Below, piece after piece: positions 1 to 64,000 of a DNA stretch of 64,000 nucleotides (its first letter is position 1; every line of letters starts with the position of its first letter). The notes under the pieces are model-generated. The model was not told the origin of the DNA. It ran no database searches and saw only the letters and a program-made list of their open reading frames with translations. Where the stretch lies: IMG/VR virus record IMGVR_UViG_3300010885_027635, positions 1 through 64,000 of that record. One strand, given 5' to 3'. The position numbers and the translations under genes were made by a program. Source of the stretch: a virus.

Positions 1-42
1 CAAATCCGTATTATGTAGGTTCGAATCCTATCACCCACTCCA
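1..42 (+). tRNA. tRNA 3' half, truncated by window edge; probably tRNA-Cys(GCA)
   Basis: CAAATCC (fits ..GCA-AA-TCC anticodon arm), T-arm TAGGTTCGAATCCTA, encoded CCA; first anticodon base lies outside the window. Confidence 0.65.
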
Positions 43-48
43 GTATTA

Positions 49-123
49 GGTCTCGTAGTTTATTGGTTAGAATATCCCCCTGTCACGGGGATGGGACGAG
101 TTCGATTCTCGTCGAGACCGCCA
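49..123 (+). tRNA. tRNA-Asp(GTC)
   Basis: acceptor GGTCTCG/CGAGACC, anticodon arm TCCCC-CTGTCAC-GGGGA, TTCGATT loop, G73+CCA. Confidence 0.95.
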
Positions 124-129
124 GGTTAT

Positions 130-206
130 ACCCCTGTAGACAAATTGGTAAAGTCACCGCTCCAAGAAGGCGGGATATGGAGGTCCGAATCCTTCCAGGG
201 GTACCA
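130..206 (+). tRNA. atypical tRNA, anticodon AAG (Leu-like), short variable arm
   Basis: acceptor ACCCCTG/CAGGGGT+A+CCA; Leu-like D-arm GACAAATTGGTAAAGTC; anticodon arm CCGCT-CCAAGAA-GGCGG; C33 and T-loop TCCGAAT are non-canonical. Confidence 0.7.
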
Positions 207-235
207 TTGACACAGTAACATTTTTAATGTATAAT
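207..235 (+). promoter_or_regulatory. sigma70-type promoter
   Basis: perfect TTGACA-N17-TATAAT upstream of SD (AGGAG) and ORF 259. Confidence 0.85.
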
Positions 236-258
236 ATACTTTTAAAACAGGAGAAATC

Positions 259-486
259 ATGAAACCAAGAATCGCAAGTCGTGGCCCAGAAATTGATATG
301 GAACAGTGTGTACGTCAAGCTGGTGGTGGACGTTATGACATGGTCCTAATTGGTGCACAACGCCTACGTGAACTCAAACGTATTCACCGCGAAGACACTA
401 CAAGATATGTAACCTGTGTGGATGCTCTTAAAGAAATCCAAACCGGCCAGGTCAATCTGGTTGATTACTTAGCAAAGGTAAAATAA
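259..486 (+). CDS. rpoZ: RNA polymerase omega subunit-like protein
   Basis: C-x4-GGRYDMVLIGAQRLREL...VDALKEIQTG resembles RpoZ NRFDLVLVAARRARQL...VIALREIAEG; 75 aa; SD AGGAG. Confidence 0.75.
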   Translation: MKPRIASRGPEIDMEQCVRQAGGGRYDMVLIGAQRLRELKRIHREDTTRYVTCVDALKEIQTGQVNLVDYLAKVK

Positions 487-487
487 C

Positions 488-652
488 ATGGCCAAGCCAC
501 AACAAACAGCAACTGAATTAAGTAGAACTTTATCCGGTCAATGGACCAAGACTGAAAAACGTGCGGCTGCCAGTCGCAGTATTATGTTTCACAATCGGTT
601 GGCCCATGAAAAAGTCAAGGCATTTAAACAAGGTGTGTTTCTAAACAAGTAA
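488..652 (+). CDS. hypothetical basic protein, 54 aa (not in ORF track)
   Basis: ATG 1 nt after the rpoZ-like stop; MAKPQQTATELSRTLSGQW...GVFLNK*. Confidence 0.6.
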   Translation: MAKPQQTATELSRTLSGQWTKTEKRAAASRSIMFHNRLAHEKVKAFKQGVFLNK

Positions 653-658
653 AGATTT

Positions 659-733
659 GCACCCTTCGTCTATCGGTTAGGACACGCCCCTTTCACGGGC
701 GGAAGAGGAGTTCGATTCTCCTAGGGTGTACCA
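659..733 (+). tRNA. tRNA-Glu(TTC)
   Basis: acceptor GCACCCT/AGGGTGT, anticodon arm CGCCC-CTTTCAC-GGGCG, TTCGATT, CCA. Confidence 0.95.
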
Positions 734-741
734 TGTAATAC

Positions 742-834
742 GGAGAGCTGGCCGAGCGGTCGAAGGCACCCGCCTACTAAGCGGGCATGGATCTAAACAG
801 TCCATCTGGGGTTCGAATCCCTAGCTCTCCGCCA
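742..834 (+). tRNA. tRNA-Ser(ACT), long variable arm
   Basis: GGAGAGC/GCTCTCC acceptor, G73+CCA, anticodon arm CCCGC-CTACTAA-GCGGG, long variable arm, TTCGAAT. Confidence 0.9.
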
Positions 835-962
835 AAATATAATGTACCCATATAACTCCTTGGTGCTGGCAATAAATATTTCTGACATTCGTCTTCCGCA
901 CTAAATATTTTACAGCAGTGCATCTTTAACAAAACTTCAAATCAAATCATCAAGGAGAAATA

Positions 963-2141
963 ATGAAGAAAATTTTAGCAGCTCTGAGTCTGGCCACAGT
1001 GTGTGGTTTAGTTCAGGCACAAAGTAGTGTAACCGTATATGGTATTTTAGATACAGGGTATACTGGCAGTAATCAAAGTTTGACTAGTACAGCAGGAGCA
1101 GCACCAACCAAGACCACAATCAATCAATTTGGTCAAGGTATGCAATCCACCAACCGTTTGGGTTTCAAAGGCAACGAAGATATGGGTGGCGGCACTAGTG
1201 CAGTGTTTACAGTAGAATTTGCACTGTATCCAGAAGATCAAAATTTATCAGGCAGTTCCAATTCCGGTCTATTGAATCGTCAGGCCTTTGTTGGCTTGAA
1301 ACAAGCAGGCGTTGGTACTGGAGCCATCGGCCGTCAATTGACTCCAATTTGGAATCAATATAGTAAAACAACTCCAACAGGTACCAACAACGTGGTTGGT
1401 GATGTTATCTATGCTGCCAGTACATCTGGTGGTGCTGGCACCAGTACAGGAACAGTTGTTACTGGACAAGAAAATGGCATTGGATTTACCAATCGTGCCA
1501 GCAACGCTTTGACTTTTATCAGTGACAACTTCAACGGTTTCTCTGCTCAAGGTCTGTATGCACTGAACAACAAAAACACAACTCAAACAGCAGCTGCCAC
1601 TGGTGGCGAAACCAACACCAGCGGTTATGGTCTAGCAGTTGACTATACTTACGGAAAATTCTTTGCTACATTGGCACAACAGTCATTTACACAGTTCACT
1701 ACAGGTACTGCAACATCGTTCACAGACATGAATCAAGGTACATTTGTCAGTGCAAAAGATTTGCAAAACTTTGCTGGTGCGTCTTATGACTTTGGCGTTC
1801 TCAAAGCCTATGCACAGTATGTAAATCGTACTATTACATCAACTATTGACAGCAGTCAGTTTGCCAAGCGTTCAGCACAACAAATTGGTGTTCGTGGATT
1901 TGCTACAACACAAATTGAACCTTGGGTCACTGTTGGTAATGGCAAGTTCGATCAGTATGCTTCAACCACAGGCAGTGTTAACTTTACCGCCTATCAAGTG
2001 GGTTCAAACTACTGGTTAAGCAAGCGTACCAACTTGTATGGCATCTTTGGTAGCACACAAAGTAGCGGCAATCCTGCAACCACAGCTGGTGCAGGCAGTA
2101 GTAAAAATCAATATGCTGTAGGTCTGCGTCACACATTCTAA
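963..2141 (+). CDS. Gram-negative trimeric porin (Omp32/Burkholderiales OmpC-like)
   Basis: signal peptide, AQSSVTVYGILD, NRLGFKGNEDMGGG, NRQAFVGL, YWLSKRTNLY, C-terminal VGLRHTF. Confidence 0.92.
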   Translation: MKKILAALSLATVCGLVQAQSSVTVYGILDTGYTGSNQSLTSTAGAAPTKTTINQFGQGMQSTNRLGFKGNEDMGGGTSAVFTVEFALYPEDQNLSGSSNSGLLNRQAFVGLKQAGVGTGAIGRQLTPIWNQYSKTTPTGTNNVVGDVIYAASTSGGAGTSTGTVVTGQENGIGFTNRASNALTFISDNFNGFSAQGLYALNNKNTTQTAAATGGETNTSGYGLAVDYTYGKFFATLAQQSFTQFTTGTATSFTDMNQGTFVSAKDLQNFAGASYDFGVLKAYAQYVNRTITSTIDSSQFAKRSAQQIGVRGFATTQIEPWVTVGNGKFDQYASTTGSVNFTAYQVGSNYWLSKRTNLYGIFGSTQSSGNPATTAGAGSSKNQYAVGLRHTF

Positions 2142-2160
2142 TTTGGATTAGATTAGAGTC

Positions 2161-2190
2161 AAAATGGGCAGTCTGACTGCCCATTTTTAT
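2161..2190 (+). terminator. intrinsic terminator
   Basis: AAAATGGGCAGTC-T-GACTGCCCATTTTT inverted repeat plus T tract after porin. Confidence 0.85.
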
Positions 2191-2204
2191 AGAGTAAATT
2201 TCAA

Positions 2205-2876
2205 ATGATAACAACCAAAATCACAAGCAAGACCAAACATGTTCCTGGTGCACCCATGCAACCATTTACCTGGCTGTCGTTACCAACATTGCCTAGGGTT
2301 CCTCAACATTTTGTTGACCTTTGCAGAAGTTTAGCCAAGGTGCCTGGACCCGAAGGAGACTTGCATGACAAGCGAGGCATAGTTCCGCCGGGCTATAGAA
2401 ATCGTACCATTATAAAAAATGGTGTTGAAATGCAAAGCAGAATGCAAACAGCTTTTGAATTGGGCGACGAGTGGAAGGCCTGGGTCAAGGAAAATCTACA
2501 TCCGGAATACACAGAAACCAGTGGTCGACTCAGTTATGGAAATTCACCGGTGCATGGAGCTCACTCCGATACTGTTCTTTACAGATTGTTCTACTTGATC
2601 GATCCTGGATCAGAACAAACCGAAACTGTGTTTTATGTCAAACCCGGATACGGATTGTTGTATGGTCAGGAAACTGACAATATATGTGAAAACAACATAG
2701 ATGAATTGATTGAAATCGAACGAGTACGCTTTCCAGTACAACAATGGATTTTGTTTAACGGTCAAGTGCTACACGGAGTTGACAACGTTTACGGAAACAG
2801 AATCAATATCAATGTAACTGTACGCCCAGAAAACTTTGTTCTTGAAATGAAACCTATTTTAAATAAAACAACCTAA
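2205..2876 (+). CDS. putative 2OG-Fe(II) oxygenase/cupin-fold protein
   Basis: H-x-D (AHSD) ... distal H (VLHGV) ... R (NRINI) in a double-stranded beta-helix-like pattern. Confidence 0.5.
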   Translation: MITTKITSKTKHVPGAPMQPFTWLSLPTLPRVPQHFVDLCRSLAKVPGPEGDLHDKRGIVPPGYRNRTIIKNGVEMQSRMQTAFELGDEWKAWVKENLHPEYTETSGRLSYGNSPVHGAHSDTVLYRLFYLIDPGSEQTETVFYVKPGYGLLYGQETDNICENNIDELIEIERVRFPVQQWILFNGQVLHGVDNVYGNRININVTVRPENFVLEMKPILNKTT

Positions 2877-2885
2877 GGAATCAAC

Positions 2886-3089
2886 ATGTCAACTAAGAAA
2901 ACATTACAACGTAAAAAACCTGGCTTCACCAAAAGTGGTGTAGCTAAAATTGTCAGCATGAGTGTCAAGCAACTTGTTACAGAGTTGGATCGCACACAAA
3001 AGAAAAAAGTCAAGGCTAAAATTAGTCGTAGGCTTGACCATTTTGGATATGTAGCACCTGCGGTAGTAGAAGAAGTAGCAACAGAATAA
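2886..3089 (+). CDS. small Lys-rich hypothetical protein
   Basis: SD AAGGAA, 67 aa ORF. Confidence 0.75.
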   Translation: MSTKKTLQRKKPGFTKSGVAKIVSMSVKQLVTELDRTQKKKVKAKISRRLDHFGYVAPAVVEEVATE

Positions 3090-3095
3090 TAGTAC

Positions 3096-3169
3096 GCCTT
3101 GTTCGTATAGAGGTATTACGCTGGATTTGTAATCCTGTTACGGGAGTTCGATTCTCTCACAAGGCACCA
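3096..3169 (+). tRNA. tRNA-Thr(TGT)
   Basis: GCCTTGT/ACAAGGC acceptor, anticodon loop TTTGTAA (one T-T mismatch in stem), TTCGATT, CCA. Confidence 0.88.
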
Positions 3170-3192
3170 AAATTAACAAACGGGAAGAAAAA

Positions 3193-3354
3193 ATGTCAAA
3201 AATGTCTGAAACAATTGCCAAGGCATTGGCAAAGAAGCAAGGTAAAACTCACATCGAAGCTGATAGCACCTCGGTTGAAAAGAAAGTCAAAGTCAAACCT
3301 ACAGCTGGTCCAGCTAAAAAACCTCCAACTCGTAGTGCTGGAAGAGGACGATAA
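3193..3354 (+). CDS. small basic hypothetical protein, 53 aa (not in ORF track)
   Basis: MSKMSETIAKALAKKQGKTH...RSAGRGR*; stop overlaps next start (TAATG). Confidence 0.65.
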   Translation: MSKMSETIAKALAKKQGKTHIEADSTSVEKKVKVKPTAGPAKKPPTRSAGRGR

Positions 3355-4307
3355 TGAAATACCTTATTCAATCATTTATATTGAGCGTGGCCCTGTTGTC
3401 AGGACAGGCAACAGCACAAAACAAACCTATTGAAATTGTAGTTCCGGCCACGCCTGGTGGTACTGGTAGTAACATTGCTCAGCTGGTGGCTGACATATTG
3501 ACCGACAAGGGACAGCCTACTATAGTGGTCAACAAGCCTGGTGCTGATTCTGTAATCGGTGTTAACTATGCTGTTAAGGCTAAACCAGATGGTAAGACCT
3601 TGTTGTTGGGTGCTGGGTCCGCATTGGCGGCCAATATTGTGTTTGGTGCCACTGGCATGGAATATGACGAACACAGTTTTACACCCATAGTACCGTTGGG
3701 AACACTGGGTTGGGTGATTTATATTCCGCCCAATTTGCCCATCAAAAACATTGATCAACTTAAATTTTACATCAAGGCCAATCCTGAAAAGTTCAACATT
3801 GGATTTTGGAACAACAACTATGCCAAACTCTTATTGGCCTGGGCACAGGAAGAAGGCCTGCCACGTCCGCAAATTATCAGCTACAAAGGTGGATCACCAT
3901 TGATGACTGACGTCATGGGCGGTCATGTGCTCATGGGCGTGGACAATTGGTTTTTTGTGTCGCAAAATTATGCCGCTGGTAAATTGAACGTGATTGCTTC
4001 TTTTGATGATAAAATTGTCAAAGACATTCAAAGTGTAAGAAACAACAAAGATGTGGTCAGCATCACTGATCGTTTTCCGCAATTTAATTTTACTGTGTGG
4101 TATGGATTGTATGCACCAACAGGTACACCAAAATCAGTGATTGATTCTATTAATCAAACTGTGAACTCGGCACTCAAAGAACCCAAGTTTGCTGAGCGGG
4201 CTCGTGCGTTTAAACTGCACAACTTTGGTGGTGATGTTAAAAATCTCAACGCATGGCAACAGCGAGATTTAAAAATGCTAAATCAAGTCAAAAAGAATTA
4301 CGATTGA
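3354..4307 (+). CDS. Bug/TctC tripartite tricarboxylate transporter substrate-binding protein
   Basis: signal peptide, PIEIVVPATPGG, VVNKPGA, KPDGKTLLL, YKGGSP, WYGLYAPTGTP. Confidence 0.92.
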   Translation: MKYLIQSFILSVALLSGQATAQNKPIEIVVPATPGGTGSNIAQLVADILTDKGQPTIVVNKPGADSVIGVNYAVKAKPDGKTLLLGAGSALAANIVFGATGMEYDEHSFTPIVPLGTLGWVIYIPPNLPIKNIDQLKFYIKANPEKFNIGFWNNNYAKLLLAWAQEEGLPRPQIISYKGGSPLMTDVMGGHVLMGVDNWFFVSQNYAAGKLNVIASFDDKIVKDIQSVRNNKDVVSITDRFPQFNFTVWYGLYAPTGTPKSVIDSINQTVNSALKEPKFAERARAFKLHNFGGDVKNLNAWQQRDLKMLNQVKKNYD

Positions 4308-5424
4308 TAGGAAAATTTAATTTATAAAATTTACTACGAAAGTATTGTAATTTGTAAAGATTGCTTGGATCCGGAAACAAAATTCGTCCTGCTGGATCCG
4401 AGTACAGATCCAATATGCCTTGGGTGTAATTGTTCCAAGTTTTAGTGCCCACAAGGCTCTGAAACCAATTTTGCCCAGCACCTTGATGGCTGTTCTTGTC
4501 TATTAGACCTTTGTCGTTTAATTGTAAACGAATGTTACTCCAAGCATAGTGTTGCCAATCACTGTTGGTGCTCAAATCTCCAAATCTGCCGCAACCATTG
4601 ATGCTGTATTCGTGCCAGTTATAATAGGTTGGATCATTCATTTGGTTAAAATTTCTTGGATCCTTTTCAAGATCTCGTGGTGTTGAATTGGGTCTAAGGC
4701 TTCTTATATAATTTAAAAGTAGATAACTTTGTTTGACATGTAACTTGGGCAACTCGGGTGTGACATAAAAAGATTCGGCTGTTTTATTTCCAGCCAAACG
4801 TATAAAATTTCTATCTGTTTGATAAGAATATGCTCCATGCCAATCAAATCTCAATATGGGTTTGTCTAGCCCATTGACACTGACAAAATCATCGGTGCCC
4901 AATTCTTTGGTCAGATAGGCATCGCCAAATGCATCCCCACCAAACCCAAGGCTAAATTCAAACCTACTGGCACCATGTTCAAACAACCAATTTGAACTGG
5001 TGTATGCTTGTTCAAATACTTCGGCACTGTCTTCGCGAATTAATATTTTTGTAGTTTTATCTTCTATATCATTGGCTAAAAAATCCAATACGCCTTGATT
5101 GATTGTGTAATCTAGATCTGTTTTTCTTCTACGTAGATATAATGCATCTATGTGTATGTTGTTTCTTTTAAAAACTTGATAGATAGTATAACTGTCGGTG
5201 CCACCTGAAAAATTCAGCACAATAGGTTTATTTTTTGCGGCAATCTGTTGAGCTCGTAGGTCTAGTAATTGGTCCCAACTTTCAGCGGGTTCCTGAGTCC
5301 AGTCAACTTGATCAAAAGATTCGTCGTATAAATCAAATCTAATTTCTTGTTTGGTTTGGGCCGCGTCTAGTGCTGCTGACCATTTGTTAGTGAATTTTTT
5401 ATTGCCTACTTGCCAATATGTCAT
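4288..5424 (-). CDS. PP-loop (adenine nucleotide alpha-hydrolase) family protein
   Basis: VLNFSGGTDS motif; likely start ATG 5424 (MTYWQV), 9 nt below TATAAATA. Confidence 0.6.
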   Translation of the reverse strand: MTYWQVGNKKFTNKWSAALDAAQTKQEIRFDLYDESFDQVDWTQEPAESWDQLLDLRAQQIAAKNKPIVLNFSGGTDSYTIYQVFKRNNIHIDALYLRRRKTDLDYTINQGVLDFLANDIEDKTTKILIREDSAEVFEQAYTSSNWLFEHGASRFEFSLGFGGDAFGDAYLTKELGTDDFVSVNGLDKPILRFDWHGAYSYQTDRNFIRLAGNKTAESFYVTPELPKLHVKQSYLLLNYIRSLRPNSTPRDLEKDPRNFNQMNDPTYYNWHEYSINGCGRFGDLSTNSDWQHYAWSNIRLQLNDKGLIDKNSHQGAGQNWFQSLVGTKTWNNYTQGILDLYSDPAGRILFPDPSNLYKLQYFRSKFYKLNFPINRNSF

Positions 5425-5433
5425 AGAGGACAA

Positions 5434-5441
5434 TATTTATA
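5434..5441 (-). promoter_or_regulatory. T4-type late promoter-like TATAAATA
   Basis: exact TATAAATA on minus strand just upstream of ORF. Confidence 0.55.
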
Positions 5442-5452
5442 AAATGCACCGG

Positions 5453-5481
5453 TTGACCTAAAATAACCTTTTTGCTATAAT
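5453..5481 (+). promoter_or_regulatory. sigma70-type early promoter
   Basis: TTGACC-N17-TATAAT with extended TG. Confidence 0.8.
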
Positions 5482-5510
5482 AGCAGTATAGTAATTAAAA
5501 GGAGTCGCAA

Positions 5511-5720
5511 ATGGCTTATACCGTTTTCCAACATGATCCCAACTTTGGTCCACGTGCAGGCTTAGAGGGACCTTTTCATTACCCCAGTGGTGCGGTGTTA
5601 TACTACGATCCCAAGGCAGGTGAGTACTATGACCCACGCACCGACTTCTATGTCAGCAATGAAGATGTTGTGGCGTTAAAACAACAGATTATTGACCGAT
5701 TGACACAAAAATCCCTTTAG
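5511..5720 (+). CDS. hypothetical protein (YYDP..GEYYD aromatic repeat)
   Basis: SD AAGGAG; 69 aa ORF. Confidence 0.75.
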   Translation: MAYTVFQHDPNFGPRAGLEGPFHYPSGAVLYYDPKAGEYYDPRTDFYVSNEDVVALKQQIIDRLTQKSL

Positions 5721-5729
5721 TAGTATAAT
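5700..5729 (+). promoter_or_regulatory. sigma70-type early promoter
   Basis: TTGACA-N18-TATAAT upstream of MoxR gene. Confidence 0.7.
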
Positions 5730-5773
5730 AGTCGTACAGTAGTTAATTTTAATCATAATTTAAGGACACAGCC

Positions 5774-6859
5774 ATGTCAGAATCAAGAACAGTCACTTCG
5801 GTGCAAGCTCGCAAGAGTCTACTCAAAGCATTTAAAAAACAACGCCCCTTATTCCTTTGGGGTCCTCCTGGTATTGGCAAGTCAGAATTGGTAGCAGACA
5901 TTACCCAAGAACTTGGTGGTTACATGATCGACCTTCGTTTGGGTCAGATGGAGCCCACAGACATTCGCGGTATTCCTTTTTACAATAAAGAAATTGGCAA
6001 GATGGATTGGGCCGAGCCTATCGATTTGCCTACTGAGGAATTGGCCAGTCAGTATCCTATCGTAGTCTTGTTTATGGACGAACTTAATAGCTCTGCACCA
6101 AGTGTTCAGGCCGCATCATATCAGTTGATCTTGAATCGAGCTATTGGCAAATACAAATTGCCTAAAAATGTAGTAATGGTTGCCGCAGGTAACCGCGAGA
6201 GTGACAAGGGTGTTACATATCGTATGCCGACTCCGCTTGCAAATCGTTTCATTCATCAAGAAATGAAGTGTGACTTTGCTTCGTGGCAGGAATGGGCCGT
6301 AAACAAGAACATCCACAAGGACGTGGTTGGTTATTTGAGTTATGCCAAGCAAGATCTTTACGATTTTGATGCCAAGTCAGCCAGCCGTGCCTTTGCAACA
6401 CCACGCTCATGGACGTTCGTGAGCGAATTGCTAGAAGATGAAGATGGTGATGACGATACTATCATGAACTTGATCGCAGGTACAGTAGGTGAAGGTCTTG
6501 CTGTCAAGTTTATGGCACACCGCAAGGTTGCTGGACGTATGCCCAAGCCAGAAGATATCCTAGCTGGCAAAGAAAAAGAGCTCAACGTTAAAGAAGTATC
6601 AGCCATGTATAGCCTGGTAATCAGCATGTGCTACGAGCTCAAAGCGGCTATCGAAGCTAAAGTATCGGATAAACAATTCCACGAAATGGCCGATAACTTC
6701 TTTGCTTACATGATGAAGAACTTTGAAACTGAACTGGTTGTTATGGGTGCTAGAATTGCGTTAACCACATACAACTTACCGTTCCAGCCCACCAAGCTGA
6801 AAAACTTTGATGAGTTCCATCAACGCTACGGCAAGTATATTTTGCAAGCTTCGGCCTAG
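5774..6859 (+). CDS. MoxR-family AAA+ ATPase
   Basis: Walker A GPPGIGKS, Walker B VLFMDE, AAGN sensor, PLANRF Arg finger, TPRSW. Confidence 0.92.
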   Translation: MSESRTVTSVQARKSLLKAFKKQRPLFLWGPPGIGKSELVADITQELGGYMIDLRLGQMEPTDIRGIPFYNKEIGKMDWAEPIDLPTEELASQYPIVVLFMDELNSSAPSVQAASYQLILNRAIGKYKLPKNVVMVAAGNRESDKGVTYRMPTPLANRFIHQEMKCDFASWQEWAVNKNIHKDVVGYLSYAKQDLYDFDAKSASRAFATPRSWTFVSELLEDEDGDDDTIMNLIAGTVGEGLAVKFMAHRKVAGRMPKPEDILAGKEKELNVKEVSAMYSLVISMCYELKAAIEAKVSDKQFHEMADNFFAYMMKNFETELVVMGARIALTTYNLPFQPTKLKNFDEFHQRYGKYILQASA

Positions 6860-6870
6860 AAACTGGGCCA

Positions 6871-6912
6871 GGAAGGCTGTGGTTACACGGGCTGTGTCCA
6901 TCACAGCCTTCC
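6871..6912 (+). other. long RNA hairpin without U tract
   Basis: GGAAGGCTGTG...CACAGCCTTCC stem with internal loop and apical ACAC/GTGT. Confidence 0.6.
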
Positions 6913-6919
6913 ACCTATT

Positions 6920-7237
6920 ATGAAGACACAATATGACTATTGGAAAGAAGCCCACGATCGTGTTATGGCAGAAATGGCCGCAACAATGAACTATACAGTA
7001 AACGAAACTATTGCAAACGACCATTTTAAATACTTTATCAGAGTCAATAAAATGTTGGACTTTGATAGTGTAAGAAAGTGGATGACGCAGACTTATGGCA
7101 TGTCCGAACATATCGACCGCGATACTATGAACAATCCGCACTGGACTTTTAATATTAGGCTTGGTGGCAGTATTGTTTATTTGCGTGGTGACGAAGAACT
7201 AAGTTGGTTTAAAATAAAATACGGCGAACCTGTATGA
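6920..7237 (+). CDS. small protein, C-terminal F-x-L-K-W-like family
   Basis: ends VYLRGDEELSWFKIKYG. Confidence 0.75.
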   Translation: MKTQYDYWKEAHDRVMAEMAATMNYTVNETIANDHFKYFIRVNKMLDFDSVRKWMTQTYGMSEHIDRDTMNNPHWTFNIRLGGSIVYLRGDEELSWFKIKYGEPV

Positions 7238-7425
7238 AAATAGCCAGCATCATGCCTCCAGTAATGCAAGCTGATCCAGTGTCGGGTCATAGATATCAAG
7301 GATGGACTCCGTGTATCAAATGGTGCGACGAGTACTGCGAAGGGCCGTGGTTGTTCGTCAGTGAGGGCGTGTTTGAGTTTGAATGGGACAGTGATTATGT
7401 CATGTTTATGTTGAGATGGGCATGA
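7234..7425 (+). CDS. small protein, F-x-L-R-W family
   Basis: ends FEFEWDSDYVMFMLRWA; ATGA coupling. Confidence 0.8.
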   Translation: MKIASIMPPVMQADPVSGHRYQGWTPCIKWCDEYCEGPWLFVSEGVFEFEWDSDYVMFMLRWA

Positions 7426-7649
7426 TCAGAGTCAGTGTGTTAAATGATAGATTTAATCGTGCGTTTTGGAATGCCAAGCGTACCTTGCCTGTTAAGCATT
7501 TAGAAACGCCAAGGCAATACGGACAGCGGTGTCGTGAAGCATTTAGGTATAGAGTTGATACTAACAGTCCGCAAGGAGCTCTTGGAACGGTATATTATAT
7601 CTTTGATCGCGATGCGGATTACACTTGGTTTATGCTACGATGGGGTTAA
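7422..7649 (+). CDS. small protein, F-x-L-R-W family
   Basis: ends YIFDRDADYTWFMLRWG; ATGA coupling at 7422. Confidence 0.8.
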   Translation: MIRVSVLNDRFNRAFWNAKRTLPVKHLETPRQYGQRCREAFRYRVDTNSPQGALGTVYYIFDRDADYTWFMLRWG

Positions 7650-7858
7650 AGATCGTAGTGAAAACAGCCCACGAGGCTTTCTTATATAACGATCAGATTA
7701 CGGATCAAGGTCTGCGGCGTGGTGAGGATTATACCTGGCGTTTTACTCCGGCAGTAAATACATGGTTAGGCGACGATGTAATAACGCCAGCCACGGTAGA
7801 GTTTGATTTCGAAGATCAACAGTGGGAAACTTATTTTCAATTACGGTGGAGCCGATAA
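7640..7858 (+). CDS. small protein, F-x-L-R-W family
   Basis: ends FDFEDQQWETYFQLRWSR. Confidence 0.78.
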   Translation: MGLKIVVKTAHEAFLYNDQITDQGLRRGEDYTWRFTPAVNTWLGDDVITPATVEFDFEDQQWETYFQLRWSR

Positions 7859-7870
7859 GTAACGTAATCT

Positions 7871-9385
7871 ATGTTTAATAAAAAAATACTATGTATTGGC
7901 AACGAAACACCAAATACCGACAAGTTAGTCGGCGTATTAGCCTCCAATGACGCAACTACCAATCATGGGCTGATTACTACCGATTCATTTTATCCACAGG
8001 ATCCTGGGTACTATCACACCAGCATAGCAGATCTATCACCTGGTGATATTGTTATTAACCTGGCTCCTTGCTTTGATTCAATTATAATGCTAGACCAAGG
8101 CATAGACGATTATCCACATTGGAAATCGTTTGTAAATACCTTTAGGCTCATGATTGAGTTAGAAAAAAAACAATTTAATACAGATTTTAGAAACAATCAA
8201 AACAACAAAACTATTATCTATTGGCACGACCTGTTTAAATCCAACAAGAGCCTGTGTGCCTTGCCGTTTATAAACTTGATCAACGACTACGGATCTGCTG
8301 TTATGTGTATGAAATGTTCAGATCCGGTGACCAAAATCGAGTCAATTACTGATTGGTCTACGGATCCAGCATTTGCTCCTATTAGAAATAACATGCTGGC
8401 CGGGTTGCAGATGACAGACAAATGCAATATTTGTTATGAGCGAGAAGAACTAAGTGGCGAGTCTGCTAGACAGTTTGAATCGCTTGAATGGGTAATGGAT
8501 CTAAGATTAACCAATAAGCTAGATCTAAAAAATGTAAAGTATCCTGTTAGTTATGAAATAAGACCCAGCAACAAGTGTAATATAATGTGCAGAATGTGTG
8601 ATGATAAACACAGCCACCTAATAGAAGAAGAAAATAAAAAATTAGGGATTCCGGTGACAACCGACACTTGGCGTTTTCAAGATTTTCCCTATGACAAAAT
8701 TAACTTTGACACAGCAAAACGCATTTACTGGGCCGGTGGAGAGCCTACTATTTTTCCAGAGTTCTATGAATTTCTCAGACGTTGTATCAAACAAAATCAG
8801 ACCAACTTTGATTTGAACATCGGAACCAATGCACAAAAACTCAGTGACAGACTGATGGATCTGTTGAAAGAATTTCCTAGAGTAACGTTTAGTGTCAGCA
8901 TCGACGGCTATAAAAAAATAAACGATTACATCAGATGGGGTAGCAATTTTGATACGATTGTAGACAACTGTCATCGCGTACAGGAACAAGGACATGTGTT
9001 GGCATTTCAAACTGTGATCAGTTTATACAATGCCACCCGGGTTCACGAGATTTATGAATTTTATGATCGAGAGTTTCCAGGGTGTAATACCTTGGTACAA
9101 CCAGCTGGGGACACATCAACTTCATTAGGACCTTGGCATAATCCATTGCGAAAACAAGTGTTAGAATCAATGTACCGTTGTAGAGAAACCAAGGTATATT
9201 ACAATTCAGGACGCAATACCAATCATCTGGTGGACGAAATCATTGATCGTTTTGAAAATTATGATTGTGATTTTGATCTGCTGGCGGCATTTTTCAAGTA
9301 CAATGACCAACTAGATCAAGCCAGAGGAAGTCGTCTCGGAGACTATATTCCAGAATTAGAACAAGCACGAGCGTTATTAAAATGA
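7871..9385 (+). CDS. radical SAM protein with N-terminal extension and Cys-rich (twitch-like) domain
   Basis: CNIMCRMC, AGGEP, SIDG...YIRWGS; upstream CALPF..C..C..CNIC. Confidence 0.9.
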   Translation: MFNKKILCIGNETPNTDKLVGVLASNDATTNHGLITTDSFYPQDPGYYHTSIADLSPGDIVINLAPCFDSIIMLDQGIDDYPHWKSFVNTFRLMIELEKKQFNTDFRNNQNNKTIIYWHDLFKSNKSLCALPFINLINDYGSAVMCMKCSDPVTKIESITDWSTDPAFAPIRNNMLAGLQMTDKCNICYEREELSGESARQFESLEWVMDLRLTNKLDLKNVKYPVSYEIRPSNKCNIMCRMCDDKHSHLIEEENKKLGIPVTTDTWRFQDFPYDKINFDTAKRIYWAGGEPTIFPEFYEFLRRCIKQNQTNFDLNIGTNAQKLSDRLMDLLKEFPRVTFSVSIDGYKKINDYIRWGSNFDTIVDNCHRVQEQGHVLAFQTVISLYNATRVHEIYEFYDREFPGCNTLVQPAGDTSTSLGPWHNPLRKQVLESMYRCRETKVYYNSGRNTNHLVDEIIDRFENYDCDFDLLAAFFKYNDQLDQARGSRLGDYIPELEQARALLK

Positions 9386-9666
9386 ACTACTACTATGAAA
9401 TAGATCCAAAATATGATGGCACCATCTTTGGCGACACTTGGCGATATTGGTGTATGTATAACTGCTCACCTGCAGACAATGGCAAAATGTGTTTTAAAAC
9501 ACATGACGACTTTGTGGCTCGTAGCACCAAAGTATGGTTAGAAAATGCCAACGGTGTGTACATGATCAAACCTGCTTGGGAAGCTCGTCGACACAGAGTA
9601 GATAAGCACGAGTTTACCATGATCAAACTACGAGCAAAAACAATCAAATGGTGGTCGGGTGAGTAA
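9382..9666 (+). CDS. small hypothetical protein (divergent array member)
   Basis: ATGA coupled; VDKHEFTMIKLRA. Confidence 0.7.
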   Translation: MNYYYEIDPKYDGTIFGDTWRYWCMYNCSPADNGKMCFKTHDDFVARSTKVWLENANGVYMIKPAWEARRHRVDKHEFTMIKLRAKTIKWWSGE

Positions 9667-9934
9667 GGACGAGTATTATGCTGATACAGCCGCTAGATTA
9701 GATACCATCATTGGCGGTGATACTCAACACTTCTTACGCTTACAACGAGTTAAGAATGAGTATGATAATCTTGCTCGTGACGTGCCGATTGGACAGGGGT
9801 TCTTGACATTCAACGACTACGTAAAAGAATACTATGGTGTTAAACTTGAGTATGATGGCGATAATGTAAGCCTAGCGTATAGTGTTGTAGATGAAAAGAA
9901 ACATCTTGTGTTTATATTAAAATTTAACCGATAA
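9659..9934 (+). CDS. small protein, F-x-L-K-F family
   Basis: ends VVDEKKHLVFILKFNR. Confidence 0.75.
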   Translation: MSKDEYYADTAARLDTIIGGDTQHFLRLQRVKNEYDNLARDVPIGQGFLTFNDYVKEYYGVKLEYDGDNVSLAYSVVDEKKHLVFILKFNR

Positions 9935-10182
9935 TGCACGTGAACAACTACACTCTGCCTAGACCCACAGAAGCACTGCTGGATCAGTGTCATACAGTGT
10001 ATATCAACGATCCTGCGTTTCGTATGTGGGCTATGAAAAAGTATTGTAGAGAAAACAATTTAAGTTTGGTATGGTCTGAATTGGTCGAGACCAGTGATGT
10101 CAGTGCCTATTTTGATGAGGCTGCTGCGTTTTACTTTGTTGATCCAGCAGATGCTACATTGTTTAGATTAAAATTTAAGTAA
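9934..10182 (+). CDS. small protein, F-x-L-K-F family
   Basis: ends FYFVDPADATLFRLKFK; TAATG coupling. Confidence 0.8.
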   Translation: MHVNNYTLPRPTEALLDQCHTVYINDPAFRMWAMKKYCRENNLSLVWSELVETSDVSAYFDEAAAFYFVDPADATLFRLKFK

Positions 10183-10409
10183 TGGCTATAGATCGTAATC
10201 CTAAACTTGTTATTCCTATAAAGACCTACAGTCACTATACTGAGTGTGAGCCTTGGTGTCACGCCAATGTAGGGGTATGGAATGAGGACTGGTGGAAGGA
10301 CTTTCCAGATATTGCTATGAATATAGCCTTGGGCGAAGGAACCCAGCCTGATTGTTATTGGTTTCATCGAGAACAGGATGCTCTAATGTTTAGGTTACGA
10401 TTTGTATGA
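10182..10409 (+). CDS. small protein, F-x-L-R-F family
   Basis: ends YWFHREQDALMFRLRFV; TAATG coupling. Confidence 0.8.
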   Translation: MAIDRNPKLVIPIKTYSHYTECEPWCHANVGVWNEDWWKDFPDIAMNIALGEGTQPDCYWFHREQDALMFRLRFV

Positions 10410-10627
10410 TGTGGAGTATGGTCATTGCCAAAGTGTTGACCACAGTTATGTCCTGGTTAGATGCCGGCAATTTACGTAATAAGGTTTACCAGCAGGCCGA
10501 AGAAGCAGAAATAATGATGACCGCATTAGAAGATATTGAACGCATGAGTCGAGAAGATAATATTAAACAATACGCTCGTAAGGCCATCATTACAGTAAAA
10601 GGATTGCCCCTTGAAGACCACAGTTAA
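10406..10627 (+). CDS. hypothetical protein
   Basis: coupled ORF, helical character. Confidence 0.65.
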   Translation: MMWSMVIAKVLTTVMSWLDAGNLRNKVYQQAEEAEIMMTALEDIERMSREDNIKQYARKAIITVKGLPLEDHS

Positions 10628-10913
10628 AAAGAACTTGATCATATTCCATAGTGTGCGTGAGTTTGAAGAACTACATCATCGCTTGTTCAAAGAATACGGG
10701 CAAAGTACTATGATGATATCATGGAAAATGAAACGCGAGCTTGGGTTTACTATTCGTCATCACAAAGGACTTGTGCCGCACGGAGACTCCGAATGGCAAA
10801 TAATGAAAAGAGAAGGATGGAATCATCGTTATCATTATGAAGATCAAGTGCATTTGGACTTTTATAACGAAGCTCAACAGAGCTTTTTTGTGCTTAAATA
10901 CCTAAATAACTAA
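10611..10913 (+). CDS. small protein, F-x-L-K-Y family
   Basis: ends LDFYNEAQQSFFVLKYLNN. Confidence 0.75.
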   Translation: MKTTVKKNLIIFHSVREFEELHHRLFKEYGQSTMMISWKMKRELGFTIRHHKGLVPHGDSEWQIMKREGWNHRYHYEDQVHLDFYNEAQQSFFVLKYLNN

Positions 10914-10916
10914 CGG

Positions 10917-10945
10917 TTGACCAATAAATCCATTTCGTATATAAT
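10917..10945 (+). promoter_or_regulatory. sigma70-type early promoter
   Basis: TTGACC-N17-TATAAT; same flanks (CGG..., AG-AGTATAGT) as promoter at 5453. Confidence 0.8.
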
Positions 10946-10973
10946 AGTAGTATAGTTAATAATAAGGACACTT

Positions 10974-12266
10974 ATGAGCACAGCTACTACAGCAAATAAA
11001 AAAGAATCCGATAAGTTTAAGGACTTGTGCGGCCCAACTGACCCTAAATTAGATCGTGAAGTTCGTGAAAAGCTGATCACTGCTCGTGTGGGCCTATTAC
11101 TCCGTGCCAGCTTTTTTGGTAATTTGGCTACTAGGTTGAAGTTGGTCAATGCTGACGAATGGTGTCCTACTGCCGCAACTGACGGGCGTAATTTTTACTA
11201 TAACAGCCGTTTTGTAGAAATGCTCAAGCCCAAAGAGATTGAATTCTTGTTTGGACATGAGGTATTGCATTGTGTGTATGATCACTTTGGCCGCCGTGGT
11301 GATCGTGATCCGCAATTATTTAACATTGCCAATGACTACTGTGTCAATGCTGACTTGAAAAAACATCGTGTAGGCGAGTTCATTACCTCAGTACCGTGTT
11401 TATATGATGCAAAATATCAGGACATGAGTTCAGAAGAGATCTACGATATCTTGTATGAAAATGCAGAAAAAATTGACATTGGTAGTCTAATTGACAAAAT
11501 GCTGGACGAGCATCTGGATGGCGAAGGTAACGATGCTAGCGGCGAAGGTGATGGCGACGAAAAAAGTGGCAAGGGCGGTGGTCGTCCTAAGTTATCAGCT
11601 GAAGAAAAACAAAAAATCCGTGACGAAATCAAAGAAGCTGTCTTAGCGGCCGCGTCAGCCAGTGACGGTGCAGGTAACTTGCCAGCAGGTGTTAAACGTA
11701 TCATTGAAGATATGACTGCACCCAAAATGAACTGGCGTGAGTTGCTCCGTATGCAATTGGAAAGCACTATCAAGAGTGACTATACCTGGATGCGTAACAG
11801 TCGCAGAGGCTGGCACATGGATGCGGTTATGCCTGGTATGAAGCTGGATCCAATGATCGATATTGCTGTCAGTATTGATGCATCGGGATCTATGGGTAAT
11901 CAAATGCTCAAGGACTTTTTAGGTGAAGTAGCCGGCATTATGGAACAGTTCCCTAACTATCGTATCCATGTGCTGAGCTTTGATACCCGAGTGTACAATC
12001 CACAACAATTTGATAGTGAGAACTTAGACGATATCACCGGCTATGAGATTGCAGGTGGTGGTGGCACAGACTTTGATTGTGTATTTCAATACTTCAAAGA
12101 AAACGAAATTGAACCCAAGCGTCATATTATGTTTACAGACGGTTATCCCAATGGTTCGTGGGGTGATGAGCAGTATTGTGATACTGTGTTTATCATGCAC
12201 GGTACCACTAGCATTGTTCCACCATTTGGTCAATACGCTTACTACGAAGAAGAAAGTAAACACTAA
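10974..12266 (+). CDS. HExxH metallopeptidase + VWA domain protein (DUF2201-like), MoxR partner
   Basis: TAATDG, GHEVLH, NIANDY; acidic Gly linker; MIDAS DASGS, GGGGTDF, FTDG. Confidence 0.9.
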   Translation: MSTATTANKKESDKFKDLCGPTDPKLDREVREKLITARVGLLLRASFFGNLATRLKLVNADEWCPTAATDGRNFYYNSRFVEMLKPKEIEFLFGHEVLHCVYDHFGRRGDRDPQLFNIANDYCVNADLKKHRVGEFITSVPCLYDAKYQDMSSEEIYDILYENAEKIDIGSLIDKMLDEHLDGEGNDASGEGDGDEKSGKGGGRPKLSAEEKQKIRDEIKEAVLAAASASDGAGNLPAGVKRIIEDMTAPKMNWRELLRMQLESTIKSDYTWMRNSRRGWHMDAVMPGMKLDPMIDIAVSIDASGSMGNQMLKDFLGEVAGIMEQFPNYRIHVLSFDTRVYNPQQFDSENLDDITGYEIAGGGGTDFDCVFQYFKENEIEPKRHIMFTDGYPNGSWGDEQYCDTVFIMHGTTSIVPPFGQYAYYEEESKH

Positions 12267-12463
12267 TGATTCAAGGACTAGAACACGTAGGTACTGATCA
12301 TAAGTGTACGGTATGCAGTTGTGATTTTACTGACGACGAAGGCGGTATCCAAGGACACTTTGGAATATTACCCGTAGCATTTTGCCCTACCTGCTACAGT
12401 TGTATGTTAGATATGGCAGGGCAAAATTTAGAACTTATCGGAGAAGAAGATGAACAGTATTAG
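12266..12463 (+). CDS. small Zn-ribbon protein
   Basis: CTVC...CPTC; TAATG coupling. Confidence 0.7.
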   Translation: MIQGLEHVGTDHKCTVCSCDFTDDEGGIQGHFGILPVAFCPTCYSCMLDMAGQNLELIGEEDEQY

Positions 12464-12611
12464 AGCATTTTATTTAAAAAATCAAACAGAAATTACTTGG
12501 TTTTTAATTGGTGTATTGACCTTGTCGGGTTTACAAGACCTAGGAGTAGGCAACTACATTGGTGCCCTAGTTTCATTTGGTCTGGTGTATCTCAACTATA
12601 AACTTAATTAG
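12450..12611 (+). CDS. small membrane protein, 53 aa (not in ORF track)
   Basis: MNSIRAFYLKNQTEITWFLIGVLTLSGLQDLGVGNYIGALVSFGLVYLNYKLN*, two hydrophobic segments. Confidence 0.65.
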   Translation: MNSIRAFYLKNQTEITWFLIGVLTLSGLQDLGVGNYIGALVSFGLVYLNYKLN

Positions 12612-12629
12612 TATGGCATCAGTTTTACC

Positions 12630-12657
12630 AAAACACCCCTAAATGGGGTGTTTTTCT
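12630..12657 (+). terminator. intrinsic terminator
   Basis: AAAACACCCC-TAAAT-GGGGTGTTTTT. Confidence 0.85.
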
Positions 12658-12701
12658 TTGTAAAAATAAATTAACGGCATATATTAGTGTTAAATATCTA
12701 T

Positions 12702-12926
12702 ATGGAAAATAATATCACAGTCGCAGACTTAAATCTGCTTAAAAACATTATTGATCTTGCCAGCACCCGTGGCGCATTCCGGGCAGGCGAGATGAAAGAA
12801 ATTGGAGAAGTTTACAACAAGCTCTCTCAATTTTTAGAAGCGGTGGTTGCACAAGCTGCCGCTCAAGAAGCAGACACTGCTGAAGCGGATGGATCCGACC
12901 AAGCTAGCGTACCCCAAGGAGAATAA
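12702..12926 (+). CDS. hypothetical phage protein
   Basis: MENNITVADL..IIDLASTRGAFRAGEM; TAAATA 5 nt upstream. Confidence 0.75.
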   Translation: MENNITVADLNLLKNIIDLASTRGAFRAGEMKEIGEVYNKLSQFLEAVVAQAAAQEADTAEADGSDQASVPQGE

Positions 12927-12927
12927 A

Positions 12928-13644
12928 ATGGCATTTATGAAACACGTAGGTAAACACGGCGACCGTAAGGTATGCATCCTGTTCCGTCAGGTTCCAGGCG
13001 AAGATCACATGGCTTTGCTCATCTATCCAGACACACTTCATGCTCACTGGCAACAATCTATTCAAGCTGTGGTAGAAAGCGATATTGCTCAACAAGCAGA
13101 AGAACTGGCTGACGCACTACATCGTAACTTCTTGCCAGATGGTCGTGCAATTCTACAAACACTGCACGAAGAGCGTATGATCAAGAAGGTCCGTACTTCC
13201 GACATCATTGTTACTCCAACTGCTAACTCTAATATTCGTCTTGATGAATTAAACAAGATGTTAAACGAAATGAAGTTAGGTGCAGATGCTATCAAGAAAA
13301 TGGCACAGAACGATGCTAGCCGCGGTATGGTTGCACCAGAAGTTAAACGTGCCGCTGAAGCAGAGTTTAAAGCACAACAATCAGCACCAGCGGCACCTAA
13401 ATTTCAAGCTCCACAAGATGCTGCATTAAGTGATCGAGACATTGCTGCCAACATGGTGTTCCAAGCTAAGAAAATGGAACTTGAAGCCAAGGCCATGATC
13501 GCCGAAGCTAGTCGCATGAAGAAACAAGCACAAGTTATGGATCCTCATGTGGTAGCCAAAGAAGCACCAGCCACACCCGCGGCAACTTCAGTCAAACGCG
13601 GCCGTCCAGCAAAGACCAAGGCGGTGGCGGATGCAGCTCAATGA
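12928..13644 (+). CDS. hypothetical phage protein (C-terminal KRGRP, AT-hook-like)
   Basis: SD AGGAG before ATG 12928 (MAFMKHVGKH). Confidence 0.8.
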   Translation: MAFMKHVGKHGDRKVCILFRQVPGEDHMALLIYPDTLHAHWQQSIQAVVESDIAQQAEELADALHRNFLPDGRAILQTLHEERMIKKVRTSDIIVTPTANSNIRLDELNKMLNEMKLGADAIKKMAQNDASRGMVAPEVKRAAEAEFKAQQSAPAAPKFQAPQDAALSDRDIAANMVFQAKKMELEAKAMIAEASRMKKQAQVMDPHVVAKEAPATPAATSVKRGRPAKTKAVADAAQ

Positions 13645-13933
13645 TGATTTTTTAGATCAATGGGAACATATTATTGCAGGTGTAAACAAAACAGATGTTC
13701 CTCTTGAATGTATCAAAAAAGTCGTAATTAAATTAGCAGGCAGTCGTCAAAAAACTATTAATGTTCATACCTTGCTCAAGCAAGGGTTAGAATTAAGTGA
13801 GGTGGAAACCATGCTCACAAGATTCTTTAAGGACAACGATCACGAAATCAAAGACGTGGACTTTGTGGTGGACATTAGTGCTGTGGCTAGCTTGATACAA
13901 CCCGAAACCGATAAGCTGTTAGGCAAACTCTAG
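13631..13933 (+). CDS. hypothetical protein
   Basis: coupled ORF, 100 aa. Confidence 0.75.
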   Translation: MQLNDDFLDQWEHIIAGVNKTDVPLECIKKVVIKLAGSRQKTINVHTLLKQGLELSEVETMLTRFFKDNDHEIKDVDFVVDISAVASLIQPETDKLLGKL

Positions 13934-13934
13934 A

Positions 13935-13963
13935 TTGCAAGATCTAGAGTTTTTTGCTATAAT
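13935..13963 (+). promoter_or_regulatory. sigma70-type promoter overlapped by terminator-like hairpin
   Basis: TTGCAA-N17-TATAAT with TG; inverted repeat AAACTCTAGAT/ATCTAGAGTTT at 13925-13952. Confidence 0.65.
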
Positions 13964-13969
13964 AACAGT

Positions 13970-14209
13970 ATGCAGAAAATAGACTTCCACTCCTTTGGTA
14001 TGGGCGATGTAGAGGATCCAGAACTCTATGCCGCACAACCGTTATATGAGTGGCAACAAACAGAAAAAGGGCAGTGGGTAATGAAGCACTGTTCAGACCC
14101 ACGATATATTGTGCGACCAGATGTCAATACCTTTGGGCATAAAATTATAGTCTACGGAGAAGTAGAAGATAAGTTAGCAACAGAATACTTACTAAAGTGG
14201 GGCAAATGA
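13970..14209 (+). CDS. small protein, Y-x-L-K-W family member
   Basis: ends EVEDKLATEYLLKWGK. Confidence 0.75.
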   Translation: MQKIDFHSFGMGDVEDPELYAAQPLYEWQQTEKGQWVMKHCSDPRYIVRPDVNTFGHKIIVYGEVEDKLATEYLLKWGK

Positions 14210-15186
14210 AAATACTTGTAACAGGAGGCTTGGGTTTTATAGGCCACAATGTTGTTGCCCTATTAGAAAGTCAAGGTCATACTTGTGTCATCACTGACAC
14301 GCAAACCACTTATGGAATTGTACCGCCGGCAGAATTAGATTATCTTGTCGCTGAACGTCGTAAAAAAATAAAAACAGATAGAATTTATAGAATTGACATC
14401 AGCGACGCTGATGGCATTGCCTGGTTAATGCGTGAACATCAACCCAATGTTGTTGTACACTTGGCCAGCTTCCCCCGACAAAAAGTAGTTAATAGAGACC
14501 CTGCCTGGGGTAGTCGTGTTATGAGTGAAGGGCTACTTAATTTGCTAGAAGCCAGCACTTGTAACCATGTACAAAAATTTGTATATGTAAGTTCCAGCAT
14601 GGTCTACGGCGATTTTAAAAACACTTACTTTGACGGTGTAACTGAAAGTCACCCAACTGATCCTTTGGGGCAATATGGTATAATGAAGTTGGCTGGAGAA
14701 TGGTTAGTACGCGACTATACTCGCAGAACCAACATGGCTCATACTATCATAAGACCAAGTGCTGTGTACGGACCACTTGATGTTGAAGATCGTGTGGTTT
14801 CAAAGTTTTTGCTGGCAGCCATGCGTGGCGATACGCTAAAAGTCAACGGTGGTGCAGAAGAATTAGATTTTACCTATGTAACTGATGCTGCCAATGGCAT
14901 TGCTCAAGCCGCTGTCAGTGATAATACCCACAACACAACCTACAACATTACCCGAGGACAATCGAGAACCTTGTTAGAAGCAGCCGAACTAGCTGTCAGC
15001 ATAGTTGGGCAAGGATCAATTGATATACAACAGCCCGACAATAACTTCCCCAGCAGAGGACAGTTAAATATGCAAAGAGCACACCTAGACTTTGGGTATA
15101 CGCCCACAGTAAACATTGAACAAGGATTTAAACTCTATTATGAATGGCTTAAAGATTCCGTTTACGGGATTAAAAAAGCAGTATAA
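14206..15186 (+). CDS. NAD-dependent epimerase/dehydratase (extended SDR)
   Basis: MKILVTGGLGFIG, SSSMVYG, YGIMK, DFTYVTD. Confidence 0.93.
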   Translation: MKILVTGGLGFIGHNVVALLESQGHTCVITDTQTTYGIVPPAELDYLVAERRKKIKTDRIYRIDISDADGIAWLMREHQPNVVVHLASFPRQKVVNRDPAWGSRVMSEGLLNLLEASTCNHVQKFVYVSSSMVYGDFKNTYFDGVTESHPTDPLGQYGIMKLAGEWLVRDYTRRTNMAHTIIRPSAVYGPLDVEDRVVSKFLLAAMRGDTLKVNGGAEELDFTYVTDAANGIAQAAVSDNTHNTTYNITRGQSRTLLEAAELAVSIVGQGSIDIQQPDNNFPSRGQLNMQRAHLDFGYTPTVNIEQGFKLYYEWLKDSVYGIKKAV

Positions 15187-16225
15187 CAATCTCCGTACAG
15201 AGATCTTAGATGCCACAGATGAAGTCCTTCGGTCTGGTCAACTCATGGCCGGCAACTATACCGCAGAGTTTGAAAATTGGTTAGCCAAACGGAATCACAG
15301 CAAGTACGCTGTAACTTGCCACTCGGGCAGTCAAGCCCTAGAAATAATTGCCGAATTCTATCGCCTACAATCTAGCACCAATCCTCCCAGGGTAGTTGTG
15401 CCCGCAATGACTTATGTGGCCACAGCAAACGCATTTATACGAGCAGGTTGGGAAGTGTATATTGCTGACACCGACTATCATGGCTTGCTAGACAAGAAAA
15501 AGATACCCAACGAACTTAGTGTACAAGCAACTGTGTTGGTTGGCTTGTATGGTGCCGCAGTCAATGCTGATCGCTTTTGGGCCACAGATCTAATTATCGA
15601 AGACGGTGCTCAACACTGGTTAAGCAACAACTGTACAAGAATTGGCAATGCTACTGCTATAAGTTTTGACCCAATGAAGAATTTAAATGCTTATGGCAAT
15701 GGTGGTGCTGTGGTAACTGATGACATAGACCTGTTGGAGTTTGCACGTGAATGGACCAATAACGGCAAACCTAAACACGCCAATATTGGTACCAACAGTA
15801 GGATGAGCGAAACAGAGTCAGCACAAATGATGGTCAAAACACGATACATTGATCAGTGGCAAGCACGTCGGAAAAATATTGCTTTGTACTGGACCAGCAG
15901 ATTAAAGAACACTGGCATTAGAAGTCTAATTGATGCTGGTAACTTTGAAACACATTGCTGTCACAAGTTTGTTATCGATGTGGACAACCGAGACATACTT
16001 GGTCGCAATCTAGAAATCAAGGGTATTGAAACTAGAGTACACTACAAGGAGCCTCTGCATGAGTTGCCTGCTTATAGTGATTACACAGGACCCGACATAC
16101 TAAGTGTAGCTAGTGCATTGAGTCGTCGTGTGTTAAGTTTACCTATCTATCCAGAACTAACTGACCTAGAAGTTGAATACATCATTGACTCGGTGTTAGA
16201 TTCCGCTTTATCAATGCGTAGCTAG
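15140..16225 (+). CDS. DegT/DnrJ/EryC1/StrS sugar aminotransferase
   Basis: SGSQAL, PAMTYVATANA, EDGAQH, SFDPMKNL-GNGG, LSLPIYPEL. Confidence 0.92.
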   Translation: MNGLKIPFTGLKKQYNNLRTEILDATDEVLRSGQLMAGNYTAEFENWLAKRNHSKYAVTCHSGSQALEIIAEFYRLQSSTNPPRVVVPAMTYVATANAFIRAGWEVYIADTDYHGLLDKKKIPNELSVQATVLVGLYGAAVNADRFWATDLIIEDGAQHWLSNNCTRIGNATAISFDPMKNLNAYGNGGAVVTDDIDLLEFAREWTNNGKPKHANIGTNSRMSETESAQMMVKTRYIDQWQARRKNIALYWTSRLKNTGIRSLIDAGNFETHCCHKFVIDVDNRDILGRNLEIKGIETRVHYKEPLHELPAYSDYTGPDILSVASALSRRVLSLPIYPELTDLEVEYIIDSVLDSALSMRS

Positions 16226-17984
16226 CCAACCAGGCCCAGTCGTAGCTCTTTCGTAGCTCGGCAAAATCTCCACCAACTGCATCATAATACTCTACAGCAT
16301 CTTCTGCTCCGTAGATACTATATTCGCCATTCTTTAATGCACCGTGATTCTTTAACCATTTATCTAGACGATACTGACTCTCGATATCTGTGTTGCCTTT
16401 GAGCTTTAAGCATTCTCGGAAAGCTGTACGCCATGCCATCCAAGGACTGTGTGCATATTCTGCTGTGCCAGATAAGATAGGAACTACTTCGTGTGCCGAG
16501 TCTAAGGTAAAGTCCAGACCTACACCGGTATTGCCCAACACCAACTTCTTGTTGTAGGCAATCATGGCCTGGTGACCATATTCTAATCCATTAATAGTAT
16601 TCTTTGCATGGAATATGTAGTGTTTAGGTTCTTGCAAGCGATCAGGTTGCCACGACCAATCAAAAGTGCCATTAACTTTAAGTTTAGCAAACACAGCAAA
16701 GAACCAAGGTGTAATGCTTAGTTTAGCAGCAGCTTGATATGCAACCACACGTCCGTTAACTCCACTACTGCGATGTATGCGATTATTATTATTTGCAGTT
16801 GTTATATTTAAAAATGCCCAATTTTGTTCTGCGTTGGGTTCACCGTTGTCAATAAACACAATATCCAATGGTTCATCCATGTACATGTGACGCTGTGTAC
16901 GATCTATGTAAGGATAATCGTATGCTTGTGTCTTTATATAAGGAATGGCTGTCTTGGGCACAATGACTGCACTGGCACCAGGACTAAGCGGCACAATGGT
17001 CTTGGTCTTTTCACGCCACAATGGAACTGTGGGTGTTTCTATAGCAGTTCCGTCTGTGCTGAACACTGCCAATGGACCAGACCAATCTTGAGTCTTAATA
17101 GCTTCTACGTGTGTATCTAGCGTATGCTCAACAACCGGCATAGGCCTACGTTTGACTCCAGGTCCTACAAAGTTTACATCATACCAATCAAGTAATTCAA
17201 ACTGAGTTATACGCTTCTTAAAACTAGGCACATGCATATAGAATGTGTCGCCAAACTTTTCTCCGCCTGATGCAAATACGTGTAGCATGGTACTCTGCCA
17301 ATGCTCTGGATGCCAACTAAAATCAAACGTGTCATAGTCGCATATACTACTTACAATCCACACATATTCTGCTTCCACTGTGTTGGCAATTCTAGTTAGC
17401 ACGTCTTTGTAGTTGTCAAAATAACGCACAGTCTTAACAGTGCCGGGCACTTGACCAGCATTGCCATCCATATGGTCTATTTCAATCACAGGTGTGACTC
17501 CGGTTTTTGCTGTGCCGCGTATTTGATCTACAAACTTTAGATCTGTACTGCCGTTATAGTACTGCGGACCGCCGGTGCGTTGATGTTGTGTGCCAAACTG
17601 ATAGGTATAAGGTGGATCGGTAGGATCCGGGTGCCAGCTAAAGTCAAAACTAGCAGGGTCAAATGCGTCAGGCACAGTCCAATTATCAACGCTGGCCAAA
17701 CAAGTTACCGCAGGATCTAGGTGATAGTTGGTTTCTGCGTAGCCTGCTTTGGGCACTAGATATGTTCCAGAGTCTTTTTGCCATTGACTAGCCCAAGCGT
17801 GTCTTTGATGGCTTTGCCAAGGGCTAGGCTCCCATAAAAAATCAAAGTCTGCGTAATCAGTTAAATAGTTTACCCACCAGAAGTATCTAGTACGCGACAA
17901 CTCTCTTGCATGTTCAATATCCTTTGCTTCCTGCTCATGCGGAAACAAATTGGGTCGTGTGCCAGAATAAAATATATCAAACAT
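16182..17984 (-). CDS. glycosyltransferase-like protein with repeated FDFSWxP modules
   Basis: four F-D-[FW]-x-W-x-P repeats; C-terminal domain similar to 39262..40176 (EPN..GVxG..AAA..AWRxxFRE.xK). Confidence 0.6.
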   Translation of the reverse strand: MFDIFYSGTRPNLFPHEQEAKDIEHARELSRTRYFWWVNYLTDYADFDFLWEPSPWQSHQRHAWASQWQKDSGTYLVPKAGYAETNYHLDPAVTCLASVDNWTVPDAFDPASFDFSWHPDPTDPPYTYQFGTQHQRTGGPQYYNGSTDLKFVDQIRGTAKTGVTPVIEIDHMDGNAGQVPGTVKTVRYFDNYKDVLTRIANTVEAEYVWIVSSICDYDTFDFSWHPEHWQSTMLHVFASGGEKFGDTFYMHVPSFKKRITQFELLDWYDVNFVGPGVKRRPMPVVEHTLDTHVEAIKTQDWSGPLAVFSTDGTAIETPTVPLWREKTKTIVPLSPGASAVIVPKTAIPYIKTQAYDYPYIDRTQRHMYMDEPLDIVFIDNGEPNAEQNWAFLNITTANNNNRIHRSSGVNGRVVAYQAAAKLSITPWFFAVFAKLKVNGTFDWSWQPDRLQEPKHYIFHAKNTINGLEYGHQAMIAYNKKLVLGNTGVGLDFTLDSAHEVVPILSGTAEYAHSPWMAWRTAFRECLKLKGNTDIESQYRLDKWLKNHGALKNGEYSIYGAEDAVEYYDAVGGDFAELRKSYDWAWLASYALIKRNLTPSQ

Positions 17985-19128
17985 GATTAGAATAGACGAA
18001 ATTTACAACAATACATTTTGGCCTTGGTTCAGAAATAATAGACCAGGAACAAGATTGTTTTTTTGTGATCCACCGGGCAATACTAGCCCAGACGCATTAT
18101 TTAACTTGGGCAATGATAACATAGTAGAAAATGATTATGTATTTTGTCACGATCAGGAGCCTGTTCATTTAGATACGTTTGAACCGTTGTTTGATGCAGT
18201 CAAAGTGCGTAACAAGGATATTGGATATAGGAAGGTGTCTAACACTGGCAATATCAGTATTGATTATGTGTACAGCTTTCCAAATCCAGCTGGACATATA
18301 ATAGTAAGTGAACAAGGCGAATATGTTGAAGAACTGTGTCGGCGTTACGGATGGACTGTACATTATTATTTCTATCATGGTTGGGCCTGTCAAGATTGGT
18401 TCCGCGGTTACGATAAAACTTTTTTGATTCCTAGAGCACGTGATCGTGCTCCTACTCGGACCTTCATGAGTCCCAATCGTATTGTGGCCGGCAAGCGTGA
18501 TCATCGTGTGTTGTTCTTGTACAATGTATTCAAAAACGATTTAGAACACAACCATATTAGTGCACCAAGAGTGTGTCAATATGAGGGTGTAGATATCACT
18601 AGTATAGCACAAAAGTATACCAATGTATACCAGGATATAACCACAGTGTTTACTCAGGCCGACTTGCCAAGACTGTTTGCGGGCGAAGATCAACAGGAAA
18701 TGCACAGTTATCAATTGGGCAACTTTACCGAGGCACAAGATAGTTTAGTGTATGTTCCCACTGAAACTGTGTACTTTGGTCGCCGACAACATCTAACCGA
18801 AAAGACATTTAAAGCTATAGCCCTGGAAATGCCGTTTGTATTAGTAGCACCTGCTGGTAGTCTGGCGTATCTACGTGAATACGGATTCCGTACATTCAGC
18901 GGCATTTTTGATGAAAGCTACGATAAAGAAACCGATGACATTCGACGAATAGAGCGGGTTACAAAACTGTTAAAAGAGTTAAATGATCTATCTGTCGCAG
19001 AACGACAAGCATTACATCGTGCATGTTTACCCGTAGTTGAACACAACTTTGAACATTTTTACGGCCAGGGATTTTCTAACATACTGTGGGACGAACTATT
19101 GAACATGCTAAAGGGACTGCATGTTTAA
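17983..19128 (+). CDS. GT10/GT-B-like protein (TEKxFK motif)
   Basis: VPTET...LTEKTFKAIALEMPFVLV...GFRTF...DESYD. Confidence 0.55.
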   Translation: MIRIDEIYNNTFWPWFRNNRPGTRLFFCDPPGNTSPDALFNLGNDNIVENDYVFCHDQEPVHLDTFEPLFDAVKVRNKDIGYRKVSNTGNISIDYVYSFPNPAGHIIVSEQGEYVEELCRRYGWTVHYYFYHGWACQDWFRGYDKTFLIPRARDRAPTRTFMSPNRIVAGKRDHRVLFLYNVFKNDLEHNHISAPRVCQYEGVDITSIAQKYTNVYQDITTVFTQADLPRLFAGEDQQEMHSYQLGNFTEAQDSLVYVPTETVYFGRRQHLTEKTFKAIALEMPFVLVAPAGSLAYLREYGFRTFSGIFDESYDKETDDIRRIERVTKLLKELNDLSVAERQALHRACLPVVEHNFEHFYGQGFSNILWDELLNMLKGLHV

Positions 19129-20317
19129 TTTTGTGTTTGATCGTTGTGTCAACGGAAAACCATATCCTAATCTTGCGCCCATGGTCGACAATCAGACTGG
19201 ACTTGGGGATTCTTATCCCTGGATAGGGCCATTGAGATTGTTGTATTTTGTACAGGATCATGCGTATCCCTACACCATTAATTACATAGATCAATCTATA
19301 CCGGACCATGCCTACTATCCTATTGGACTGGGTTATTTCAGTCACGACATTGATTACTTTTCATTAATGTCTACTCAAGTGATTGATTTGCTACGTACAC
19401 AACAATTAACAGTATTATTTTATTATCACGAAGGTGATGGGCCGCATCATCAAAAACGTAGATTAGATCAACTGTGTATGACTCATCAATTGCCTGCAGA
19501 CTGTTATCAATTTGTCAGCGGCAATACTATGGCTCGGCAGTTGGATGGATTTGTTTACTTTCCAGATCATGAATTGTTTTACTGGCGTAACAGTGTAGTA
19601 AAAGACGGACAGGCAATGCCAGGATGCGATCCGCATCAGCGTACACGTACTCGTCAATTCACAGCACTCAGTAGAATACACAAATGGTGGCGAGCTACTG
19701 CAATGGCTCGGTTACACCAACTTAAACTATTGGACTCTAGCTATTGGAGTTATAACACTATCACCATGAGCGACGACGCCAGTACTGGACCGTTGAGATT
19801 CAACCCTATACAAATTTGGCCATTTAAGAATCTTGAATCAGACATGGAACAATTTGTTGCTGGTGCACCATACAGTTGCGATACACTGAACAGCGACAGT
19901 CATAATCAACACTGGCAGTATGTGCCAGAACATTATGAAAATGCCTACTGTAATCTTGTGTTAGAAACATTCTTTGATGCTGATGCAACCAATTGTACAT
20001 TCATAAGTGAAAAAACATTCAAGCCCATTAGACACGGGCAACCGTTTGTGATATTTGGCACTCCCAATACATTAACTACGCTAAAAGAGCTGGGCTATCG
20101 TACCTTTGATCATGCTGTAGATAACAGTTATGATCAACATTGTGACAATACTGAACGATTTAAACGTGTGGTTGCGGCTGTGGATCAACTTGCCCGTCTG
20201 GATTTGCATGCGTGGTACCAGTCATGCTGGGATGATGTTGTACACAACCAACAGTTATTCTTGGCACCAAAGTATGACCGCTTAAATAGCTTGTACCTCA
20301 ACCTAACATCAAAATGA
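19121..20317 (+). CDS. GT10/GT-B-like protein (SEKTFKP motif)
   Basis: LVLET...ISEKTFKPIRHGQPFVIFG...GYRTF..DNSYD. Confidence 0.55.
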   Translation: MFNFVFDRCVNGKPYPNLAPMVDNQTGLGDSYPWIGPLRLLYFVQDHAYPYTINYIDQSIPDHAYYPIGLGYFSHDIDYFSLMSTQVIDLLRTQQLTVLFYYHEGDGPHHQKRRLDQLCMTHQLPADCYQFVSGNTMARQLDGFVYFPDHELFYWRNSVVKDGQAMPGCDPHQRTRTRQFTALSRIHKWWRATAMARLHQLKLLDSSYWSYNTITMSDDASTGPLRFNPIQIWPFKNLESDMEQFVAGAPYSCDTLNSDSHNQHWQYVPEHYENAYCNLVLETFFDADATNCTFISEKTFKPIRHGQPFVIFGTPNTLTTLKELGYRTFDHAVDNSYDQHCDNTERFKRVVAAVDQLARLDLHAWYQSCWDDVVHNQQLFLAPKYDRLNSLYLNLTSK

Positions 20318-21348
20318 TCAATTCCTATACCAGCTGGCAACCACTTGAAGAAGTTATTGTAGGCAGTGCCTTTCCGCCCGACTACTTTGATTTTATTGAA
20401 GATGCACAAGTGCGTAATCAACTACAACAAATATTATCCGAAACCGAAGAAGATTTAACTAATCTACAACGAACAATCGAGCAGTATGGTGCTCGTGTAT
20501 ATCGACCAAGTCTTCAAGATAAAAATAAGTTTCAAGCACAACAAACCAAAGGTATACCTGTTACGTTGCCGCCGCTGACACCTAGAGATTGGCAAATTAG
20601 TCTGGGGCAAAAATTATTAAGAGTAATGCCAGTACTTGAGCTCAATGACATTTGTGATGAGTTTGCTGATCAAGTAGTAAATCCACACAATATACCCAAT
20701 CCGTATATCCCATGGGATCCAACCTGTATTCTCAATGGTGCCAGTGCCAGTTGTATAGTGCGTGTAGGACGTGATGTATTCTTTGACAACAGTGATTATC
20801 TCAAACCAGAACAAACACGCTGGATTGTAGACAATGTGTTGGGCCCGGACTATCGCATACACGAAGCAGTAACCGACGGGCACGGAGATGCTGTATTTGC
20901 TATTCTCAAGCCAGGTGTTATATTGTCAAGCAAGCATGATGAAAATCTACACTTTGATCGCGACTTTCCTGGCTGGGAAGTACACAAGGTTTGGGACTCT
21001 AGTGTACTGGCAGCAATGGAAGTTGGCAAATTCAAACAAGAAAACTTTAATGGTCGCTGGTATGTAACTGGGCAAACACCTACCGCAGAGTTTGCCGACT
21101 ATGTAGATACCTATCTAAACAAATGGACTGGCTTTGTGAGCGAAACTGTGTTTGACGTCAACTGCTTAGTCCTAGACGAAGAGAATGTTATATTCAGTGC
21201 GTACAACAAACCAGTATTTGATTTTTGTCGTCGTCATAGAATTAATCCTATTATTTCAGAACTAAGACACAGCTATTTCTGGGATGGTGGTATCAGTTGC
21301 TGCACACAAGACTTGTGTCGACGCGGTGGACTGGAAACTTATCTTTAA
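20314..21348 (+). CDS. amidinotransferase (glycine/inosamine amidinotransferase family)
   Basis: NSYTSWQPLEEVIVG, PRD, GHGD, DGGISCCTQDL (catalytic Cys). Confidence 0.85.
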   Translation: MINSYTSWQPLEEVIVGSAFPPDYFDFIEDAQVRNQLQQILSETEEDLTNLQRTIEQYGARVYRPSLQDKNKFQAQQTKGIPVTLPPLTPRDWQISLGQKLLRVMPVLELNDICDEFADQVVNPHNIPNPYIPWDPTCILNGASASCIVRVGRDVFFDNSDYLKPEQTRWIVDNVLGPDYRIHEAVTDGHGDAVFAILKPGVILSSKHDENLHFDRDFPGWEVHKVWDSSVLAAMEVGKFKQENFNGRWYVTGQTPTAEFADYVDTYLNKWTGFVSETVFDVNCLVLDEENVIFSAYNKPVFDFCRRHRINPIISELRHSYFWDGGISCCTQDLCRRGGLETYL

Positions 21349-22820
21349 CTGTGTACCCGAACTCCATACAGTTGTTCAAAGCGATCAGCGTCTGCACGGT
21401 CATTGACCATGGGCTCGCCACGTATGTTAAGACTGGTGTTTAAAAGAAGGGGACATCCTGTTTCTTTGTACCACGCTTCAAGTAATCGTCTAATGCCTGA
21501 GCCATTATCACTAACCGTCTGTACTCGGCTAGTGCCATCGTGATGCACAATAGCAGGAAAAGTGTCAGGGTAGCGGCAATGAGCGACTGACTGCATATAA
21601 GGACTATCACGGAAACCACTGGGCATACTAAAATACTCATCAGCCAACTCTGCCAATACAACTGGTGCAAACGGTCTAAACTTTTGTCTACGTTTGATTT
21701 CATTTACGCGATCCTTTATATCCGTTCCTCTTGGGTCGGCGAGGAGGCTTCTGTTTCCAAGGGCTCTAGGGCCAAACTCGGCTCGACCACTAGCAACACC
21801 GCAGATTCTATCACGGAGTAAACTATCGATGCAGGCATCGACGGGATATTCTCCAGTGATTTCTGTGCCGAGGTATGCATCCTTCCAATTAACCTTTCCT
21901 CCATAAGCGAGGGCGGCAGCACCAAGACTAGAGCCAGCGTCGCCAGGACAAGGCATGATCCAAATGTTTTCAAAAAATTCACCAAGTTTTCTATTAGCAA
22001 GACAGTTCAAAGCAACGCCACCCATGTAGACCAGATTAGAACTCCATCTGAACTCTCTGGCATAACGCATTATATTATATATCAGTTCTTCTGTTAACAC
22101 CTGAGCACTGGCAGCAATATCTTCATTACTGGCTCCAGATAAAAATTCTGGATCTATACCTATGTGTAGATTCTCACTGAGCAAAGGACGTAGGTCTTCA
22201 ACATATCGGGGTTCTCCATACGCAACCATGCCCATGGTGATATATTCTTCATCCATGGGGTGTAGTCCTACTCGTTGAGTAACAGCACTATAAAAAAGTC
22301 CAATTGATTGAGGATATTTTTGACACCATAATCTTTGATACTGTGCATGGCCTTTGGCATCGTAACGAGCGGCGTATATTGATACTGTATCAAACTCGCC
22401 AATGGCATCTATTACAACCACTGTGGCCTTGTTGTATGGGCTGGTTTGAAAACCAGCTGCTGCATGGCTAAGGTGATGATTATAACTTTTAATATGTCGG
22501 GGCAGATGTTGTAACCAAGAACCCAATTGCTGTTTGAGTATTTGTTGAGTAGTTAAACTGCCAAAATCAACACCTTCGCCTGATCTTAAACGACGTAACT
22601 GTTTGATCAATGGCCGTTCATAATATGCTATAGTGTCTATGTTGTATTCGCAAAATTCATTTAACATGCTCAAATGAATGTTGTTATCGTTCTTTTGTTT
22701 GCTGTAGCGTTCTGCATGCCCAGCAAATATGATCTCGCCACGGCTGTCAATTAGGGTAGCAGCGGCATCGTGAAAGCCGGCACTAATACCAAGTATATGT
22801 TTTGCTGGTTCTAATTTCAT
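21345..22820 (-). CDS. carbamoyltransferase (CmcH/NodU/TobZ family)
   Basis: GISAGFHDAA, HHLSHAA, GGVALNC, GDAG, EFGPRALGNRS, RPFAP, LNTSLN. Confidence 0.95.
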   Translation of the reverse strand: MKLEPAKHILGISAGFHDAAATLIDSRGEIIFAGHAERYSKQKNDNNIHLSMLNEFCEYNIDTIAYYERPLIKQLRRLRSGEGVDFGSLTTQQILKQQLGSWLQHLPRHIKSYNHHLSHAAAGFQTSPYNKATVVVIDAIGEFDTVSIYAARYDAKGHAQYQRLWCQKYPQSIGLFYSAVTQRVGLHPMDEEYITMGMVAYGEPRYVEDLRPLLSENLHIGIDPEFLSGASNEDIAASAQVLTEELIYNIMRYAREFRWSSNLVYMGGVALNCLANRKLGEFFENIWIMPCPGDAGSSLGAAALAYGGKVNWKDAYLGTEITGEYPVDACIDSLLRDRICGVASGRAEFGPRALGNRSLLADPRGTDIKDRVNEIKRRQKFRPFAPVVLAELADEYFSMPSGFRDSPYMQSVAHCRYPDTFPAIVHHDGTSRVQTVSDNGSGIRRLLEAWYKETGCPLLLNTSLNIRGEPMVNDRADADRFEQLYGVRVHS

Positions 22821-22918
22821 TTGTAGATAAAAGGATCTCTTTTACGTAGTTCTTTTAATTTTTTTCTATAACGTATTTCTAACTTGATACGATCAATTAA
22901 GTTGCGAATCCATTTCAT
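22817..22918 (-). CDS. 33-aa basic peptide ending DPFIYK (not in ORF track)
   Basis: MKWIRNLIDRIKLEIRYRKKLKELRKRDPFIYK*; ATGA overlaps at both ends. Confidence 0.75.
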   Translation of the reverse strand: MKWIRNLIDRIKLEIRYRKKLKELRKRDPFIYK

Positions 22919-23955
22919 TTTAATTTCCTTATTTGTTGTTGCATATAGTCTGGGTCAGACCATTGATATTCATATGTTGCTCGGGCATCACTGGTGCAGA
23001 TGGCTGTTACATTAAGTCTAGTATTTAATTGACTCCATATATAGCGGTAATCTTCTGTGCCAAAGCTGCGTTTTAAATCCACTTGTCCCACCCGAGGGTG
23101 TCCTATAGTCAGGCTTTTATCTTCGGGGTCAAAGCCGTTAGCTGTTAACCATTCGCGGAATTCTTTTAATTGTTTTATTTGCCACGTAAATGCACCCGGA
23201 TTGTTGGCCCATTCTATGTCAAAATCACCAGCGGCTTCGGTTTGTGCTTTTAAGCTAGTGGTCATTAATTCGCCAATTCGACTGTCGCGGCCTTCATCTT
23301 GAAACACTTCCCAGTGATGCTTGCCCACAGCTTTGTTAACGCCCACATACACTCCGCCCAGGCTACGATTAATAGTGTCTATACCAAACAGCTCATAATC
23401 TTCCGCTTCAAGTGTAAAGCGTGGAGCATTTAACCAGCACATGAGCTGACTGGGTCGTTGCCATTCGGGTGCTGTTAGCTTTTTTCTATGGCTTAATTGC
23501 CAGCTTTCAAACTCGTGACATAATAGATTTAATTGACGTATGTGCCAGCGTGTACTATTATCTGCAGACCAATAATAGTCACTTATATGACCCGATCCGC
23601 CTTGTAAGTCTTCAAAGTAACAATGCAATTGATTAAAATGTTCATGATCAACACCGCCATCTGCCGCTACACTATTAGACAAAGTAAAATGGTCGTCGAT
23701 ATGATAACCCAAGTCAGCACTGTTAATGGCACTAATACTTGAATTAATTTGCTCTAATAGATAAGCACCATTTCTGTCACCGTCGGCAAAACCCAAAAAA
23801 CAGTAATTCTTTTCTAAATGATAATCTTTTGCAATTAATTCATTCAGTGCGGCCAGCCATTTACGACTCAACGTGTTGTCATATACATTGACATACACAG
23901 TTACGTCATCAAGATCTATTTCAACGACATCAAGCAATTGAATTGTACCACTCAT
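22915..23955 (-). CDS. hypothetical protein in radical SAM operon
   Basis: long ORF; likely start MSGTIQ at 23955; no motif recognised. Confidence 0.75.
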   Translation of the reverse strand: MSGTIQLLDVVEIDLDDVTVYVNVYDNTLSRKWLAALNELIAKDYHLEKNYCFLGFADGDRNGAYLLEQINSSISAINSADLGYHIDDHFTLSNSVAADGGVDHEHFNQLHCYFEDLQGGSGHISDYYWSADNSTRWHIRQLNLLCHEFESWQLSHRKKLTAPEWQRPSQLMCWLNAPRFTLEAEDYELFGIDTINRSLGGVYVGVNKAVGKHHWEVFQDEGRDSRIGELMTTSLKAQTEAAGDFDIEWANNPGAFTWQIKQLKEFREWLTANGFDPEDKSLTIGHPRVGQVDLKRSFGTEDYRYIWSQLNTRLNVTAICTSDARATYEYQWSDPDYMQQQIRKLK

Positions 23956-25219
23956 ATATTTCTGGGTCCTGTTGTAATATATCCGCCAGAGTGTATGTAT
24001 CTCCACGAATTGATTCTAATTGTAACATGCGACGCTTGCCTTTTGCAAGTGCTTGTTGATATGAATCGGGCCATTGTTCTGCAAAGGTTGGTCTGGATTT
24101 TAACTGTAACAATACTTCTTTTAAAGCACCTGCTGGTAATGTGGTTACCAACCGATCCACAGTCTGGTCCAGTAACTGTCTGGGTAATGCCAGAGGACTT
24201 AAGATAATATCTGGGCTAAAACCAAATACCACTTTGGCCAAGATATCTACTCCAAATTCGTCTGCGAGTTGTTGGATGTTTTGGACTTCAAATAAACCCG
24301 GAAGGGTGAGGGTAAAATCGATCCGCATTTGTCGCCGGTGGCGGGATATGTACAGTCCCATGGCAAAATTATCTCGCCATCGAGCATAATCCAGTCCTGT
24401 TCTGATGTATTCTCCTGTGCGTCCTGTACCGTCCAGGCTTGCGCAGATTTGCCAGTCTCGCACATGAGCAAGTATGTCACGATAAAGGTTAACACCGCGA
24501 TAATCCACACGGCTAAGATTAGTATTATATCTAGCATAAACACGTGGTCCGTCTCCTAATTCAATTATACGTTGCATATAACGCCAGTGTTGTTCGTACA
24601 TTAAGGGTTCACCTCCTACCCAATATACTTCTTCAACACGGTGTTGTTCTACTGCCAGGGAGAATTCTGCTTCAACTTGTGTGTCTTGAAAACGAGATAT
24701 TTCCGCTCTGACTTCGGGCTTCATCCAGTTGTTTTTGGTGTTTGACCAATCAATCATTTCATGCTGGCGTTGTTCGCTTTCCCAAGCACTTGACAACATA
24801 TCGCCGCATGTACGACATTTAAAGTTACATAGATTGCTAAAGCGATAATCCCAGCTGACCGGCTTTACAGTGGTAGTGCCGTCGGCTTGTGTAGCGGCCA
24901 TAGCTGACTCATACTTGTGTTCAAACAAACGATTAAAGTAACTGCGATAAACGTCTGTGTTTAATAGCTTACTGTTGCATACATCGCACTCAGGCAAGGT
25001 TTCTCCAGCCATCATACGACGACGCACACTCTTCATATGTTCGCCGTTCCAGTGTTCGTCCAAGGTAACAGGAATATAGCGGCCTGTACCGCTAGCAGTA
25101 TCTATGTACTGTTCAAAGTTTTGAGCAGGTTCACGGCTGGCACAGCACATGCGACGCTCAGTTTGTGGGCTGAGATATGTGTGTGTCCAGGGTGCCATAC
25201 ATAAGGTGTCGGGTTTCAA
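23930..25219 (-). CDS. radical SAM protein, N-terminal twitch-like domain
   Basis: CMAPW..MCC..CDVC; CNFKCRTC; VGGEP. Confidence 0.92.
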   Translation of the reverse strand: MKPDTLCMAPWTHTYLSPQTERRMCCASREPAQNFEQYIDTASGTGRYIPVTLDEHWNGEHMKSVRRRMMAGETLPECDVCNSKLLNTDVYRSYFNRLFEHKYESAMAATQADGTTTVKPVSWDYRFSNLCNFKCRTCGDMLSSAWESEQRQHEMIDWSNTKNNWMKPEVRAEISRFQDTQVEAEFSLAVEQHRVEEVYWVGGEPLMYEQHWRYMQRIIELGDGPRVYARYNTNLSRVDYRGVNLYRDILAHVRDWQICASLDGTGRTGEYIRTGLDYARWRDNFAMGLYISRHRRQMRIDFTLTLPGLFEVQNIQQLADEFGVDILAKVVFGFSPDIILSPLALPRQLLDQTVDRLVTTLPAGALKEVLLQLKSRPTFAEQWPDSYQQALAKGKRRMLQLESIRGDTYTLADILQQDPEIYEWYNSIA

Positions 25220-26481
25220 GAGATTATCCTTTGCCCAACAGATTCAGACACCTGTTTTAAATCGTTGTAGTCAGGGTGGGCAGGATTATAAACATTATTA
25301 CGATCGAATTCATCCTGTGTAGTGGTGCCCCAATTCCACATTTTTTGTAGATTAATATTTGTTACGCCAAGGTCTTGACAGGTCTTTACAAACTCGGGAA
25401 TTTCTTTATAATTATTGGCCTGTACTACAAAATCAGCAGTTAATTGGGTGGCAAAACGTTGCTGATCAATCAATTGTTTTACAAAGCGTACATTATCCAG
25501 TAAGGTGGCCCAATCGCCATTGACTCTCAGCTGACTATAAGTTGTTGCGGTACCGGCATCAAAACTAATTCTAAGCTCTTTGACATGTGGCAAAAATCCA
25601 CTTAAAAATGCCGCATGTTTTTTCAAATAACTGCCATTGGTTTGTATTGTGCTTTGAATATTTGTTTTGCCCGTGGCCACAATATAATTCATCAAGTCCA
25701 TGTAAACTTCTGAAATAAACGGCTCGCCTCCGCACCAGCGTATGTCAACAGGTTGCTGATCAATACGATCAATTATCAAGGTTTTAATTTGATGTGCTAT
25801 GCCATTATTAATTCCACGTATGACATGATCTTTGTTCCAATTAATTACATCAGTTCTACAGCTGGGGCATCGAAAATTACAAGTATAATCAAAATCAAAA
25901 ATAAGATTGCCGGGTATTTGATTGACCAATAATTCTGGAGACGCAGTAAAAGGCATAGGTTTTTGATCAACAGGCAGTGTTGTATAAGACTCTGAATCAA
26001 TTGTTTTGAAAAAATCACATATTTGATTGTTACAGTAATAATACCGACCTGCTAGTATTTCTTGTCGGATCCGTTGTGCCATGGGCGAATTTAATACATC
26101 ATATATGTCAGTGCATTGTAGGATGTTTCCCACAAATTTTGGAATCCAACTAGGACTCAAACAGATATAAACTTGCCCGTTGCTGTTAATGCCCAGGGTA
26201 TTCCAGGGAATTTGACAAGGTGCTGTCTGGGTTAATTGTTTGTCAAAAAATACCTGTTGCTGACGTTGCTGATTACCCTGTGCAATTGAGTCACCTGACA
26301 GGGTAATTGCTTGATAATTCTCAGTTTGCTCACGTACGAATTGGTCCAATTCTTGCTGTATAACCAAGTTGGTTGATCCGACACCAGCTACAAAATCTTC
26401 AAATGTTGGCCAGTCTGGACCGGCTTGAGTTTGATAAATTCTAGGATCGATTATCTGTTTAAGCGTGGTCATGATATTCAA
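25216..26481 (-). CDS. radical SAM protein, twitch-like domain, N-terminal GPDWP extension
   Basis: CQIPW..C..CNNQIC; CNFRCPSC; CGGEP. Confidence 0.9.
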   Translation of the reverse strand: MNIMTTLKQIIDPRIYQTQAGPDWPTFEDFVAGVGSTNLVIQQELDQFVREQTENYQAITLSGDSIAQGNQQRQQQVFFDKQLTQTAPCQIPWNTLGINSNGQVYICLSPSWIPKFVGNILQCTDIYDVLNSPMAQRIRQEILAGRYYYCNNQICDFFKTIDSESYTTLPVDQKPMPFTASPELLVNQIPGNLIFDFDYTCNFRCPSCRTDVINWNKDHVIRGINNGIAHQIKTLIIDRIDQQPVDIRWCGGEPFISEVYMDLMNYIVATGKTNIQSTIQTNGSYLKKHAAFLSGFLPHVKELRISFDAGTATTYSQLRVNGDWATLLDNVRFVKQLIDQQRFATQLTADFVVQANNYKEIPEFVKTCQDLGVTNINLQKMWNWGTTTQDEFDRNNVYNPAHPDYNDLKQVSESVGQRIIS

Positions 26482-27682
26482 TTAATTCAGCAAACTCTGG
26501 TTCAATTACTGCCAGACTTTCGCCACGCCGTTGATCTAACGTGGCAATTTGTTCGCGTAGTAGGTTACCGTCTAAGCTAGCACCGCGATTCATAAAATCT
26601 ATCACATGATCAAATTCTTGACGGGTTCTGGTGTCTACCTGTGCATTCAACAGTCGATCGGCTATGGCCAGCTTGGCCGATTCTGGCAAGGTAGCAATAC
26701 TAAAATAATAAGCATCATGCATCATGTTCCAGTAGACAAAATCAAATCCTTGTACGTTGATCCAGTCGGCCAGTTGTTCAAGGTAATACACATTAAACAC
26801 ATTGACGGTGGAACACACCTGCAATTGTATATTAGTATGTTGACTTCTTAGCAGTTTAAAGCGTTCAATATTGGCACACACTTCTGTCCATACAGCATTA
26901 CTACGTTGATATTCAAAACGTGCTCCAACATCATCAATGCTAAATGCTATTTCAACCAAGCGGAAATGACGCCAAATGTCAATGGCATGCTCTGGATATT
27001 GGGTGCCATTGGTATTGTAGTGTATTTCAATTTGTCCAGCACAACCTTGATCAACCAGGCGTTGTAGTAAATCAAAGTGTTCCTGGATCATAAATGGTTC
27101 ACCGCCGGTAAATTCAATATAACGAACCTGATCAACAATTTGATCCATTTCAGACCAAAACGTGGGATTTTCTCTGGGCCATGCACCAGCACGTAACATT
27201 TTATAATGATGATTTGTTTTACGATCGACCAACTGCTCATCGGTCAAGTTATCAAGTTCCTCAACAGCAAACGTACTTGAACTCCACGAACCGCATATAC
27301 GACATTTTAAATTACATATATTGCCCAACTTAAGATCTAAAAACATTAAAGGTTTAGCGTCTATGGTCCAGTCTTGCTCGGGCAACATGTGTTTGAGTCT
27401 ATCTAGTGTATGCATACGTTTACTGGTGCGACCAGCACGTTCTTCTCGCCAACACTTGCGGCAAGTCTGTGGCTGTTTACCATCCAAGAATTCTCTGCGT
27501 AGATCTCGCATGTACTGGCTATTTTGTATAGCAGGAAAGCTGGCATGATTCAAATCAAATTTGTCTCCAGCATTATCTGTAATTTCGTCATCGGCTAAAC
27601 AACAAGGACGTACAGTACCAATAGGACTAGTTTCTAAACTGACCCAGGGCAACACACAGAATTTATCACTAGGTAATTTCAT
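26459..27682 (-). CDS. radical SAM protein, N-terminal twitch-like domain
   Basis: CVLPW..PCC..CRKC; CNLKCRIC; TGGEP. Confidence 0.92.
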   Translation of the reverse strand: MKLPSDKFCVLPWVSLETSPIGTVRPCCLADDEITDNAGDKFDLNHASFPAIQNSQYMRDLRREFLDGKQPQTCRKCWREERAGRTSKRMHTLDRLKHMLPEQDWTIDAKPLMFLDLKLGNICNLKCRICGSWSSSTFAVEELDNLTDEQLVDRKTNHHYKMLRAGAWPRENPTFWSEMDQIVDQVRYIEFTGGEPFMIQEHFDLLQRLVDQGCAGQIEIHYNTNGTQYPEHAIDIWRHFRLVEIAFSIDDVGARFEYQRSNAVWTEVCANIERFKLLRSQHTNIQLQVCSTVNVFNVYYLEQLADWINVQGFDFVYWNMMHDAYYFSIATLPESAKLAIADRLLNAQVDTRTRQEFDHVIDFMNRGASLDGNLLREQIATLDQRRGESLAVIEPEFAELIEYHDHA

Positions 27683-28323
27683 TGATTAGATATCCATACT
27701 TTATTACTTTCAGCAAACCAACGTTGCCACACTTGCTCAACATAATCCATGTTGAGTTCTAGCTCAAGTTGTTGATTAATTTGTTCTATATTATCCAAGA
27801 ATTCTTGTTTTTTAAAAAAATCAGAAAATGGAATGGTTATCCATGGAATATCTACGTGGGTCTCACGAATACATTCTAGCTCTTGCTGATCTTTGTCCCA
27901 ATCTATTGTGTATTTTTTAGATTGTTGATTATCTAATAGAAATTTTTTATGTTCGTCGACAACTTGTATATTAATTATTGATTCAAAAAAGTTTTCTCCA
28001 AATAGCCCTTGTTCCTTAACATTTCTGTACTCAAATGGGTGCCATTTTTCAATAAACCATAATGGGCTAGTTTCATAGTTAACCCAATCAGTTATACCTA
28101 GTACATATCCGTACCGAGTCAGACGTTCATTGTCTTTCCATTTGGATCCATAGCCGCCCCATTGTAAATTCATAGACAATCTATCACTGGCAGAAAATTT
28201 GGTTTGATATTCTGTGGCGTCATTACCGCCGGTTCCTGCAATGGTCTTTTCGCTAAGAGTGAGTACTCGTTGCAAGAAAGAGCCCCCGGTTCCTGGCAAA
28301 TACAATATTAATGTTTTTAACAT
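27679..28323 (-). CDS. P-loop/sulfotransferase-like protein
   Basis: ILYLPGTGGSFLQRVL N-terminal loop. Confidence 0.4.
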   Translation of the reverse strand: MLKTLILYLPGTGGSFLQRVLTLSEKTIAGTGGNDATEYQTKFSASDRLSMNLQWGGYGSKWKDNERLTRYGYVLGITDWVNYETSPLWFIEKWHPFEYRNVKEQGLFGENFFESIINIQVVDEHKKFLLDNQQSKKYTIDWDKDQQELECIRETHVDIPWITIPFSDFFKKQEFLDNIEQINQQLELELNMDYVEQVWQRWFAESNKVWISNQ

Positions 28324-29573
28324 AGGGCCTCTAGTTCTGGAATTATATCTAATATATTTTCATTGCGTATAGAATCTAGTTCATTGGTCTTGCTCCAAAA
28401 CTTAGGAACAAGTGCAGAATTGTCTGTGGCCATTAAGAAGTTAACAGCACTTTCAAAACCCACAGTGGCACGATTAAGCGGATCCAACGGGCGTAACCAT
28501 TCCAGGTGTTCCTCGTAGGCCAAGCGAATACGTTGTTTGTACTTTATAGGTGCAATATCAATGCGGAAGTGTGCAGGGTCTTGCAAGATGTTTACGTTTA
28601 GGTCTTGTGGTTGAATCAACCCTTTGTCTACCCAGGTTCTATGGAATTGAGGCAGGTGTAGTGCGTTCATAATACTTAATGTAGGACTAATATAAAAGTC
28701 TACCTTAGGACATATAGTCATCATTTGTTCACGGTTTCGTTCTACTGTGTCCCAATCTGTACCTCGACGTATATACTCCGCACGTGGGCCCATGGCATCT
28801 AAACTGGCTCCTACGGCTACACTATCAAACTTACGCCAATAATCAAAAACCACACGGTCTTTAAGTTTGGTATGTGTAAAGTTAGTATTGTAAATTAAAC
28901 GCACATCAAAACGCCCGCGACGTTCTAGTTCATCTAGGATGTTGTAGTGTTCGGCCATCATTAGCGGCTCGCCACCAGCAAAGTATATTTGCTCCACATA
29001 GTCTAGGTGTGGAATCAGTTGTTCCCACATGTCTGTTTCGGTACGCCCAGCATAATTTAGGGCCACATTCTGTTCCTTCCATGTACCGCCGGCCAATTTA
29101 GCCTGATCTTGATACCAGCTTGAGCTAAAGATATGCCCACAACTTCGACAACTTAAATTACACAGGTTACTGAAGCGAATATCCCAATAGCTCATTTGAA
29201 ATTTATCATCGTCGATACGTTTGATATGATGCCCGTGATGTTTGTTGGCACTGCGACGGCCTGAAAAGAAACCCGACTCTTCTTGCTCGTAACAACGACC
29301 ACAGGCAGGATTAGGACGTTCGTTCAACATGTCCTCTCTTAGCCCACGCATGGGTGCATCACGATAAATTGCTTCTAGTGTTTTATGTCTAGTGTTACCC
29401 ACAGGGTAAGCCATTTCAGCATGACAGCAAGGATATGCTTCCCCGGTTGGGTATGCGTGTAGGTGTATCCAAGGGTAGATGCAGAATGTTTTAGAATCTC
29501 GTAACAAAAATTTTTCACGCTCTGTTAACTCTACCGGCCTGACTAAATCTGCTGAGTTATACTTGTATGTCAT
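28317..29573 (-). CDS. radical SAM protein, N-terminal twitch-like domain
   Basis: CIYPW..PCC..CGRC; CNLSCRSC; AGGEP. Confidence 0.92.
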   Translation of the reverse strand: MTYKYNSADLVRPVELTEREKFLLRDSKTFCIYPWIHLHAYPTGEAYPCCHAEMAYPVGNTRHKTLEAIYRDAPMRGLREDMLNERPNPACGRCYEQEESGFFSGRRSANKHHGHHIKRIDDDKFQMSYWDIRFSNLCNLSCRSCGHIFSSSWYQDQAKLAGGTWKEQNVALNYAGRTETDMWEQLIPHLDYVEQIYFAGGEPLMMAEHYNILDELERRGRFDVRLIYNTNFTHTKLKDRVVFDYWRKFDSVAVGASLDAMGPRAEYIRRGTDWDTVERNREQMMTICPKVDFYISPTLSIMNALHLPQFHRTWVDKGLIQPQDLNVNILQDPAHFRIDIAPIKYKQRIRLAYEEHLEWLRPLDPLNRATVGFESAVNFLMATDNSALVPKFWSKTNELDSIRNENILDIIPELEALC

Positions 29574-30894
29574 TGTACCAATCTTTTAATGCAGGAAATG
29601 TTTGAGCAAAATCTTTTCCACGACGCTGGTCATACTGTGTAAAAAACTGTTTAAAATCATTGTGCAACTTTGGCATGTCAAACGCATCTGAGTGCGGTGT
29701 TTTAACTATATCTAAGTAATCAATTAATCTTTGCATGTGGTTAACTTCGTGCTCGTGCAACAATGGGTTATCGGCATTGGTAGTCAGCCACTGCTCTAAC
29801 TTTTCCTTGTGACGAGCTCTAATATCATTGGGCAACACCAGCGGACTTTGAAAGCTAGGAAATCTAAGTATGTTTAAAGTAAAACTAACCTTTTCTCGTC
29901 CATGTATCATTTTAAACCATAATATCATGTCAAGGAATTCGGTCAGACTTTCCAAGCACAATGCATTAATAGTATTCATTATGTGTACCCCGCGAACACG
30001 GTCACTGGTTGCAATACGTTGTACATTGTTGACCCATTGACGATAGTTTAGCCCATCACGGATGTATTCTGCTTGTGCCCCTATACTTTCGTTGCTGGTA
30101 TAGATGTCTACTTCTAATCCTTCTATACTAGACAACAAGCGATCGATATCTACTTCTGCACCTAGGTTACTGTTGATGGCCAGTCTGGTTTTGCTTTTAC
30201 CTTGATTGTTTTTAAACCAATCTAACAGCTTCCAGGTCTCACCCGACATCAGCGGCTCACCGCCGGTGATTCTTAACTCTTGAAGAGTTTTATGTAGATC
30301 TGTTTCCCACCATTTAAAGAACGCTTCAACATAGGGATTAGTTTCACCAAACCGGTATAGTTGAGCCGTATCGTGAGCATGAGTAAAGTGGCCACGCCCA
30401 TCAGACACCAAGGACTCATAGGCTCCGTTGCGTTGTATGTCGCGAACCCATGTGCTACTGAAAGCAGGGTTACAATAGCTACAAGCAAATTGGCAAGTGC
30501 GGTCAAATGCAATTTCAAGTGTGCGAAGATTGACGTCTTCTTGATGTGGTTGTGTGTATGCTTCATTTAGGGCCTCTATAGGGTAAATTCGACTTTTGTA
30601 TACACGGTCTGAGATAGCATCTCGACCCATGTCTTCGATCTTCCAGCAGTATTCGCAACCCTTGGGACGGTTACCCATCTGCATGTTAAGTCGATCTATT
30701 TTCTTTTCTACTGTGTTGTGTATGGCACTGGGGCGGGTTCGAATTTCTTCCAGATCAATGGCATGTGCAGGTGGGTGATGGCAACTGGTTGTTTGTCCTG
30801 AGCCCAACCAGATGGTAGCATTATACCATTTGGCCGCACAAAAGCTAGAGCTCAGATTGTCTAAAATATTTTGTTTAAAATCTAAATCATTCAT
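29557..30894 (-). CDS. radical SAM protein (CxAKW/SCHHPP subtype)
   Basis: CAAKW..SCHHPP..CEYC; CQFACSYC; TGGEP. Confidence 0.92.
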   Translation of the reverse strand: MNDLDFKQNILDNLSSSFCAAKWYNATIWLGSGQTTSCHHPPAHAIDLEEIRTRPSAIHNTVEKKIDRLNMQMGNRPKGCEYCWKIEDMGRDAISDRVYKSRIYPIEALNEAYTQPHQEDVNLRTLEIAFDRTCQFACSYCNPAFSSTWVRDIQRNGAYESLVSDGRGHFTHAHDTAQLYRFGETNPYVEAFFKWWETDLHKTLQELRITGGEPLMSGETWKLLDWFKNNQGKSKTRLAINSNLGAEVDIDRLLSSIEGLEVDIYTSNESIGAQAEYIRDGLNYRQWVNNVQRIATSDRVRGVHIMNTINALCLESLTEFLDMILWFKMIHGREKVSFTLNILRFPSFQSPLVLPNDIRARHKEKLEQWLTTNADNPLLHEHEVNHMQRLIDYLDIVKTPHSDAFDMPKLHNDFKQFFTQYDQRRGKDFAQTFPALKDWYNDIQV

Positions 30895-31498
30895 GTTGCC
30901 ATCTTTCCACGTGTGTTCTTAGCTGTTCTAGTTTTTGATTATAAGAATCTAATTTAGGCATAGCGTCGTAACGAGACTTGGCCAAGTCTGGCAGGAGTTG
31001 TTCATAGCACAACTCAATGTCAAAAAAGCTCTGACAGTCTTTCCAATGTTGTTGATTACGCCAAAGAGCTTCGGCTGGGCCTATAATGTGCCTGAGTGGT
31101 ATGTCTATGCTTGGGTTTTTGATAACTGCGTCGGTGTTTTTTTCTTGGTGCCAAACATGGAGATATCTAGAAATACCAAAACTCAATGCTTGTGCTGTAA
31201 AATCTTCTCGATACAATCCAATGATAAAAGAATCATTGAACAACTGATCCCAGTGCTCTTCTGGTGGTAAATGGTCCGGCATAATTTTTACTATGGATTG
31301 TTTTTTGGATTCAAATTCACCTGTTCTAGCTGATGGGCAATAATGAAAGGCTTCATCTATAGATGGTAATCCAGTGAGCCGACTCAAAAGATCGCCCAGG
31401 GCTGTACTGCCAGTACGATAGTTAGCAATTATCACTATGTTCCACTCTGCTGGAACTTCAAAGCTATAGTTAGTAAGTGATATTTTAAAATCATTCAT
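30887..31498 (-). CDS. sulfotransferase-like (Stf0-type) protein
   Basis: IIANYRTGSTAL PAPS-binding-like loop; LYRED..AQALS. Confidence 0.55.
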   Translation of the reverse strand: MNDFKISLTNYSFEVPAEWNIVIIANYRTGSTALGDLLSRLTGLPSIDEAFHYCPSARTGEFESKKQSIVKIMPDHLPPEEHWDQLFNDSFIIGLYREDFTAQALSFGISRYLHVWHQEKNTDAVIKNPSIDIPLRHIIGPAEALWRNQQHWKDCQSFFDIELCYEQLLPDLAKSRYDAMPKLDSYNQKLEQLRTHVERWQHE

Positions 31499-32649
31499 TG
31501 ATATTTTTTGATAAATTGGCTAAAGCGTTCTGGAAATTCTTTGCGTAATTTGACACTGATTTCCGCGAGATGTTGCTGATTGTATTTACATATAGTATAA
31601 CACTCTTTGAGAAAACTTGCAAGGTCTTGTTGGCATAAGTCGTCAACTACTGTTATAATTCTGTTCATTCGATCTTGATCATTATCGATCTGATCAAAAC
31701 TTTCATCAATGATGCCATCAAATGTACGGAAACCCAAATTTCGTATGTCTTGATACCAGCCGCGACTAGCGGCACATATCCACGGATGACCCATTGCCAG
31801 TGGTTTGGCTATTTTTTCTGTTCTAAAGCTATAAGGGTAATCGTACACAGTTTCGGTTACTACGCTAAAGTAGGTATCAATATAAGTATCAGCATTGAGG
31901 TATATTTCACCCCATTGATTATCAAATAGGTCATTTTTTATAAAGGTACGGTTAGGCGGACCTGCCCAGGACCACTCCTTGGGATCTCGTTGATCGTTGC
32001 AATACCTGTTGACTTCATATCGAGTTGGCAAACTTTGTAAAGGCGTGTTTGTGGCCATGACATTGACCTCGCCTTCATAAAAATTAAAATTTCTAACCAC
32101 AGTAGGTCTACTGTCTAACATGGTCCATAATGATTCTTCAAGCAGGCCGCGACGTTTAAAATGTTCCCATAGATATTTTCTGTGCGGTCTAGCACGGCCA
32201 TTTAAAAATAAAAACTTATAGGGCTTGTCAGTTTTACTAAAAATCTCCTCTGTGCGTTTCATTTCGTCAATGTTTTCATCGTAGTCTAAGATTCTAATTA
32301 AAAAATGTTCATGCAACATATACGGATACGGAGCTTCTATGTCGCCTCCACTGATCAATAAAATTTTATTGTTTAACACTAGCTCTTCAAGTCCTAGCAC
32401 ACGTAGTTGGGCAATTAATGTGCTACTGCCCTCGGCACTGTTGCCAAACACCATAGTGTAATCGGGGTCTTCTGCCATGCGTTTAAACTTGTCTACATTT
32501 TCAACTACCTGTTGCCGGCCCAGCACATACACGCTATCAGGAACGGGTTCATGATCTCCGTAATGAACAAATGTTGCTGTAGCGTATGGCAATAATTCTT
32601 CATACACTTCACTCATTGTGTCAACAACTAGGTTACGATTGCCGAGCAT
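31495..32649 (-). CDS. GT10/GT-B-like protein (TEKIAKP motif)
   Basis: FLFLNGRARPHR; VVTET..RTEKIAKPLAMGHPW..GFRTF..DESFD; likely start MLGNRN. Confidence 0.55.
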   Translation of the reverse strand: MLGNRNLVVDTMSEVYEELLPYATATFVHYGDHEPVPDSVYVLGRQQVVENVDKFKRMAEDPDYTMVFGNSAEGSSTLIAQLRVLGLEELVLNNKILLISGGDIEAPYPYMLHEHFLIRILDYDENIDEMKRTEEIFSKTDKPYKFLFLNGRARPHRKYLWEHFKRRGLLEESLWTMLDSRPTVVRNFNFYEGEVNVMATNTPLQSLPTRYEVNRYCNDQRDPKEWSWAGPPNRTFIKNDLFDNQWGEIYLNADTYIDTYFSVVTETVYDYPYSFRTEKIAKPLAMGHPWICAASRGWYQDIRNLGFRTFDGIIDESFDQIDNDQDRMNRIITVVDDLCQQDLASFLKECYTICKYNQQHLAEISVKLRKEFPERFSQFIKKYQ

Positions 32650-34048
32650 GGTATTCACATTCTGCCCACCAGGCACTCATTTCAGGAAATGTCTTTAAAA
32701 ATTCTGTGCCATGTCTACGATCTGCTTCGCTGAAGAAACGGAAGAAATCAGCTTTGTTACAATTAAGATATTCTGCATCTAACTTTTGGCCGTCACGCAT
32801 CCAAGCAATGTCGCGATCCAGTCTGGCTATTTCGTAATCTTTGAATCCTTGGAAGCGTGTGTCTTCTGTTTCAATTTGACGTAACATCCAGGCCCACAGG
32901 TATTCTAGTTGTTCTGCATAGCTTTCCGGTAACAATTGCAGGCTTTGCCAAGTAGGAGTCCTGAGTACAGGAGTATCAAACCACACACGTTGATATGTTG
33001 TACTGTAGATTTTTCTAAGACCCAGTATGCCTGCAAACAGAGCAGGCAAGCCCGTAACACTGAGATTGTTCATGGTCACAATAAAAGTAATACTATTACG
33101 TCCGGGTATTTCTGTTAGGAATTGATTGACTCTATCCCACAGCAAGTCCATATCAAGCCCGTGTCTGATGTATTCAGCCTGCTCGTCCCACGAATCCAAA
33201 CTAACATACTGCATGAAGTGTTCAATTTTTTCACCTGCACACAGCTCTTTAACATAGACCAAATATTTTTGCCATGACTTTTCATCTACACTGAAGTTAC
33301 TTGTTACATTAAGATGTAAATTGGGTTTGGGATTGGCCAGCACATAGTCAAACACACGATAGGTATTTTTGTCCAACAAGGGCTCACCCCCAGTCATGCG
33401 GAAGTGTTCTAGTTCTGGATATAGTTGAGGCCACCAAGACCAGAACGCATCTACATAAGGATTGTCTTCTCTTACAGGAATTGGCCTGCGATTACCAGTG
33501 AAGTAACCAGGATCGTTGTGTTGAGTGCTAGTAGGGTAAGCGCCAAACTGATCCACTTCTTGTTGCCAGCTTGAACTAAATTGAGGACTACAGTAACTAC
33601 ATTTAAGATTGCAAGCATGATTAAAATTAACTTCCACATAACTAGGTACAACATCTTCATCTCCTGTTGAATTTACTACAACATCAAAGTCTTTGGCGGC
33701 CCAGGACTCACCTGACCGATAGTGTCTATCACTTAACTTGCCGTTATCTTCCATGGCCCAACAATAACTGCATTCGCCAGGGCGTTCCTGTTTAAGCATA
33801 ATCTTACGTTGTTCTTTCTTGTACGGAGTATTATGCAGGGCACCGGGGTTATCTTTCAATAAGTCTGCAGGAATAGCATGTAGTGGCGGATGATAGCAAC
33901 TGTTGTTAAGCCCTGTAGGCAAGTGTAGACTTACTTGCTTCCATTTGGCCAAGCAGAGTGCCGGACCTAGTTTGTCTTTCATTTGTTCTGCATTACTAAG
34001 AAATACAGATTTAAAATCGTTGTTGACTTCGTCGCCTTTATTGTTCAC
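32633..34048 (-). CDS. radical SAM protein (CxAKW/SCYHPP subtype)
   Basis: CLAKW..SCYHPP..CSYC; CNLKCSYC; TGGEP. Confidence 0.92.
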   Translation of the reverse strand: MNNKGDEVNNDFKSVFLSNAEQMKDKLGPALCLAKWKQVSLHLPTGLNNSCYHPPLHAIPADLLKDNPGALHNTPYKKEQRKIMLKQERPGECSYCWAMEDNGKLSDRHYRSGESWAAKDFDVVVNSTGDEDVVPSYVEVNFNHACNLKCSYCSPQFSSSWQQEVDQFGAYPTSTQHNDPGYFTGNRRPIPVREDNPYVDAFWSWWPQLYPELEHFRMTGGEPLLDKNTYRVFDYVLANPKPNLHLNVTSNFSVDEKSWQKYLVYVKELCAGEKIEHFMQYVSLDSWDEQAEYIRHGLDMDLLWDRVNQFLTEIPGRNSITFIVTMNNLSVTGLPALFAGILGLRKIYSTTYQRVWFDTPVLRTPTWQSLQLLPESYAEQLEYLWAWMLRQIETEDTRFQGFKDYEIARLDRDIAWMRDGQKLDAEYLNCNKADFFRFFSEADRRHGTEFLKTFPEMSAWWAECEYHARQS

Positions 34049-35031
34049 GTCTGAAATATCCGGTTGAAGTCATTGGCCTTTAAGCCTTTAAGTAAATTAC
34101 GATTATGCTCTAGTTTGGGTAGCATGTTGGTGTACATATCTTCTAGCTCTTTATTTGTGCGTTGGGCCAGTGTTTGTACTATTGCTATTATAGCACGAAC
34201 TTGACAATCTGGAGGATCTTCTGAGTAACCTTCGTCCCAGAATTCATCAAATGTTTCAAATCCCAAACGTCGTAAATTGCGTATTAGATTCTGCGGGCCT
34301 TGTACAATAAACGGTGTACGCATCAGCATGGGTCTCCAGATCTTTTCGTCTACATAAAAAGTTTGTCCAGAATAAAAACTAAGATTAACCAGTTCTACAA
34401 AGAATTGAGGATAGTAGTCTATTATACCCAAATTGGCCGGAACACTGATGGTGTCTTGACAGGCCGCTAAATCCAATGTCAACGGTCCTGCTGACAAAAG
34501 ATTGTAGGCTCGATCAATTTCTACTGCCGTAGCACCATTGGCCATAAAAGTTTCAAGTCCTATATGCTCTTGATGGTATGGCTCAGTCACACAACAATGA
34601 TAGCTTTGTAATGTTTGATGAACGTGTTCTGCATACAAGTAACTGGCCAGGTGTAATCTATGCTGATTGCTGTGTCCTATAAAGTGCCCAAAATGACAAA
34701 TGTTATCGAACTGTTTAGCTGTGGACAAATCTGTTTTAAAAAGATCTTGTGTGGCTTGTAATTCATACGCTTGGTGCACATGCCGAATTTGATATTCTGC
34801 GTGTTGTTCCAAGAAGTTTGCTGTTTCTATTTCAATTGCTTGGCGGGGCCACGACTGTGCCGAGCATATACGGTCTAGTAAATCATACAAACCCACGTGT
34901 TCAGCACAAGGACCTTCTCCATTTAGGCTAATCCTGACAGGTTGCTCGCATCGAAGCATAGCGGATATAATGTCTATGGCCGCCTGATCTTTGTTCCAAA
35001 TTTTACCATCTATAGTGATTATTTTTATCAT
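34045..35031 (-). CDS. GT10/GT-B-like protein (DEKIWRP motif)
   Basis: VDEKIWRPMLMRTPFIVQG..LGFETF..WDEGY; likely start MIKIITID 35031. Confidence 0.55.
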   Translation of the reverse strand: MIKIITIDGKIWNKDQAAIDIISAMLRCEQPVRISLNGEGPCAEHVGLYDLLDRICSAQSWPRQAIEIETANFLEQHAEYQIRHVHQAYELQATQDLFKTDLSTAKQFDNICHFGHFIGHSNQHRLHLASYLYAEHVHQTLQSYHCCVTEPYHQEHIGLETFMANGATAVEIDRAYNLLSAGPLTLDLAACQDTISVPANLGIIDYYPQFFVELVNLSFYSGQTFYVDEKIWRPMLMRTPFIVQGPQNLIRNLRRLGFETFDEFWDEGYSEDPPDCQVRAIIAIVQTLAQRTNKELEDMYTNMLPKLEHNRNLLKGLKANDFNRIFQT

Positions 35032-35043
35032 GAAATGTGCAAG

Positions 35044-35065
35044 TAAATATTTATAACTGTAAATA
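35044..35065. promoter_or_regulatory. divergent late-promoter-like motifs
   Basis: TATAAATA on minus (35048-35055) and TAAATA on plus (35044, 35060) in a 38-nt gap. Confidence 0.5.
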
Positions 35066-35069
35066 CTAC

Positions 35070-35663
35070 ATGTTTGAAATAGTTCAAGATTTTGAAAAAG
35101 CCATTGCTGAGTTTTATGGAGCACCTTACGCGGTAGCTACAGACTGCTGTACCCATGCCATTGAGCTGAGTTTACGATATCAAAACATAAAATCTGCTAC
35201 ATGCCCTAGCCAAACATATCTATCAATTCCATTTACCCTAATGAAATTGAATTTAGAATGGAGTTTTGTTGATCAGCCCTGGCAAGATTATTATTATTTG
35301 GGTGGTACCAACATTGTTGATGCAGCAGTATACTGGAAAAAAGACGGCTATATTCCGAGAAGCTATATGTGTTTAAGTTTTCAATTTCGCAAACATTTAA
35401 ATTTAATCAGAGGTGGTGCAATACTGTTAGATGATCCTGTAGCCGCTGCTCAATTGCGTCGAATGACCACCGATGGTAGGGACGTCAGCCGACTGTGGAA
35501 AGAGCAAGATATTGACACTGTTGGTTATCATTACTACATGCCTATTGAAACTGCAAAATTAGGATTGGCAAAGTTGCCAGGTGCTATTGCTCAACCAGCC
35601 AGACAGTGGACCAGTGACGAGTATCCCAGATTACCCACATTAACGGTGTTTAAGAATGTCTAA
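35070..35663 (+). CDS. miniature DegT-family aminotransferase-like protein
   Basis: FEKAIAEFYGAPYAVATDCCTHAIEL, DAA, SFQFRKHL..GGAIL; only 197 aa. Confidence 0.75.
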   Translation: MFEIVQDFEKAIAEFYGAPYAVATDCCTHAIELSLRYQNIKSATCPSQTYLSIPFTLMKLNLEWSFVDQPWQDYYYLGGTNIVDAAVYWKKDGYIPRSYMCLSFQFRKHLNLIRGGAILLDDPVAAAQLRRMTTDGRDVSRLWKEQDIDTVGYHYYMPIETAKLGLAKLPGAIAQPARQWTSDEYPRLPTLTVFKNV

Positions 35664-36582
35664 AATATTTAATTCAAAATATCCCATACTTGAAGCTTGT
35701 ATGAACAAAGGTTCCAGTTTAGAGTTGGCTGTTGCTGTGCACCAAGCTGGTGGATATCCTAGTTTTTGTAGCTGGACTTATAATCGTCGCTTTGATCTTA
35801 TGCAAAAAGAAATAGATCAATTTGTTGCTACAACAGGATCAAACTGCGTACATCTTAGCTTTGAGCTGGACGAATTACCAAATTTTGATATTTGCCATCG
35901 CATAGTAAAATCACATGACATTCCCACCATTGAAATTATTTACGGTGCCAGCGATTCTTATCGTGGGATCAAAAGTCGTTATACTGATATTGATCAAGCT
36001 GTACAAGACTGGGTAGGCCCTTTACACGAACACGGTACTCGAGTATTTAAAAGATTATACGAGCCCATCGATGCTGATACCATGAAGAAAAATTTTATTG
36101 ACGGCTTCTGTATCAAAGGCTTAGAATCTGCAGGGTTTGGTGGATATACTCCGGTCCGAGATTTATTTTTAAAACAAAAAGAACTCACTCCAACTGCTAT
36201 GCTGATTCCGTATGGTGGAGTCAGTACCAGTGCCCAAGTTAAAGATTATATAGACCTAGGTGCAGAAATAATAGCAGTTGGTACGGTACTAGCGTTGAGT
36301 GCAGAAAGTACAATTAAATTAGAAACCAAGCTGGCAGCAATCAAAGCCACTAGTAAAGACCTGGTTGAGTTTAAACACAACACCAGAAAACAAACTGCCT
36401 TGGAGTTCGAGCCATACACTGGACACGACGACTATAATCGTACCAAAGGATTGGTCAACGGTATGTGGAAAAAGAACAGCAACCAAGGGCATGTGTATTT
36501 TGGACACGGAATTGACCATGTCACTGAACTACTCACTTGTCAACAGATTATTCAAAATCTAACTGCGGATCTGTCGAGCTAA
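35656..36582 (+). CDS. nitronate monooxygenase/FabK-like FMN TIM-barrel protein
   Basis: PILEACM..LAVAVHQAGG, GLESAG, PYGGV..LGAEIIAVGT...ES. Confidence 0.7.
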   Translation: MSKIFNSKYPILEACMNKGSSLELAVAVHQAGGYPSFCSWTYNRRFDLMQKEIDQFVATTGSNCVHLSFELDELPNFDICHRIVKSHDIPTIEIIYGASDSYRGIKSRYTDIDQAVQDWVGPLHEHGTRVFKRLYEPIDADTMKKNFIDGFCIKGLESAGFGGYTPVRDLFLKQKELTPTAMLIPYGGVSTSAQVKDYIDLGAEIIAVGTVLALSAESTIKLETKLAAIKATSKDLVEFKHNTRKQTALEFEPYTGHDDYNRTKGLVNGMWKKNSNQGHVYFGHGIDHVTELLTCQQIIQNLTADLSS

Positions 36583-37260
36583 CAATTCTGCATAAGCCTG
36601 ATGCCCTTGGGCAGTTGGGTACTTGTTATCATCCCCCATTAACTCGTTGTTGTTTCTACTGGCAATTTGCATCAAGGTATCCTCTTGATAAAACTGAGAC
36701 CAATCTATTAACTTATACAAATGTTCAAATCGTTTAAACTTGGTATAAGGCCTGCCATATAAAAACAAATAAGGTTGATTGGTTGATTTAAAAAACCCTT
36801 GTAGGCCAATCATTTTAAGAATGTCAGATTCAAGCGTTTGCTCGTAAGTCACTGCTTGGTGATACTGTTTAAAAAACTTAGCTACACTGTCTTGTTTATT
36901 AGATCTGTAACCTGAATTCATAATCCAGTTTTTAGGAACATAGTCTTGATCGTTAACTGGGTAAACAATTTTTTCAGGCCAATCGTTTACGCCGCTTTGA
37001 TACAAGGAAGTATTTTCAGAATCAGCAAACATGCTGATATCAGTGACTGGCAAACCAGTATGTGTTGATTCGCACCACATAATTAATACTAAATCATATG
37101 ATCTTTTGGCCAATTCTGAAATTGTGGCTTCGTATATGTAGGCATTGCCAGATCCGGCTAGGCTTAAATTAACTAATTCACAATCAAGAATATCTTTAAG
37201 ATAATAAGGCCAACTTCCGGGGCCTCTTGAGTTGCAGTTGCCGGTTAATAAAATATTCAT
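36559..37260 (-). CDS. SGNH/GDSL-like protein, apparently degenerate
   Basis: SWPYYL..VNLSLAGSGN..DLVLIMW..PTAQGHQAYAELL. Confidence 0.55.
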   Translation of the reverse strand: MNILLTGNCNSRGPGSWPYYLKDILDCELVNLSLAGSGNAYIYEATISELAKRSYDLVLIMWCESTHTGLPVTDISMFADSENTSLYQSGVNDWPEKIVYPVNDQDYVPKNWIMNSGYRSNKQDSVAKFFKQYHQAVTYEQTLESDILKMIGLQGFFKSTNQPYLFLYGRPYTKFKRFEHLYKLIDWSQFYQEDTLMQIASRNNNELMGDDNKYPTAQGHQAYAELLARQIRS

Positions 37261-38339
37261 TGATAGTTTTCATCCATCCAGGTCCTCGACACTTTACCTG
37301 GATATTTCAATGGCAATGTATCTACTTGTTTAAGCAAACGTGGTCGGCAATGTTGATTGATGCTGACTAGAAAGTTCTGTACTTCTTGTGGATTGCACTC
37401 GCCAACGTACAAACATTTAACATAGCTTTTTCCAAATATTGCACATTCTTGCATGTTGGGAAAATGTTCTGCTAATTGTCGTTCTATGCTGATGGGATTT
37501 ATTTTGTAACCGTTTACATTGATTTGATCTACATGACGTCCTAGTATACGATAATATCCTGCTGAATCTTGTTCAGCTAAATCTCCGGTATCAAACCAGT
37601 CGTTTACACATACAGTAGGACCTTTTATCAATAAATGATTGTTATCAATTTTGGCTTCAATGCCATCTGGCAATCCCACTGTGCCCATGCGTTGTTCTCC
37701 GTGCAAAGGGTTGGTAAAGCAATGACTTATAGCTTCGGTCATGCCAAACGCTTCAATTACTGGCACTTCAAACTTGGATCGAAGATGTTGATACAATGCA
37801 TCTGGCAGTGCGGCGCTGGCAGCACGTATAAATCTCAAACTATCAAGTTCCATTTGCCCAACAACTTTTAAAATGGCAGGAACTGCTGTGATTAATGTTG
37901 GACTAAATTTAGGTAATTGTCTAAGTTCTGGAACTGATAAAAAATTCATTTCGCACCCGGCTCTAAGTGCAGCCCAATAAAATGCTTGACCGTGTGCATG
38001 AGCCAAACTCATTACACTGACATATCGATCGTTGGCTGTCAACTCGTAACTATCGCACATGGTCTTAGTCAACATGTTCAACTGATCTTGCGAATATCCA
38101 TAAAACTTACTATCGCCTGTGGTGCCAGACGTGTACATGAATATGCGTTCGTTTTTATAGTTGCCGCCATCTCTATAATGCTCGCCGTCTGCGGTAATTA
38201 ATAAACTGTAGTCGGATTTTTCTAATAGATATTGTTTTCGTGCATCAGTGACTGCGGGCTCCACAATCATAATACTGTACTCATCAAGATTCTTTATGTA
38301 ATCTTGCGGATTAGAAACACAAAGTACTGCTCGCTTCAT
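37257..38339 (-). CDS. AMP-binding acyl-CoA synthetase-like enzyme (short N-terminus)
   Basis: YTSGTTGDSK, FGMTE, FDTGDL, GR..DQINVNG, GKV. Confidence 0.9.
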   Translation of the reverse strand: MKRAVLCVSNPQDYIKNLDEYSIMIVEPAVTDARKQYLLEKSDYSLLITADGEHYRDGGNYKNERIFMYTSGTTGDSKFYGYSQDQLNMLTKTMCDSYELTANDRYVSVMSLAHAHGQAFYWAALRAGCEMNFLSVPELRQLPKFSPTLITAVPAILKVVGQMELDSLRFIRAASAALPDALYQHLRSKFEVPVIEAFGMTEAISHCFTNPLHGEQRMGTVGLPDGIEAKIDNNHLLIKGPTVCVNDWFDTGDLAEQDSAGYYRILGRHVDQINVNGYKINPISIERQLAEHFPNMQECAIFGKSYVKCLYVGECNPQEVQNFLVSINQHCRPRLLKQVDTLPLKYPGKVSRTWMDENYQ

Positions 38340-39268
38340 CAGTTACTCCGGGATTGATTAATTTCGTTACGATATTTGTTGCGAAGGTATCGTATGCTTG
38401 CAATTCTTTTATTGTAAAAGTCCGTTACTGTGACATTGTCAAATACTGAACTACGCATGTCACTTAGTTGTTGTATTTCGGCTAGCCCAACACTTTTTGT
38501 AGCTTGGTCTAATATTTTTCCAATGCTGACTCTTTTTTCTTCTAACATTGCCTGATTGGACATGACAATATTAAACACCGACGGCACATCAATGCCCTGC
38601 TCCTTGAGTGTTTTTAACTTTGGGTCCGCTGAATATCTTGTAGGGCAACTCATTGCAATGGCTTTCATTTTGGGATTTAATTTTTCAAATTGTTTCACCA
38701 CAGATATGCGTTCAATTCCAAAATTTATACCATTATTGCCGGCCATATTTACTACTGCATCGTAGTTTGATTTGAACACAATCAAACGACTAGAAAGTCC
38801 ATACTTTTCAGCAATGGACATGGCTGTAAGATGTGTCACATTGCCAAACCCGACGGTACCTATTGTTATTTCTCCTGTGCCTTTCATGCTTGATAGATCG
38901 CCTGGGCGTGTGGCTGTTGAAGAAATCACTGCCCAGCATGCATCACCAATACTGTGAACTGGGCGATAATCCTCTTCTTTGATTGTACCAGCTTCCAGAT
39001 TGTCCACAAAAGCTGCATGAATAATTGCTAACCGAGACTGTGGATGCTCATTCATTGTAGTCAATGCAATTACACCTTGTGCTCCTGGTTTAAGTTCCAT
39101 TACAAATACGTATTTTTTTTGTTGAACATTGGCACGTTCTAATACCTTTTGAAATGCTACATTGCCGCCATGTCCAGCACTGTACGGGGAGTATACCGTG
39201 ATGACTTCTTGTGCCATTGCTGGCAATGCTAAAAATAATAACGCTAAAAATTTAAACACAATTACCAT
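38339..39268 (-). CDS. divergent Bug/TctC periplasmic binding protein
   Basis: signal peptide, VYSPYSAG, KPGAQGVIA, G.G.VTHL, KTLKEQGID. Confidence 0.75.
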   Translation of the reverse strand: MVIVFKFLALLFLALPAMAQEVITVYSPYSAGHGGNVAFQKVLERANVQQKKYVFVMELKPGAQGVIALTTMNEHPQSRLAIIHAAFVDNLEAGTIKEEDYRPVHSIGDACWAVISSTATRPGDLSSMKGTGEITIGTVGFGNVTHLTAMSIAEKYGLSSRLIVFKSNYDAVVNMAGNNGINFGIERISVVKQFEKLNPKMKAIAMSCPTRYSADPKLKTLKEQGIDVPSVFNIVMSNQAMLEEKRVSIGKILDQATKSVGLAEIQQLSDMRSSVFDNVTVTDFYNKRIASIRYLRNKYRNEINQSRSN

Positions 39269-40176
39269 CCTTCCTGCTGTCTAATTACGTCAATCTCTCG
39301 GACCATAACACCCAGGTTGTGCCAGTTACTTCTATAATGATGTTTAAAGAATTTGCTTTCTTGTTCGTCAAGTCTGTTGATTGGCAAGTCTAACTGTGTA
39401 ACTAAATCCTCGGCTACTCGTCCGGCTAGCAGTTCTGGATCACCAGACTCAACTGTTTGCCATAGATCTTCGAGTGCGGCAAAGTCTTGTACTAATCGAT
39501 AATCCCAATCAGTCAGCATGGTCATGTAGGTGCCCATACGACTGCCAGCTATAGCCCAAATACCGTGCTCCACATCTCTGCCCACATTGTGCCAGACAGT
39601 TAAATGATCTAGATTGCGTTGATGTACACGGTGTTGAAAGTCAGTTAATGTAGGACGGGCACCTTTGTTCAGGCACATCTTGACACCTTCACGAAATCCG
39701 GCACGCCAGGCCTGGAAGGCGGTGGCATTAGGGTATGTTGTACTATAACAATCGTGCATGGCATAGTAGTTGGGATAGAAACAAAACTCTACATCGTTTT
39801 CTGCTGACCCATCTGTGGCTTCGTGTGTACGCATGGCATAGATAAATTCTTTAGACCATACGCTTAGGCCACCATTGCCGTACATGAGTCCGTTGACGTG
39901 ATTTTTGGCACGCCAGCGATAAGCACATACTTCGTCAACTTCCAAGGTCAGATTAAAGAACTTAGGGTCCGGGATATTATCTCCGTCAATAAGCACAAAG
40001 CGATCAGTGCCACTTGCATCTGCGGCTGCTTTGTGTGCGGCATCTGATCCCTTGACTCCGTCAACACGTACTGCCCATGGCACCATGTTTTTAATCTTAA
40101 CCCATGTTTCTTCCTTGTTGGGTTCATCGTAGGTCAGATAAACACAATCTAAGTCTGCTATATCAATTTGTTTCAT
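39262..40176 (-). CDS. GT-A-like glycosyltransferase
   Basis: YLTYDEPN, GVKGSDAAHKAAA, IDGDN (DxD), YGNGG, AWRAGFREGVK. Confidence 0.65.
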   Translation of the reverse strand: MKQIDIADLDCVYLTYDEPNKEETWVKIKNMVPWAVRVDGVKGSDAAHKAAADASGTDRFVLIDGDNIPDPKFFNLTLEVDEVCAYRWRAKNHVNGLMYGNGGLSVWSKEFIYAMRTHEATDGSAENDVEFCFYPNYYAMHDCYSTTYPNATAFQAWRAGFREGVKMCLNKGARPTLTDFQHRVHQRNLDHLTVWHNVGRDVEHGIWAIAGSRMGTYMTMLTDWDYRLVQDFAALEDLWQTVESGDPELLAGRVAEDLVTQLDLPINRLDEQESKFFKHHYRSNWHNLGVMVREIDVIRQQEGW

Positions 40177-40516
40177 TGGTCTCTAAATTCCATTTGATGT
40201 GCGGTTGATCGTCAGCTACAACAATACAAACATCCTTAGGATTGCAACAAATACCATCAACGGTGCTGGGCACTAGTTTTGTTACTGTTTGTGGCGGAAC
40301 AATTTGAATAATTTTACCATCAACAACGCAAATGTTTGTGGCTTGTATTTGAAATGTTACTGGATCAACTTCGATATATTTACCGGGACGATCCTCGTGA
40401 CTGTATTCTATTGGTCGTCCTTGGTCATCGTAGTACAAACGAAATAGTACTGTTGGCGGAGTCCACGGTTCTAAATTATTAAAAATTTCCAAAAAGTTTT
40501 GTGTGGTTTCATTCAT
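40163..40516 (-). CDS. hypothetical protein (FRLYYDDQG)
   Basis: coupled ORF in GT operon. Confidence 0.7.
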   Translation of the reverse strand: MNETTQNFLEIFNNLEPWTPPTVLFRLYYDDQGRPIEYSHEDRPGKYIEVDPVTFQIQATNICVVDGKIIQIVPPQTVTKLVPSTVDGICCNPKDVCIVVADDQPHIKWNLETNETN

Positions 40517-40793
40517 CGTTGCTTTTTTGATTGTTACGTTTTTCTTGGATCGTCAGTTTGTCTTCGCCTTTGCGGGCTCGATTATGTCTGGGATTACCGC
40601 AGAGTGTACAATGAGCTTGGCCACAATCCATGGCATGATGTTTGGCCAATCTATGCGGTTGTGCTTCATCAATACGTTTTGACGCTTCACCAAAGTTCTT
40701 GTGAGCTTTAATAATGTTAAGCTGTTTTTTGATTGCCCGCCACGCACGATGCATACGTGTATTGTGTTTAGTTTTATCTTGATCGTTGCTCAT
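40509..40793 (-). CDS. small basic Zn-binding protein
   Basis: CGQAHCTLCGNPR; likely start MSNDQD 40793. Confidence 0.7.
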   Translation of the reverse strand: MSNDQDKTKHNTRMHRAWRAIKKQLNIIKAHKNFGEASKRIDEAQPHRLAKHHAMDCGQAHCTLCGNPRHNRARKGEDKLTIQEKRNNQKSNDE

Positions 40794-41521
40794 TATATCC
40801 TCCAATTTTTAACGTGATAGTGTACAAAGCCTGTCTGTGCTATTGTGTTTATCCTTAATCCAGGATTGGTGTTTTCCCAGACTAATTCTTTAGTCCAATC
40901 GTTGGTACGAGTGGGCACGATATGTCGTTTCATGTGAACAATCAGAGGTCCAATACCCACAGGCAACGTAACTGTTTCTGGACCCATAATCTGTGCGGCC
41001 ATGGCATACACCACATCAGTTGTTGCCTGTTCGTCTGGAAATTTCAACAAGGTTTTATATTGGTCCCAATGTTCAAAAATTTGTTTTACCAATTGAAAAA
41101 ACTCTTGTGCTGTTTTACTCACACGCCAATAGGTTATAGCATTATATACGTCAGGCAAGTTGTTTGCGTCAAATAATTTACGATAGTATCTTGATTGCCC
41201 GGTATTACCATAAAAATCTCTGCAACCTTGGCTTATAACCACGTCACGCTTTTCTAACAGTGTCCACCAATGATCAATTGGGCCAGTAGCAATCATGTCT
41301 GCTTCCAATTTGATAGTTTGTCTGTAAGGGCTGGTGGCAAAACATTGCCAGTCATTGGCGTAACCTACAAGATCACCATGTGGCAACATTTCTCTTGTGA
41401 GAATAGTTATGTTGGCTTCTGGATGCCATTGACGTATACTGTCGGCTAGTTGTTCGGCACAAGCCACATACACATTGCCAATGGCTGGAATCAAGTAACC
41501 ACGTTCAGCTGTTATTGGCAA
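40793..41521 (-). CDS. GT-A/GT8-like glycosyltransferase
   Basis: YVACAEQLADSI, SPYRQTIKLEADM, TTDVVYA, HMK. Confidence 0.6.
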   Translation of the reverse strand: MPITAERGYLIPAIGNVYVACAEQLADSIRQWHPEANITILTREMLPHGDLVGYANDWQCFATSPYRQTIKLEADMIATGPIDHWWTLLEKRDVVISQGCRDFYGNTGQSRYYRKLFDANNLPDVYNAITYWRVSKTAQEFFQLVKQIFEHWDQYKTLLKFPDEQATTDVVYAMAAQIMGPETVTLPVGIGPLIVHMKRHIVPTRTNDWTKELVWENTNPGLRINTIAQTGFVHYHVKNWRI

Positions 41522-42260
41522 CGATGGCTCCTAGTTGTTGTTTGCCCATGGCATGAAAGTCTTGTCGCAATTCAATCCAACGTGGCTTATTATCTGCGGT
41601 TAAAAAGTCCACACGATAACGATCCGAGTCTAACTGTGTTAACCGATGGTCTAGAGTTAAACTGGCCAACGACCAAGGAATATCTGTAGTTTGTAGCGTG
41701 TGACCGTTTTCAATGTTTAGTGCTATACTGAGTGCATGATCGTTACGATATGTTGTTCTTGTATTGGCGTATAAATTTCTATAGTGTGTCCAGTTGTTGC
41801 GGATCATGGCCATTGACTCAAATATGGCCTGTGCTTTTTTGCTTCGACGAAATACCATAACTGTGGCCCACCACATGGGCATGTGATAGTTTCCAAAATA
41901 ATTTAAGTCTTCAAATGTTTGTAATCCTGTAACATCATATGCCCAACGATGGCATAAAAAATCTTGACGGCTGTCTAATAACACTTGTAACTGATTGCTA
42001 GCCACCACATAGTCTGCATCCAATACTAAGGTCTGATCAAATGGTGACGCTTGATACACATCCATGCGATTTAGATTGTGCCATGTTACTGAACCCACAT
42101 CTGTAAAATGTCTTGTGTTGGTGCTGGGTGCGGTATCGTCAGTTATTATGTGTGTTGGTATGCCAAGATGACGCTCAATGTTACGGGCTGACCAGTGAGC
42201 CATGGCCTCATAGTCGATCTGTTCATTGTTGCGAGCAAAAATTACAGCACCGGTGGTCAT
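41505..42260 (-). CDS. GT-A/GT8-like glycosyltransferase
   Basis: GAVIFA..IDY, SPFDQTLVLDADY (DxD), RNDHALSIA, HAMGK. Confidence 0.65.
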   Translation of the reverse strand: MTTGAVIFARNNEQIDYEAMAHWSARNIERHLGIPTHIITDDTAPSTNTRHFTDVGSVTWHNLNRMDVYQASPFDQTLVLDADYVVASNQLQVLLDSRQDFLCHRWAYDVTGLQTFEDLNYFGNYHMPMWWATVMVFRRSKKAQAIFESMAMIRNNWTHYRNLYANTRTTYRNDHALSIALNIENGHTLQTTDIPWSLASLTLDHRLTQLDSDRYRVDFLTADNKPRWIELRQDFHAMGKQQLGAIVANNS

Positions 42261-42562
42261 CTGTTTTGATTAAGTTCTTCGTATTCTACTAGCCAGGCTG
42301 TCATTTGTTCTTGCCAGTGACTGCGTACTTGATCTCGAAACTCGCGAGTTTGTACTCGGATTGGCGTTTCATACAGGTCAAGTAACACTGAATCAGGGCT
42401 GGTACAAGCGGCTAATACAGCCAATAACTCCGGACCTGCTGACCACATTCCACCACTGTGGGCAAATGTTAATTTGGCTTGGTATTTTTCTTTAAGCAGG
42501 CGTTTGTTTGCGGTATGCTCAAAACGAGCACGACCATGAGAGATTAATTGATCTGGATTCAT
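42257..42562 (-). CDS. hypothetical phage protein
   Basis: 101 aa ORF below promoter, ATGA coupled to GT. Confidence 0.7.
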   Translation of the reverse strand: MNPDQLISHGRARFEHTANKRLLKEKYQAKLTFAHSGGMWSAGPELLAVLAACTSPDSVLLDLYETPIRVQTREFRDQVRSHWQEQMTAWLVEYEELNQNR

Positions 42563-42568
42563 AGATTA

Positions 42569-42597
42569 ATTATACTACAAAAAGCGGACAAGGTAAA
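42569..42597 (-). promoter_or_regulatory. sigma70-like promoter
   Basis: TTTACC-N17-TATAAT on minus strand, 6 nt above ATG 42562. Confidence 0.5.
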
Positions 42598-42615
42598 GCC
42601 CCTTGCGGGGCTTTT
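42595..42615 (-). terminator. terminator hairpin after tail genes
   Basis: AAAAGCCCC-GCAA-GGGGCTTT (GNRA loop). Confidence 0.75.
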
Positions 42616-42634
42616 GGTAATACTGTTGTTACTG

Positions 42635-43630
42635 TTATGCAAATGCAGCAGTAATGGTTGGAGTACCCCAGGTGTTGGTTATATAAGTTGTTTCTGGTGG
42701 AATATATGTGACCAAGGTAGTTGGTGCTGTACCAACAATGGTTGTGTTAGGTGATGGAGTATCTGTACCACCCGAAATATTATCACTACTACCTGCACCA
42801 GAACCACCTGGATCAACCCAGGTTGTACTAAAGGTAATCACTGTAGGTGTAGCACTGTTTACACTGGCGTTCAGCTGAATGTACTGACCTGTGTATGGTG
42901 CGGTGTCAGCAAATTGCTTGTACAATGTCACCGGACTTGTAGTCAATGCAAAAGCACCAGTGGCTGTGGCCAATGTAGTTGCTCCGCCTGTGCCGCCAAT
43001 TTTGGTAGTACCAGTGTAAGGCACACTTACAATGTTCTTGCTACCAGCCGATCCAGTCAAGTAAATATCGCCACAAAGAGTAGTAGCCAAGTCGTTCCAC
43101 TCAGGGTCAGCCAGTGTGCCAGTACTTGACTTGGCCACGTCCCACTTGATTCTACCACCACTGTTGAAGAAGTTGTTGAATGCAGTATTGTTGGCAAATG
43201 TGATAGTGTGTGTGAATGTAATTGTCCAGGCTGTACTGCCACTACCGGTAGCACTAGTTTTTGCTGTACTTCCTGTCCAGGTACCATATGGTGTGCCGAC
43301 TGTGAGAGCATTATCACGACTGTTGTAGCAGTTGGTAATGTCTGTGTTAACGTTGGCCAACACTTGAATAAGGTTGGTAGCAACCGGAGCCGCCCTTGAA
43401 GTAATTGAGGTGCCTTGGTGGCTGGCCATGTTGCTGATTTTGTTAACCAGATCTGACCATTTGGTAGCTGTTACAGTATCACCGGCTGCTACTGTAGTAA
43501 TGTTACCCTGGCCGTAGCCAGCACCCACTATGGATTGGCCCCAAGTGGCATTGATATTGGCACCTGATGTGGTGCTGACAAAACCATTATAGTCTGTGGC
43601 TTGTATTAGTCCTGTAGATACGTAAGTCAT
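42635..43630 (-). CDS. virion structural protein (tail fibre/baseplate-associated, Thr/Ser/Gly-rich)
   Basis: IQATDYN, GYGQ, VTATKW..L, FFNSGGRI; position among tail genes. Confidence 0.7.
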   Translation of the reverse strand: MTYVSTGLIQATDYNGFVSTTSGANINATWGQSIVGAGYGQGNITTVAAGDTVTATKWSDLVNKISNMASHQGTSITSRAAPVATNLIQVLANVNTDITNCYNSRDNALTVGTPYGTWTGSTAKTSATGSGSTAWTITFTHTITFANNTAFNNFFNSGGRIKWDVAKSSTGTLADPEWNDLATTLCGDIYLTGSAGSKNIVSVPYTGTTKIGGTGGATTLATATGAFALTTSPVTLYKQFADTAPYTGQYIQLNASVNSATPTVITFSTTWVDPGGSGAGSSDNISGGTDTPSPNTTIVGTAPTTLVTYIPPETTYITNTWGTPTITAAFA

Positions 43631-43642
43631 TGTTGTTTCCTA

Positions 43643-44911
43643 TTATTTAATTGTAACGATGGCTTCAACGGTGCCTTCGCTGGCGTCTAATTTTGCTGTC
43701 AAACTGCGGCCAATAACATTAAACGCAGTGGCTTCTCCTGGCTGTGCTGTACGAGCAAAACCGTTTCCAGCAGCAACCAATCGGTCACCTTTGGCAATCG
43801 ATCCAATGACTCTTACAGGAACTCGTCCAGTCATTGCAACTGGGGGATGTGTAGCGTCTGATCCTGCTTGGCTATTCATTAGATAGGCAGCTCTAGTACT
43901 TATTACACCAAACACAGTTTCGCTTAATTCCGTAGTAGAACGGGTAATTTCTGCTGTGCCACCCAGTTCAACCACGGTACCAGCTTCGTAAATTTCATCA
44001 GCAGCAAAGCGTTCTGCCACGTCGGCGTACTGAGCATTAACTTGTGTACCGCTAACAACACCGTTGGCACCAAAAATAGTCAAACAGGTTGTAGGAACAC
44101 CACCAATGTTTACACCAAATGTCAAGTTACCACCTGATGTGTTGTTTTTAATTTGTGCTGTTGTGCCAGAAACGCTGAGTCGCAAATCTTGATCAACCCC
44201 AACTGCAAAACCTGTGTCATTTAACACTGCTAGTGTGCCGCTGGTTGTGTCGTTTTCGTCACTGCGTAGGAACTGTGTGGAGTCTAAACTGTCAAGCAAC
44301 TGTGAATCTGTTGCTGTGCCTTGGAATAACCAAGTAGCACTGGCTGTAGACATGTTAAGGCCTGGCTTGACTTGACTGAATCCAGAGATAGCTGGGTTTG
44401 GACTCCACGCTGTGGTGTCCTTGCTTAGGATCATTTGAATAACATTATCAATAGTAAATTCAATAACGTCGTGTGTAAAGTTTCCAGTGTCTGTTAATGT
44501 GGCTGCCTGTACACCAGTACCTGCCACAACTGATGGACCAACGGTTAGCCAAGTGGTGCCGGTCCATACTTTCAATAATTGGTTGGTTGTATCATACCAC
44601 AGGTCGCCAGTTACGTTACCAGTTGGAGCTGTAGAACTTGAAGTGGCAGCACTAATAGTTTTGAATGTTGTGCCGTTGTATACTTTTAATAGACTGTTGG
44701 TCTGATCCCACCAAAGCTGTCCTTCCAAAGGTGCACCTGGGGGTGTAGTGTTTGACCCGTTTTCTAATAGGTGAATAAAGTTTTCATCTAGAAAATCGCC
44801 GTAGCCAGCGTAGTTCTTACCGATCAGGGTCATTGAACTGGATGTATTAATTGTACCATCAGGAATGGTAGCAAAAATAGTACCGTCAGTTAAGTTAATT
44901 GTATATGCCAT
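43643..44911 (-). CDS. tail fibre-like protein with C-terminal autoproteolytic-chaperone-like domain
   Basis: LIGKNYAGYG..ENF, two G[QD]LW[WY]D repeats, YADVAERF..GVIST..AMTGRVPVRV. Confidence 0.7.
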   Translation of the reverse strand: MAYTINLTDGTIFATIPDGTINTSSSMTLIGKNYAGYGDFLDENFIHLLENGSNTTPPGAPLEGQLWWDQTNSLLKVYNGTTFKTISAATSSSTAPTGNVTGDLWYDTTNQLLKVWTGTTWLTVGPSVVAGTGVQAATLTDTGNFTHDVIEFTIDNVIQMILSKDTTAWSPNPAISGFSQVKPGLNMSTASATWLFQGTATDSQLLDSLDSTQFLRSDENDTTSGTLAVLNDTGFAVGVDQDLRLSVSGTTAQIKNNTSGGNLTFGVNIGGVPTTCLTIFGANGVVSGTQVNAQYADVAERFAADEIYEAGTVVELGGTAEITRSTTELSETVFGVISTRAAYLMNSQAGSDATHPPVAMTGRVPVRVIGSIAKGDRLVAAGNGFARTAQPGEATAFNVIGRSLTAKLDASEGTVEAIVTIK

Positions 44912-44960
44912 TTATGTTACTCCGTCCTTTTATATTTATCGCAAGATAATCTATACATAT

Positions 44961-45566
44961 TTATGCTGCACTTAGATTAGTTAAAGTCTGTATACGCAGT
45001 GTATAGTCTATTTGTATCTGGCGATTTAAGCTCTTTTGTACTGGGTGAAAAATTACATGGGTAATCAAACGCAGGTCTGCGGCACTACCATTCCAGCTTT
45101 TTAATCCTAATTCATCAAATACATATTCGCCATTGAAATTAGTACTGTTATCAAAGGCTTGTTGTCCAGCAGGTTCGCCATAGTCCAACAAACAAGTTAC
45201 CAAAATATCAGTATAAACTTTACCAGATGTGTGTAGCACTTCCATTTTGTTGTTGGCAGGGTCTGTATCTGCTGCCGCATTGTCATCTACCACTTTGGCG
45301 TAGGTTTCGTTGTACAGGTCTGCATTTTGCCCAGTGATATTAGGGGGCAAATATGTAATAACACCAGTAGGGTCTACACTGCTTCCGCCATTACCAAAGG
45401 CCATTTCATAGATGTATCCCAAGTTTCTATCACTCAAGGTTTGTGCCATGGCAATACTAATGTTTTCATAATGAATTGCGTTCTTTTTATCCACTAGAAC
45501 TTCGCCAGAGTTGGGATCCGTAATTTTAACAAATCCTTCAATTTTAGCTAAACCTGGTTGAATCAT
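44961..45566 (-). CDS. baseplate/tail structural protein
   Basis: MAFGNGG, FDELGL, LITHVIFHPVQKSLNR..IDYTLRI; context. Confidence 0.65.
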   Translation of the reverse strand: MIQPGLAKIEGFVKITDPNSGEVLVDKKNAIHYENISIAMAQTLSDRNLGYIYEMAFGNGGSSVDPTGVITYLPPNITGQNADLYNETYAKVVDDNAAADTDPANNKMEVLHTSGKVYTDILVTCLLDYGEPAGQQAFDNSTNFNGEYVFDELGLKSWNGSAADLRLITHVIFHPVQKSLNRQIQIDYTLRIQTLTNLSAA

Positions 45567-45706
45567 GCTCTCTTCTCCACAAATTTCTCTTTGGTGTTTG
45601 GGTCAAATATCTTTACAAATCCTTCAACACTAATACTTCCAGTTTCATTAGGACGTTTAGCAACAGGTGTTGTGTTTGGTGCTGATTGTGCGGTATTTTG
45701 CGTCAT
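45563..45706 (-). CDS. 47-aa protein paralogous to N-terminus of downstream gene (not in ORF track)
   Basis: MTQNTAQSAP...VEGFVKIFDPNTKEKFVEKRA*; TAAATA 4 nt upstream; ATGA coupling. Confidence 0.7.
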   Translation of the reverse strand: MTQNTAQSAPNTTPVAKRPNETGSISVEGFVKIFDPNTKEKFVEKRA

Positions 45707-45722
45707 GATGTATTTACCTTGC

Positions 45723-48700
45723 TTATTGGCCCCTCAAAAACTGTGCGCACTGATTAACAGTATCTTGTAACGGAACTCCGTCGCTGGGCTCGCCAATACC
45801 AGGATTATACCAAGTTACTCCACGGCGTACCAAAATAGTCACTTCTGCTCCGTTAACCGGAGCAGTATCAAATGTTACAGTGCATGGATTATCCGCAGTA
45901 ATAGTAAATCCAGCTTGCACTCGAATACCAGCAACGTAAACTTCTACAGATTCGTCTCTAATGGTACTATCTTCCAACAGCAAATTAATGTCATCAGCTA
46001 TAAACGTTACAGTACTTCCGTCAGCTAATGTGCTGTTACTTACAATGTAATTTTGAAATTGTACTGGCAACAAATTGCCACGTCCTAGATCAGTAACCAC
46101 TGCACCAGTGCTATGCTCTGCAACAGCAGTACCGGCTGTGCCACGTAACAATCCACTAACAGTATTGTCCACAGTATTTCTTTCGCGGTACATGATACGC
46201 TCGCCGTCGACCATGAGCACTCCCCAAATGTTAAGAGCTAAATCTGGTTGGCCCAATGCTGATGCGTTGTCAACATGAACAACGTTGCTGTTTATAGTCA
46301 ACGACTGTGTTAAAGTTGTAGAGCTAGATGGTGTGATACGATATGTAGCTTGTACTCCACGCATGTCCTGGAATATGCGGAAGGCCATGGCTTCTGGAAC
46401 CACTGTGTCTGTGATTTCTGTAATCATCAATACATCAGCGGCCTGCATGACTCCAGAAGTTAAAATTAACTCTTCGCCAACAATGGTAAAATCATAGTTA
46501 TCAAACAGTCGACGACCGTTTAATGTTACCCAAAGTCGACTAGGATCAGTAATTACACGGCCTAATTGTATGTCATTTACGGTAATTTCAGTTCCGGCAC
46601 TGTAGTCAAACAATCCTGGAGCAGTTTCAAACGGGTCAAGCACAGCTGGGCTATCAAAGTCAGTGGAATCATATGGTTGTACCACTGTTGCACCTGTGGT
46701 GATTGGGCCAACAATAACTTTGGTCAAAATGTTTTGTTGACGTGTGTCATTCCACGTTGTAACAGAAATACTGTCGCCATTGTTTGGTACAAGACCACTA
46801 CCTTCAACAAACAAAAGCTGATCGCCATTAACATAACACTGTGTTCCTGCGTTTACACAAATTAAAATTCTAGTTCCTATTGCTGGCTCTTGAGCAAACA
46901 CCACGCGACGTGGATATCCGTTGTAGGGCTCGACTGCAAAATCAACACCAAGCGTCTGAGGAATGTCATTAAGATACACGTCAACTTGATTATCGGCAAT
47001 TAGGCTTTGACTAAATCCTAAACGTTCTGGTAATAGATATTCAGTGGAGCCATCACCGTACCACTCAATTCCTGCAGAAGTTCTTGCACGAACTCCGTTT
47101 ACAGTTACAATCAAATTGTCAGGATTGGTGTACTCTAAACTGTTATCTAAATTGTAAGCCAGTACGCCAGTCACGCCGGCAAAGGTTTGAGTCTGTGGGG
47201 TACTCCAACTATAATTTGTTGTTACTCCATTAACGGTGGTGGGTCCAATAGCAAATAAACTTATAAAGTCGGTGACATTGTATACTGTTCCAAAACGAAT
47301 ACGAGTAGAGTTAAATCCTGCGGTAGCATAGGTATAATCAGTAGTTAATACACCATTGACAAAAATAGCAAATTCTTGAATTTGGTTGTAGGCCACGGGC
47401 ACTGTGATGTACTCACCAACATCAGCACCATTGTAGGTCTGTTGGTAAAGCTGGTTACCACCACCCAATCCATATACTTCAACTGTAACAATGTTTCCAG
47501 CACTAACTGATGATAGAATTGTTACAGTTTGATCGGTCCAATCAACTGTATAGTTGTCATCCAATGTTAATTGTGTGCCAAGAGTTTGATTATAAACTAT
47601 AATCTGCACAGGATAATCTAAGAGTCCAGCAAAACTTAACACAGTATCGGCTGGATCAAATACAAAGTTACTAATTTTTTCCGGGAATCCGTGACCGTTG
47701 CCTAGCCAATCTGCACCAGGACGAGTATAAATTCTCATGTCCAAAGTATCAAATTCAGCACCTGGAATTAATTCTTCTGGTGCATGACTACTGAATACAT
47801 CAATATAGGCTCCGCCATCCACAACCACAGCATCAGGTTGATTTGGTGGTGCACCATTGTATGCTGGTGCAGGGTTTGTTCCTAGATAAGGGTCTAAATA
47901 ATTGCTTTCATAGATGGCATCAAGTATGCCTGGATCGTAAGTAGGAAGTCCTTCTGGGCCATACGAAATATTATCAAACGGGCTAATGTCGTAATTGCCA
48001 ACATCAAAGCCGGTGTTTTGATTGAAGTCTGGTGCATCAACTTGTACTCCAGGATAATCAATACCGTCAATTAACAATGGCAAACTTAGACCGAGCTCGT
48101 TGGCTGTAGGTGTGTAGAATCCCATGGTACGATCTACACCACTAAGTGTGTCAGCTGGTACTAAGGTCCATTGTGCAGGATCAAATGTAGCACTTTCTAC
48201 ACCAGTACTATCGCCGCTGTCTGCTTCCCAAACTCGATTGGCATATCTAACTTGTGTACCATTATCGTAGTTAACATTGGGTTGCCATTCGTAAATGGTA
48301 CTTACATATTGATATCTATCGTACTTGATAGTTGTTTTAATACTGCGGATCAAGTCATTGCCCATAACAGCAACAGCTCGCACTCCAACGCCATTACCGC
48401 CGGCAAATGATATTAATGCTGTACTAATATAACCAGATCCAGGATTATCAACTGTGATTGATACTACTTTGCCAGCACTGTTAATCACCGCTGTCATTGT
48501 TGCTTGTTCAACACACTCGCCAGTGACTATTACTTCTGGAGCAACAGTATATCCAGCACCGCCATCCACAATAGTTACACTTTGAATGCTTAACAAATAA
48601 TTGTTATACCATTGTTTCCAAGGATCCATAGTCCATATTTCAGCATTAGGACCCGCATCACTGATTGTATTTTTAACCACGCTGTCTGACAGGGTATATG

Positions 48701-51700
48701 GATGTCCAGCAGTATCATCTTGTAGCACTGGACTTATAAACTGTGGCTGTGCCAACGCAGAATTCCAATATGCTGGAACATCAAAGTCTGTTAGCGATCC
48801 AGGATAATCGTCTTGTCCGTTGTAAGCAAGATTAAACTCTCTGATTTGCACATGGTAAGGTTTGACTTCTTGGATATAATCCAACACAAATGTTTGATTG
48901 TCTTGCAAATAAGTTTGATACGGCAACAGCGAACGAATCTTGTGGAACACATCAATAAAGCTGTTTTTAACCAACCAACTTGGAGTGGTGAATTCACTGT
49001 AGATAAAATTAAACACCAACATCAATGCACGATTACGTTCAATAGCCAGGTCATCAATGAATAATTCTTCATTGATTGCTTGAATAATTTTTCTAGTCTC
49101 AATCACTGGTTCTTGATCAAAGTACTGAGCATCAAATACCTCAACACCAAACCCAAAGTTGCCAGCTGAATAGTTCCATAATTCTTCTTTAAACTGTATG
49201 GTACCATCTTGAAGGCCTGCACGTTCCCAGCCAAGGTCGGTTCTTAGATAAATTTCAAATTTTCCTTGTGCGTTGGCAGTAACCTTAACGCTACTACCCA
49301 CTGGAGCCGCTTGTAGAGACAAAGTATCTAGGGCTGAATATACTGGTACTTCTGCTATTGGCTGGACAGTACTATTGTATCCAGGCAAGTACCAATCAAT
49401 ATGATCCCAATACAGTCTTGTATCATAATTTTGAACGCGAACTAAATTAACTGTTCTTTCTGTAGAAACAACATCTGAGATTGCTACTTCGTATATGGTC
49501 CACAAACCATTTTGTGTGCTAGTAGATTCTACTAGATATAGATATCCCAATGGGACACTGTTTAAGTTTTGATAGCTGAGTTCTTCAAGATTGGCCACAC
49601 GTTTATTCCAAACTACAACACCATCAACAGTTGATGTTGGCTGTGGCTCGGAGCTGTTTAGTAAACTTAATTTTCTACTTTCAATAATAGGAAACTGTTT
49701 CAATACGTTGTTGGCACGACCTAGATAATTTTCCAAGGCCATGAAGCGATCAATAAACATACTTTGACGTGGACGGAATTGTACACCATAGCGTTCAGCT
49801 GGGCTCAAGAACGGATCCGGAACTACAGCACCAGCGGTGTCGGCACCGCAGAAACTATCTTGTAATTTACGATATAATGTAGCACTCAAGAATGCGTCTG
49901 GTTTATTTTGTGCAATAAATTCATACTCTGTGTGAATATTTGCGTCGGTTAATTGTCGATCATAATCTATGTGCAGTATTGTGTCTGCCGCTGATATGTA
50001 TTCGAGTCCGTTATAAATGGCCACTGTGCTGGCATTAAGAGCAGCAATGTAGGGGATACCACTGTTGCGTGGATTTTCAATATATCGAGAAACACCTACA
50101 GCACTAAGAGTTTTTCCAGCACCGGTACTGATGGTTGTGATTCCTCGTACCCAGTAATAGTACGTGGTGGTAAACACATTTTCTTGATTTAAACTGCTCC
50201 TCACAGTGTAACTTGTAGTACTTAATGGAGTACCAACACCGGTGTAGCTAAGAGGTGGAACATCACTGGCTACCCATTGATAAATGTCAACTCGACTGCC
50301 TGGAAAGGTTTGACTCCAGCGACGGCTTGCGTATACAATGTCGTCTTGATTTGGATCAATAAATCTTACTGTGTCAGTATCCCACCACATTTGACCTACA
50401 TGTTCAGATCCCCAACTGTTGCCGTTGTTATGAATTGAACCAGTGTTGTAACTGGCTGGATCTACCGCACCAATATAATCTAAGTTTCTGCGAGCGGCAC
50501 CAAGAATTTTTCCTTGCAACGGATCAATAAAATCAAAGTATGTCTGGGTCGACGATGTTAATTTATCATACATGTACACGCCATTAAGCAGATCAACATC
50601 AACCACTGGTTGTTGTTCGTGTATTACTGTCCAGGCCAATTTGCGATCTGGATTATTAAACACATTGACACGACCATAATTTGTTGTGCTATCGCCAAGG
50701 TCGTTGCCCGGGACACCCACCATGAGTCGACCGCTGGTAAAGTTTACTGCAATACCAAATTGATCATTGGGCATTAACTCTTCTGCGTAAATCTGCTGAC
50801 CAAATACAAATTTGCCAGGATTTGTCACTGATGAGGTTGAGCTTGGTAGATAATCGTAGGTATAAACTACGCCACTGTTGTTGATTGGGTGGAAGAATGT
50901 GGTGCTACGATCGTCAAAATAAGTTTCACCGCCGTCAAAGATTTCAGGTTGGTAAACATTGCCGTTGGGTGCTCCAACTACCAGGTTAACATTACTAGAA
51001 TCAATGCTCAAAGCACTACCAAATTGTGCAAAATCAGATGTGCTTGGGCTGACAATTGTTTGTGCGTAAACAAAAGTATTCCATCCAAGATCATCAAATG
51101 CAGATCCAATTACTCCAGGCAATACTGTAAGTTTATTAAAAGCTGTAGCAGATTCTGTATTTTTTACGTTTAATGTCATGCGTCCTGACACTACAGTAAC
51201 TACTGCTCCGGTAATAGGTGCCAACACAAAGAATATTTGTTGTGTGGTGTTGTTGTAGATGTAATCAGATCCATAATTTTGCAATGTATTGTTAACATAT
51301 ACCACTGTAGTATAACTATCAGCAGCTGAATAAAGGGTTCCTATATCAAATACTTTAGTTGCACCATCACCAACAAATTCTGCATTGGCAGCCATTGTGG
51401 CTACTACATTAGGTATTCCTGCGGCATTAATAGCAGATATTAACCCTTCAATGTTATTGTTGGGAACAACCGGAACTGTTACTTCATAATTGTTAATTCG
51501 TATAGTATCGCCAGCAGTTAAAGAAGGATTGGCTACGGTACTGGTTGTAACACCATATACCCGACTTTGATTTACATTTCTTTGTACGCTACCAGCTTGT
51601 GGAAGAACTGAGCTGTCCAACGGTGCACCAACATAAAGACTACAATTGGTTGGACAAAGGTCAATCGCCTGGCCAAATGCTGTTTCGTCCAATGGTGCGT

Positions 51701-54700
51701 TGGCAGTAATCTTTTGAATTTGACTGAATTGATTAGTTGAAACGCTTAATACATCGCCCACTGTTACTGTTAAATTGTCAAGTAATGTAATTTCATTGGT
51801 ATAGAGATTAACATTTACTTGGCCATTAATGAATTGAATTGTCGTAAGTCCGTTGGTATCTGTAAATTCGTAAACGTTTAAAAATTGATTGTTTAATGCA
51901 ACAGATACTGGGCCAGTTACTGATCCTGGCATACTGTAAGTTACCGTATCAACATTGTCAATCAAGTAATTTAGTATGCTACGGTCAAACGCATATACAG
52001 AGCCAGCATGTGCAATAGTTCTTCCATTGGCATCAATTGCAGAATCTCTGTTGCAACCAACTAGTACCTGAGCACCATTGGTTGCGGTAGCTAGGCTAAC
52101 ACCAAATCGTGAATCATTGGCAAGACCAGGAACAGAAATTGTATCGCAATATTGCCAGTAAGTATTTGAAACCACATAAATGTTGGCTCCGGCTGGCGGA
52201 TTTGTAAGTAAACGTAAATCTGCTGTGGTTGCTGTACTGTCTTCGTTGAATTCGTAATCAATGTGTGGGCGTTGTAACACGCCATCTATTGTGACTACAA
52301 ATGAGTAGATGTCCAAAACTGTGTACAGATACGGACTTAATGAAAATACTGCGGTATTACTAATACCAGATCCAGTAAAGGTAAATTCTGTTATGGATCC
52401 ACCAGTCTGAGCGGTTACTGTAATTACCAAATTATTAGCAGGAGCAACACCACCAATTTGTGTTCCTAGAATGGTCAACTGGTTGCCCACTACATAATTT
52501 AATCCACCATCGGTTATTGTAACAGTGTAAACTCCTCGTGTGACATCAACTGTGAATTTTGCATCAAGTCCGCTGCCGGTGGTTGAATTTTGTTCAACCT
52601 CAAAATAAGTTGCAGAATCCAACTGAACTGCTTGGCGGCGAGTTATAGCCAAGCGTTGCCCAGGTGGTGGTGGTACTGAAAAAACTATATTGTTTTGATT
52701 TACTGCATAATCTGTAAATTCGTAAAGCAATTCATTGTTAAGACTTACTGTTAACTGATCTGGTTGAGTATAATCAATCACCAAAGAATCAGACCAATTA
52801 AATGAAGTTGTGATTCCGTTGGTTTGGTAAGTCACATATTGTTCTTCTACATCAACTCGACCATAGGCATAAACTCTGCCCCCAGCATCAGCATATGGTG
52901 CCGATACATACATCCAACGTTCATCTTGGCTTATTGTTACGGCATAGCCAAATCTTGCTGCACCAAAATTTTGATCTGGGGCAATTAATAATTGTGTTGT
53001 ACTGTATCCGCCGGTGACTGGTGCTCGGTATATGGTAGCAGCATAGCCTGTGTTATTTCTACTGGCACTGGCCCCAGCCACCGCCCAAGTATTTTGTCCA
53101 AATTTAACTGCATTACCGTATCCAGTTACATTGGCGGCAGTTAATTCTAATTGTATATCTTGCAGATATAGATTGTTAGTGGTATCTCGGATATAGGAAT
53201 ATACTGCACCGGCATCTGTTCCGGTGCCCGGACTGCCTACCAAAGCAGCAGATAAATTTAATGGTTGAGTCACACTTACGCCATATTGTGAATTGTATAC
53301 CAATGGATCTGGAGAGAACTCATCAAACCCAGTGAATGGATTTTGTTTTTCTAATACTTCCCAGTGTCCTGAGCCGTTGTCATCAACATACGCTTTGGCA
53401 CCAGAAATTAAAGAATTAGAATATGGCAATGATGCTACGTCACTAGCTTGTGACACACGCATGGTCTGTAGATAAAATACCAATCCACTACCTATTAAGC
53501 TGGTTTGGTTGGAGCTTCCAAAGTTAAAGGCAACTGTTATAGATGAAATGCCCGGTACGGCCAGCACACGATACACACCGTTTACATTGGCATTAAAATA
53601 ACGGAAAACTACAAGATCGCCTATAGATAATCCGTGTGGTTGAGAAAATTGTGCAATGCTGGTGCCATTTAAATTATCGGTGACTAGTATTAATTGCCCT
53701 GGTACACGACTACATCTATATACGTCCCAATCATAGCTGTTAGATTTGGCGGCCCAAATAGTAGTACCAACTCCAATGTCGTTGATGTTTGCGGCAATGC
53801 TTGTTGGGTCATCAAGACTAAACACTGTTAGGTCTACATCATTGAGATTTACATATCCAGCACTAGGCAATGCAGTATCGCGGTTGGTTGTATACGTGGT
53901 TGGTAAAATATCAGGGCTGGTTAGTTTATAACTTTCACGCCATACATCATCTAATAAAATAGTTTGATTGGCCTGACTGGTTTCGCCAGGATTGATTACC
54001 TGCACAGTGCAAGGATCTGATCTTAAGTAGGCTTCATTTAATCTTAGTTCAAAGAAACTGCGGTTAGCATTGGCTCCGTATGTTCCAACCAATACACCCC
54101 AGTTTTCAAAAATTTCATAATCACCAGTTTCTTTGCCCAGGTCTGCACGAGTAAACAATTGTGCAGATCGTAGTGTACCTTTGGTAGGCAAGAATTGTTG
54201 ATAAAGATTTACTTGACTGATATCGTCTAGGTTCAAATCAGTCATATACTGGCGTGGGCGGAAACCTATAAGTCCAAAACTTAATAAATCGTTGTCGCTT
54301 TCAAGATTGGCTTGTTGTGTGTCGTAGCTGTTGGCCAATTGATTGGCTTTGTTGGCCAAGTTGGGCAACAGACCACCTTGTATTTTAGTGTAGTCACTCT
54401 TGACCCAGTCATTGTAATCAAATTCTACTTTGGGTTGTACAATAGTTTGTGCTGACCAATAGTTGTTTTTATAAATTACAATTTCGCCTTTGGTGTATTT
54501 TTTGTTTGGCAACCATTCTTTGACATTACTGTTATTATTAAGTATAAAGCCTTGTGCATCTAACACACCATTCCACTCATTGGACGTAGCTGCAACTATA
54601 CGGATACGACTTTGTCTTGCTGAGGTAGCAGGATCGTACACAAGATCTTGGAATATGCTGACATTGTCCAGGACCATCATAGTTTCATAACTGGTAAATT

Positions 54701-57700
54701 TCAAATGCAAATATGATATAGATTGATTGCTTGCACTAGTCACACTAAATGCATCACCATCACGTTGTACAATCAAATCTCTAGTAGGAAGAGTGGTGCG
54801 ATTTTGATCAAGTAAAAGTTGTTCTGGGCTGGTGCTGATAATAGTATCAACTACTGATCCAGCACGGAATGCCTTGAGTGTAGTAGCACACGGATTTAAA
54901 TTGATAATAGTGCCAGGCGTCCATCCTTGTTGACTGTAGTATAAAAACTCTGTGGCCATTTGTGTCCAGTCAAGTTTGTAACCATTTTCATAATCATTGA
55001 AAATTAACCCTTGCTTTTCAAGATAAGCACCGTAGCTTAAAATAAAATCAACTACAACAGTATTATTAACAAAAGTATATCCATAAGGTATTTGTACTAC
55101 TGTATCACTATATTGTGCTGGTACTCGAACTGCGGTACCTCCACCGCTGACTGTTTTTAACAATCCGTTGCTGGCACTAGCAAAAATATTAAAATATGGC
55201 GTGGCATTGTTGTATCCGTATACTGCATAACCGCCTGAGACTATTTCAATGATTAACGCACTATAAACAATTTCGTTGAATGGCTGATTTTTATACAACA
55301 ACAATTGATAGTTGTTGTCCGGCAATGTCAAACTACTGTTGGTACTGTTTGGACTTTGACGTTCTAATATCACGTCAAGGTATTGTTTGTCTGTGAAACT
55401 GGCCATACGATAGCACAAACGCACATCAAGATTGGCCAAATCGTTAGTCAACGCAGTTGTACTGTTACGTCCTAATTGACGATTGTAGTCAACGATCCAG
55501 TCAATGTAACTGGCCTTGCTGACGCCGTTGCCATATACTTCTATGCCATTGGCATCTAGCCTATAACGCCCATTGTAAAGATATTGTTCCAGTTCAAAAT
55601 CATAACGATATAAATCTCTATCAGCAAACAGGGCAAAGAATTCTGCTGGCTTGGTCAATATCAACAAACGCATGACCGCAAATGGATAACTGGAACTCAT
55701 CCACCAACTTGCTTCTACTGGGCCGCCGTCGCCGGCACTCCAACTCTTTTGGAATGCGTTAGAATTATAACTGCCAACTACACTATAAAGTGGTGCCAAT
55801 AACTCGCCTTCTGTGCCAACAGGAATAAGTTTTGTTAGGCCTGGTCTTACATAGTTGGGTTTAATGTAAGGTGCAATTGGGTCTGCTACCAAGCCAGCCT
55901 CTAAGTCGTCCCACAATACCAAGTTATCACTGGTATATGGGGCAGGACCATAGCGTTCTTCCCACCAGACTGGTTTTTCAGTCAGGCCCAACATCTCCCA
56001 GGGAGTTAAATTGGGAGTTAATGTGTCGTAGAAATAACGATAGATGCCACGCCAGGCACCCAATAACGGGTCTTCGTTAATTTTGTTGCCAGCGGTGCTG
56101 TAATTGTAAGTGAATGGATTATTGGCAATGTAGTCTTGACGTTTATAATCCAGTTTGTTCCATCCAACCCAGGTCAAAAAACTTTCACTCAAGATATTAT
56201 TGATATTTGTTTGAGTGTAATCAGTCTTGCGGAAGAACCCAGGAATTACTTCTTCCGCAGTTAGCGGTACTGGGTTGCCGTCGTTTTTTAAATTGTCATA
56301 GATACGTTTTTCAAATTCTAATAATATTTGATCACGTATGTCAATGCGGCCATTGTTGTATTGATCTGTAGTGGTGAAAGCAATAGTGATACTGCCATCA
56401 TGCCCTTGCACAACCAATGCAGGATTCACATAGTCAATGTCATAGAATATTCTTGGCAAATACTTTGGATACAGTCCTAGTTTAGTAGGAGTATTAGGCA
56501 CAAAATTGCCGGCGGTATTGCCATACTCATTGATGGTTACAATATCCCCAACATTCAGAGGAACTGTTATAGTAAGTCTGGGACTATCTGTGGCCACTAC
56601 ATATTCTACATCACGAGTCAATAAAGTTGTGACTGGCTGATTATTAATAGTCCTTGTCAGATATACCAGTAATCCAAGATAGTTAGAACTGGTAAAATCA
56701 TAGGTCTGTACTGTGTTGAATATTGGAGTGCTAATTGGGGTAATAGTGTTGACTGTTTGTGTGTACACCGACCCTGTAGGCAACATGTCGCTCCAATAAA
56801 ATGGATTAGTATCTGTACGTCCATTGGTAATAGTGGCTATAGCTGAATCTAATATTTCAGCCACAGTCATGTCTCCATAATCATTACGTACCACAGTGTC
56901 TATCAACAAAGATTTAAACTTGATGTACTCTCGGCTGTTGTATTCTAATGCACCAAAAATATCATATTCTTTGCTACGCATGAAATAGCCGGCCAAGGTC
57001 AACGGACTACTTTGTTGTAGTATTTGTTGACCAAAAGGAACAATGTTGCCCAAGTCTCTGGTGTTGTTTGGGCCAATAATTGGACCTACAAGTCCAAGCA
57101 AATTTTCGCCAACAGTTTCGTAATGTGTGCGAGCTGTGCCTAAAGTAAAGATACTATTGTTGGTATTGAGTGGATTATTTTCTAAATTAACAGGAATTTG
57201 ATAAAATGCTGTTGCACTGACCTGATCACTTAATACCGCTACTTCAATTACATCACCTGGCAACACATAAGTTTTGCTCATGGTAATAGTTGTAGTATCA
57301 CTAGTGGTGGTGTAGGTATATCGACCTGGGTCTTGGAACTGGCTGTTTACATATAATTGTACAGCTGGTATTACGTTGTTGGTATTAACCGCTACATCTA
57401 ATAGCAAAGGACTACCATCGTAAGTAAATTGAAATTGTTGTCTTTGGATACTGCGTGTAGCAGCCGGTTGCCAGCCAATTTCACTACGATAATCTAGTCT
57501 GTTAGAATACTGTCTTACAAATCCACTGCTGACATCAACAGTCTGACCTGTTGATCCTAACACATAACCAAAGGTGTCTGTATAAAGATTATTGTCAAAA
57601 ACAATATCACCAATGTTATCCAGGCTCAAATATCTTAAAGGAAATCCTAGCACAGCGTCTGGACTGAGATTGCTGGTTGCGTAACTAAACAGCTTACAAC

Positions 57701-60428
57701 CGCGGAAGGTAGTACTTGGATATGCCGCACGATCGCCAAAACTAACACCGTTGGTGTTGTAAACATCAAACAATGGTGCTTGATTGACTGTGGTTTTTTC
57801 TTGAGACTCCAACCATTCAACACCGTCGTACCAAAAAGCCTTGCCTTGCAAGGTAACACCACTTAGGCACACAGTACTTTGATCGTACAACACAGTAGCA
57901 TCTGGAGCAGGTACCAAGTTAATAATTGGTTGTGGAATCTCAGGTGGTACTGTATCCGGAGTAATAAATTCTACTTGATAAATTTTATTTCTTACCTGAC
58001 TGTCAGTGTCAGCAGCAAATATAACCCGACTACCTTGAAGGAGTGAGTATCCGTCAATTGAATATCCTGTAGTTCCGTTAATAGTACTCAAGGCGTCAGT
58101 GGCGGTGAAATCAATGACATCAATTGGTTGTTTACCTTGTGTGCCATACTCGAATAATCGAGTACCAGCACGATATTCTAAAATAGGACGTCGTGCTCTA
58201 TAGTTTTGGTCTACAGTTGGTGTCAAGCCGTTGAGTTCTGCGGCGTAAGTTATAACATCAATATGGAACCAACGATTGGTTCGTGTCCATGCGTTAAGGT
58301 CTGGGCTGGCACGATTTATAACCAGATAATCTGGGACCAGAGGTGCGTTCAGCGAAGCATCGTAGTTGCCAACATCAAACGGTGTTGAGTCGTATGGTAT
58401 TGTTTGGCTATTGGTATAGGGTTCAGGAGTGACAAAATTTGTTACAGGCAACAGTTGTATAGCTGTGCCTACTCCTTCAACATAGTATGAATTATTTTGG
58501 TAACTGGCCGGCTCAACCTCACCACGAAACTGCACTTTCAATCCATTGGTAAACACCACACCATTAGGGCTGGTGTAATTTTTTTGACCAACAATATCTT
58601 CAATAAACAGTGTAGCTTGTTTGTCTTGATCAATTAATCTAAGTTGTCCAAAAATTTCTGGATCTGTTCCGTCCTGGTACCATAACAGATTTTTAATTGC
58701 AGTCAGCAAAGGAAATTCTTCAAAATATCCTTCGGCATTTTTATACCACTCAGTGGTGGCATATTGTGCTCCATAAAGAATTTGAAACTTTTCCAAGTTG
58801 GCTACAGACAACACACTGTTTAATTTTATATACTTGGATCCGTCGTTAGCTGTCACATATTGTATCTGCCAGACACTGTAGCGGGCACTTTGCGTAGTAA
58901 TGTCTGTGGTTTGGTCAAACGGTATGCTATCATACGTGCCTGCCTGACCGTCTTTGGGATCTGGGCTTCCGCTTACGATAGCATTACTGAGTGTTTCGTA
59001 CGGTTGATCGTCGTAGGGTTGACCGTTGACGTCGTAACTTTGTGTCACTGATACTTGATTAGGAACTGTTCTTGTGATCGGGTCAAACTGCGTGGTTATT
59101 TGCCAGCCGCCTGATTCAGTATCGGGTTCTTGATTTAAAAATACAATGGTCTTTCCATTTAATTCGGTGATGCCATCGATGCCAGTTGGATTGGCTACAA
59201 AAAATGGCCCAGGAACAATATTGCCATTGTCGTTGGTAGTAATGAATTGATTATTGATTTCATTAAATTTTAATGTGGTGACTAGATCAACAGTGCCAGC
59301 TGGCTTGCCAGCAATGTTGCCAATCTTTGATAGACCATAATAAAAATCTTGGGCGGTACTTAGAGGCACATTAAATGACACAGTGCCAAGATCTTCGCCG
59401 TTGTTGATAACTCCTAGTACGTCTCTACTGCTGATATTGGAAGCATAAGGTAACACTCCATTAACTCCAGGATCAGTTTGAATCCAGAAGCCTGGGCCGG
59501 TGCCTGGTGTAGCATCCTCAATTACAAAAGTTCCACGCATATTAAGCTGTGTGGAATTGGCATAATATAACACATCTGGAGCATCTTGTGGCACGGTAAA
59601 TGTGACAGTTCCAGTGTACGCACCATTGTTAGTAACAGCAGGACTACCATCTGATAGTACACCTTCATATAATTCAGTGTTACCTAGTGTGGCTTCTGTT
59701 TTGATGTAAAATGCAAACGGGCCGCTCAATGACAGCGTAAAGGTATAGGTATTACCTCGAACCAAAGTCAGCGTGGGATTAGTTTCGTAGTCAATTACAT
59801 AGGCACTGGTACCTGAATTTTGTACGCGAAAGTTTATGTCTTCTGTGGCATTTTGTGCAACTTGGAACGTGTAATTGCCCCCACGCACCAGAGTTAGTGT
59901 TGGGTTGGTTCCAGGAATTCCGCTGAACGTGTATACTCCGTTGGCACGAGTCACAACAAAGTCATCAGTTAATGGTACCCCAATGGCTCCTACGTCCACA
60001 GCCAATGGGCCAGCAGGTTGCCAATAATATTGGCTGTAGTTTATGAACTTATCAAAATCAACAAATGGGTCCCAGGTGTAGTATTCACTGCCGTACATAC
60101 TATCTGGGTTAGTCACATTAGCACCTTGTAATCTCAATGCATCAATGATGCCTGGATAGGTAATTGCGTCTAATATGGTACCGTTATCATCAGGTTGTAA
60201 ACTGATAACACCGGGCTCTAATTGATAATCATTGCGAACTTTAGTTGGTTCGATTACATATTTGTCGGCTGGGTTAACACCAGGGCCAACCTTGCGTCCA
60301 ACAAAACCTTGTGTCTTACTAAAGTTTGGTTCTTGTACTAGCTGATCTAAAGTGGCGTTGAGGAACTGCCGATTGACCGGCGTTTGAAATATTTCTGGCA
60401 GGAATTCAACTGTACGAACTCGTGCCAT
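45723..60428 (-). CDS. giant (4901 aa) virion/baseplate structural protein
   Basis: uninterrupted ORF coupled to baseplate wedge; FG-GAP-like repeats, beta-rich modules, VKPYH motif, YDxxPFD repeats. Confidence 0.8.
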   Translation of the reverse strand: MARVRTVEFLPEIFQTPVNRQFLNATLDQLVQEPNFSKTQGFVGRKVGPGVNPADKYVIEPTKVRNDYQLEPGVISLQPDDNGTILDAITYPGIIDALRLQGANVTNPDSMYGSEYYTWDPFVDFDKFINYSQYYWQPAGPLAVDVGAIGVPLTDDFVVTRANGVYTFSGIPGTNPTLTLVRGGNYTFQVAQNATEDINFRVQNSGTSAYVIDYETNPTLTLVRGNTYTFTLSLSGPFAFYIKTEATLGNTELYEGVLSDGSPAVTNNGAYTGTVTFTVPQDAPDVLYYANSTQLNMRGTFVIEDATPGTGPGFWIQTDPGVNGVLPYASNISSRDVLGVINNGEDLGTVSFNVPLSTAQDFYYGLSKIGNIAGKPAGTVDLVTTLKFNEINNQFITTNDNGNIVPGPFFVANPTGIDGITELNGKTIVFLNQEPDTESGGWQITTQFDPITRTVPNQVSVTQSYDVNGQPYDDQPYETLSNAIVSGSPDPKDGQAGTYDSIPFDQTTDITTQSARYSVWQIQYVTANDGSKYIKLNSVLSVANLEKFQILYGAQYATTEWYKNAEGYFEEFPLLTAIKNLLWYQDGTDPEIFGQLRLIDQDKQATLFIEDIVGQKNYTSPNGVVFTNGLKVQFRGEVEPASYQNNSYYVEGVGTAIQLLPVTNFVTPEPYTNSQTIPYDSTPFDVGNYDASLNAPLVPDYLVINRASPDLNAWTRTNRWFHIDVITYAAELNGLTPTVDQNYRARRPILEYRAGTRLFEYGTQGKQPIDVIDFTATDALSTINGTTGYSIDGYSLLQGSRVIFAADTDSQVRNKIYQVEFITPDTVPPEIPQPIINLVPAPDATVLYDQSTVCLSGVTLQGKAFWYDGVEWLESQEKTTVNQAPLFDVYNTNGVSFGDRAAYPSTTFRGCKLFSYATSNLSPDAVLGFPLRYLSLDNIGDIVFDNNLYTDTFGYVLGSTGQTVDVSSGFVRQYSNRLDYRSEIGWQPAATRSIQRQQFQFTYDGSPLLLDVAVNTNNVIPAVQLYVNSQFQDPGRYTYTTTSDTTTITMSKTYVLPGDVIEVAVLSDQVSATAFYQIPVNLENNPLNTNNSIFTLGTARTHYETVGENLLGLVGPIIGPNNTRDLGNIVPFGQQILQQSSPLTLAGYFMRSKEYDIFGALEYNSREYIKFKSLLIDTVVRNDYGDMTVAEILDSAIATITNGRTDTNPFYWSDMLPTGSVYTQTVNTITPISTPIFNTVQTYDFTSSNYLGLLVYLTRTINNQPVTTLLTRDVEYVVATDSPRLTITVPLNVGDIVTINEYGNTAGNFVPNTPTKLGLYPKYLPRIFYDIDYVNPALVVQGHDGSITIAFTTTDQYNNGRIDIRDQILLEFEKRIYDNLKNDGNPVPLTAEEVIPGFFRKTDYTQTNINNILSESFLTWVGWNKLDYKRQDYIANNPFTYNYSTAGNKINEDPLLGAWRGIYRYFYDTLTPNLTPWEMLGLTEKPVWWEERYGPAPYTSDNLVLWDDLEAGLVADPIAPYIKPNYVRPGLTKLIPVGTEGELLAPLYSVVGSYNSNAFQKSWSAGDGGPVEASWWMSSSYPFAVMRLLILTKPAEFFALFADRDLYRYDFELEQYLYNGRYRLDANGIEVYGNGVSKASYIDWIVDYNRQLGRNSTTALTNDLANLDVRLCYRMASFTDKQYLDVILERQSPNSTNSSLTLPDNNYQLLLYKNQPFNEIVYSALIIEIVSGGYAVYGYNNATPYFNIFASASNGLLKTVSGGGTAVRVPAQYSDTVVQIPYGYTFVNNTVVVDFILSYGAYLEKQGLIFNDYENGYKLDWTQMATEFLYYSQQGWTPGTIINLNPCATTLKAFRAGSVVDTIISTSPEQLLLDQNRTTLPTRDLIVQRDGDAFSVTSASNQSISYLHLKFTSYETMMVLDNVSIFQDLVYDPATSARQSRIRIVAATSNEWNGVLDAQGFILNNNSNVKEWLPNKKYTKGEIVIYKNNYWSAQTIVQPKVEFDYNDWVKSDYTKIQGGLLPNLANKANQLANSYDTQQANLESDNDLLSFGLIGFRPRQYMTDLNLDDISQVNLYQQFLPTKGTLRSAQLFTRADLGKETGDYEIFENWGVLVGTYGANANRSFFELRLNEAYLRSDPCTVQVINPGETSQANQTILLDDVWRESYKLTSPDILPTTYTTNRDTALPSAGYVNLNDVDLTVFSLDDPTSIAANINDIGVGTTIWAAKSNSYDWDVYRCSRVPGQLILVTDNLNGTSIAQFSQPHGLSIGDLVVFRYFNANVNGVYRVLAVPGISSITVAFNFGSSNQTSLIGSGLVFYLQTMRVSQASDVASLPYSNSLISGAKAYVDDNGSGHWEVLEKQNPFTGFDEFSPDPLVYNSQYGVSVTQPLNLSAALVGSPGTGTDAGAVYSYIRDTTNNLYLQDIQLELTAANVTGYGNAVKFGQNTWAVAGASASRNNTGYAATIYRAPVTGGYSTTQLLIAPDQNFGAARFGYAVTISQDERWMYVSAPYADAGGRVYAYGRVDVEEQYVTYQTNGITTSFNWSDSLVIDYTQPDQLTVSLNNELLYEFTDYAVNQNNIVFSVPPPPGQRLAITRRQAVQLDSATYFEVEQNSTTGSGLDAKFTVDVTRGVYTVTITDGGLNYVVGNQLTILGTQIGGVAPANNLVITVTAQTGGSITEFTFTGSGISNTAVFSLSPYLYTVLDIYSFVVTIDGVLQRPHIDYEFNEDSTATTADLRLLTNPPAGANIYVVSNTYWQYCDTISVPGLANDSRFGVSLATATNGAQVLVGCNRDSAIDANGRTIAHAGSVYAFDRSILNYLIDNVDTVTYSMPGSVTGPVSVALNNQFLNVYEFTDTNGLTTIQFINGQVNVNLYTNEITLLDNLTVTVGDVLSVSTNQFSQIQKITANAPLDETAFGQAIDLCPTNCSLYVGAPLDSSVLPQAGSVQRNVNQSRVYGVTTSTVANPSLTAGDTIRINNYEVTVPVVPNNNIEGLISAINAAGIPNVVATMAANAEFVGDGATKVFDIGTLYSAADSYTTVVYVNNTLQNYGSDYIYNNTTQQIFFVLAPITGAVVTVVSGRMTLNVKNTESATAFNKLTVLPGVIGSAFDDLGWNTFVYAQTIVSPSTSDFAQFGSALSIDSSNVNLVVGAPNGNVYQPEIFDGGETYFDDRSTTFFHPINNSGVVYTYDYLPSSTSSVTNPGKFVFGQQIYAEELMPNDQFGIAVNFTSGRLMVGVPGNDLGDSTTNYGRVNVFNNPDRKLAWTVIHEQQPVVDVDLLNGVYMYDKLTSSTQTYFDFIDPLQGKILGAARRNLDYIGAVDPASYNTGSIHNNGNSWGSEHVGQMWWDTDTVRFIDPNQDDIVYASRRWSQTFPGSRVDIYQWVASDVPPLSYTGVGTPLSTTSYTVRSSLNQENVFTTTYYYWVRGITTISTGAGKTLSAVGVSRYIENPRNSGIPYIAALNASTVAIYNGLEYISAADTILHIDYDRQLTDANIHTEYEFIAQNKPDAFLSATLYRKLQDSFCGADTAGAVVPDPFLSPAERYGVQFRPRQSMFIDRFMALENYLGRANNVLKQFPIIESRKLSLLNSSEPQPTSTVDGVVVWNKRVANLEELSYQNLNSVPLGYLYLVESTSTQNGLWTIYEVAISDVVSTERTVNLVRVQNYDTRLYWDHIDWYLPGYNSTVQPIAEVPVYSALDTLSLQAAPVGSSVKVTANAQGKFEIYLRTDLGWERAGLQDGTIQFKEELWNYSAGNFGFGVEVFDAQYFDQEPVIETRKIIQAINEELFIDDLAIERNRALMLVFNFIYSEFTTPSWLVKNSFIDVFHKIRSLLPYQTYLQDNQTFVLDYIQEVKPYHVQIREFNLAYNGQDDYPGSLTDFDVPAYWNSALAQPQFISPVLQDDTAGHPYTLSDSVVKNTISDAGPNAEIWTMDPWKQWYNNYLLSIQSVTIVDGGAGYTVAPEVIVTGECVEQATMTAVINSAGKVVSITVDNPGSGYISTALISFAGGNGVGVRAVAVMGNDLIRSIKTTIKYDRYQYVSTIYEWQPNVNYDNGTQVRYANRVWEADSGDSTGVESATFDPAQWTLVPADTLSGVDRTMGFYTPTANELGLSLPLLIDGIDYPGVQVDAPDFNQNTGFDVGNYDISPFDNISYGPEGLPTYDPGILDAIYESNYLDPYLGTNPAPAYNGAPPNQPDAVVVDGGAYIDVFSSHAPEELIPGAEFDTLDMRIYTRPGADWLGNGHGFPEKISNFVFDPADTVLSFAGLLDYPVQIIVYNQTLGTQLTLDDNYTVDWTDQTVTILSSVSAGNIVTVEVYGLGGGNQLYQQTYNGADVGEYITVPVAYNQIQEFAIFVNGVLTTDYTYATAGFNSTRIRFGTVYNVTDFISLFAIGPTTVNGVTTNYSWSTPQTQTFAGVTGVLAYNLDNSLEYTNPDNLIVTVNGVRARTSAGIEWYGDGSTEYLLPERLGFSQSLIADNQVDVYLNDIPQTLGVDFAVEPYNGYPRRVVFAQEPAIGTRILICVNAGTQCYVNGDQLLFVEGSGLVPNNGDSISVTTWNDTRQQNILTKVIVGPITTGATVVQPYDSTDFDSPAVLDPFETAPGLFDYSAGTEITVNDIQLGRVITDPSRLWVTLNGRRLFDNYDFTIVGEELILTSGVMQAADVLMITEITDTVVPEAMAFRIFQDMRGVQATYRITPSSSTTLTQSLTINSNVVHVDNASALGQPDLALNIWGVLMVDGERIMYRERNTVDNTVSGLLRGTAGTAVAEHSTGAVVTDLGRGNLLPVQFQNYIVSNSTLADGSTVTFIADDINLLLEDSTIRDESVEVYVAGIRVQAGFTITADNPCTVTFDTAPVNGAEVTILVRRGVTWYNPGIGEPSDGVPLQDTVNQCAQFLRGQ

Positions 60429-63400
60429 TAAATTACTCCACTACCTGGAGCAGTTCTAATATTAGTTGAAGTCAATGCTTGAATTACCTCAATGTTATTA
60501 ACTGTAGCGGCATTGACAAAAATTTGATTAGGAGCACTGCGTATTTCATACAGGTCGCCAAAATATTTTTCTGGATTCAATGGAACTAACACTACACTAC
60601 TTACCACGTCGCCAATCTGTGCATGTATGTATGCGGCCAGTTCACTGAAATAAAATGTGTCGCCGAAGTCCCACTTGTCAATACTAAAGTAGGCATCCAT
60701 GTTGGCCACTACTAAATTTTTAATTTCACTGACACTGGCTGTGCTCTGTGCAGATTTAATAACTTTAATTGTGGCACGTAATTCTTCCGGGGCCTTAGCA
60801 CCAAACAGTGGCAAGAACTGTACGCTGTTGACAATCACGTTGTCACTAATCATTTTATAATCTTGTAGGCCTGCATACTCTGTGGTAAGTTGATCAATGG
60901 TTGGTGGTGTTGGTTCTACCACAGTGCCTGTGGAGTCTTTGATCCAGTTTTGATAGGCCGTGTAATAGGCCAAGGTTATAACATACAGGTCAATGATATT
61001 TGTACTGCCTGGATCAAGACGACTGGTCAATGGACTATTATGACGATATTGTGTGTATAAGTCTTGGCGGCCAACACGGGCTATGAATTGATTGTTGGGT
61101 TCTAATACTTTAACACCTGACGAGTTAAGCACCATGGTATAGAATAATCCAGCACTGTAATCAATATTTGTAGTGGCACTGGTAGGATTATAAGCGTAGA
61201 ACACTTGACCAACCAAGTATTCATCTTTAACCAGTTCGATATCATTCAAGGTAGCATATGAACTATTAACCACGCCATTTTCAACCAACAGATATCTTTG
61301 AAGATTATCAAAGTCCACAGTTTGTTGTAGAAATACCAACTTTAAATTTGGATTGATTGCTGGAGCCACAATTGTGTTAAAAAAGTCAGGATCATCAGGA
61401 ACGCCGTCACTGTCAAAATCTTCAAAGCCAACCAAGACCTGGAAGTCATCAACATAGCCATCACTTTGCACCGGCTGGCCAATAATTTTTAATCGAGTAT
61501 CACCTTCAAGTGGTGTATTGTTATCTGGTTTGCTGTTGGTTTTTAATACATTGACAAAATCGCTGATCACTGTACCATTGCGGCTGTCGTAGATTTTTTG
61601 ACTGCCAAAGTAAAAGAATCTGTTTTGTAATACACTACCATAGTAGTAGTCTAAGCTACGAGAAACTATAGTGTATTTTTGGCCATCAGTCGTGGCTTGT
61701 ATAAACCAACTGGCGTCAGCATTTGTTCCTGAGGTACTACCAGCATTGGTGGTGCTCCACTGTGCATCAACAGCAAGATTACTAGCAGTAATTACATACC
61801 AAGTGTATGGGGTTCCTGTTACAGTGCCTGTGCTGTCATAGCCTAGGCCAAAATTTTGATTTAACAAAATTTGATCAAGAATACTTTGCCTTAGTGTCGT
61901 TGAAAAGTCTGTGACAAACAAGGGAATAACTTGGGCGGCAATAGCACCGGTTGGCACATAGTTATTAAGTACCACTGGGCCTTGACCGTTGGGCAAATTG
62001 CCAAGACCTTGTGCTGTTCCGTCAAGATATACCGCAGTTGGGCTAGCCCAGATAACTGTTTTTTCGTCGGCACGAGTAGGGGTTCCTGCTTTGAGATTGT
62101 TGTTTTCGTCAAAGAAATATCCAGCTGGTGGTATAAATTTGACCAAGGAGCCAACCAAAACATATTTCATATTGTTACTGGCATAGGTGCCAATGCTGAC
62201 AGGATTGCCTAGACTGTTTTCAAAATATCCTGTGGTCTCGTTGGCCAGTGTAGTACTTTGATTCCAAGTGTTGTTAAGTACCAAGAGATTTGGTCGAGTG
62301 TAATAATTGTAATAAAATTGTTGAGCACCAGCTTTAACCAACAACGGGGTTAACTGATTAATAATCACGTCGGTTACGTCATTGGTGGTCAAGTAGGTAA
62401 ACTGGAACGCTGGTGTATTCACTGCTTGATACAGTGCACCGTCGCTAAAAAATGAATTGGTACTGGAATATTTGCCTGTGCCGTCAACCAGATCAAGATA
62501 ACGACTTGTGCCAATTGACGCACGATTTAGTGCTTTGCTTTTTAATATGGAGTTGTAGGCGGTAAAGGGAAAGTTATTGTAGTCTTCGCCGTTGACCATA
62601 CGATTCTGTGTATAGTAGCGAGCCGGAGCACGTTGTTTGATCTCATCAATTGTTTCACGTGCCTGGGCGTTGCTAACAGGTTCTGTGATACCGCAGGTAA
62701 AGGTAATGGTTTCAATCTGTCCGGTACGACTTACATAACTGATAGGAATCTGTACACTTTGCATTTCTTCTGGATTGATAATGTACTGCAATCCATTTGA
62801 CGCACGGACATAACAACGGAAAATTCCCACTGGAATGGTTGAAAAAACACCGTCGCCAAAGTTCAGTGTGATTTGATCATTGACACGACTGGATACAGAA
62901 AATATTGTTCTTGTGCCCGGTGCCAGCTGTTCAATGGCAGCACCATAAACGCTTTCAACAAAGGTCCACTCTTTGGCAATGTTGCCTACGTTGTCTAACT
63001 GATAGACCCAACGGTCGGTATTGTTGACACCTTCGATGTTGATGTTAACTGTACGGTTGGCCACACGCTCTGGCAAGTTAAAATCTTGATTCTGTAGTAC
63101 GCCTTGCTTGAACAAGAAGAAATAACCAGTGTTGGCTGATGAAAAGCCCAATTCGTCATTGCGGAACAAAACATTAAATTGTCCGTTGGGTCTTGGACTA
63201 GGTTCGTAAATAAATTCTTTTCCAGTGGCAGTGGCGTTGACTGCTTCAAACGGCATGTTTACACCATCAATGGTTGCGGTGTAAGGTATCACTGGCAGGA
63301 ATCCAGGAATCAAATTAATAGTGTATTCGTCAGTGCGTACACCTAAAATAGTATTTCTTGCACCAGGACGACCCACACGTTGAGTGTCTACTAAGCTGGC

Positions 63401-63883
63401 ATTGACAATGGCTGTAAACTGTTCTTGCCAGTCAAAGTTGCTGGGGTCTGCCCAGTTTACTGTAACGTTGGCCAGGTTAATGCCGTTGTAGTCAACTACG
63501 TTTTCTGTGGTCACTACAGAAAATACTTTGAGATAACCGTGTGATTCGGTGTTGCGTTTGGGAGTGTAGCTGACCAAGTTGGCCAAGCGTACAACACTGT
63601 CTCTACGTTCAGCTGTGTCTAGGTAGTTTTCACGTGTGTTTAAATCTGTACGGAAGGCCAAGGCTTGACCCATAAATGCCATAACATCAAGCAAGGCAAT
63701 AAATTCTGAACTTTCAATATAGTCATTGAATGTTTCTGGATAATACAGGCGTAAGTAGTCTACAAAACTTTTGCGTAAGGTTTCAAAATCGTAACTTTGA
63801 AAGTCAGCTTCGCGATAGGTTTGATAGATTCGTTTCCAATCTTCAACTCCAAATATCGCAGTTTGTCTAGTAGTCTTGGCCAT
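60428..63883 (-). CDS. baseplate wedge subunit (T4 gp6-like)
   Basis: DFETLR..FNDY..SS...LD..A..G, ENYLDTAERRDSV..LA..VSY.PKR, ETIDEIKQRAP..Y.TQNRMV..EDY. Confidence 0.85.
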   Translation of the reverse strand: MAKTTRQTAIFGVEDWKRIYQTYREADFQSYDFETLRKSFVDYLRLYYPETFNDYIESSEFIALLDVMAFMGQALAFRTDLNTRENYLDTAERRDSVVRLANLVSYTPKRNTESHGYLKVFSVVTTENVVDYNGINLANVTVNWADPSNFDWQEQFTAIVNASLVDTQRVGRPGARNTILGVRTDEYTINLIPGFLPVIPYTATIDGVNMPFEAVNATATGKEFIYEPSPRPNGQFNVLFRNDELGFSSANTGYFFLFKQGVLQNQDFNLPERVANRTVNINIEGVNNTDRWVYQLDNVGNIAKEWTFVESVYGAAIEQLAPGTRTIFSVSSRVNDQITLNFGDGVFSTIPVGIFRCYVRASNGLQYIINPEEMQSVQIPISYVSRTGQIETITFTCGITEPVSNAQARETIDEIKQRAPARYYTQNRMVNGEDYNNFPFTAYNSILKSKALNRASIGTSRYLDLVDGTGKYSSTNSFFSDGALYQAVNTPAFQFTYLTTNDVTDVIINQLTPLLVKAGAQQFYYNYYTRPNLLVLNNTWNQSTTLANETTGYFENSLGNPVSIGTYASNNMKYVLVGSLVKFIPPAGYFFDENNNLKAGTPTRADEKTVIWASPTAVYLDGTAQGLGNLPNGQGPVVLNNYVPTGAIAAQVIPLFVTDFSTTLRQSILDQILLNQNFGLGYDSTGTVTGTPYTWYVITASNLAVDAQWSTTNAGSTSGTNADASWFIQATTDGQKYTIVSRSLDYYYGSVLQNRFFYFGSQKIYDSRNGTVISDFVNVLKTNSKPDNNTPLEGDTRLKIIGQPVQSDGYVDDFQVLVGFEDFDSDGVPDDPDFFNTIVAPAINPNLKLVFLQQTVDFDNLQRYLLVENGVVNSSYATLNDIELVKDEYLVGQVFYAYNPTSATTNIDYSAGLFYTMVLNSSGVKVLEPNNQFIARVGRQDLYTQYRHNSPLTSRLDPGSTNIIDLYVITLAYYTAYQNWIKDSTGTVVEPTPPTIDQLTTEYAGLQDYKMISDNVIVNSVQFLPLFGAKAPEELRATIKVIKSAQSTASVSEIKNLVVANMDAYFSIDKWDFGDTFYFSELAAYIHAQIGDVVSSVVLVPLNPEKYFGDLYEIRSAPNQIFVNAATVNNIEVIQALTSTNIRTAPGSGVI

Positions 63884-63901
63884 GATAATCCTGTGTTCTT
63901 G

Positions 63902-63907
63902 TATTTA
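63902..63907 (-). promoter_or_regulatory. late-promoter-like TAAATA
   Basis: TAAATA 18 nt upstream of gp6-like ATG, with SD AGGA between. Confidence 0.5.
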
Positions 63908-63928
63908 TGGGATTAATAAACTGGGTAG

Positions 63929-64000
63929 TTAAACATAGCTGGCCTGGCGTTGTTGTTGATCAAAAAAGATACTCAAACGCTCAGCATCGCTACTAGGAAC
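63929..64000 (-). CDS. 3' end of upstream gene, probably gp25-like baseplate protein
   Basis: open frame ...VPSSDAERLSIFFDQQQRQASYV*; position before gp6-like gene. Confidence 0.45.
   Translation of the reverse strand, partial: VPSSDAERLSIFFDQQQRQASYV

What the first reader, a model, noticed from the sequence alone, without database searches (positions are those of the whole stretch)
14206..42562. ~28-kb phage-encoded tailoring cluster with aminoglycoside-like enzyme logic next to the tail genes
Seen: epimerase, two DegT aminotransferases, amidinotransferase, carbamoyltransferase, six radical SAM enzymes, four GT10-like and four GT-A-like proteins, two sulfotransferase-like proteins and an acyl-CoA ligase, mostly translationally coupled. 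Established: oxidation, PLP transamination, amidination (StrB1), O-carbamoylation (TobZ) and radical SAM/twitch dehydrogenation (BtrN) are steps used to decorate amino-sugars in aminoglycoside pathways. Inference: the phage builds a heavily modified guanidino/carbamoyl/sulfo glycan. The likeliest use is to coat the virion, given the adjacency to tail fibres and the late-type promoters; alternatives are remodelling the host surface, hypermodifying DNA or making a diffusible compound. A pathway of this size in a phage is, to my knowledge, uncharacterised.
Basis: partly seen in the sequence, partly recalled or inferred. Interest (0 to 1): 0.8.

Follow-up and report, generated by a model that had tools for sequence, protein, structure and literature searches.

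The report
Radical-SAM sugar-tailoring island in jumbo phage
A giant lake phage carries, right behind its tail-fibre genes, a 28-kb block of soluble sugar-transferring and sugar-decorating enzymes, including six unstudied iron-sulfur "radical SAM" enzymes; it most likely builds an unusual, strain-variable sugar coat on phage proteins, but the product and its target are unknown.

Summary
The gene content is largely real. Confirmed: NDP-sugar epimerase/dehydratase, a full DegT aminotransferase plus a 208-aa DegT remnant, a NodU/TobZ-type carbamoyltransferase, an AGAT/StrB1-family amidinotransferase, six radical SAM genes, four GT-B glycosyltransferase paralogues and an acyl-AMP ligase. The four "GT-A-like" proteins are weak leads. 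One sulfotransferase call is sub-threshold and the other is unsupported.

The window belongs to an uncultured freshwater jumbo myovirus. At least 207 IMG/VR contigs share a syntenic backbone. It runs from the fibre genes through GT-like genes, five twitch-first radical SAMs (NCBIfam NF033640), a cyclophilin-like unknown and the carbamoyltransferase to the amidinotransferase and GT-B genes. Variable slots between them hold sugar-nucleotide enzymes.

Cultured Ralstonia phage RsoM2USA has a minimal version inside its tail module. Five complete relatives lack ThyA-like, TGT, cyclitol-synthase and polyprenyl-phosphate priming genes. This weakens the DNA-modification, aminoglycoside and classical surface-polysaccharide readings.

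Best reading: a cytoplasmic glycan-building and tailoring island, about 0.8. That it decorates virion fibres is about 0.45 and rests on context only.

This scan found the same system before on other phage genomes. My literature searches found no description of it.

The parts
14197..15186 (+). NDP-sugar short-chain dehydrogenase (epimerase / 4,6-dehydratase type); variable gene
   Evidence: Pfam Epimerase 2e-42. Nearest NCBIfam is dTDP-glucose 4,6-dehydratase at 122 bits, below its equivalog cut-off. PDB hit to UDP-glucose 4-epimerase at 9e-27. Found in only 3-10 of 80 related loci.
15116..16225 (+). DegT-family PLP sugar aminotransferase; variable gene
   Evidence: Pfam DegT 7e-56. Best solved relatives are glutamine-scyllo-inositol transaminase, QdtB, DesV-type and WbpE.
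16182..17984 (-). 600-aa protein. The C-terminal 230 aa are a paralogue of 39262 (GT2-like lead). The N-terminus has repeated FDFSWHP-like motifs.
   Evidence: blastp to 39262 at 3e-5; no Pfam or NCBIfam hit; sequence.
17983..20317 (+). Two GT-B fold glycosyltransferase paralogues (17983-19128 and 19121-20317)
   Evidence: Paralogy. The AF2 model of 19121 has pLDDT 93. VIA Z scores: 12.1 to T4 beta-glucosyltransferase, 11.8 to H. pylori alpha1,3-FucT, 11.2 to EXT1/2.
20314..21348 (+). Amidinotransferase (AGAT/StrB1/SxtG/HsvA family); backbone gene
   Evidence: Profile A3 against PDB hit AGAT at 1e-25 and StrB1 at 7e-18. The Cys and His that align with the AGAT active site are invariant. 63-80% identical in 47 related loci.
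21345..22820 (-). NodU/CmcH/TobZ-type carbamoyltransferase; backbone gene
   Evidence: Carbam_trans_N 1e-37 and Carbam_trans_C 3e-48. Present in 71 of 80 loci. 44% identical to RsoM2USA_199.
22915..24006 (-). Backbone protein of unknown function: a cyclophilin-like barrel with an inserted four-helix bundle
   Evidence: AF2 pLDDT 84. Best VIA Z is 8.9 or less, with cyclophilins at 7-8. Foldseek found nothing. No sequence family.
23930..27682 (-). Three radical SAM genes (23930, 25216, 26459). 23930 and 26459 are backbone genes; 25216 is divergent and variable.
   Evidence: NF033640 scores are 285, 102 and 344 bits. In each, a four/five-Cys N-terminal domain precedes the CX3CX2C motif.
27679..28323 (-).
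   Evidence: No hit in Pfam, NCBIfam or PDB.
28317..30894 (-). Two backbone twitch-first radical SAM genes (28317 and 29557)
   Evidence: NF033640 scores of 379 and 297 bits. 28317 has at least 207 IMG/VR relatives; the 80 best kept are 73-98% identical. 29557 is 54% identical to RsoM2USA_202.
30887..31498 (-). Possible Stf0-like sulfotransferase; variable gene
   Evidence: Pfam Stf0 E 4e-4, 20.5 bits, below the cut-off of 22. PDB Stf0 at E 1.2.
31495..32676 (-). GT-B glycosyltransferase paralogue; backbone position between radical SAM genes
32633..34048 (-). Backbone twitch-first radical SAM (same subtype as 29557)
   Evidence: NF033640 score of 306 bits. 35% identical to RsoM2USA_349.
34045..35031 (-). 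GT-B glycosyltransferase paralogue. It is the first gene of the minus-strand operon, and its likely true start is the ATG at 35031.
   Evidence: Paralogy. TATAAATA at 35048-35055 lies 17 nt upstream of that ATG.
35037..36582 (+). Short DegT-like protein (208 aa or less) and an NMO/FabK-like flavin oxidoreductase; variable genes
   Evidence: Pfam DegT 5e-16 and NMO 3e-11. The lysine motif is kept. Present in 0-5 of 80 loci.
36559..39268 (-). Variable three-gene cassette: a DUF6071/SGNH-like protein (36559), an acyl-AMP ligase (37257), and a TctC-like protein with a signal-like N-terminus (38339)
   Evidence: The same cassette is present in L035. There are three DUF6071 genes beside the radical SAM/carbamoyltransferase pair of RsoM2USA.
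39262..40176 (-). Backbone protein, probably a GT-A (GT2-like) glycosyltransferase
   Evidence: Atlas neighbours are named 'GT2-like' (score 0.99), and the nearest cluster with a Pfam family carries PF00535 (score 0.87). Pfam Glyco_tranf_2_3 at E 0.06. 36% identical to RsoM2USA_350.
40163..40805 (-). Two small proteins (117 and 98 aa) of unknown function; 40163 is a backbone gene
40793..42260 (-). Two paralogous backbone proteins, possibly GT8-like GT-A
   Evidence: All ten PDB hits of profile A5 are glycogenin, at E 0.3-1.4, and the best-hit alignment covers the profile's ...dAD motif. hhalign to the phage K566 GT8 proteins was not significant. Homologues in RsoM2USA_353 and _352.
42257..42562 (-). 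101-aa backbone protein of unknown function, first gene of this operon. It is preceded by a terminator-like hairpin and TAGTATAAT.
   Evidence: Homologue in RsoM2USA_354.
42635..44911 (-). Context: a Ser/Thr-rich (29%) fibre-like protein and a tail fibre with a C-terminal intramolecular-chaperone domain. These are candidate acceptors.
   Evidence: PHROG tail-fibre families; Peptidase_G2 IMC domain; composition; ATAAATA at 44933 and 44958.

Best explanation
This is a cytoplasmic glycan-assembly and glycan-tailoring island of a freshwater jumbo myovirus lineage. Host nucleotide sugars are remodelled by the variable SDR and DegT enzymes. At least four GT-B enzymes, and probably four GT-A-like enzymes, transfer the sugars onto an acceptor. 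The sugars are then decorated by O-carbamoylation (NodU/TobZ type), amidination of an amino group (AGAT/StrB1 type) and acylation (AMP-ligase cassette). A series of C-H-activating steps follows, carried out by five to six twitch-first radical SAM enzymes; by analogy with BtrN, NeoN and BlsE these could be oxidation, epimerisation, deoxygenation or C-C chemistry. The most likely acceptor is a phage structural protein of the adjacent fibre module, so that the virion carries a strain-variable glycan. Shown here: enzyme family identities, the conserved backbone, the variable slots, solubility, and the position next to fibre genes. Inferred: order of steps, chemistry of the radical SAM enzymes, the acceptor, and the biological role. 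I put 'glycan island' at about 0.8 and 'acceptor is a virion protein' at about 0.45.
For: The enzyme families are established. The syntenic backbone recurs in the 80 related IMG/VR loci examined, taken from at least 207 relatives of radical SAM 28317. The variable slots of relatives hold sugar-nucleotide tools: 5 GDP-mannose-dehydratase/epimerase clusters, FkbM and other methyltransferases, a hexapeptide acyltransferase, DegT and a GHMP kinase, plus 12 further radical SAM clusters. The same radical SAM family sits with two Pfam-significant GT8 genes and a GT4-like gene in Vibrio phage K566. It also sits beside carbamoyltransferase, epimerase, GT1, DegT, sulfotransferase and AMP-binding genes in some bacterial loci. 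No transmembrane segments occur except in one variable gene. Five 95-100% complete relatives have no polyprenyl-phosphate priming transferase, no ThyA-like or TGT genes and no cyclitol synthases. The island follows fibre genes here and in relatives. In cultured RsoM2USA the homologous block _354-_348 directly follows genes whose products were found in virions (_361, sheath _359, _356) (PMC8504454). The depleted motif ATAAATA (6 seen, 19 expected) occurs only just upstream of genes: the baseplate gene, the fibre gene and the GT-B/radical SAM operon at 35031. A homologous amidinotransferase was detected in purified virions of cyanophage S-SCSM2R (PMC12801897).
Against: No acceptor or product is shown. 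Adjacency to fibre genes is only context. The operon starting at 42562 has a sigma70-like promoter behind a terminator rather than a late motif. In relatives, ATAAATA precedes the homologue of 34045 (the first gene of the radical SAM operon here) in only one locus; the other motifs near genes precede the fibre gene or unassigned genes. The GT-A assignments are weak. Soluble GTs can also act on lipid-linked LPS core or on DNA, and T4 DNA glucosyltransferases tie for best fold match. Twitch radical SAMs also act on peptides, as the papers listed show. The RNA evidence is only short exact contigs in one lake metatranscriptome and could be DNA carry-over.
Confidence: 0.5

Rival explanations
1. Host envelope remodelling. 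The soluble glycosyltransferases and tailoring enzymes act on the host's nascent LPS core, or on another lipid-linked glycan, at the inner face of the membrane. This changes the cell surface during infection, for example to block superinfection or stop progeny from re-adsorbing.
For: GT8- and GT4-type enzymes are typical LPS-core enzymes (established knowledge), and LPS-core GTs are peripheral or soluble. The sigma70-like promoter at 42569 suggests that part of the island is not late. One variable gene (38339) has a signal-like N-terminus and a TctC-like fold, so it may be periplasmic.
Against: The island holds no membrane protein, flippase, ligase or priming transferase, and five complete relatives have no priming transferase either. 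The island is embedded in the tail module in two distant phages. A late-type promoter stands on the radical SAM/GT-B operon.
Confidence: 0.15
2. A free small molecule. The island makes a diffusible or intracellular, aminoglycoside-like or otherwise glycosidic compound carrying guanidino and carbamoyl groups, used against the host or against competitors.
For: Each tailoring enzyme has an aminoglycoside counterpart: StrB1, TobZ, BtrN, NeoN and the DegT enzymes. The closest solved DegT relative is a glutamine-scyllo-inositol transaminase at 1e-42. The amidinotransferase profile hits StrB1, SxtG and HsvA, all small-molecule enzymes. All enzymes are soluble.
Against: Five complete relatives have no DOIS/DHQS-like and no inositol-1-phosphate synthase. 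No exporter or self-resistance gene was seen. About eight GT-like genes is far more than known pseudo-oligosaccharide pathways use. DegT and the epimerase are variable, not backbone.
Confidence: 0.12
3. DNA hypermodification. The GT-B enzymes glycosylate a modified base in phage DNA, and the other enzymes tailor that sugar to evade restriction or CRISPR.
For: T4 beta- and alpha-glucosyltransferases are among the best structural matches (Z 12.1 and 10.8). Large phages often hypermodify their DNA (established knowledge). All enzymes are soluble.
Against: Five complete relatives have no thymidylate-synthase-like hydroxymethylase and no TGT/DpdA-like base-exchange enzyme. The fold match ties with GT10 and GT47 enzymes. 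The island sits in the tail module.
Confidence: 0.08
4. Protein maturation by the radical SAM enzymes. The twitch-first radical SAMs modify the fibre polypeptides themselves (epimerisation, cross-links), and the glycosyltransferases act separately.
For: Weak NCBIfam side hits go to peptide maturases, especially for 25216 and 7871. Twitch and SPASM enzymes include peptide epimerases and cross-linkers (reviews listed). Ser/Thr-rich fibre genes are adjacent.
Against: The radical SAM genes are interleaved with GT genes here, in K566 and in relatives. Neighbours of the bacterial members are sugar and tailoring enzymes, and no peptide-maturation families appear among the 25 listed. No precursor-like small peptide genes or RRE domains were detected.
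Confidence: 0.1

Closest known systems
NCBIfam NF033640, N_Twi_rSAM ('twitch domain-containing radical SAM protein')
   Same: Five of the six island radical SAMs, plus 7871 outside the island, score 224-379 bits over the full-length model (cut-off 170). The Cys-rich auxiliary domain precedes the CX3CX2C core.
   Different: The family is only catalogued, and I found no paper on any member. 25216 is below the cut-off. Here the family is expanded to 5-7 anciently diverged paralogues in one island (20-30% identity between them).
Virus-encoded virion glycosylation: mycobacteriophage capsid/tail glycosylation (Freeman et al. 2023, PMC10527164, cited in PMC12801897), and the chlorovirus and mimivirus glycan gene clusters (from my own knowledge)
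   Same: Glycosyltransferase and sugar-nucleotide genes are encoded by the virus, are placed in or next to structural genes, act in the cytoplasm, and are independent of the host's lipid-carrier pathway.
   Different: This island is much larger (about 29 genes). It has a radical SAM array, an amidinotransferase and a carbamoyltransferase, none of which I know from those systems. A glycan on the virion has not been shown here.
Aminoglycoside tailoring enzymes (StrB1 amidinotransferase, TobZ carbamoyltransferase, and the BtrN/NeoN/BlsE twitch radical SAMs)
   Same: The same enzyme superfamilies occur, and the same types of decoration of amino-sugars are plausible.
   Different: There is no cyclitol-forming enzyme, exporter or resistance gene. 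The twitch domain is N-terminal, not C-terminal. There are many more glycosyltransferases.
Ralstonia phage RsoM2USA genes _354-_348 and _203-_199 (all annotated as hypothetical proteins; PMC8504454)
   Same: These are homologues of 42257, 41505, 40793, 39262 (twice), radical SAMs 32633 and 29557, and the carbamoyltransferase. The first block directly follows virion-protein genes.
   Different: It is a minimal version: two radical SAMs, with no amidinotransferase or GT-B array detected in the loci I read, and it is split over two places in the genome.

Membership tests
NF033640 N_Twi_rSAM | Full-length match above the curated cut-off (170 bits) | tested here: met
   23930 scores 285, 26459 scores 344, 28317 scores 379, 29557 scores 297 and 32633 scores 306 bits. 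25216 scores only 102 and is not a member by this test.
NF033640 N_Twi_rSAM | Auxiliary Cys-rich (twitch/SPASM-like) domain N-terminal to the CX3CX2C radical SAM core | tested here: met
   Pfam SPASM hits lie at about residues 7-95 and Radical_SAM at about 120-340. Four to five Cys residues precede the CX3CX2C motif in all six.
Amidinotransferase (AGAT/StrB1, guanidino-group-modifying superfamily) | Full-length homology, with conservation of the Cys and His that align with the AGAT active site (triad identity from my own knowledge) | tested here: met
   Profile A3 hits AGAT at 1e-25 over three stretches spanning the protein, and StrB1 at 7e-18. C329 and H190 are invariant and align with the GGxxHCxTCDVRRRG Cys and the NPHID His of AGAT. 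The Asp equivalent is not resolved. Single-sequence Pfam and NCBIfam found nothing.
NodU/CmcH/TobZ carbamoyltransferase | Both Carbam_trans_N (Kae1-like) and Carbam_trans_C (YrdC-like) domains above the Pfam cut-offs | tested here: met
   130 and 164 bits, against cut-offs of 24 and 27. The NodU equivalog cut-off is not reached (139 against 1000), so the substrate is not assigned.
GT10 alpha1,3/4-fucosyltransferase | GT-B fold plus the GT10 sequence family and C-terminal motif | tested here: inconclusive
   The fold is met: Z 11.8 to H. pylori FucT, and 10.2-10.9 to FUT9, FUT11 and FUT13. It ties with T4 BGT at 12.1 and EXT at 11.2. There is no Pfam Glyco_transf_10 hit and no PDB sequence hit. 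A conserved ...TEK... block (E297 and K298 invariant) resembles the GT10 motif only as I recall it.
GT8 (GT-A) glycosyltransferase | Significant match to Glyco_transf_8 with a DxD motif | tested here: inconclusive
   All ten PDB hits of the 40793/41505 profile are glycogenin, but at E 0.3-1.4. There is no Pfam hit. hhalign to the K566 GT8 proteins was not significant.
Aminoglycoside biosynthetic pathway | A cyclitol-forming enzyme (2-deoxy-scyllo-inosose synthase or inositol-1-phosphate synthase) | tested here: not met
   No PF01761 or PF01658 match in five 95-100% complete relatives, and none in the window's island.
Phage DNA base hypermodification / glucosylation | An entry enzyme: a ThyA-like pyrimidine hydroxymethylase or a TGT/DpdA-like base exchanger | tested here: not met
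   No PF00303 or PF01702 match in five complete relatives. Other routes were not tested.
Lipid-carrier-dependent surface polysaccharide locus (O-antigen/capsule type) | An initiating phosphoglycosyltransferase and membrane flippase or polymerase | tested here: not met
   No PF02397 or PF00953 match in five complete relatives. No multi-pass membrane protein in the island. Wzx and Wzy families were not searched separately.
Virus-encoded virion glycosylation system | A glycan demonstrated on a virion protein and dependent on the viral GT genes | not testable with these tools
   Only context is available: GT genes inside or next to the fibre and tail module here and in RsoM2USA.

The most novel reading that the evidence does not exclude
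The twitch-first radical SAM enzymes form a new class of glycan-editing enzymes. They perform several successive radical C-H activations on a protein-linked oligosaccharide. Together with amidino, carbamoyl and acyl transfer, they give jumbo-phage fibres a chemically unprecedented glycan coat that is swappable between strains and that tunes adsorption or protects the virion. This would be the first radical-SAM-dependent virion glycosylation pathway.
Probability: 0.35. Interest if true: 0.85.

Novelty: new variant of a known kind. Interest (0 to 1): 0.7.

Why it matters
Virus-encoded glycosylation is known from a few systems, but none that I know of uses radical SAM chemistry, amidination or carbamoylation.

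This island is a conserved feature of an abundant freshwater phage lineage. At least 207 IMG/VR contigs carry it. A metagenome protein search returned about 7,000 relatives each for the radical SAM family and for one GT-like family, out of the 8,000 candidates scored per search.

The radical SAM family involved (NF033640) has no characterised member. It also occurs in Bacteroidota, Bdellovibrionota and other bacteria next to similar tailoring genes.

Two cultured phages make the question directly testable: Ralstonia phage RsoM2USA and Vibrio phage K566/K567, both of which carry reduced versions.

If the product sits on the fibres, it would bear on host recognition, on virion stability and on how phages diversify their surface without changing their proteins.

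Tried and rejected
- **Nucleotide search:** megablast of 24 kb of the island against 50,697 phage records gave no match.
- **Sequence families:** Pfam and NCBIfam at permissive E-values gave nothing for 16182, the GT-B paralogues, 22915, 27679 and 39262.
- **PDB profile searches:** the GT-B family, 22915 and the 39262 family gave only chance-level hits.
- **22915:** the ESM Atlas gave nothing, Foldseek gave nothing, and VIA gave only middling cyclophilin-like matches. tblastn against cultured phages gave no match.
- **hhalign:** the 39262 family against the 40793 family showed no relation. The 40793 family against the K566 GT8 proteins was not significant.
- **Metagenome protein searches:** the two searches were swamped by close phage homologues without names, so they gave no functional lead.
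- **Genome-collection scan:** the first scan failed because the alignment was too diverse, and relatives cannot be drawn for a virus record. A narrower alignment worked.
- **Sulfotransferase checks:** PDB searches of 30887 and 27679 found nothing usable.
- **T4 late consensus:** TATAAATA as a whole is not enriched (2 seen, 4.6 expected). Only the placement of the depleted 7-mer ATAAATA is informative.
- **Sigma70 and terminator scans:** the number of sites found did not exceed the shuffles.
- **RNA evidence:** it is limited to short contigs in one run and could be DNA carry-over. Parts without cover say nothing.
- **Literature:** the searches found no paper on this island or on NF033640. The RsoM2USA paper does not discuss these genes.

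Full report
**What the window is.** The window is the first 64 kb of a 91.7-kb IMG/VR virus contig. Its baseplate wedge gene (60428-63883, minus strand) matches PHROG baseplate families. It is 32-35% identical to the baseplate wedge of the 345-380-kb jumbo myoviruses of the 121Q / K64-1 / CBB group and to Vibrio phage 2.275.O. Beside it lie a 4,901-aa protein with FG-GAP and CBM5/12 traces, a tail fibre with a C-terminal intramolecular-chaperone domain (43643-44911), and a 29% Ser/Thr fibre-like protein (42635-43630). The DNA occurs in several freshwater metagenomes.

**Checking the gene list.** Single-sequence Pfam and NCBIfam searches confirm the following:
- the NDP-sugar SDR at 14197;
- the DegT aminotransferase at 15116, whose closest solved relatives are a scyllo-inositol transaminase, the 3-aminotransferases QdtB and WbpE, and a DesV-type transaminase;
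- the two-domain carbamoyltransferase at 21345;
- six radical SAM genes;
- an AMP-binding ligase at 37257;
- an NMO/FabK-like oxidoreductase at 35656.

The amidinotransferase at 20314 was invisible to Pfam. A profile built from 23 orthologues hit human AGAT at 1e-25, and also SxtG, HsvA and StrB1, across the whole length. The Cys and His that align with the AGAT active site are invariant.

The four paralogues 17983, 19121, 31495 and 34045 gave no sequence hit. A confident AF2 model (pLDDT 93) is a GT-B glycosyltransferase. Its best matches are T4 beta-glucosyltransferase (Z 12.1), H. pylori alpha1,3-fucosyltransferase (11.8), EXT1/2 (11.2) and plant and human FUTs. So 'GT10-like' is fair at fold level but not proven.

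The weaker items are these:
- The 'GT-A-like' proteins rest on leads only. For 40793 and 41505, all ten PDB hits are glycogenin, at E 0.3-1.4. For 39262 and the C-terminus of 16182, there are Atlas neighbours named GT2-like and a Pfam hit at E 0.06.
- One sulfotransferase call is sub-threshold (30887) and the other (27679) has no support.
- The second DegT is a 208-aa remnant that keeps the lysine motif.
- 22915, a backbone gene, is a cyclophilin-like barrel with a helical insert and no informative relative.

**The radical SAM genes.** All six have four to five cysteines in a domain that precedes the CX3CX2C motif. Following a lead from earlier notes of this scan, I tested NCBIfam NF033640 ('twitch domain-containing radical SAM protein'). 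Five of the six score 285-379 bits against a cut-off of 170. The copy at 7871 outside the island scores 224. 25216 scores only 102. The paralogues are only 20-30% identical to each other, so the array is old.

**Backbone and variable genes.** Radical SAM 28317 has at least 207 relatives in IMG/VR. The 80 best kept are 73-98% identical, and many lie on 340-353-kb contigs. Across those 80 loci a syntenic backbone recurs:
- fibre gene, 42635, 42257, 41505, 40793, 40163, 39262;
- a variable slot;
- radical SAM 32633, GT-B 31495, radical SAMs 29557, 28317 and 26459;
- a variable slot;
- radical SAM 23930, 22915, the carbamoyltransferase;
- a variable slot;
- the amidinotransferase, two GT-B genes, 16182.

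The epimerase, both DegT genes, 25216, 27679, 30887, the NMO gene and the ligase cassette are each found in few loci.

I clustered 250 slot genes of the relatives into 84 groups and scanned one representative of each. The result was 12 further radical SAM groups, 5 GDP-mannose-dehydratase/epimerase groups, 3 DUF6071 and 2 AMP-binding groups. There was also an FkbM-type methyltransferase, further hits to generic methyltransferase families, a hexapeptide acyltransferase, a DegT, a GHMP kinase, a flavin halogenase and a homing endonuclease. These are the tools of sugar-nucleotide and glycan tailoring, and this is the strongest argument that the substrate is carbohydrate.

**Independent occurrences.**
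- Cultured Vibrio phage K566 has four radical SAMs of this kind interleaved with two Pfam-significant GT8 genes and a GT4-like gene.
- Cultured Ralstonia phage RsoM2USA has homologues of 42257, 41505, 40793, 39262 (twice) and radical SAM 32633 as genes _354 to _348. They directly follow the giant protein _361, the sheath _359 and _356, which its authors detected in virions (PMC8504454).
- Elsewhere in RsoM2USA, a 54%-identical copy of radical SAM 29557 lies with three DUF6071 genes and a 44%-identical carbamoyltransferase.
- A scan of one genome per prokaryotic species found members at 33-44% identity in Bacteroidota, Bdellovibrionota, Elusimicrobiota, Acidobacteriota and others, often in multiple copies.
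- I took 96 neighbouring genes at 13 loci that lie on long contigs of isolates or MAGs. Among them were 13 further radical SAMs, 4 PhyH dioxygenases, 2 carbamoyltransferases, 2 epimerases, 2 GT1 genes, and one each of DegT, sulfotransferase and AMP-binding. The counts are small, but the toolkit is the same and no peptide-maturation families appear in the list.

**Which acceptor?** Only one island protein has a hydrophobic segment with a clear transmembrane-like score, the signal-like N-terminus of the variable gene 38339; the GT-B protein 17983 scores just at the threshold. Five 95-100% complete relatives lack:
- ThyA-like hydroxymethylases and TGT, which argues against the usual DNA hypermodification routes;
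- DHQS/DOIS-like and inositol-1-phosphate synthases, which argues against a cyclitol aminoglycoside;
- sugar nucleotidyltransferases, so host NDP-sugars must be used;
- both families of polyprenyl-phosphate priming transferases, which argues against a classical surface polysaccharide.

What remains is a soluble system acting on a protein, on a lipid-linked host glycan, on DNA by an unknown route, or on a small molecule. Position favours a virion protein, because the island is tied to the fibre genes in relatives and in RsoM2USA.

The 7-mer ATAAATA is the core of the T4 late promoter as I know it. It is depleted in the window (6 copies, 19 expected) and about ten-fold depleted in 1.57 Mb of related loci. 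All six copies lie just upstream of gene starts: five of them 0-47 nt upstream, the sixth 85 nt before the start at 963. The genes include the baseplate gene, the fibre gene and the ATG at 35031 that opens the GT-B/radical SAM operon. However, the operon from 42562 has a terminator-like hairpin and TAGTATAAT instead. In relatives the motif mostly precedes the fibre gene.

A 29%-identical amidinotransferase of cyanophage S-SCSM2R was reported in its purified virion proteome (PMC12801897). Short exact contigs from a lake metatranscriptome lie on six island genes, which is only a weak hint of expression.

**Verdict.** The interpretation as a glycan-tailoring island is well supported. The virion target is the best guess, but it is unproven. 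The aminoglycoside comparison holds for single enzymes only.

Virus-encoded glycosylation islands are a known kind. This one is a new variant because of its radical SAM array, amidino and carbamoyl chemistry, size and modular variability. The scan had already met it on other phage genomes. I found no published description.

Noticed in passing
complete relatives G001-G005 (records behind L042, L044, L058, L063, L080): Each 342-353-kb genome has 14-19 matches to the Radical_SAM family spread over the whole genome, an unusually high number for a phage.
   Followed up: partly
window 872, 5434, 35048, 44933, 44958, 63902: ATAAATA is strongly depleted: 6 copies against 19 expected in the window, and 54 copies in 1.57 Mb of related loci. 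All six window copies lie just upstream of co-oriented gene starts, so it behaves like a T4-type late-promoter core.
   Followed up: partly
window 5721 and 42569; also 10948: A second promoter-like motif, (G)TAGTATAAT, precedes the MoxR gene and the 42562 operon, and a one-mismatch copy precedes the VWA gene. It may mark a different temporal class.
   Followed up: no
window 7871-9385 (+): A seventh twitch-first radical SAM (NF033640, 224 bits) with a 120-aa N-terminal extension lies outside the island, between a MoxR ATPase and a metallopeptidase-VWA gene.
   Followed up: no
proteins P0001-P0033: Metagenomes hold proteins of about 800-850 aa that are two twitch-first radical SAM units fused in tandem.
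   Followed up: no
L102, L103 (Haliscomenobacter MAG), L104 (Legionellales MAG), L105 (Rickettsiales MAG): These 'bacterial MAG' contigs carry all or much of the phage island, with L102 and L105 also holding the tail-fibre gene, so they are phage contigs binned into MAGs.
   Followed up: partly
one variable-slot gene among the representatives of A9: A flavin-dependent tryptophan-halogenase-like gene (E 5e-91) sits in a variable slot of a relative's island. That is an odd tool for a glycan pathway.
   Followed up: no
window 16182-17984 (-): The N-terminal 370 aa of this 600-aa protein contain four spaced FDF(S/L)W(H/E/Q)P-like motifs of unknown meaning, ahead of the 39262-like domain.
   Followed up: no
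window 45723-60428 (-): A 4,901-aa protein next to the baseplate gene has only faint FG-GAP and CBM5/12 matches. A short stretch resembles the giant virion protein RsoM2USA_361.
   Followed up: no
whole contig: Apart from one short hit to the giant protein and a generic epimerase match, RsoM2USA is the only cultured phage found to share the island's GT-like backbone genes, and it infects a betaproteobacterium. Together these hint at a freshwater Burkholderiales host.
   Followed up: no
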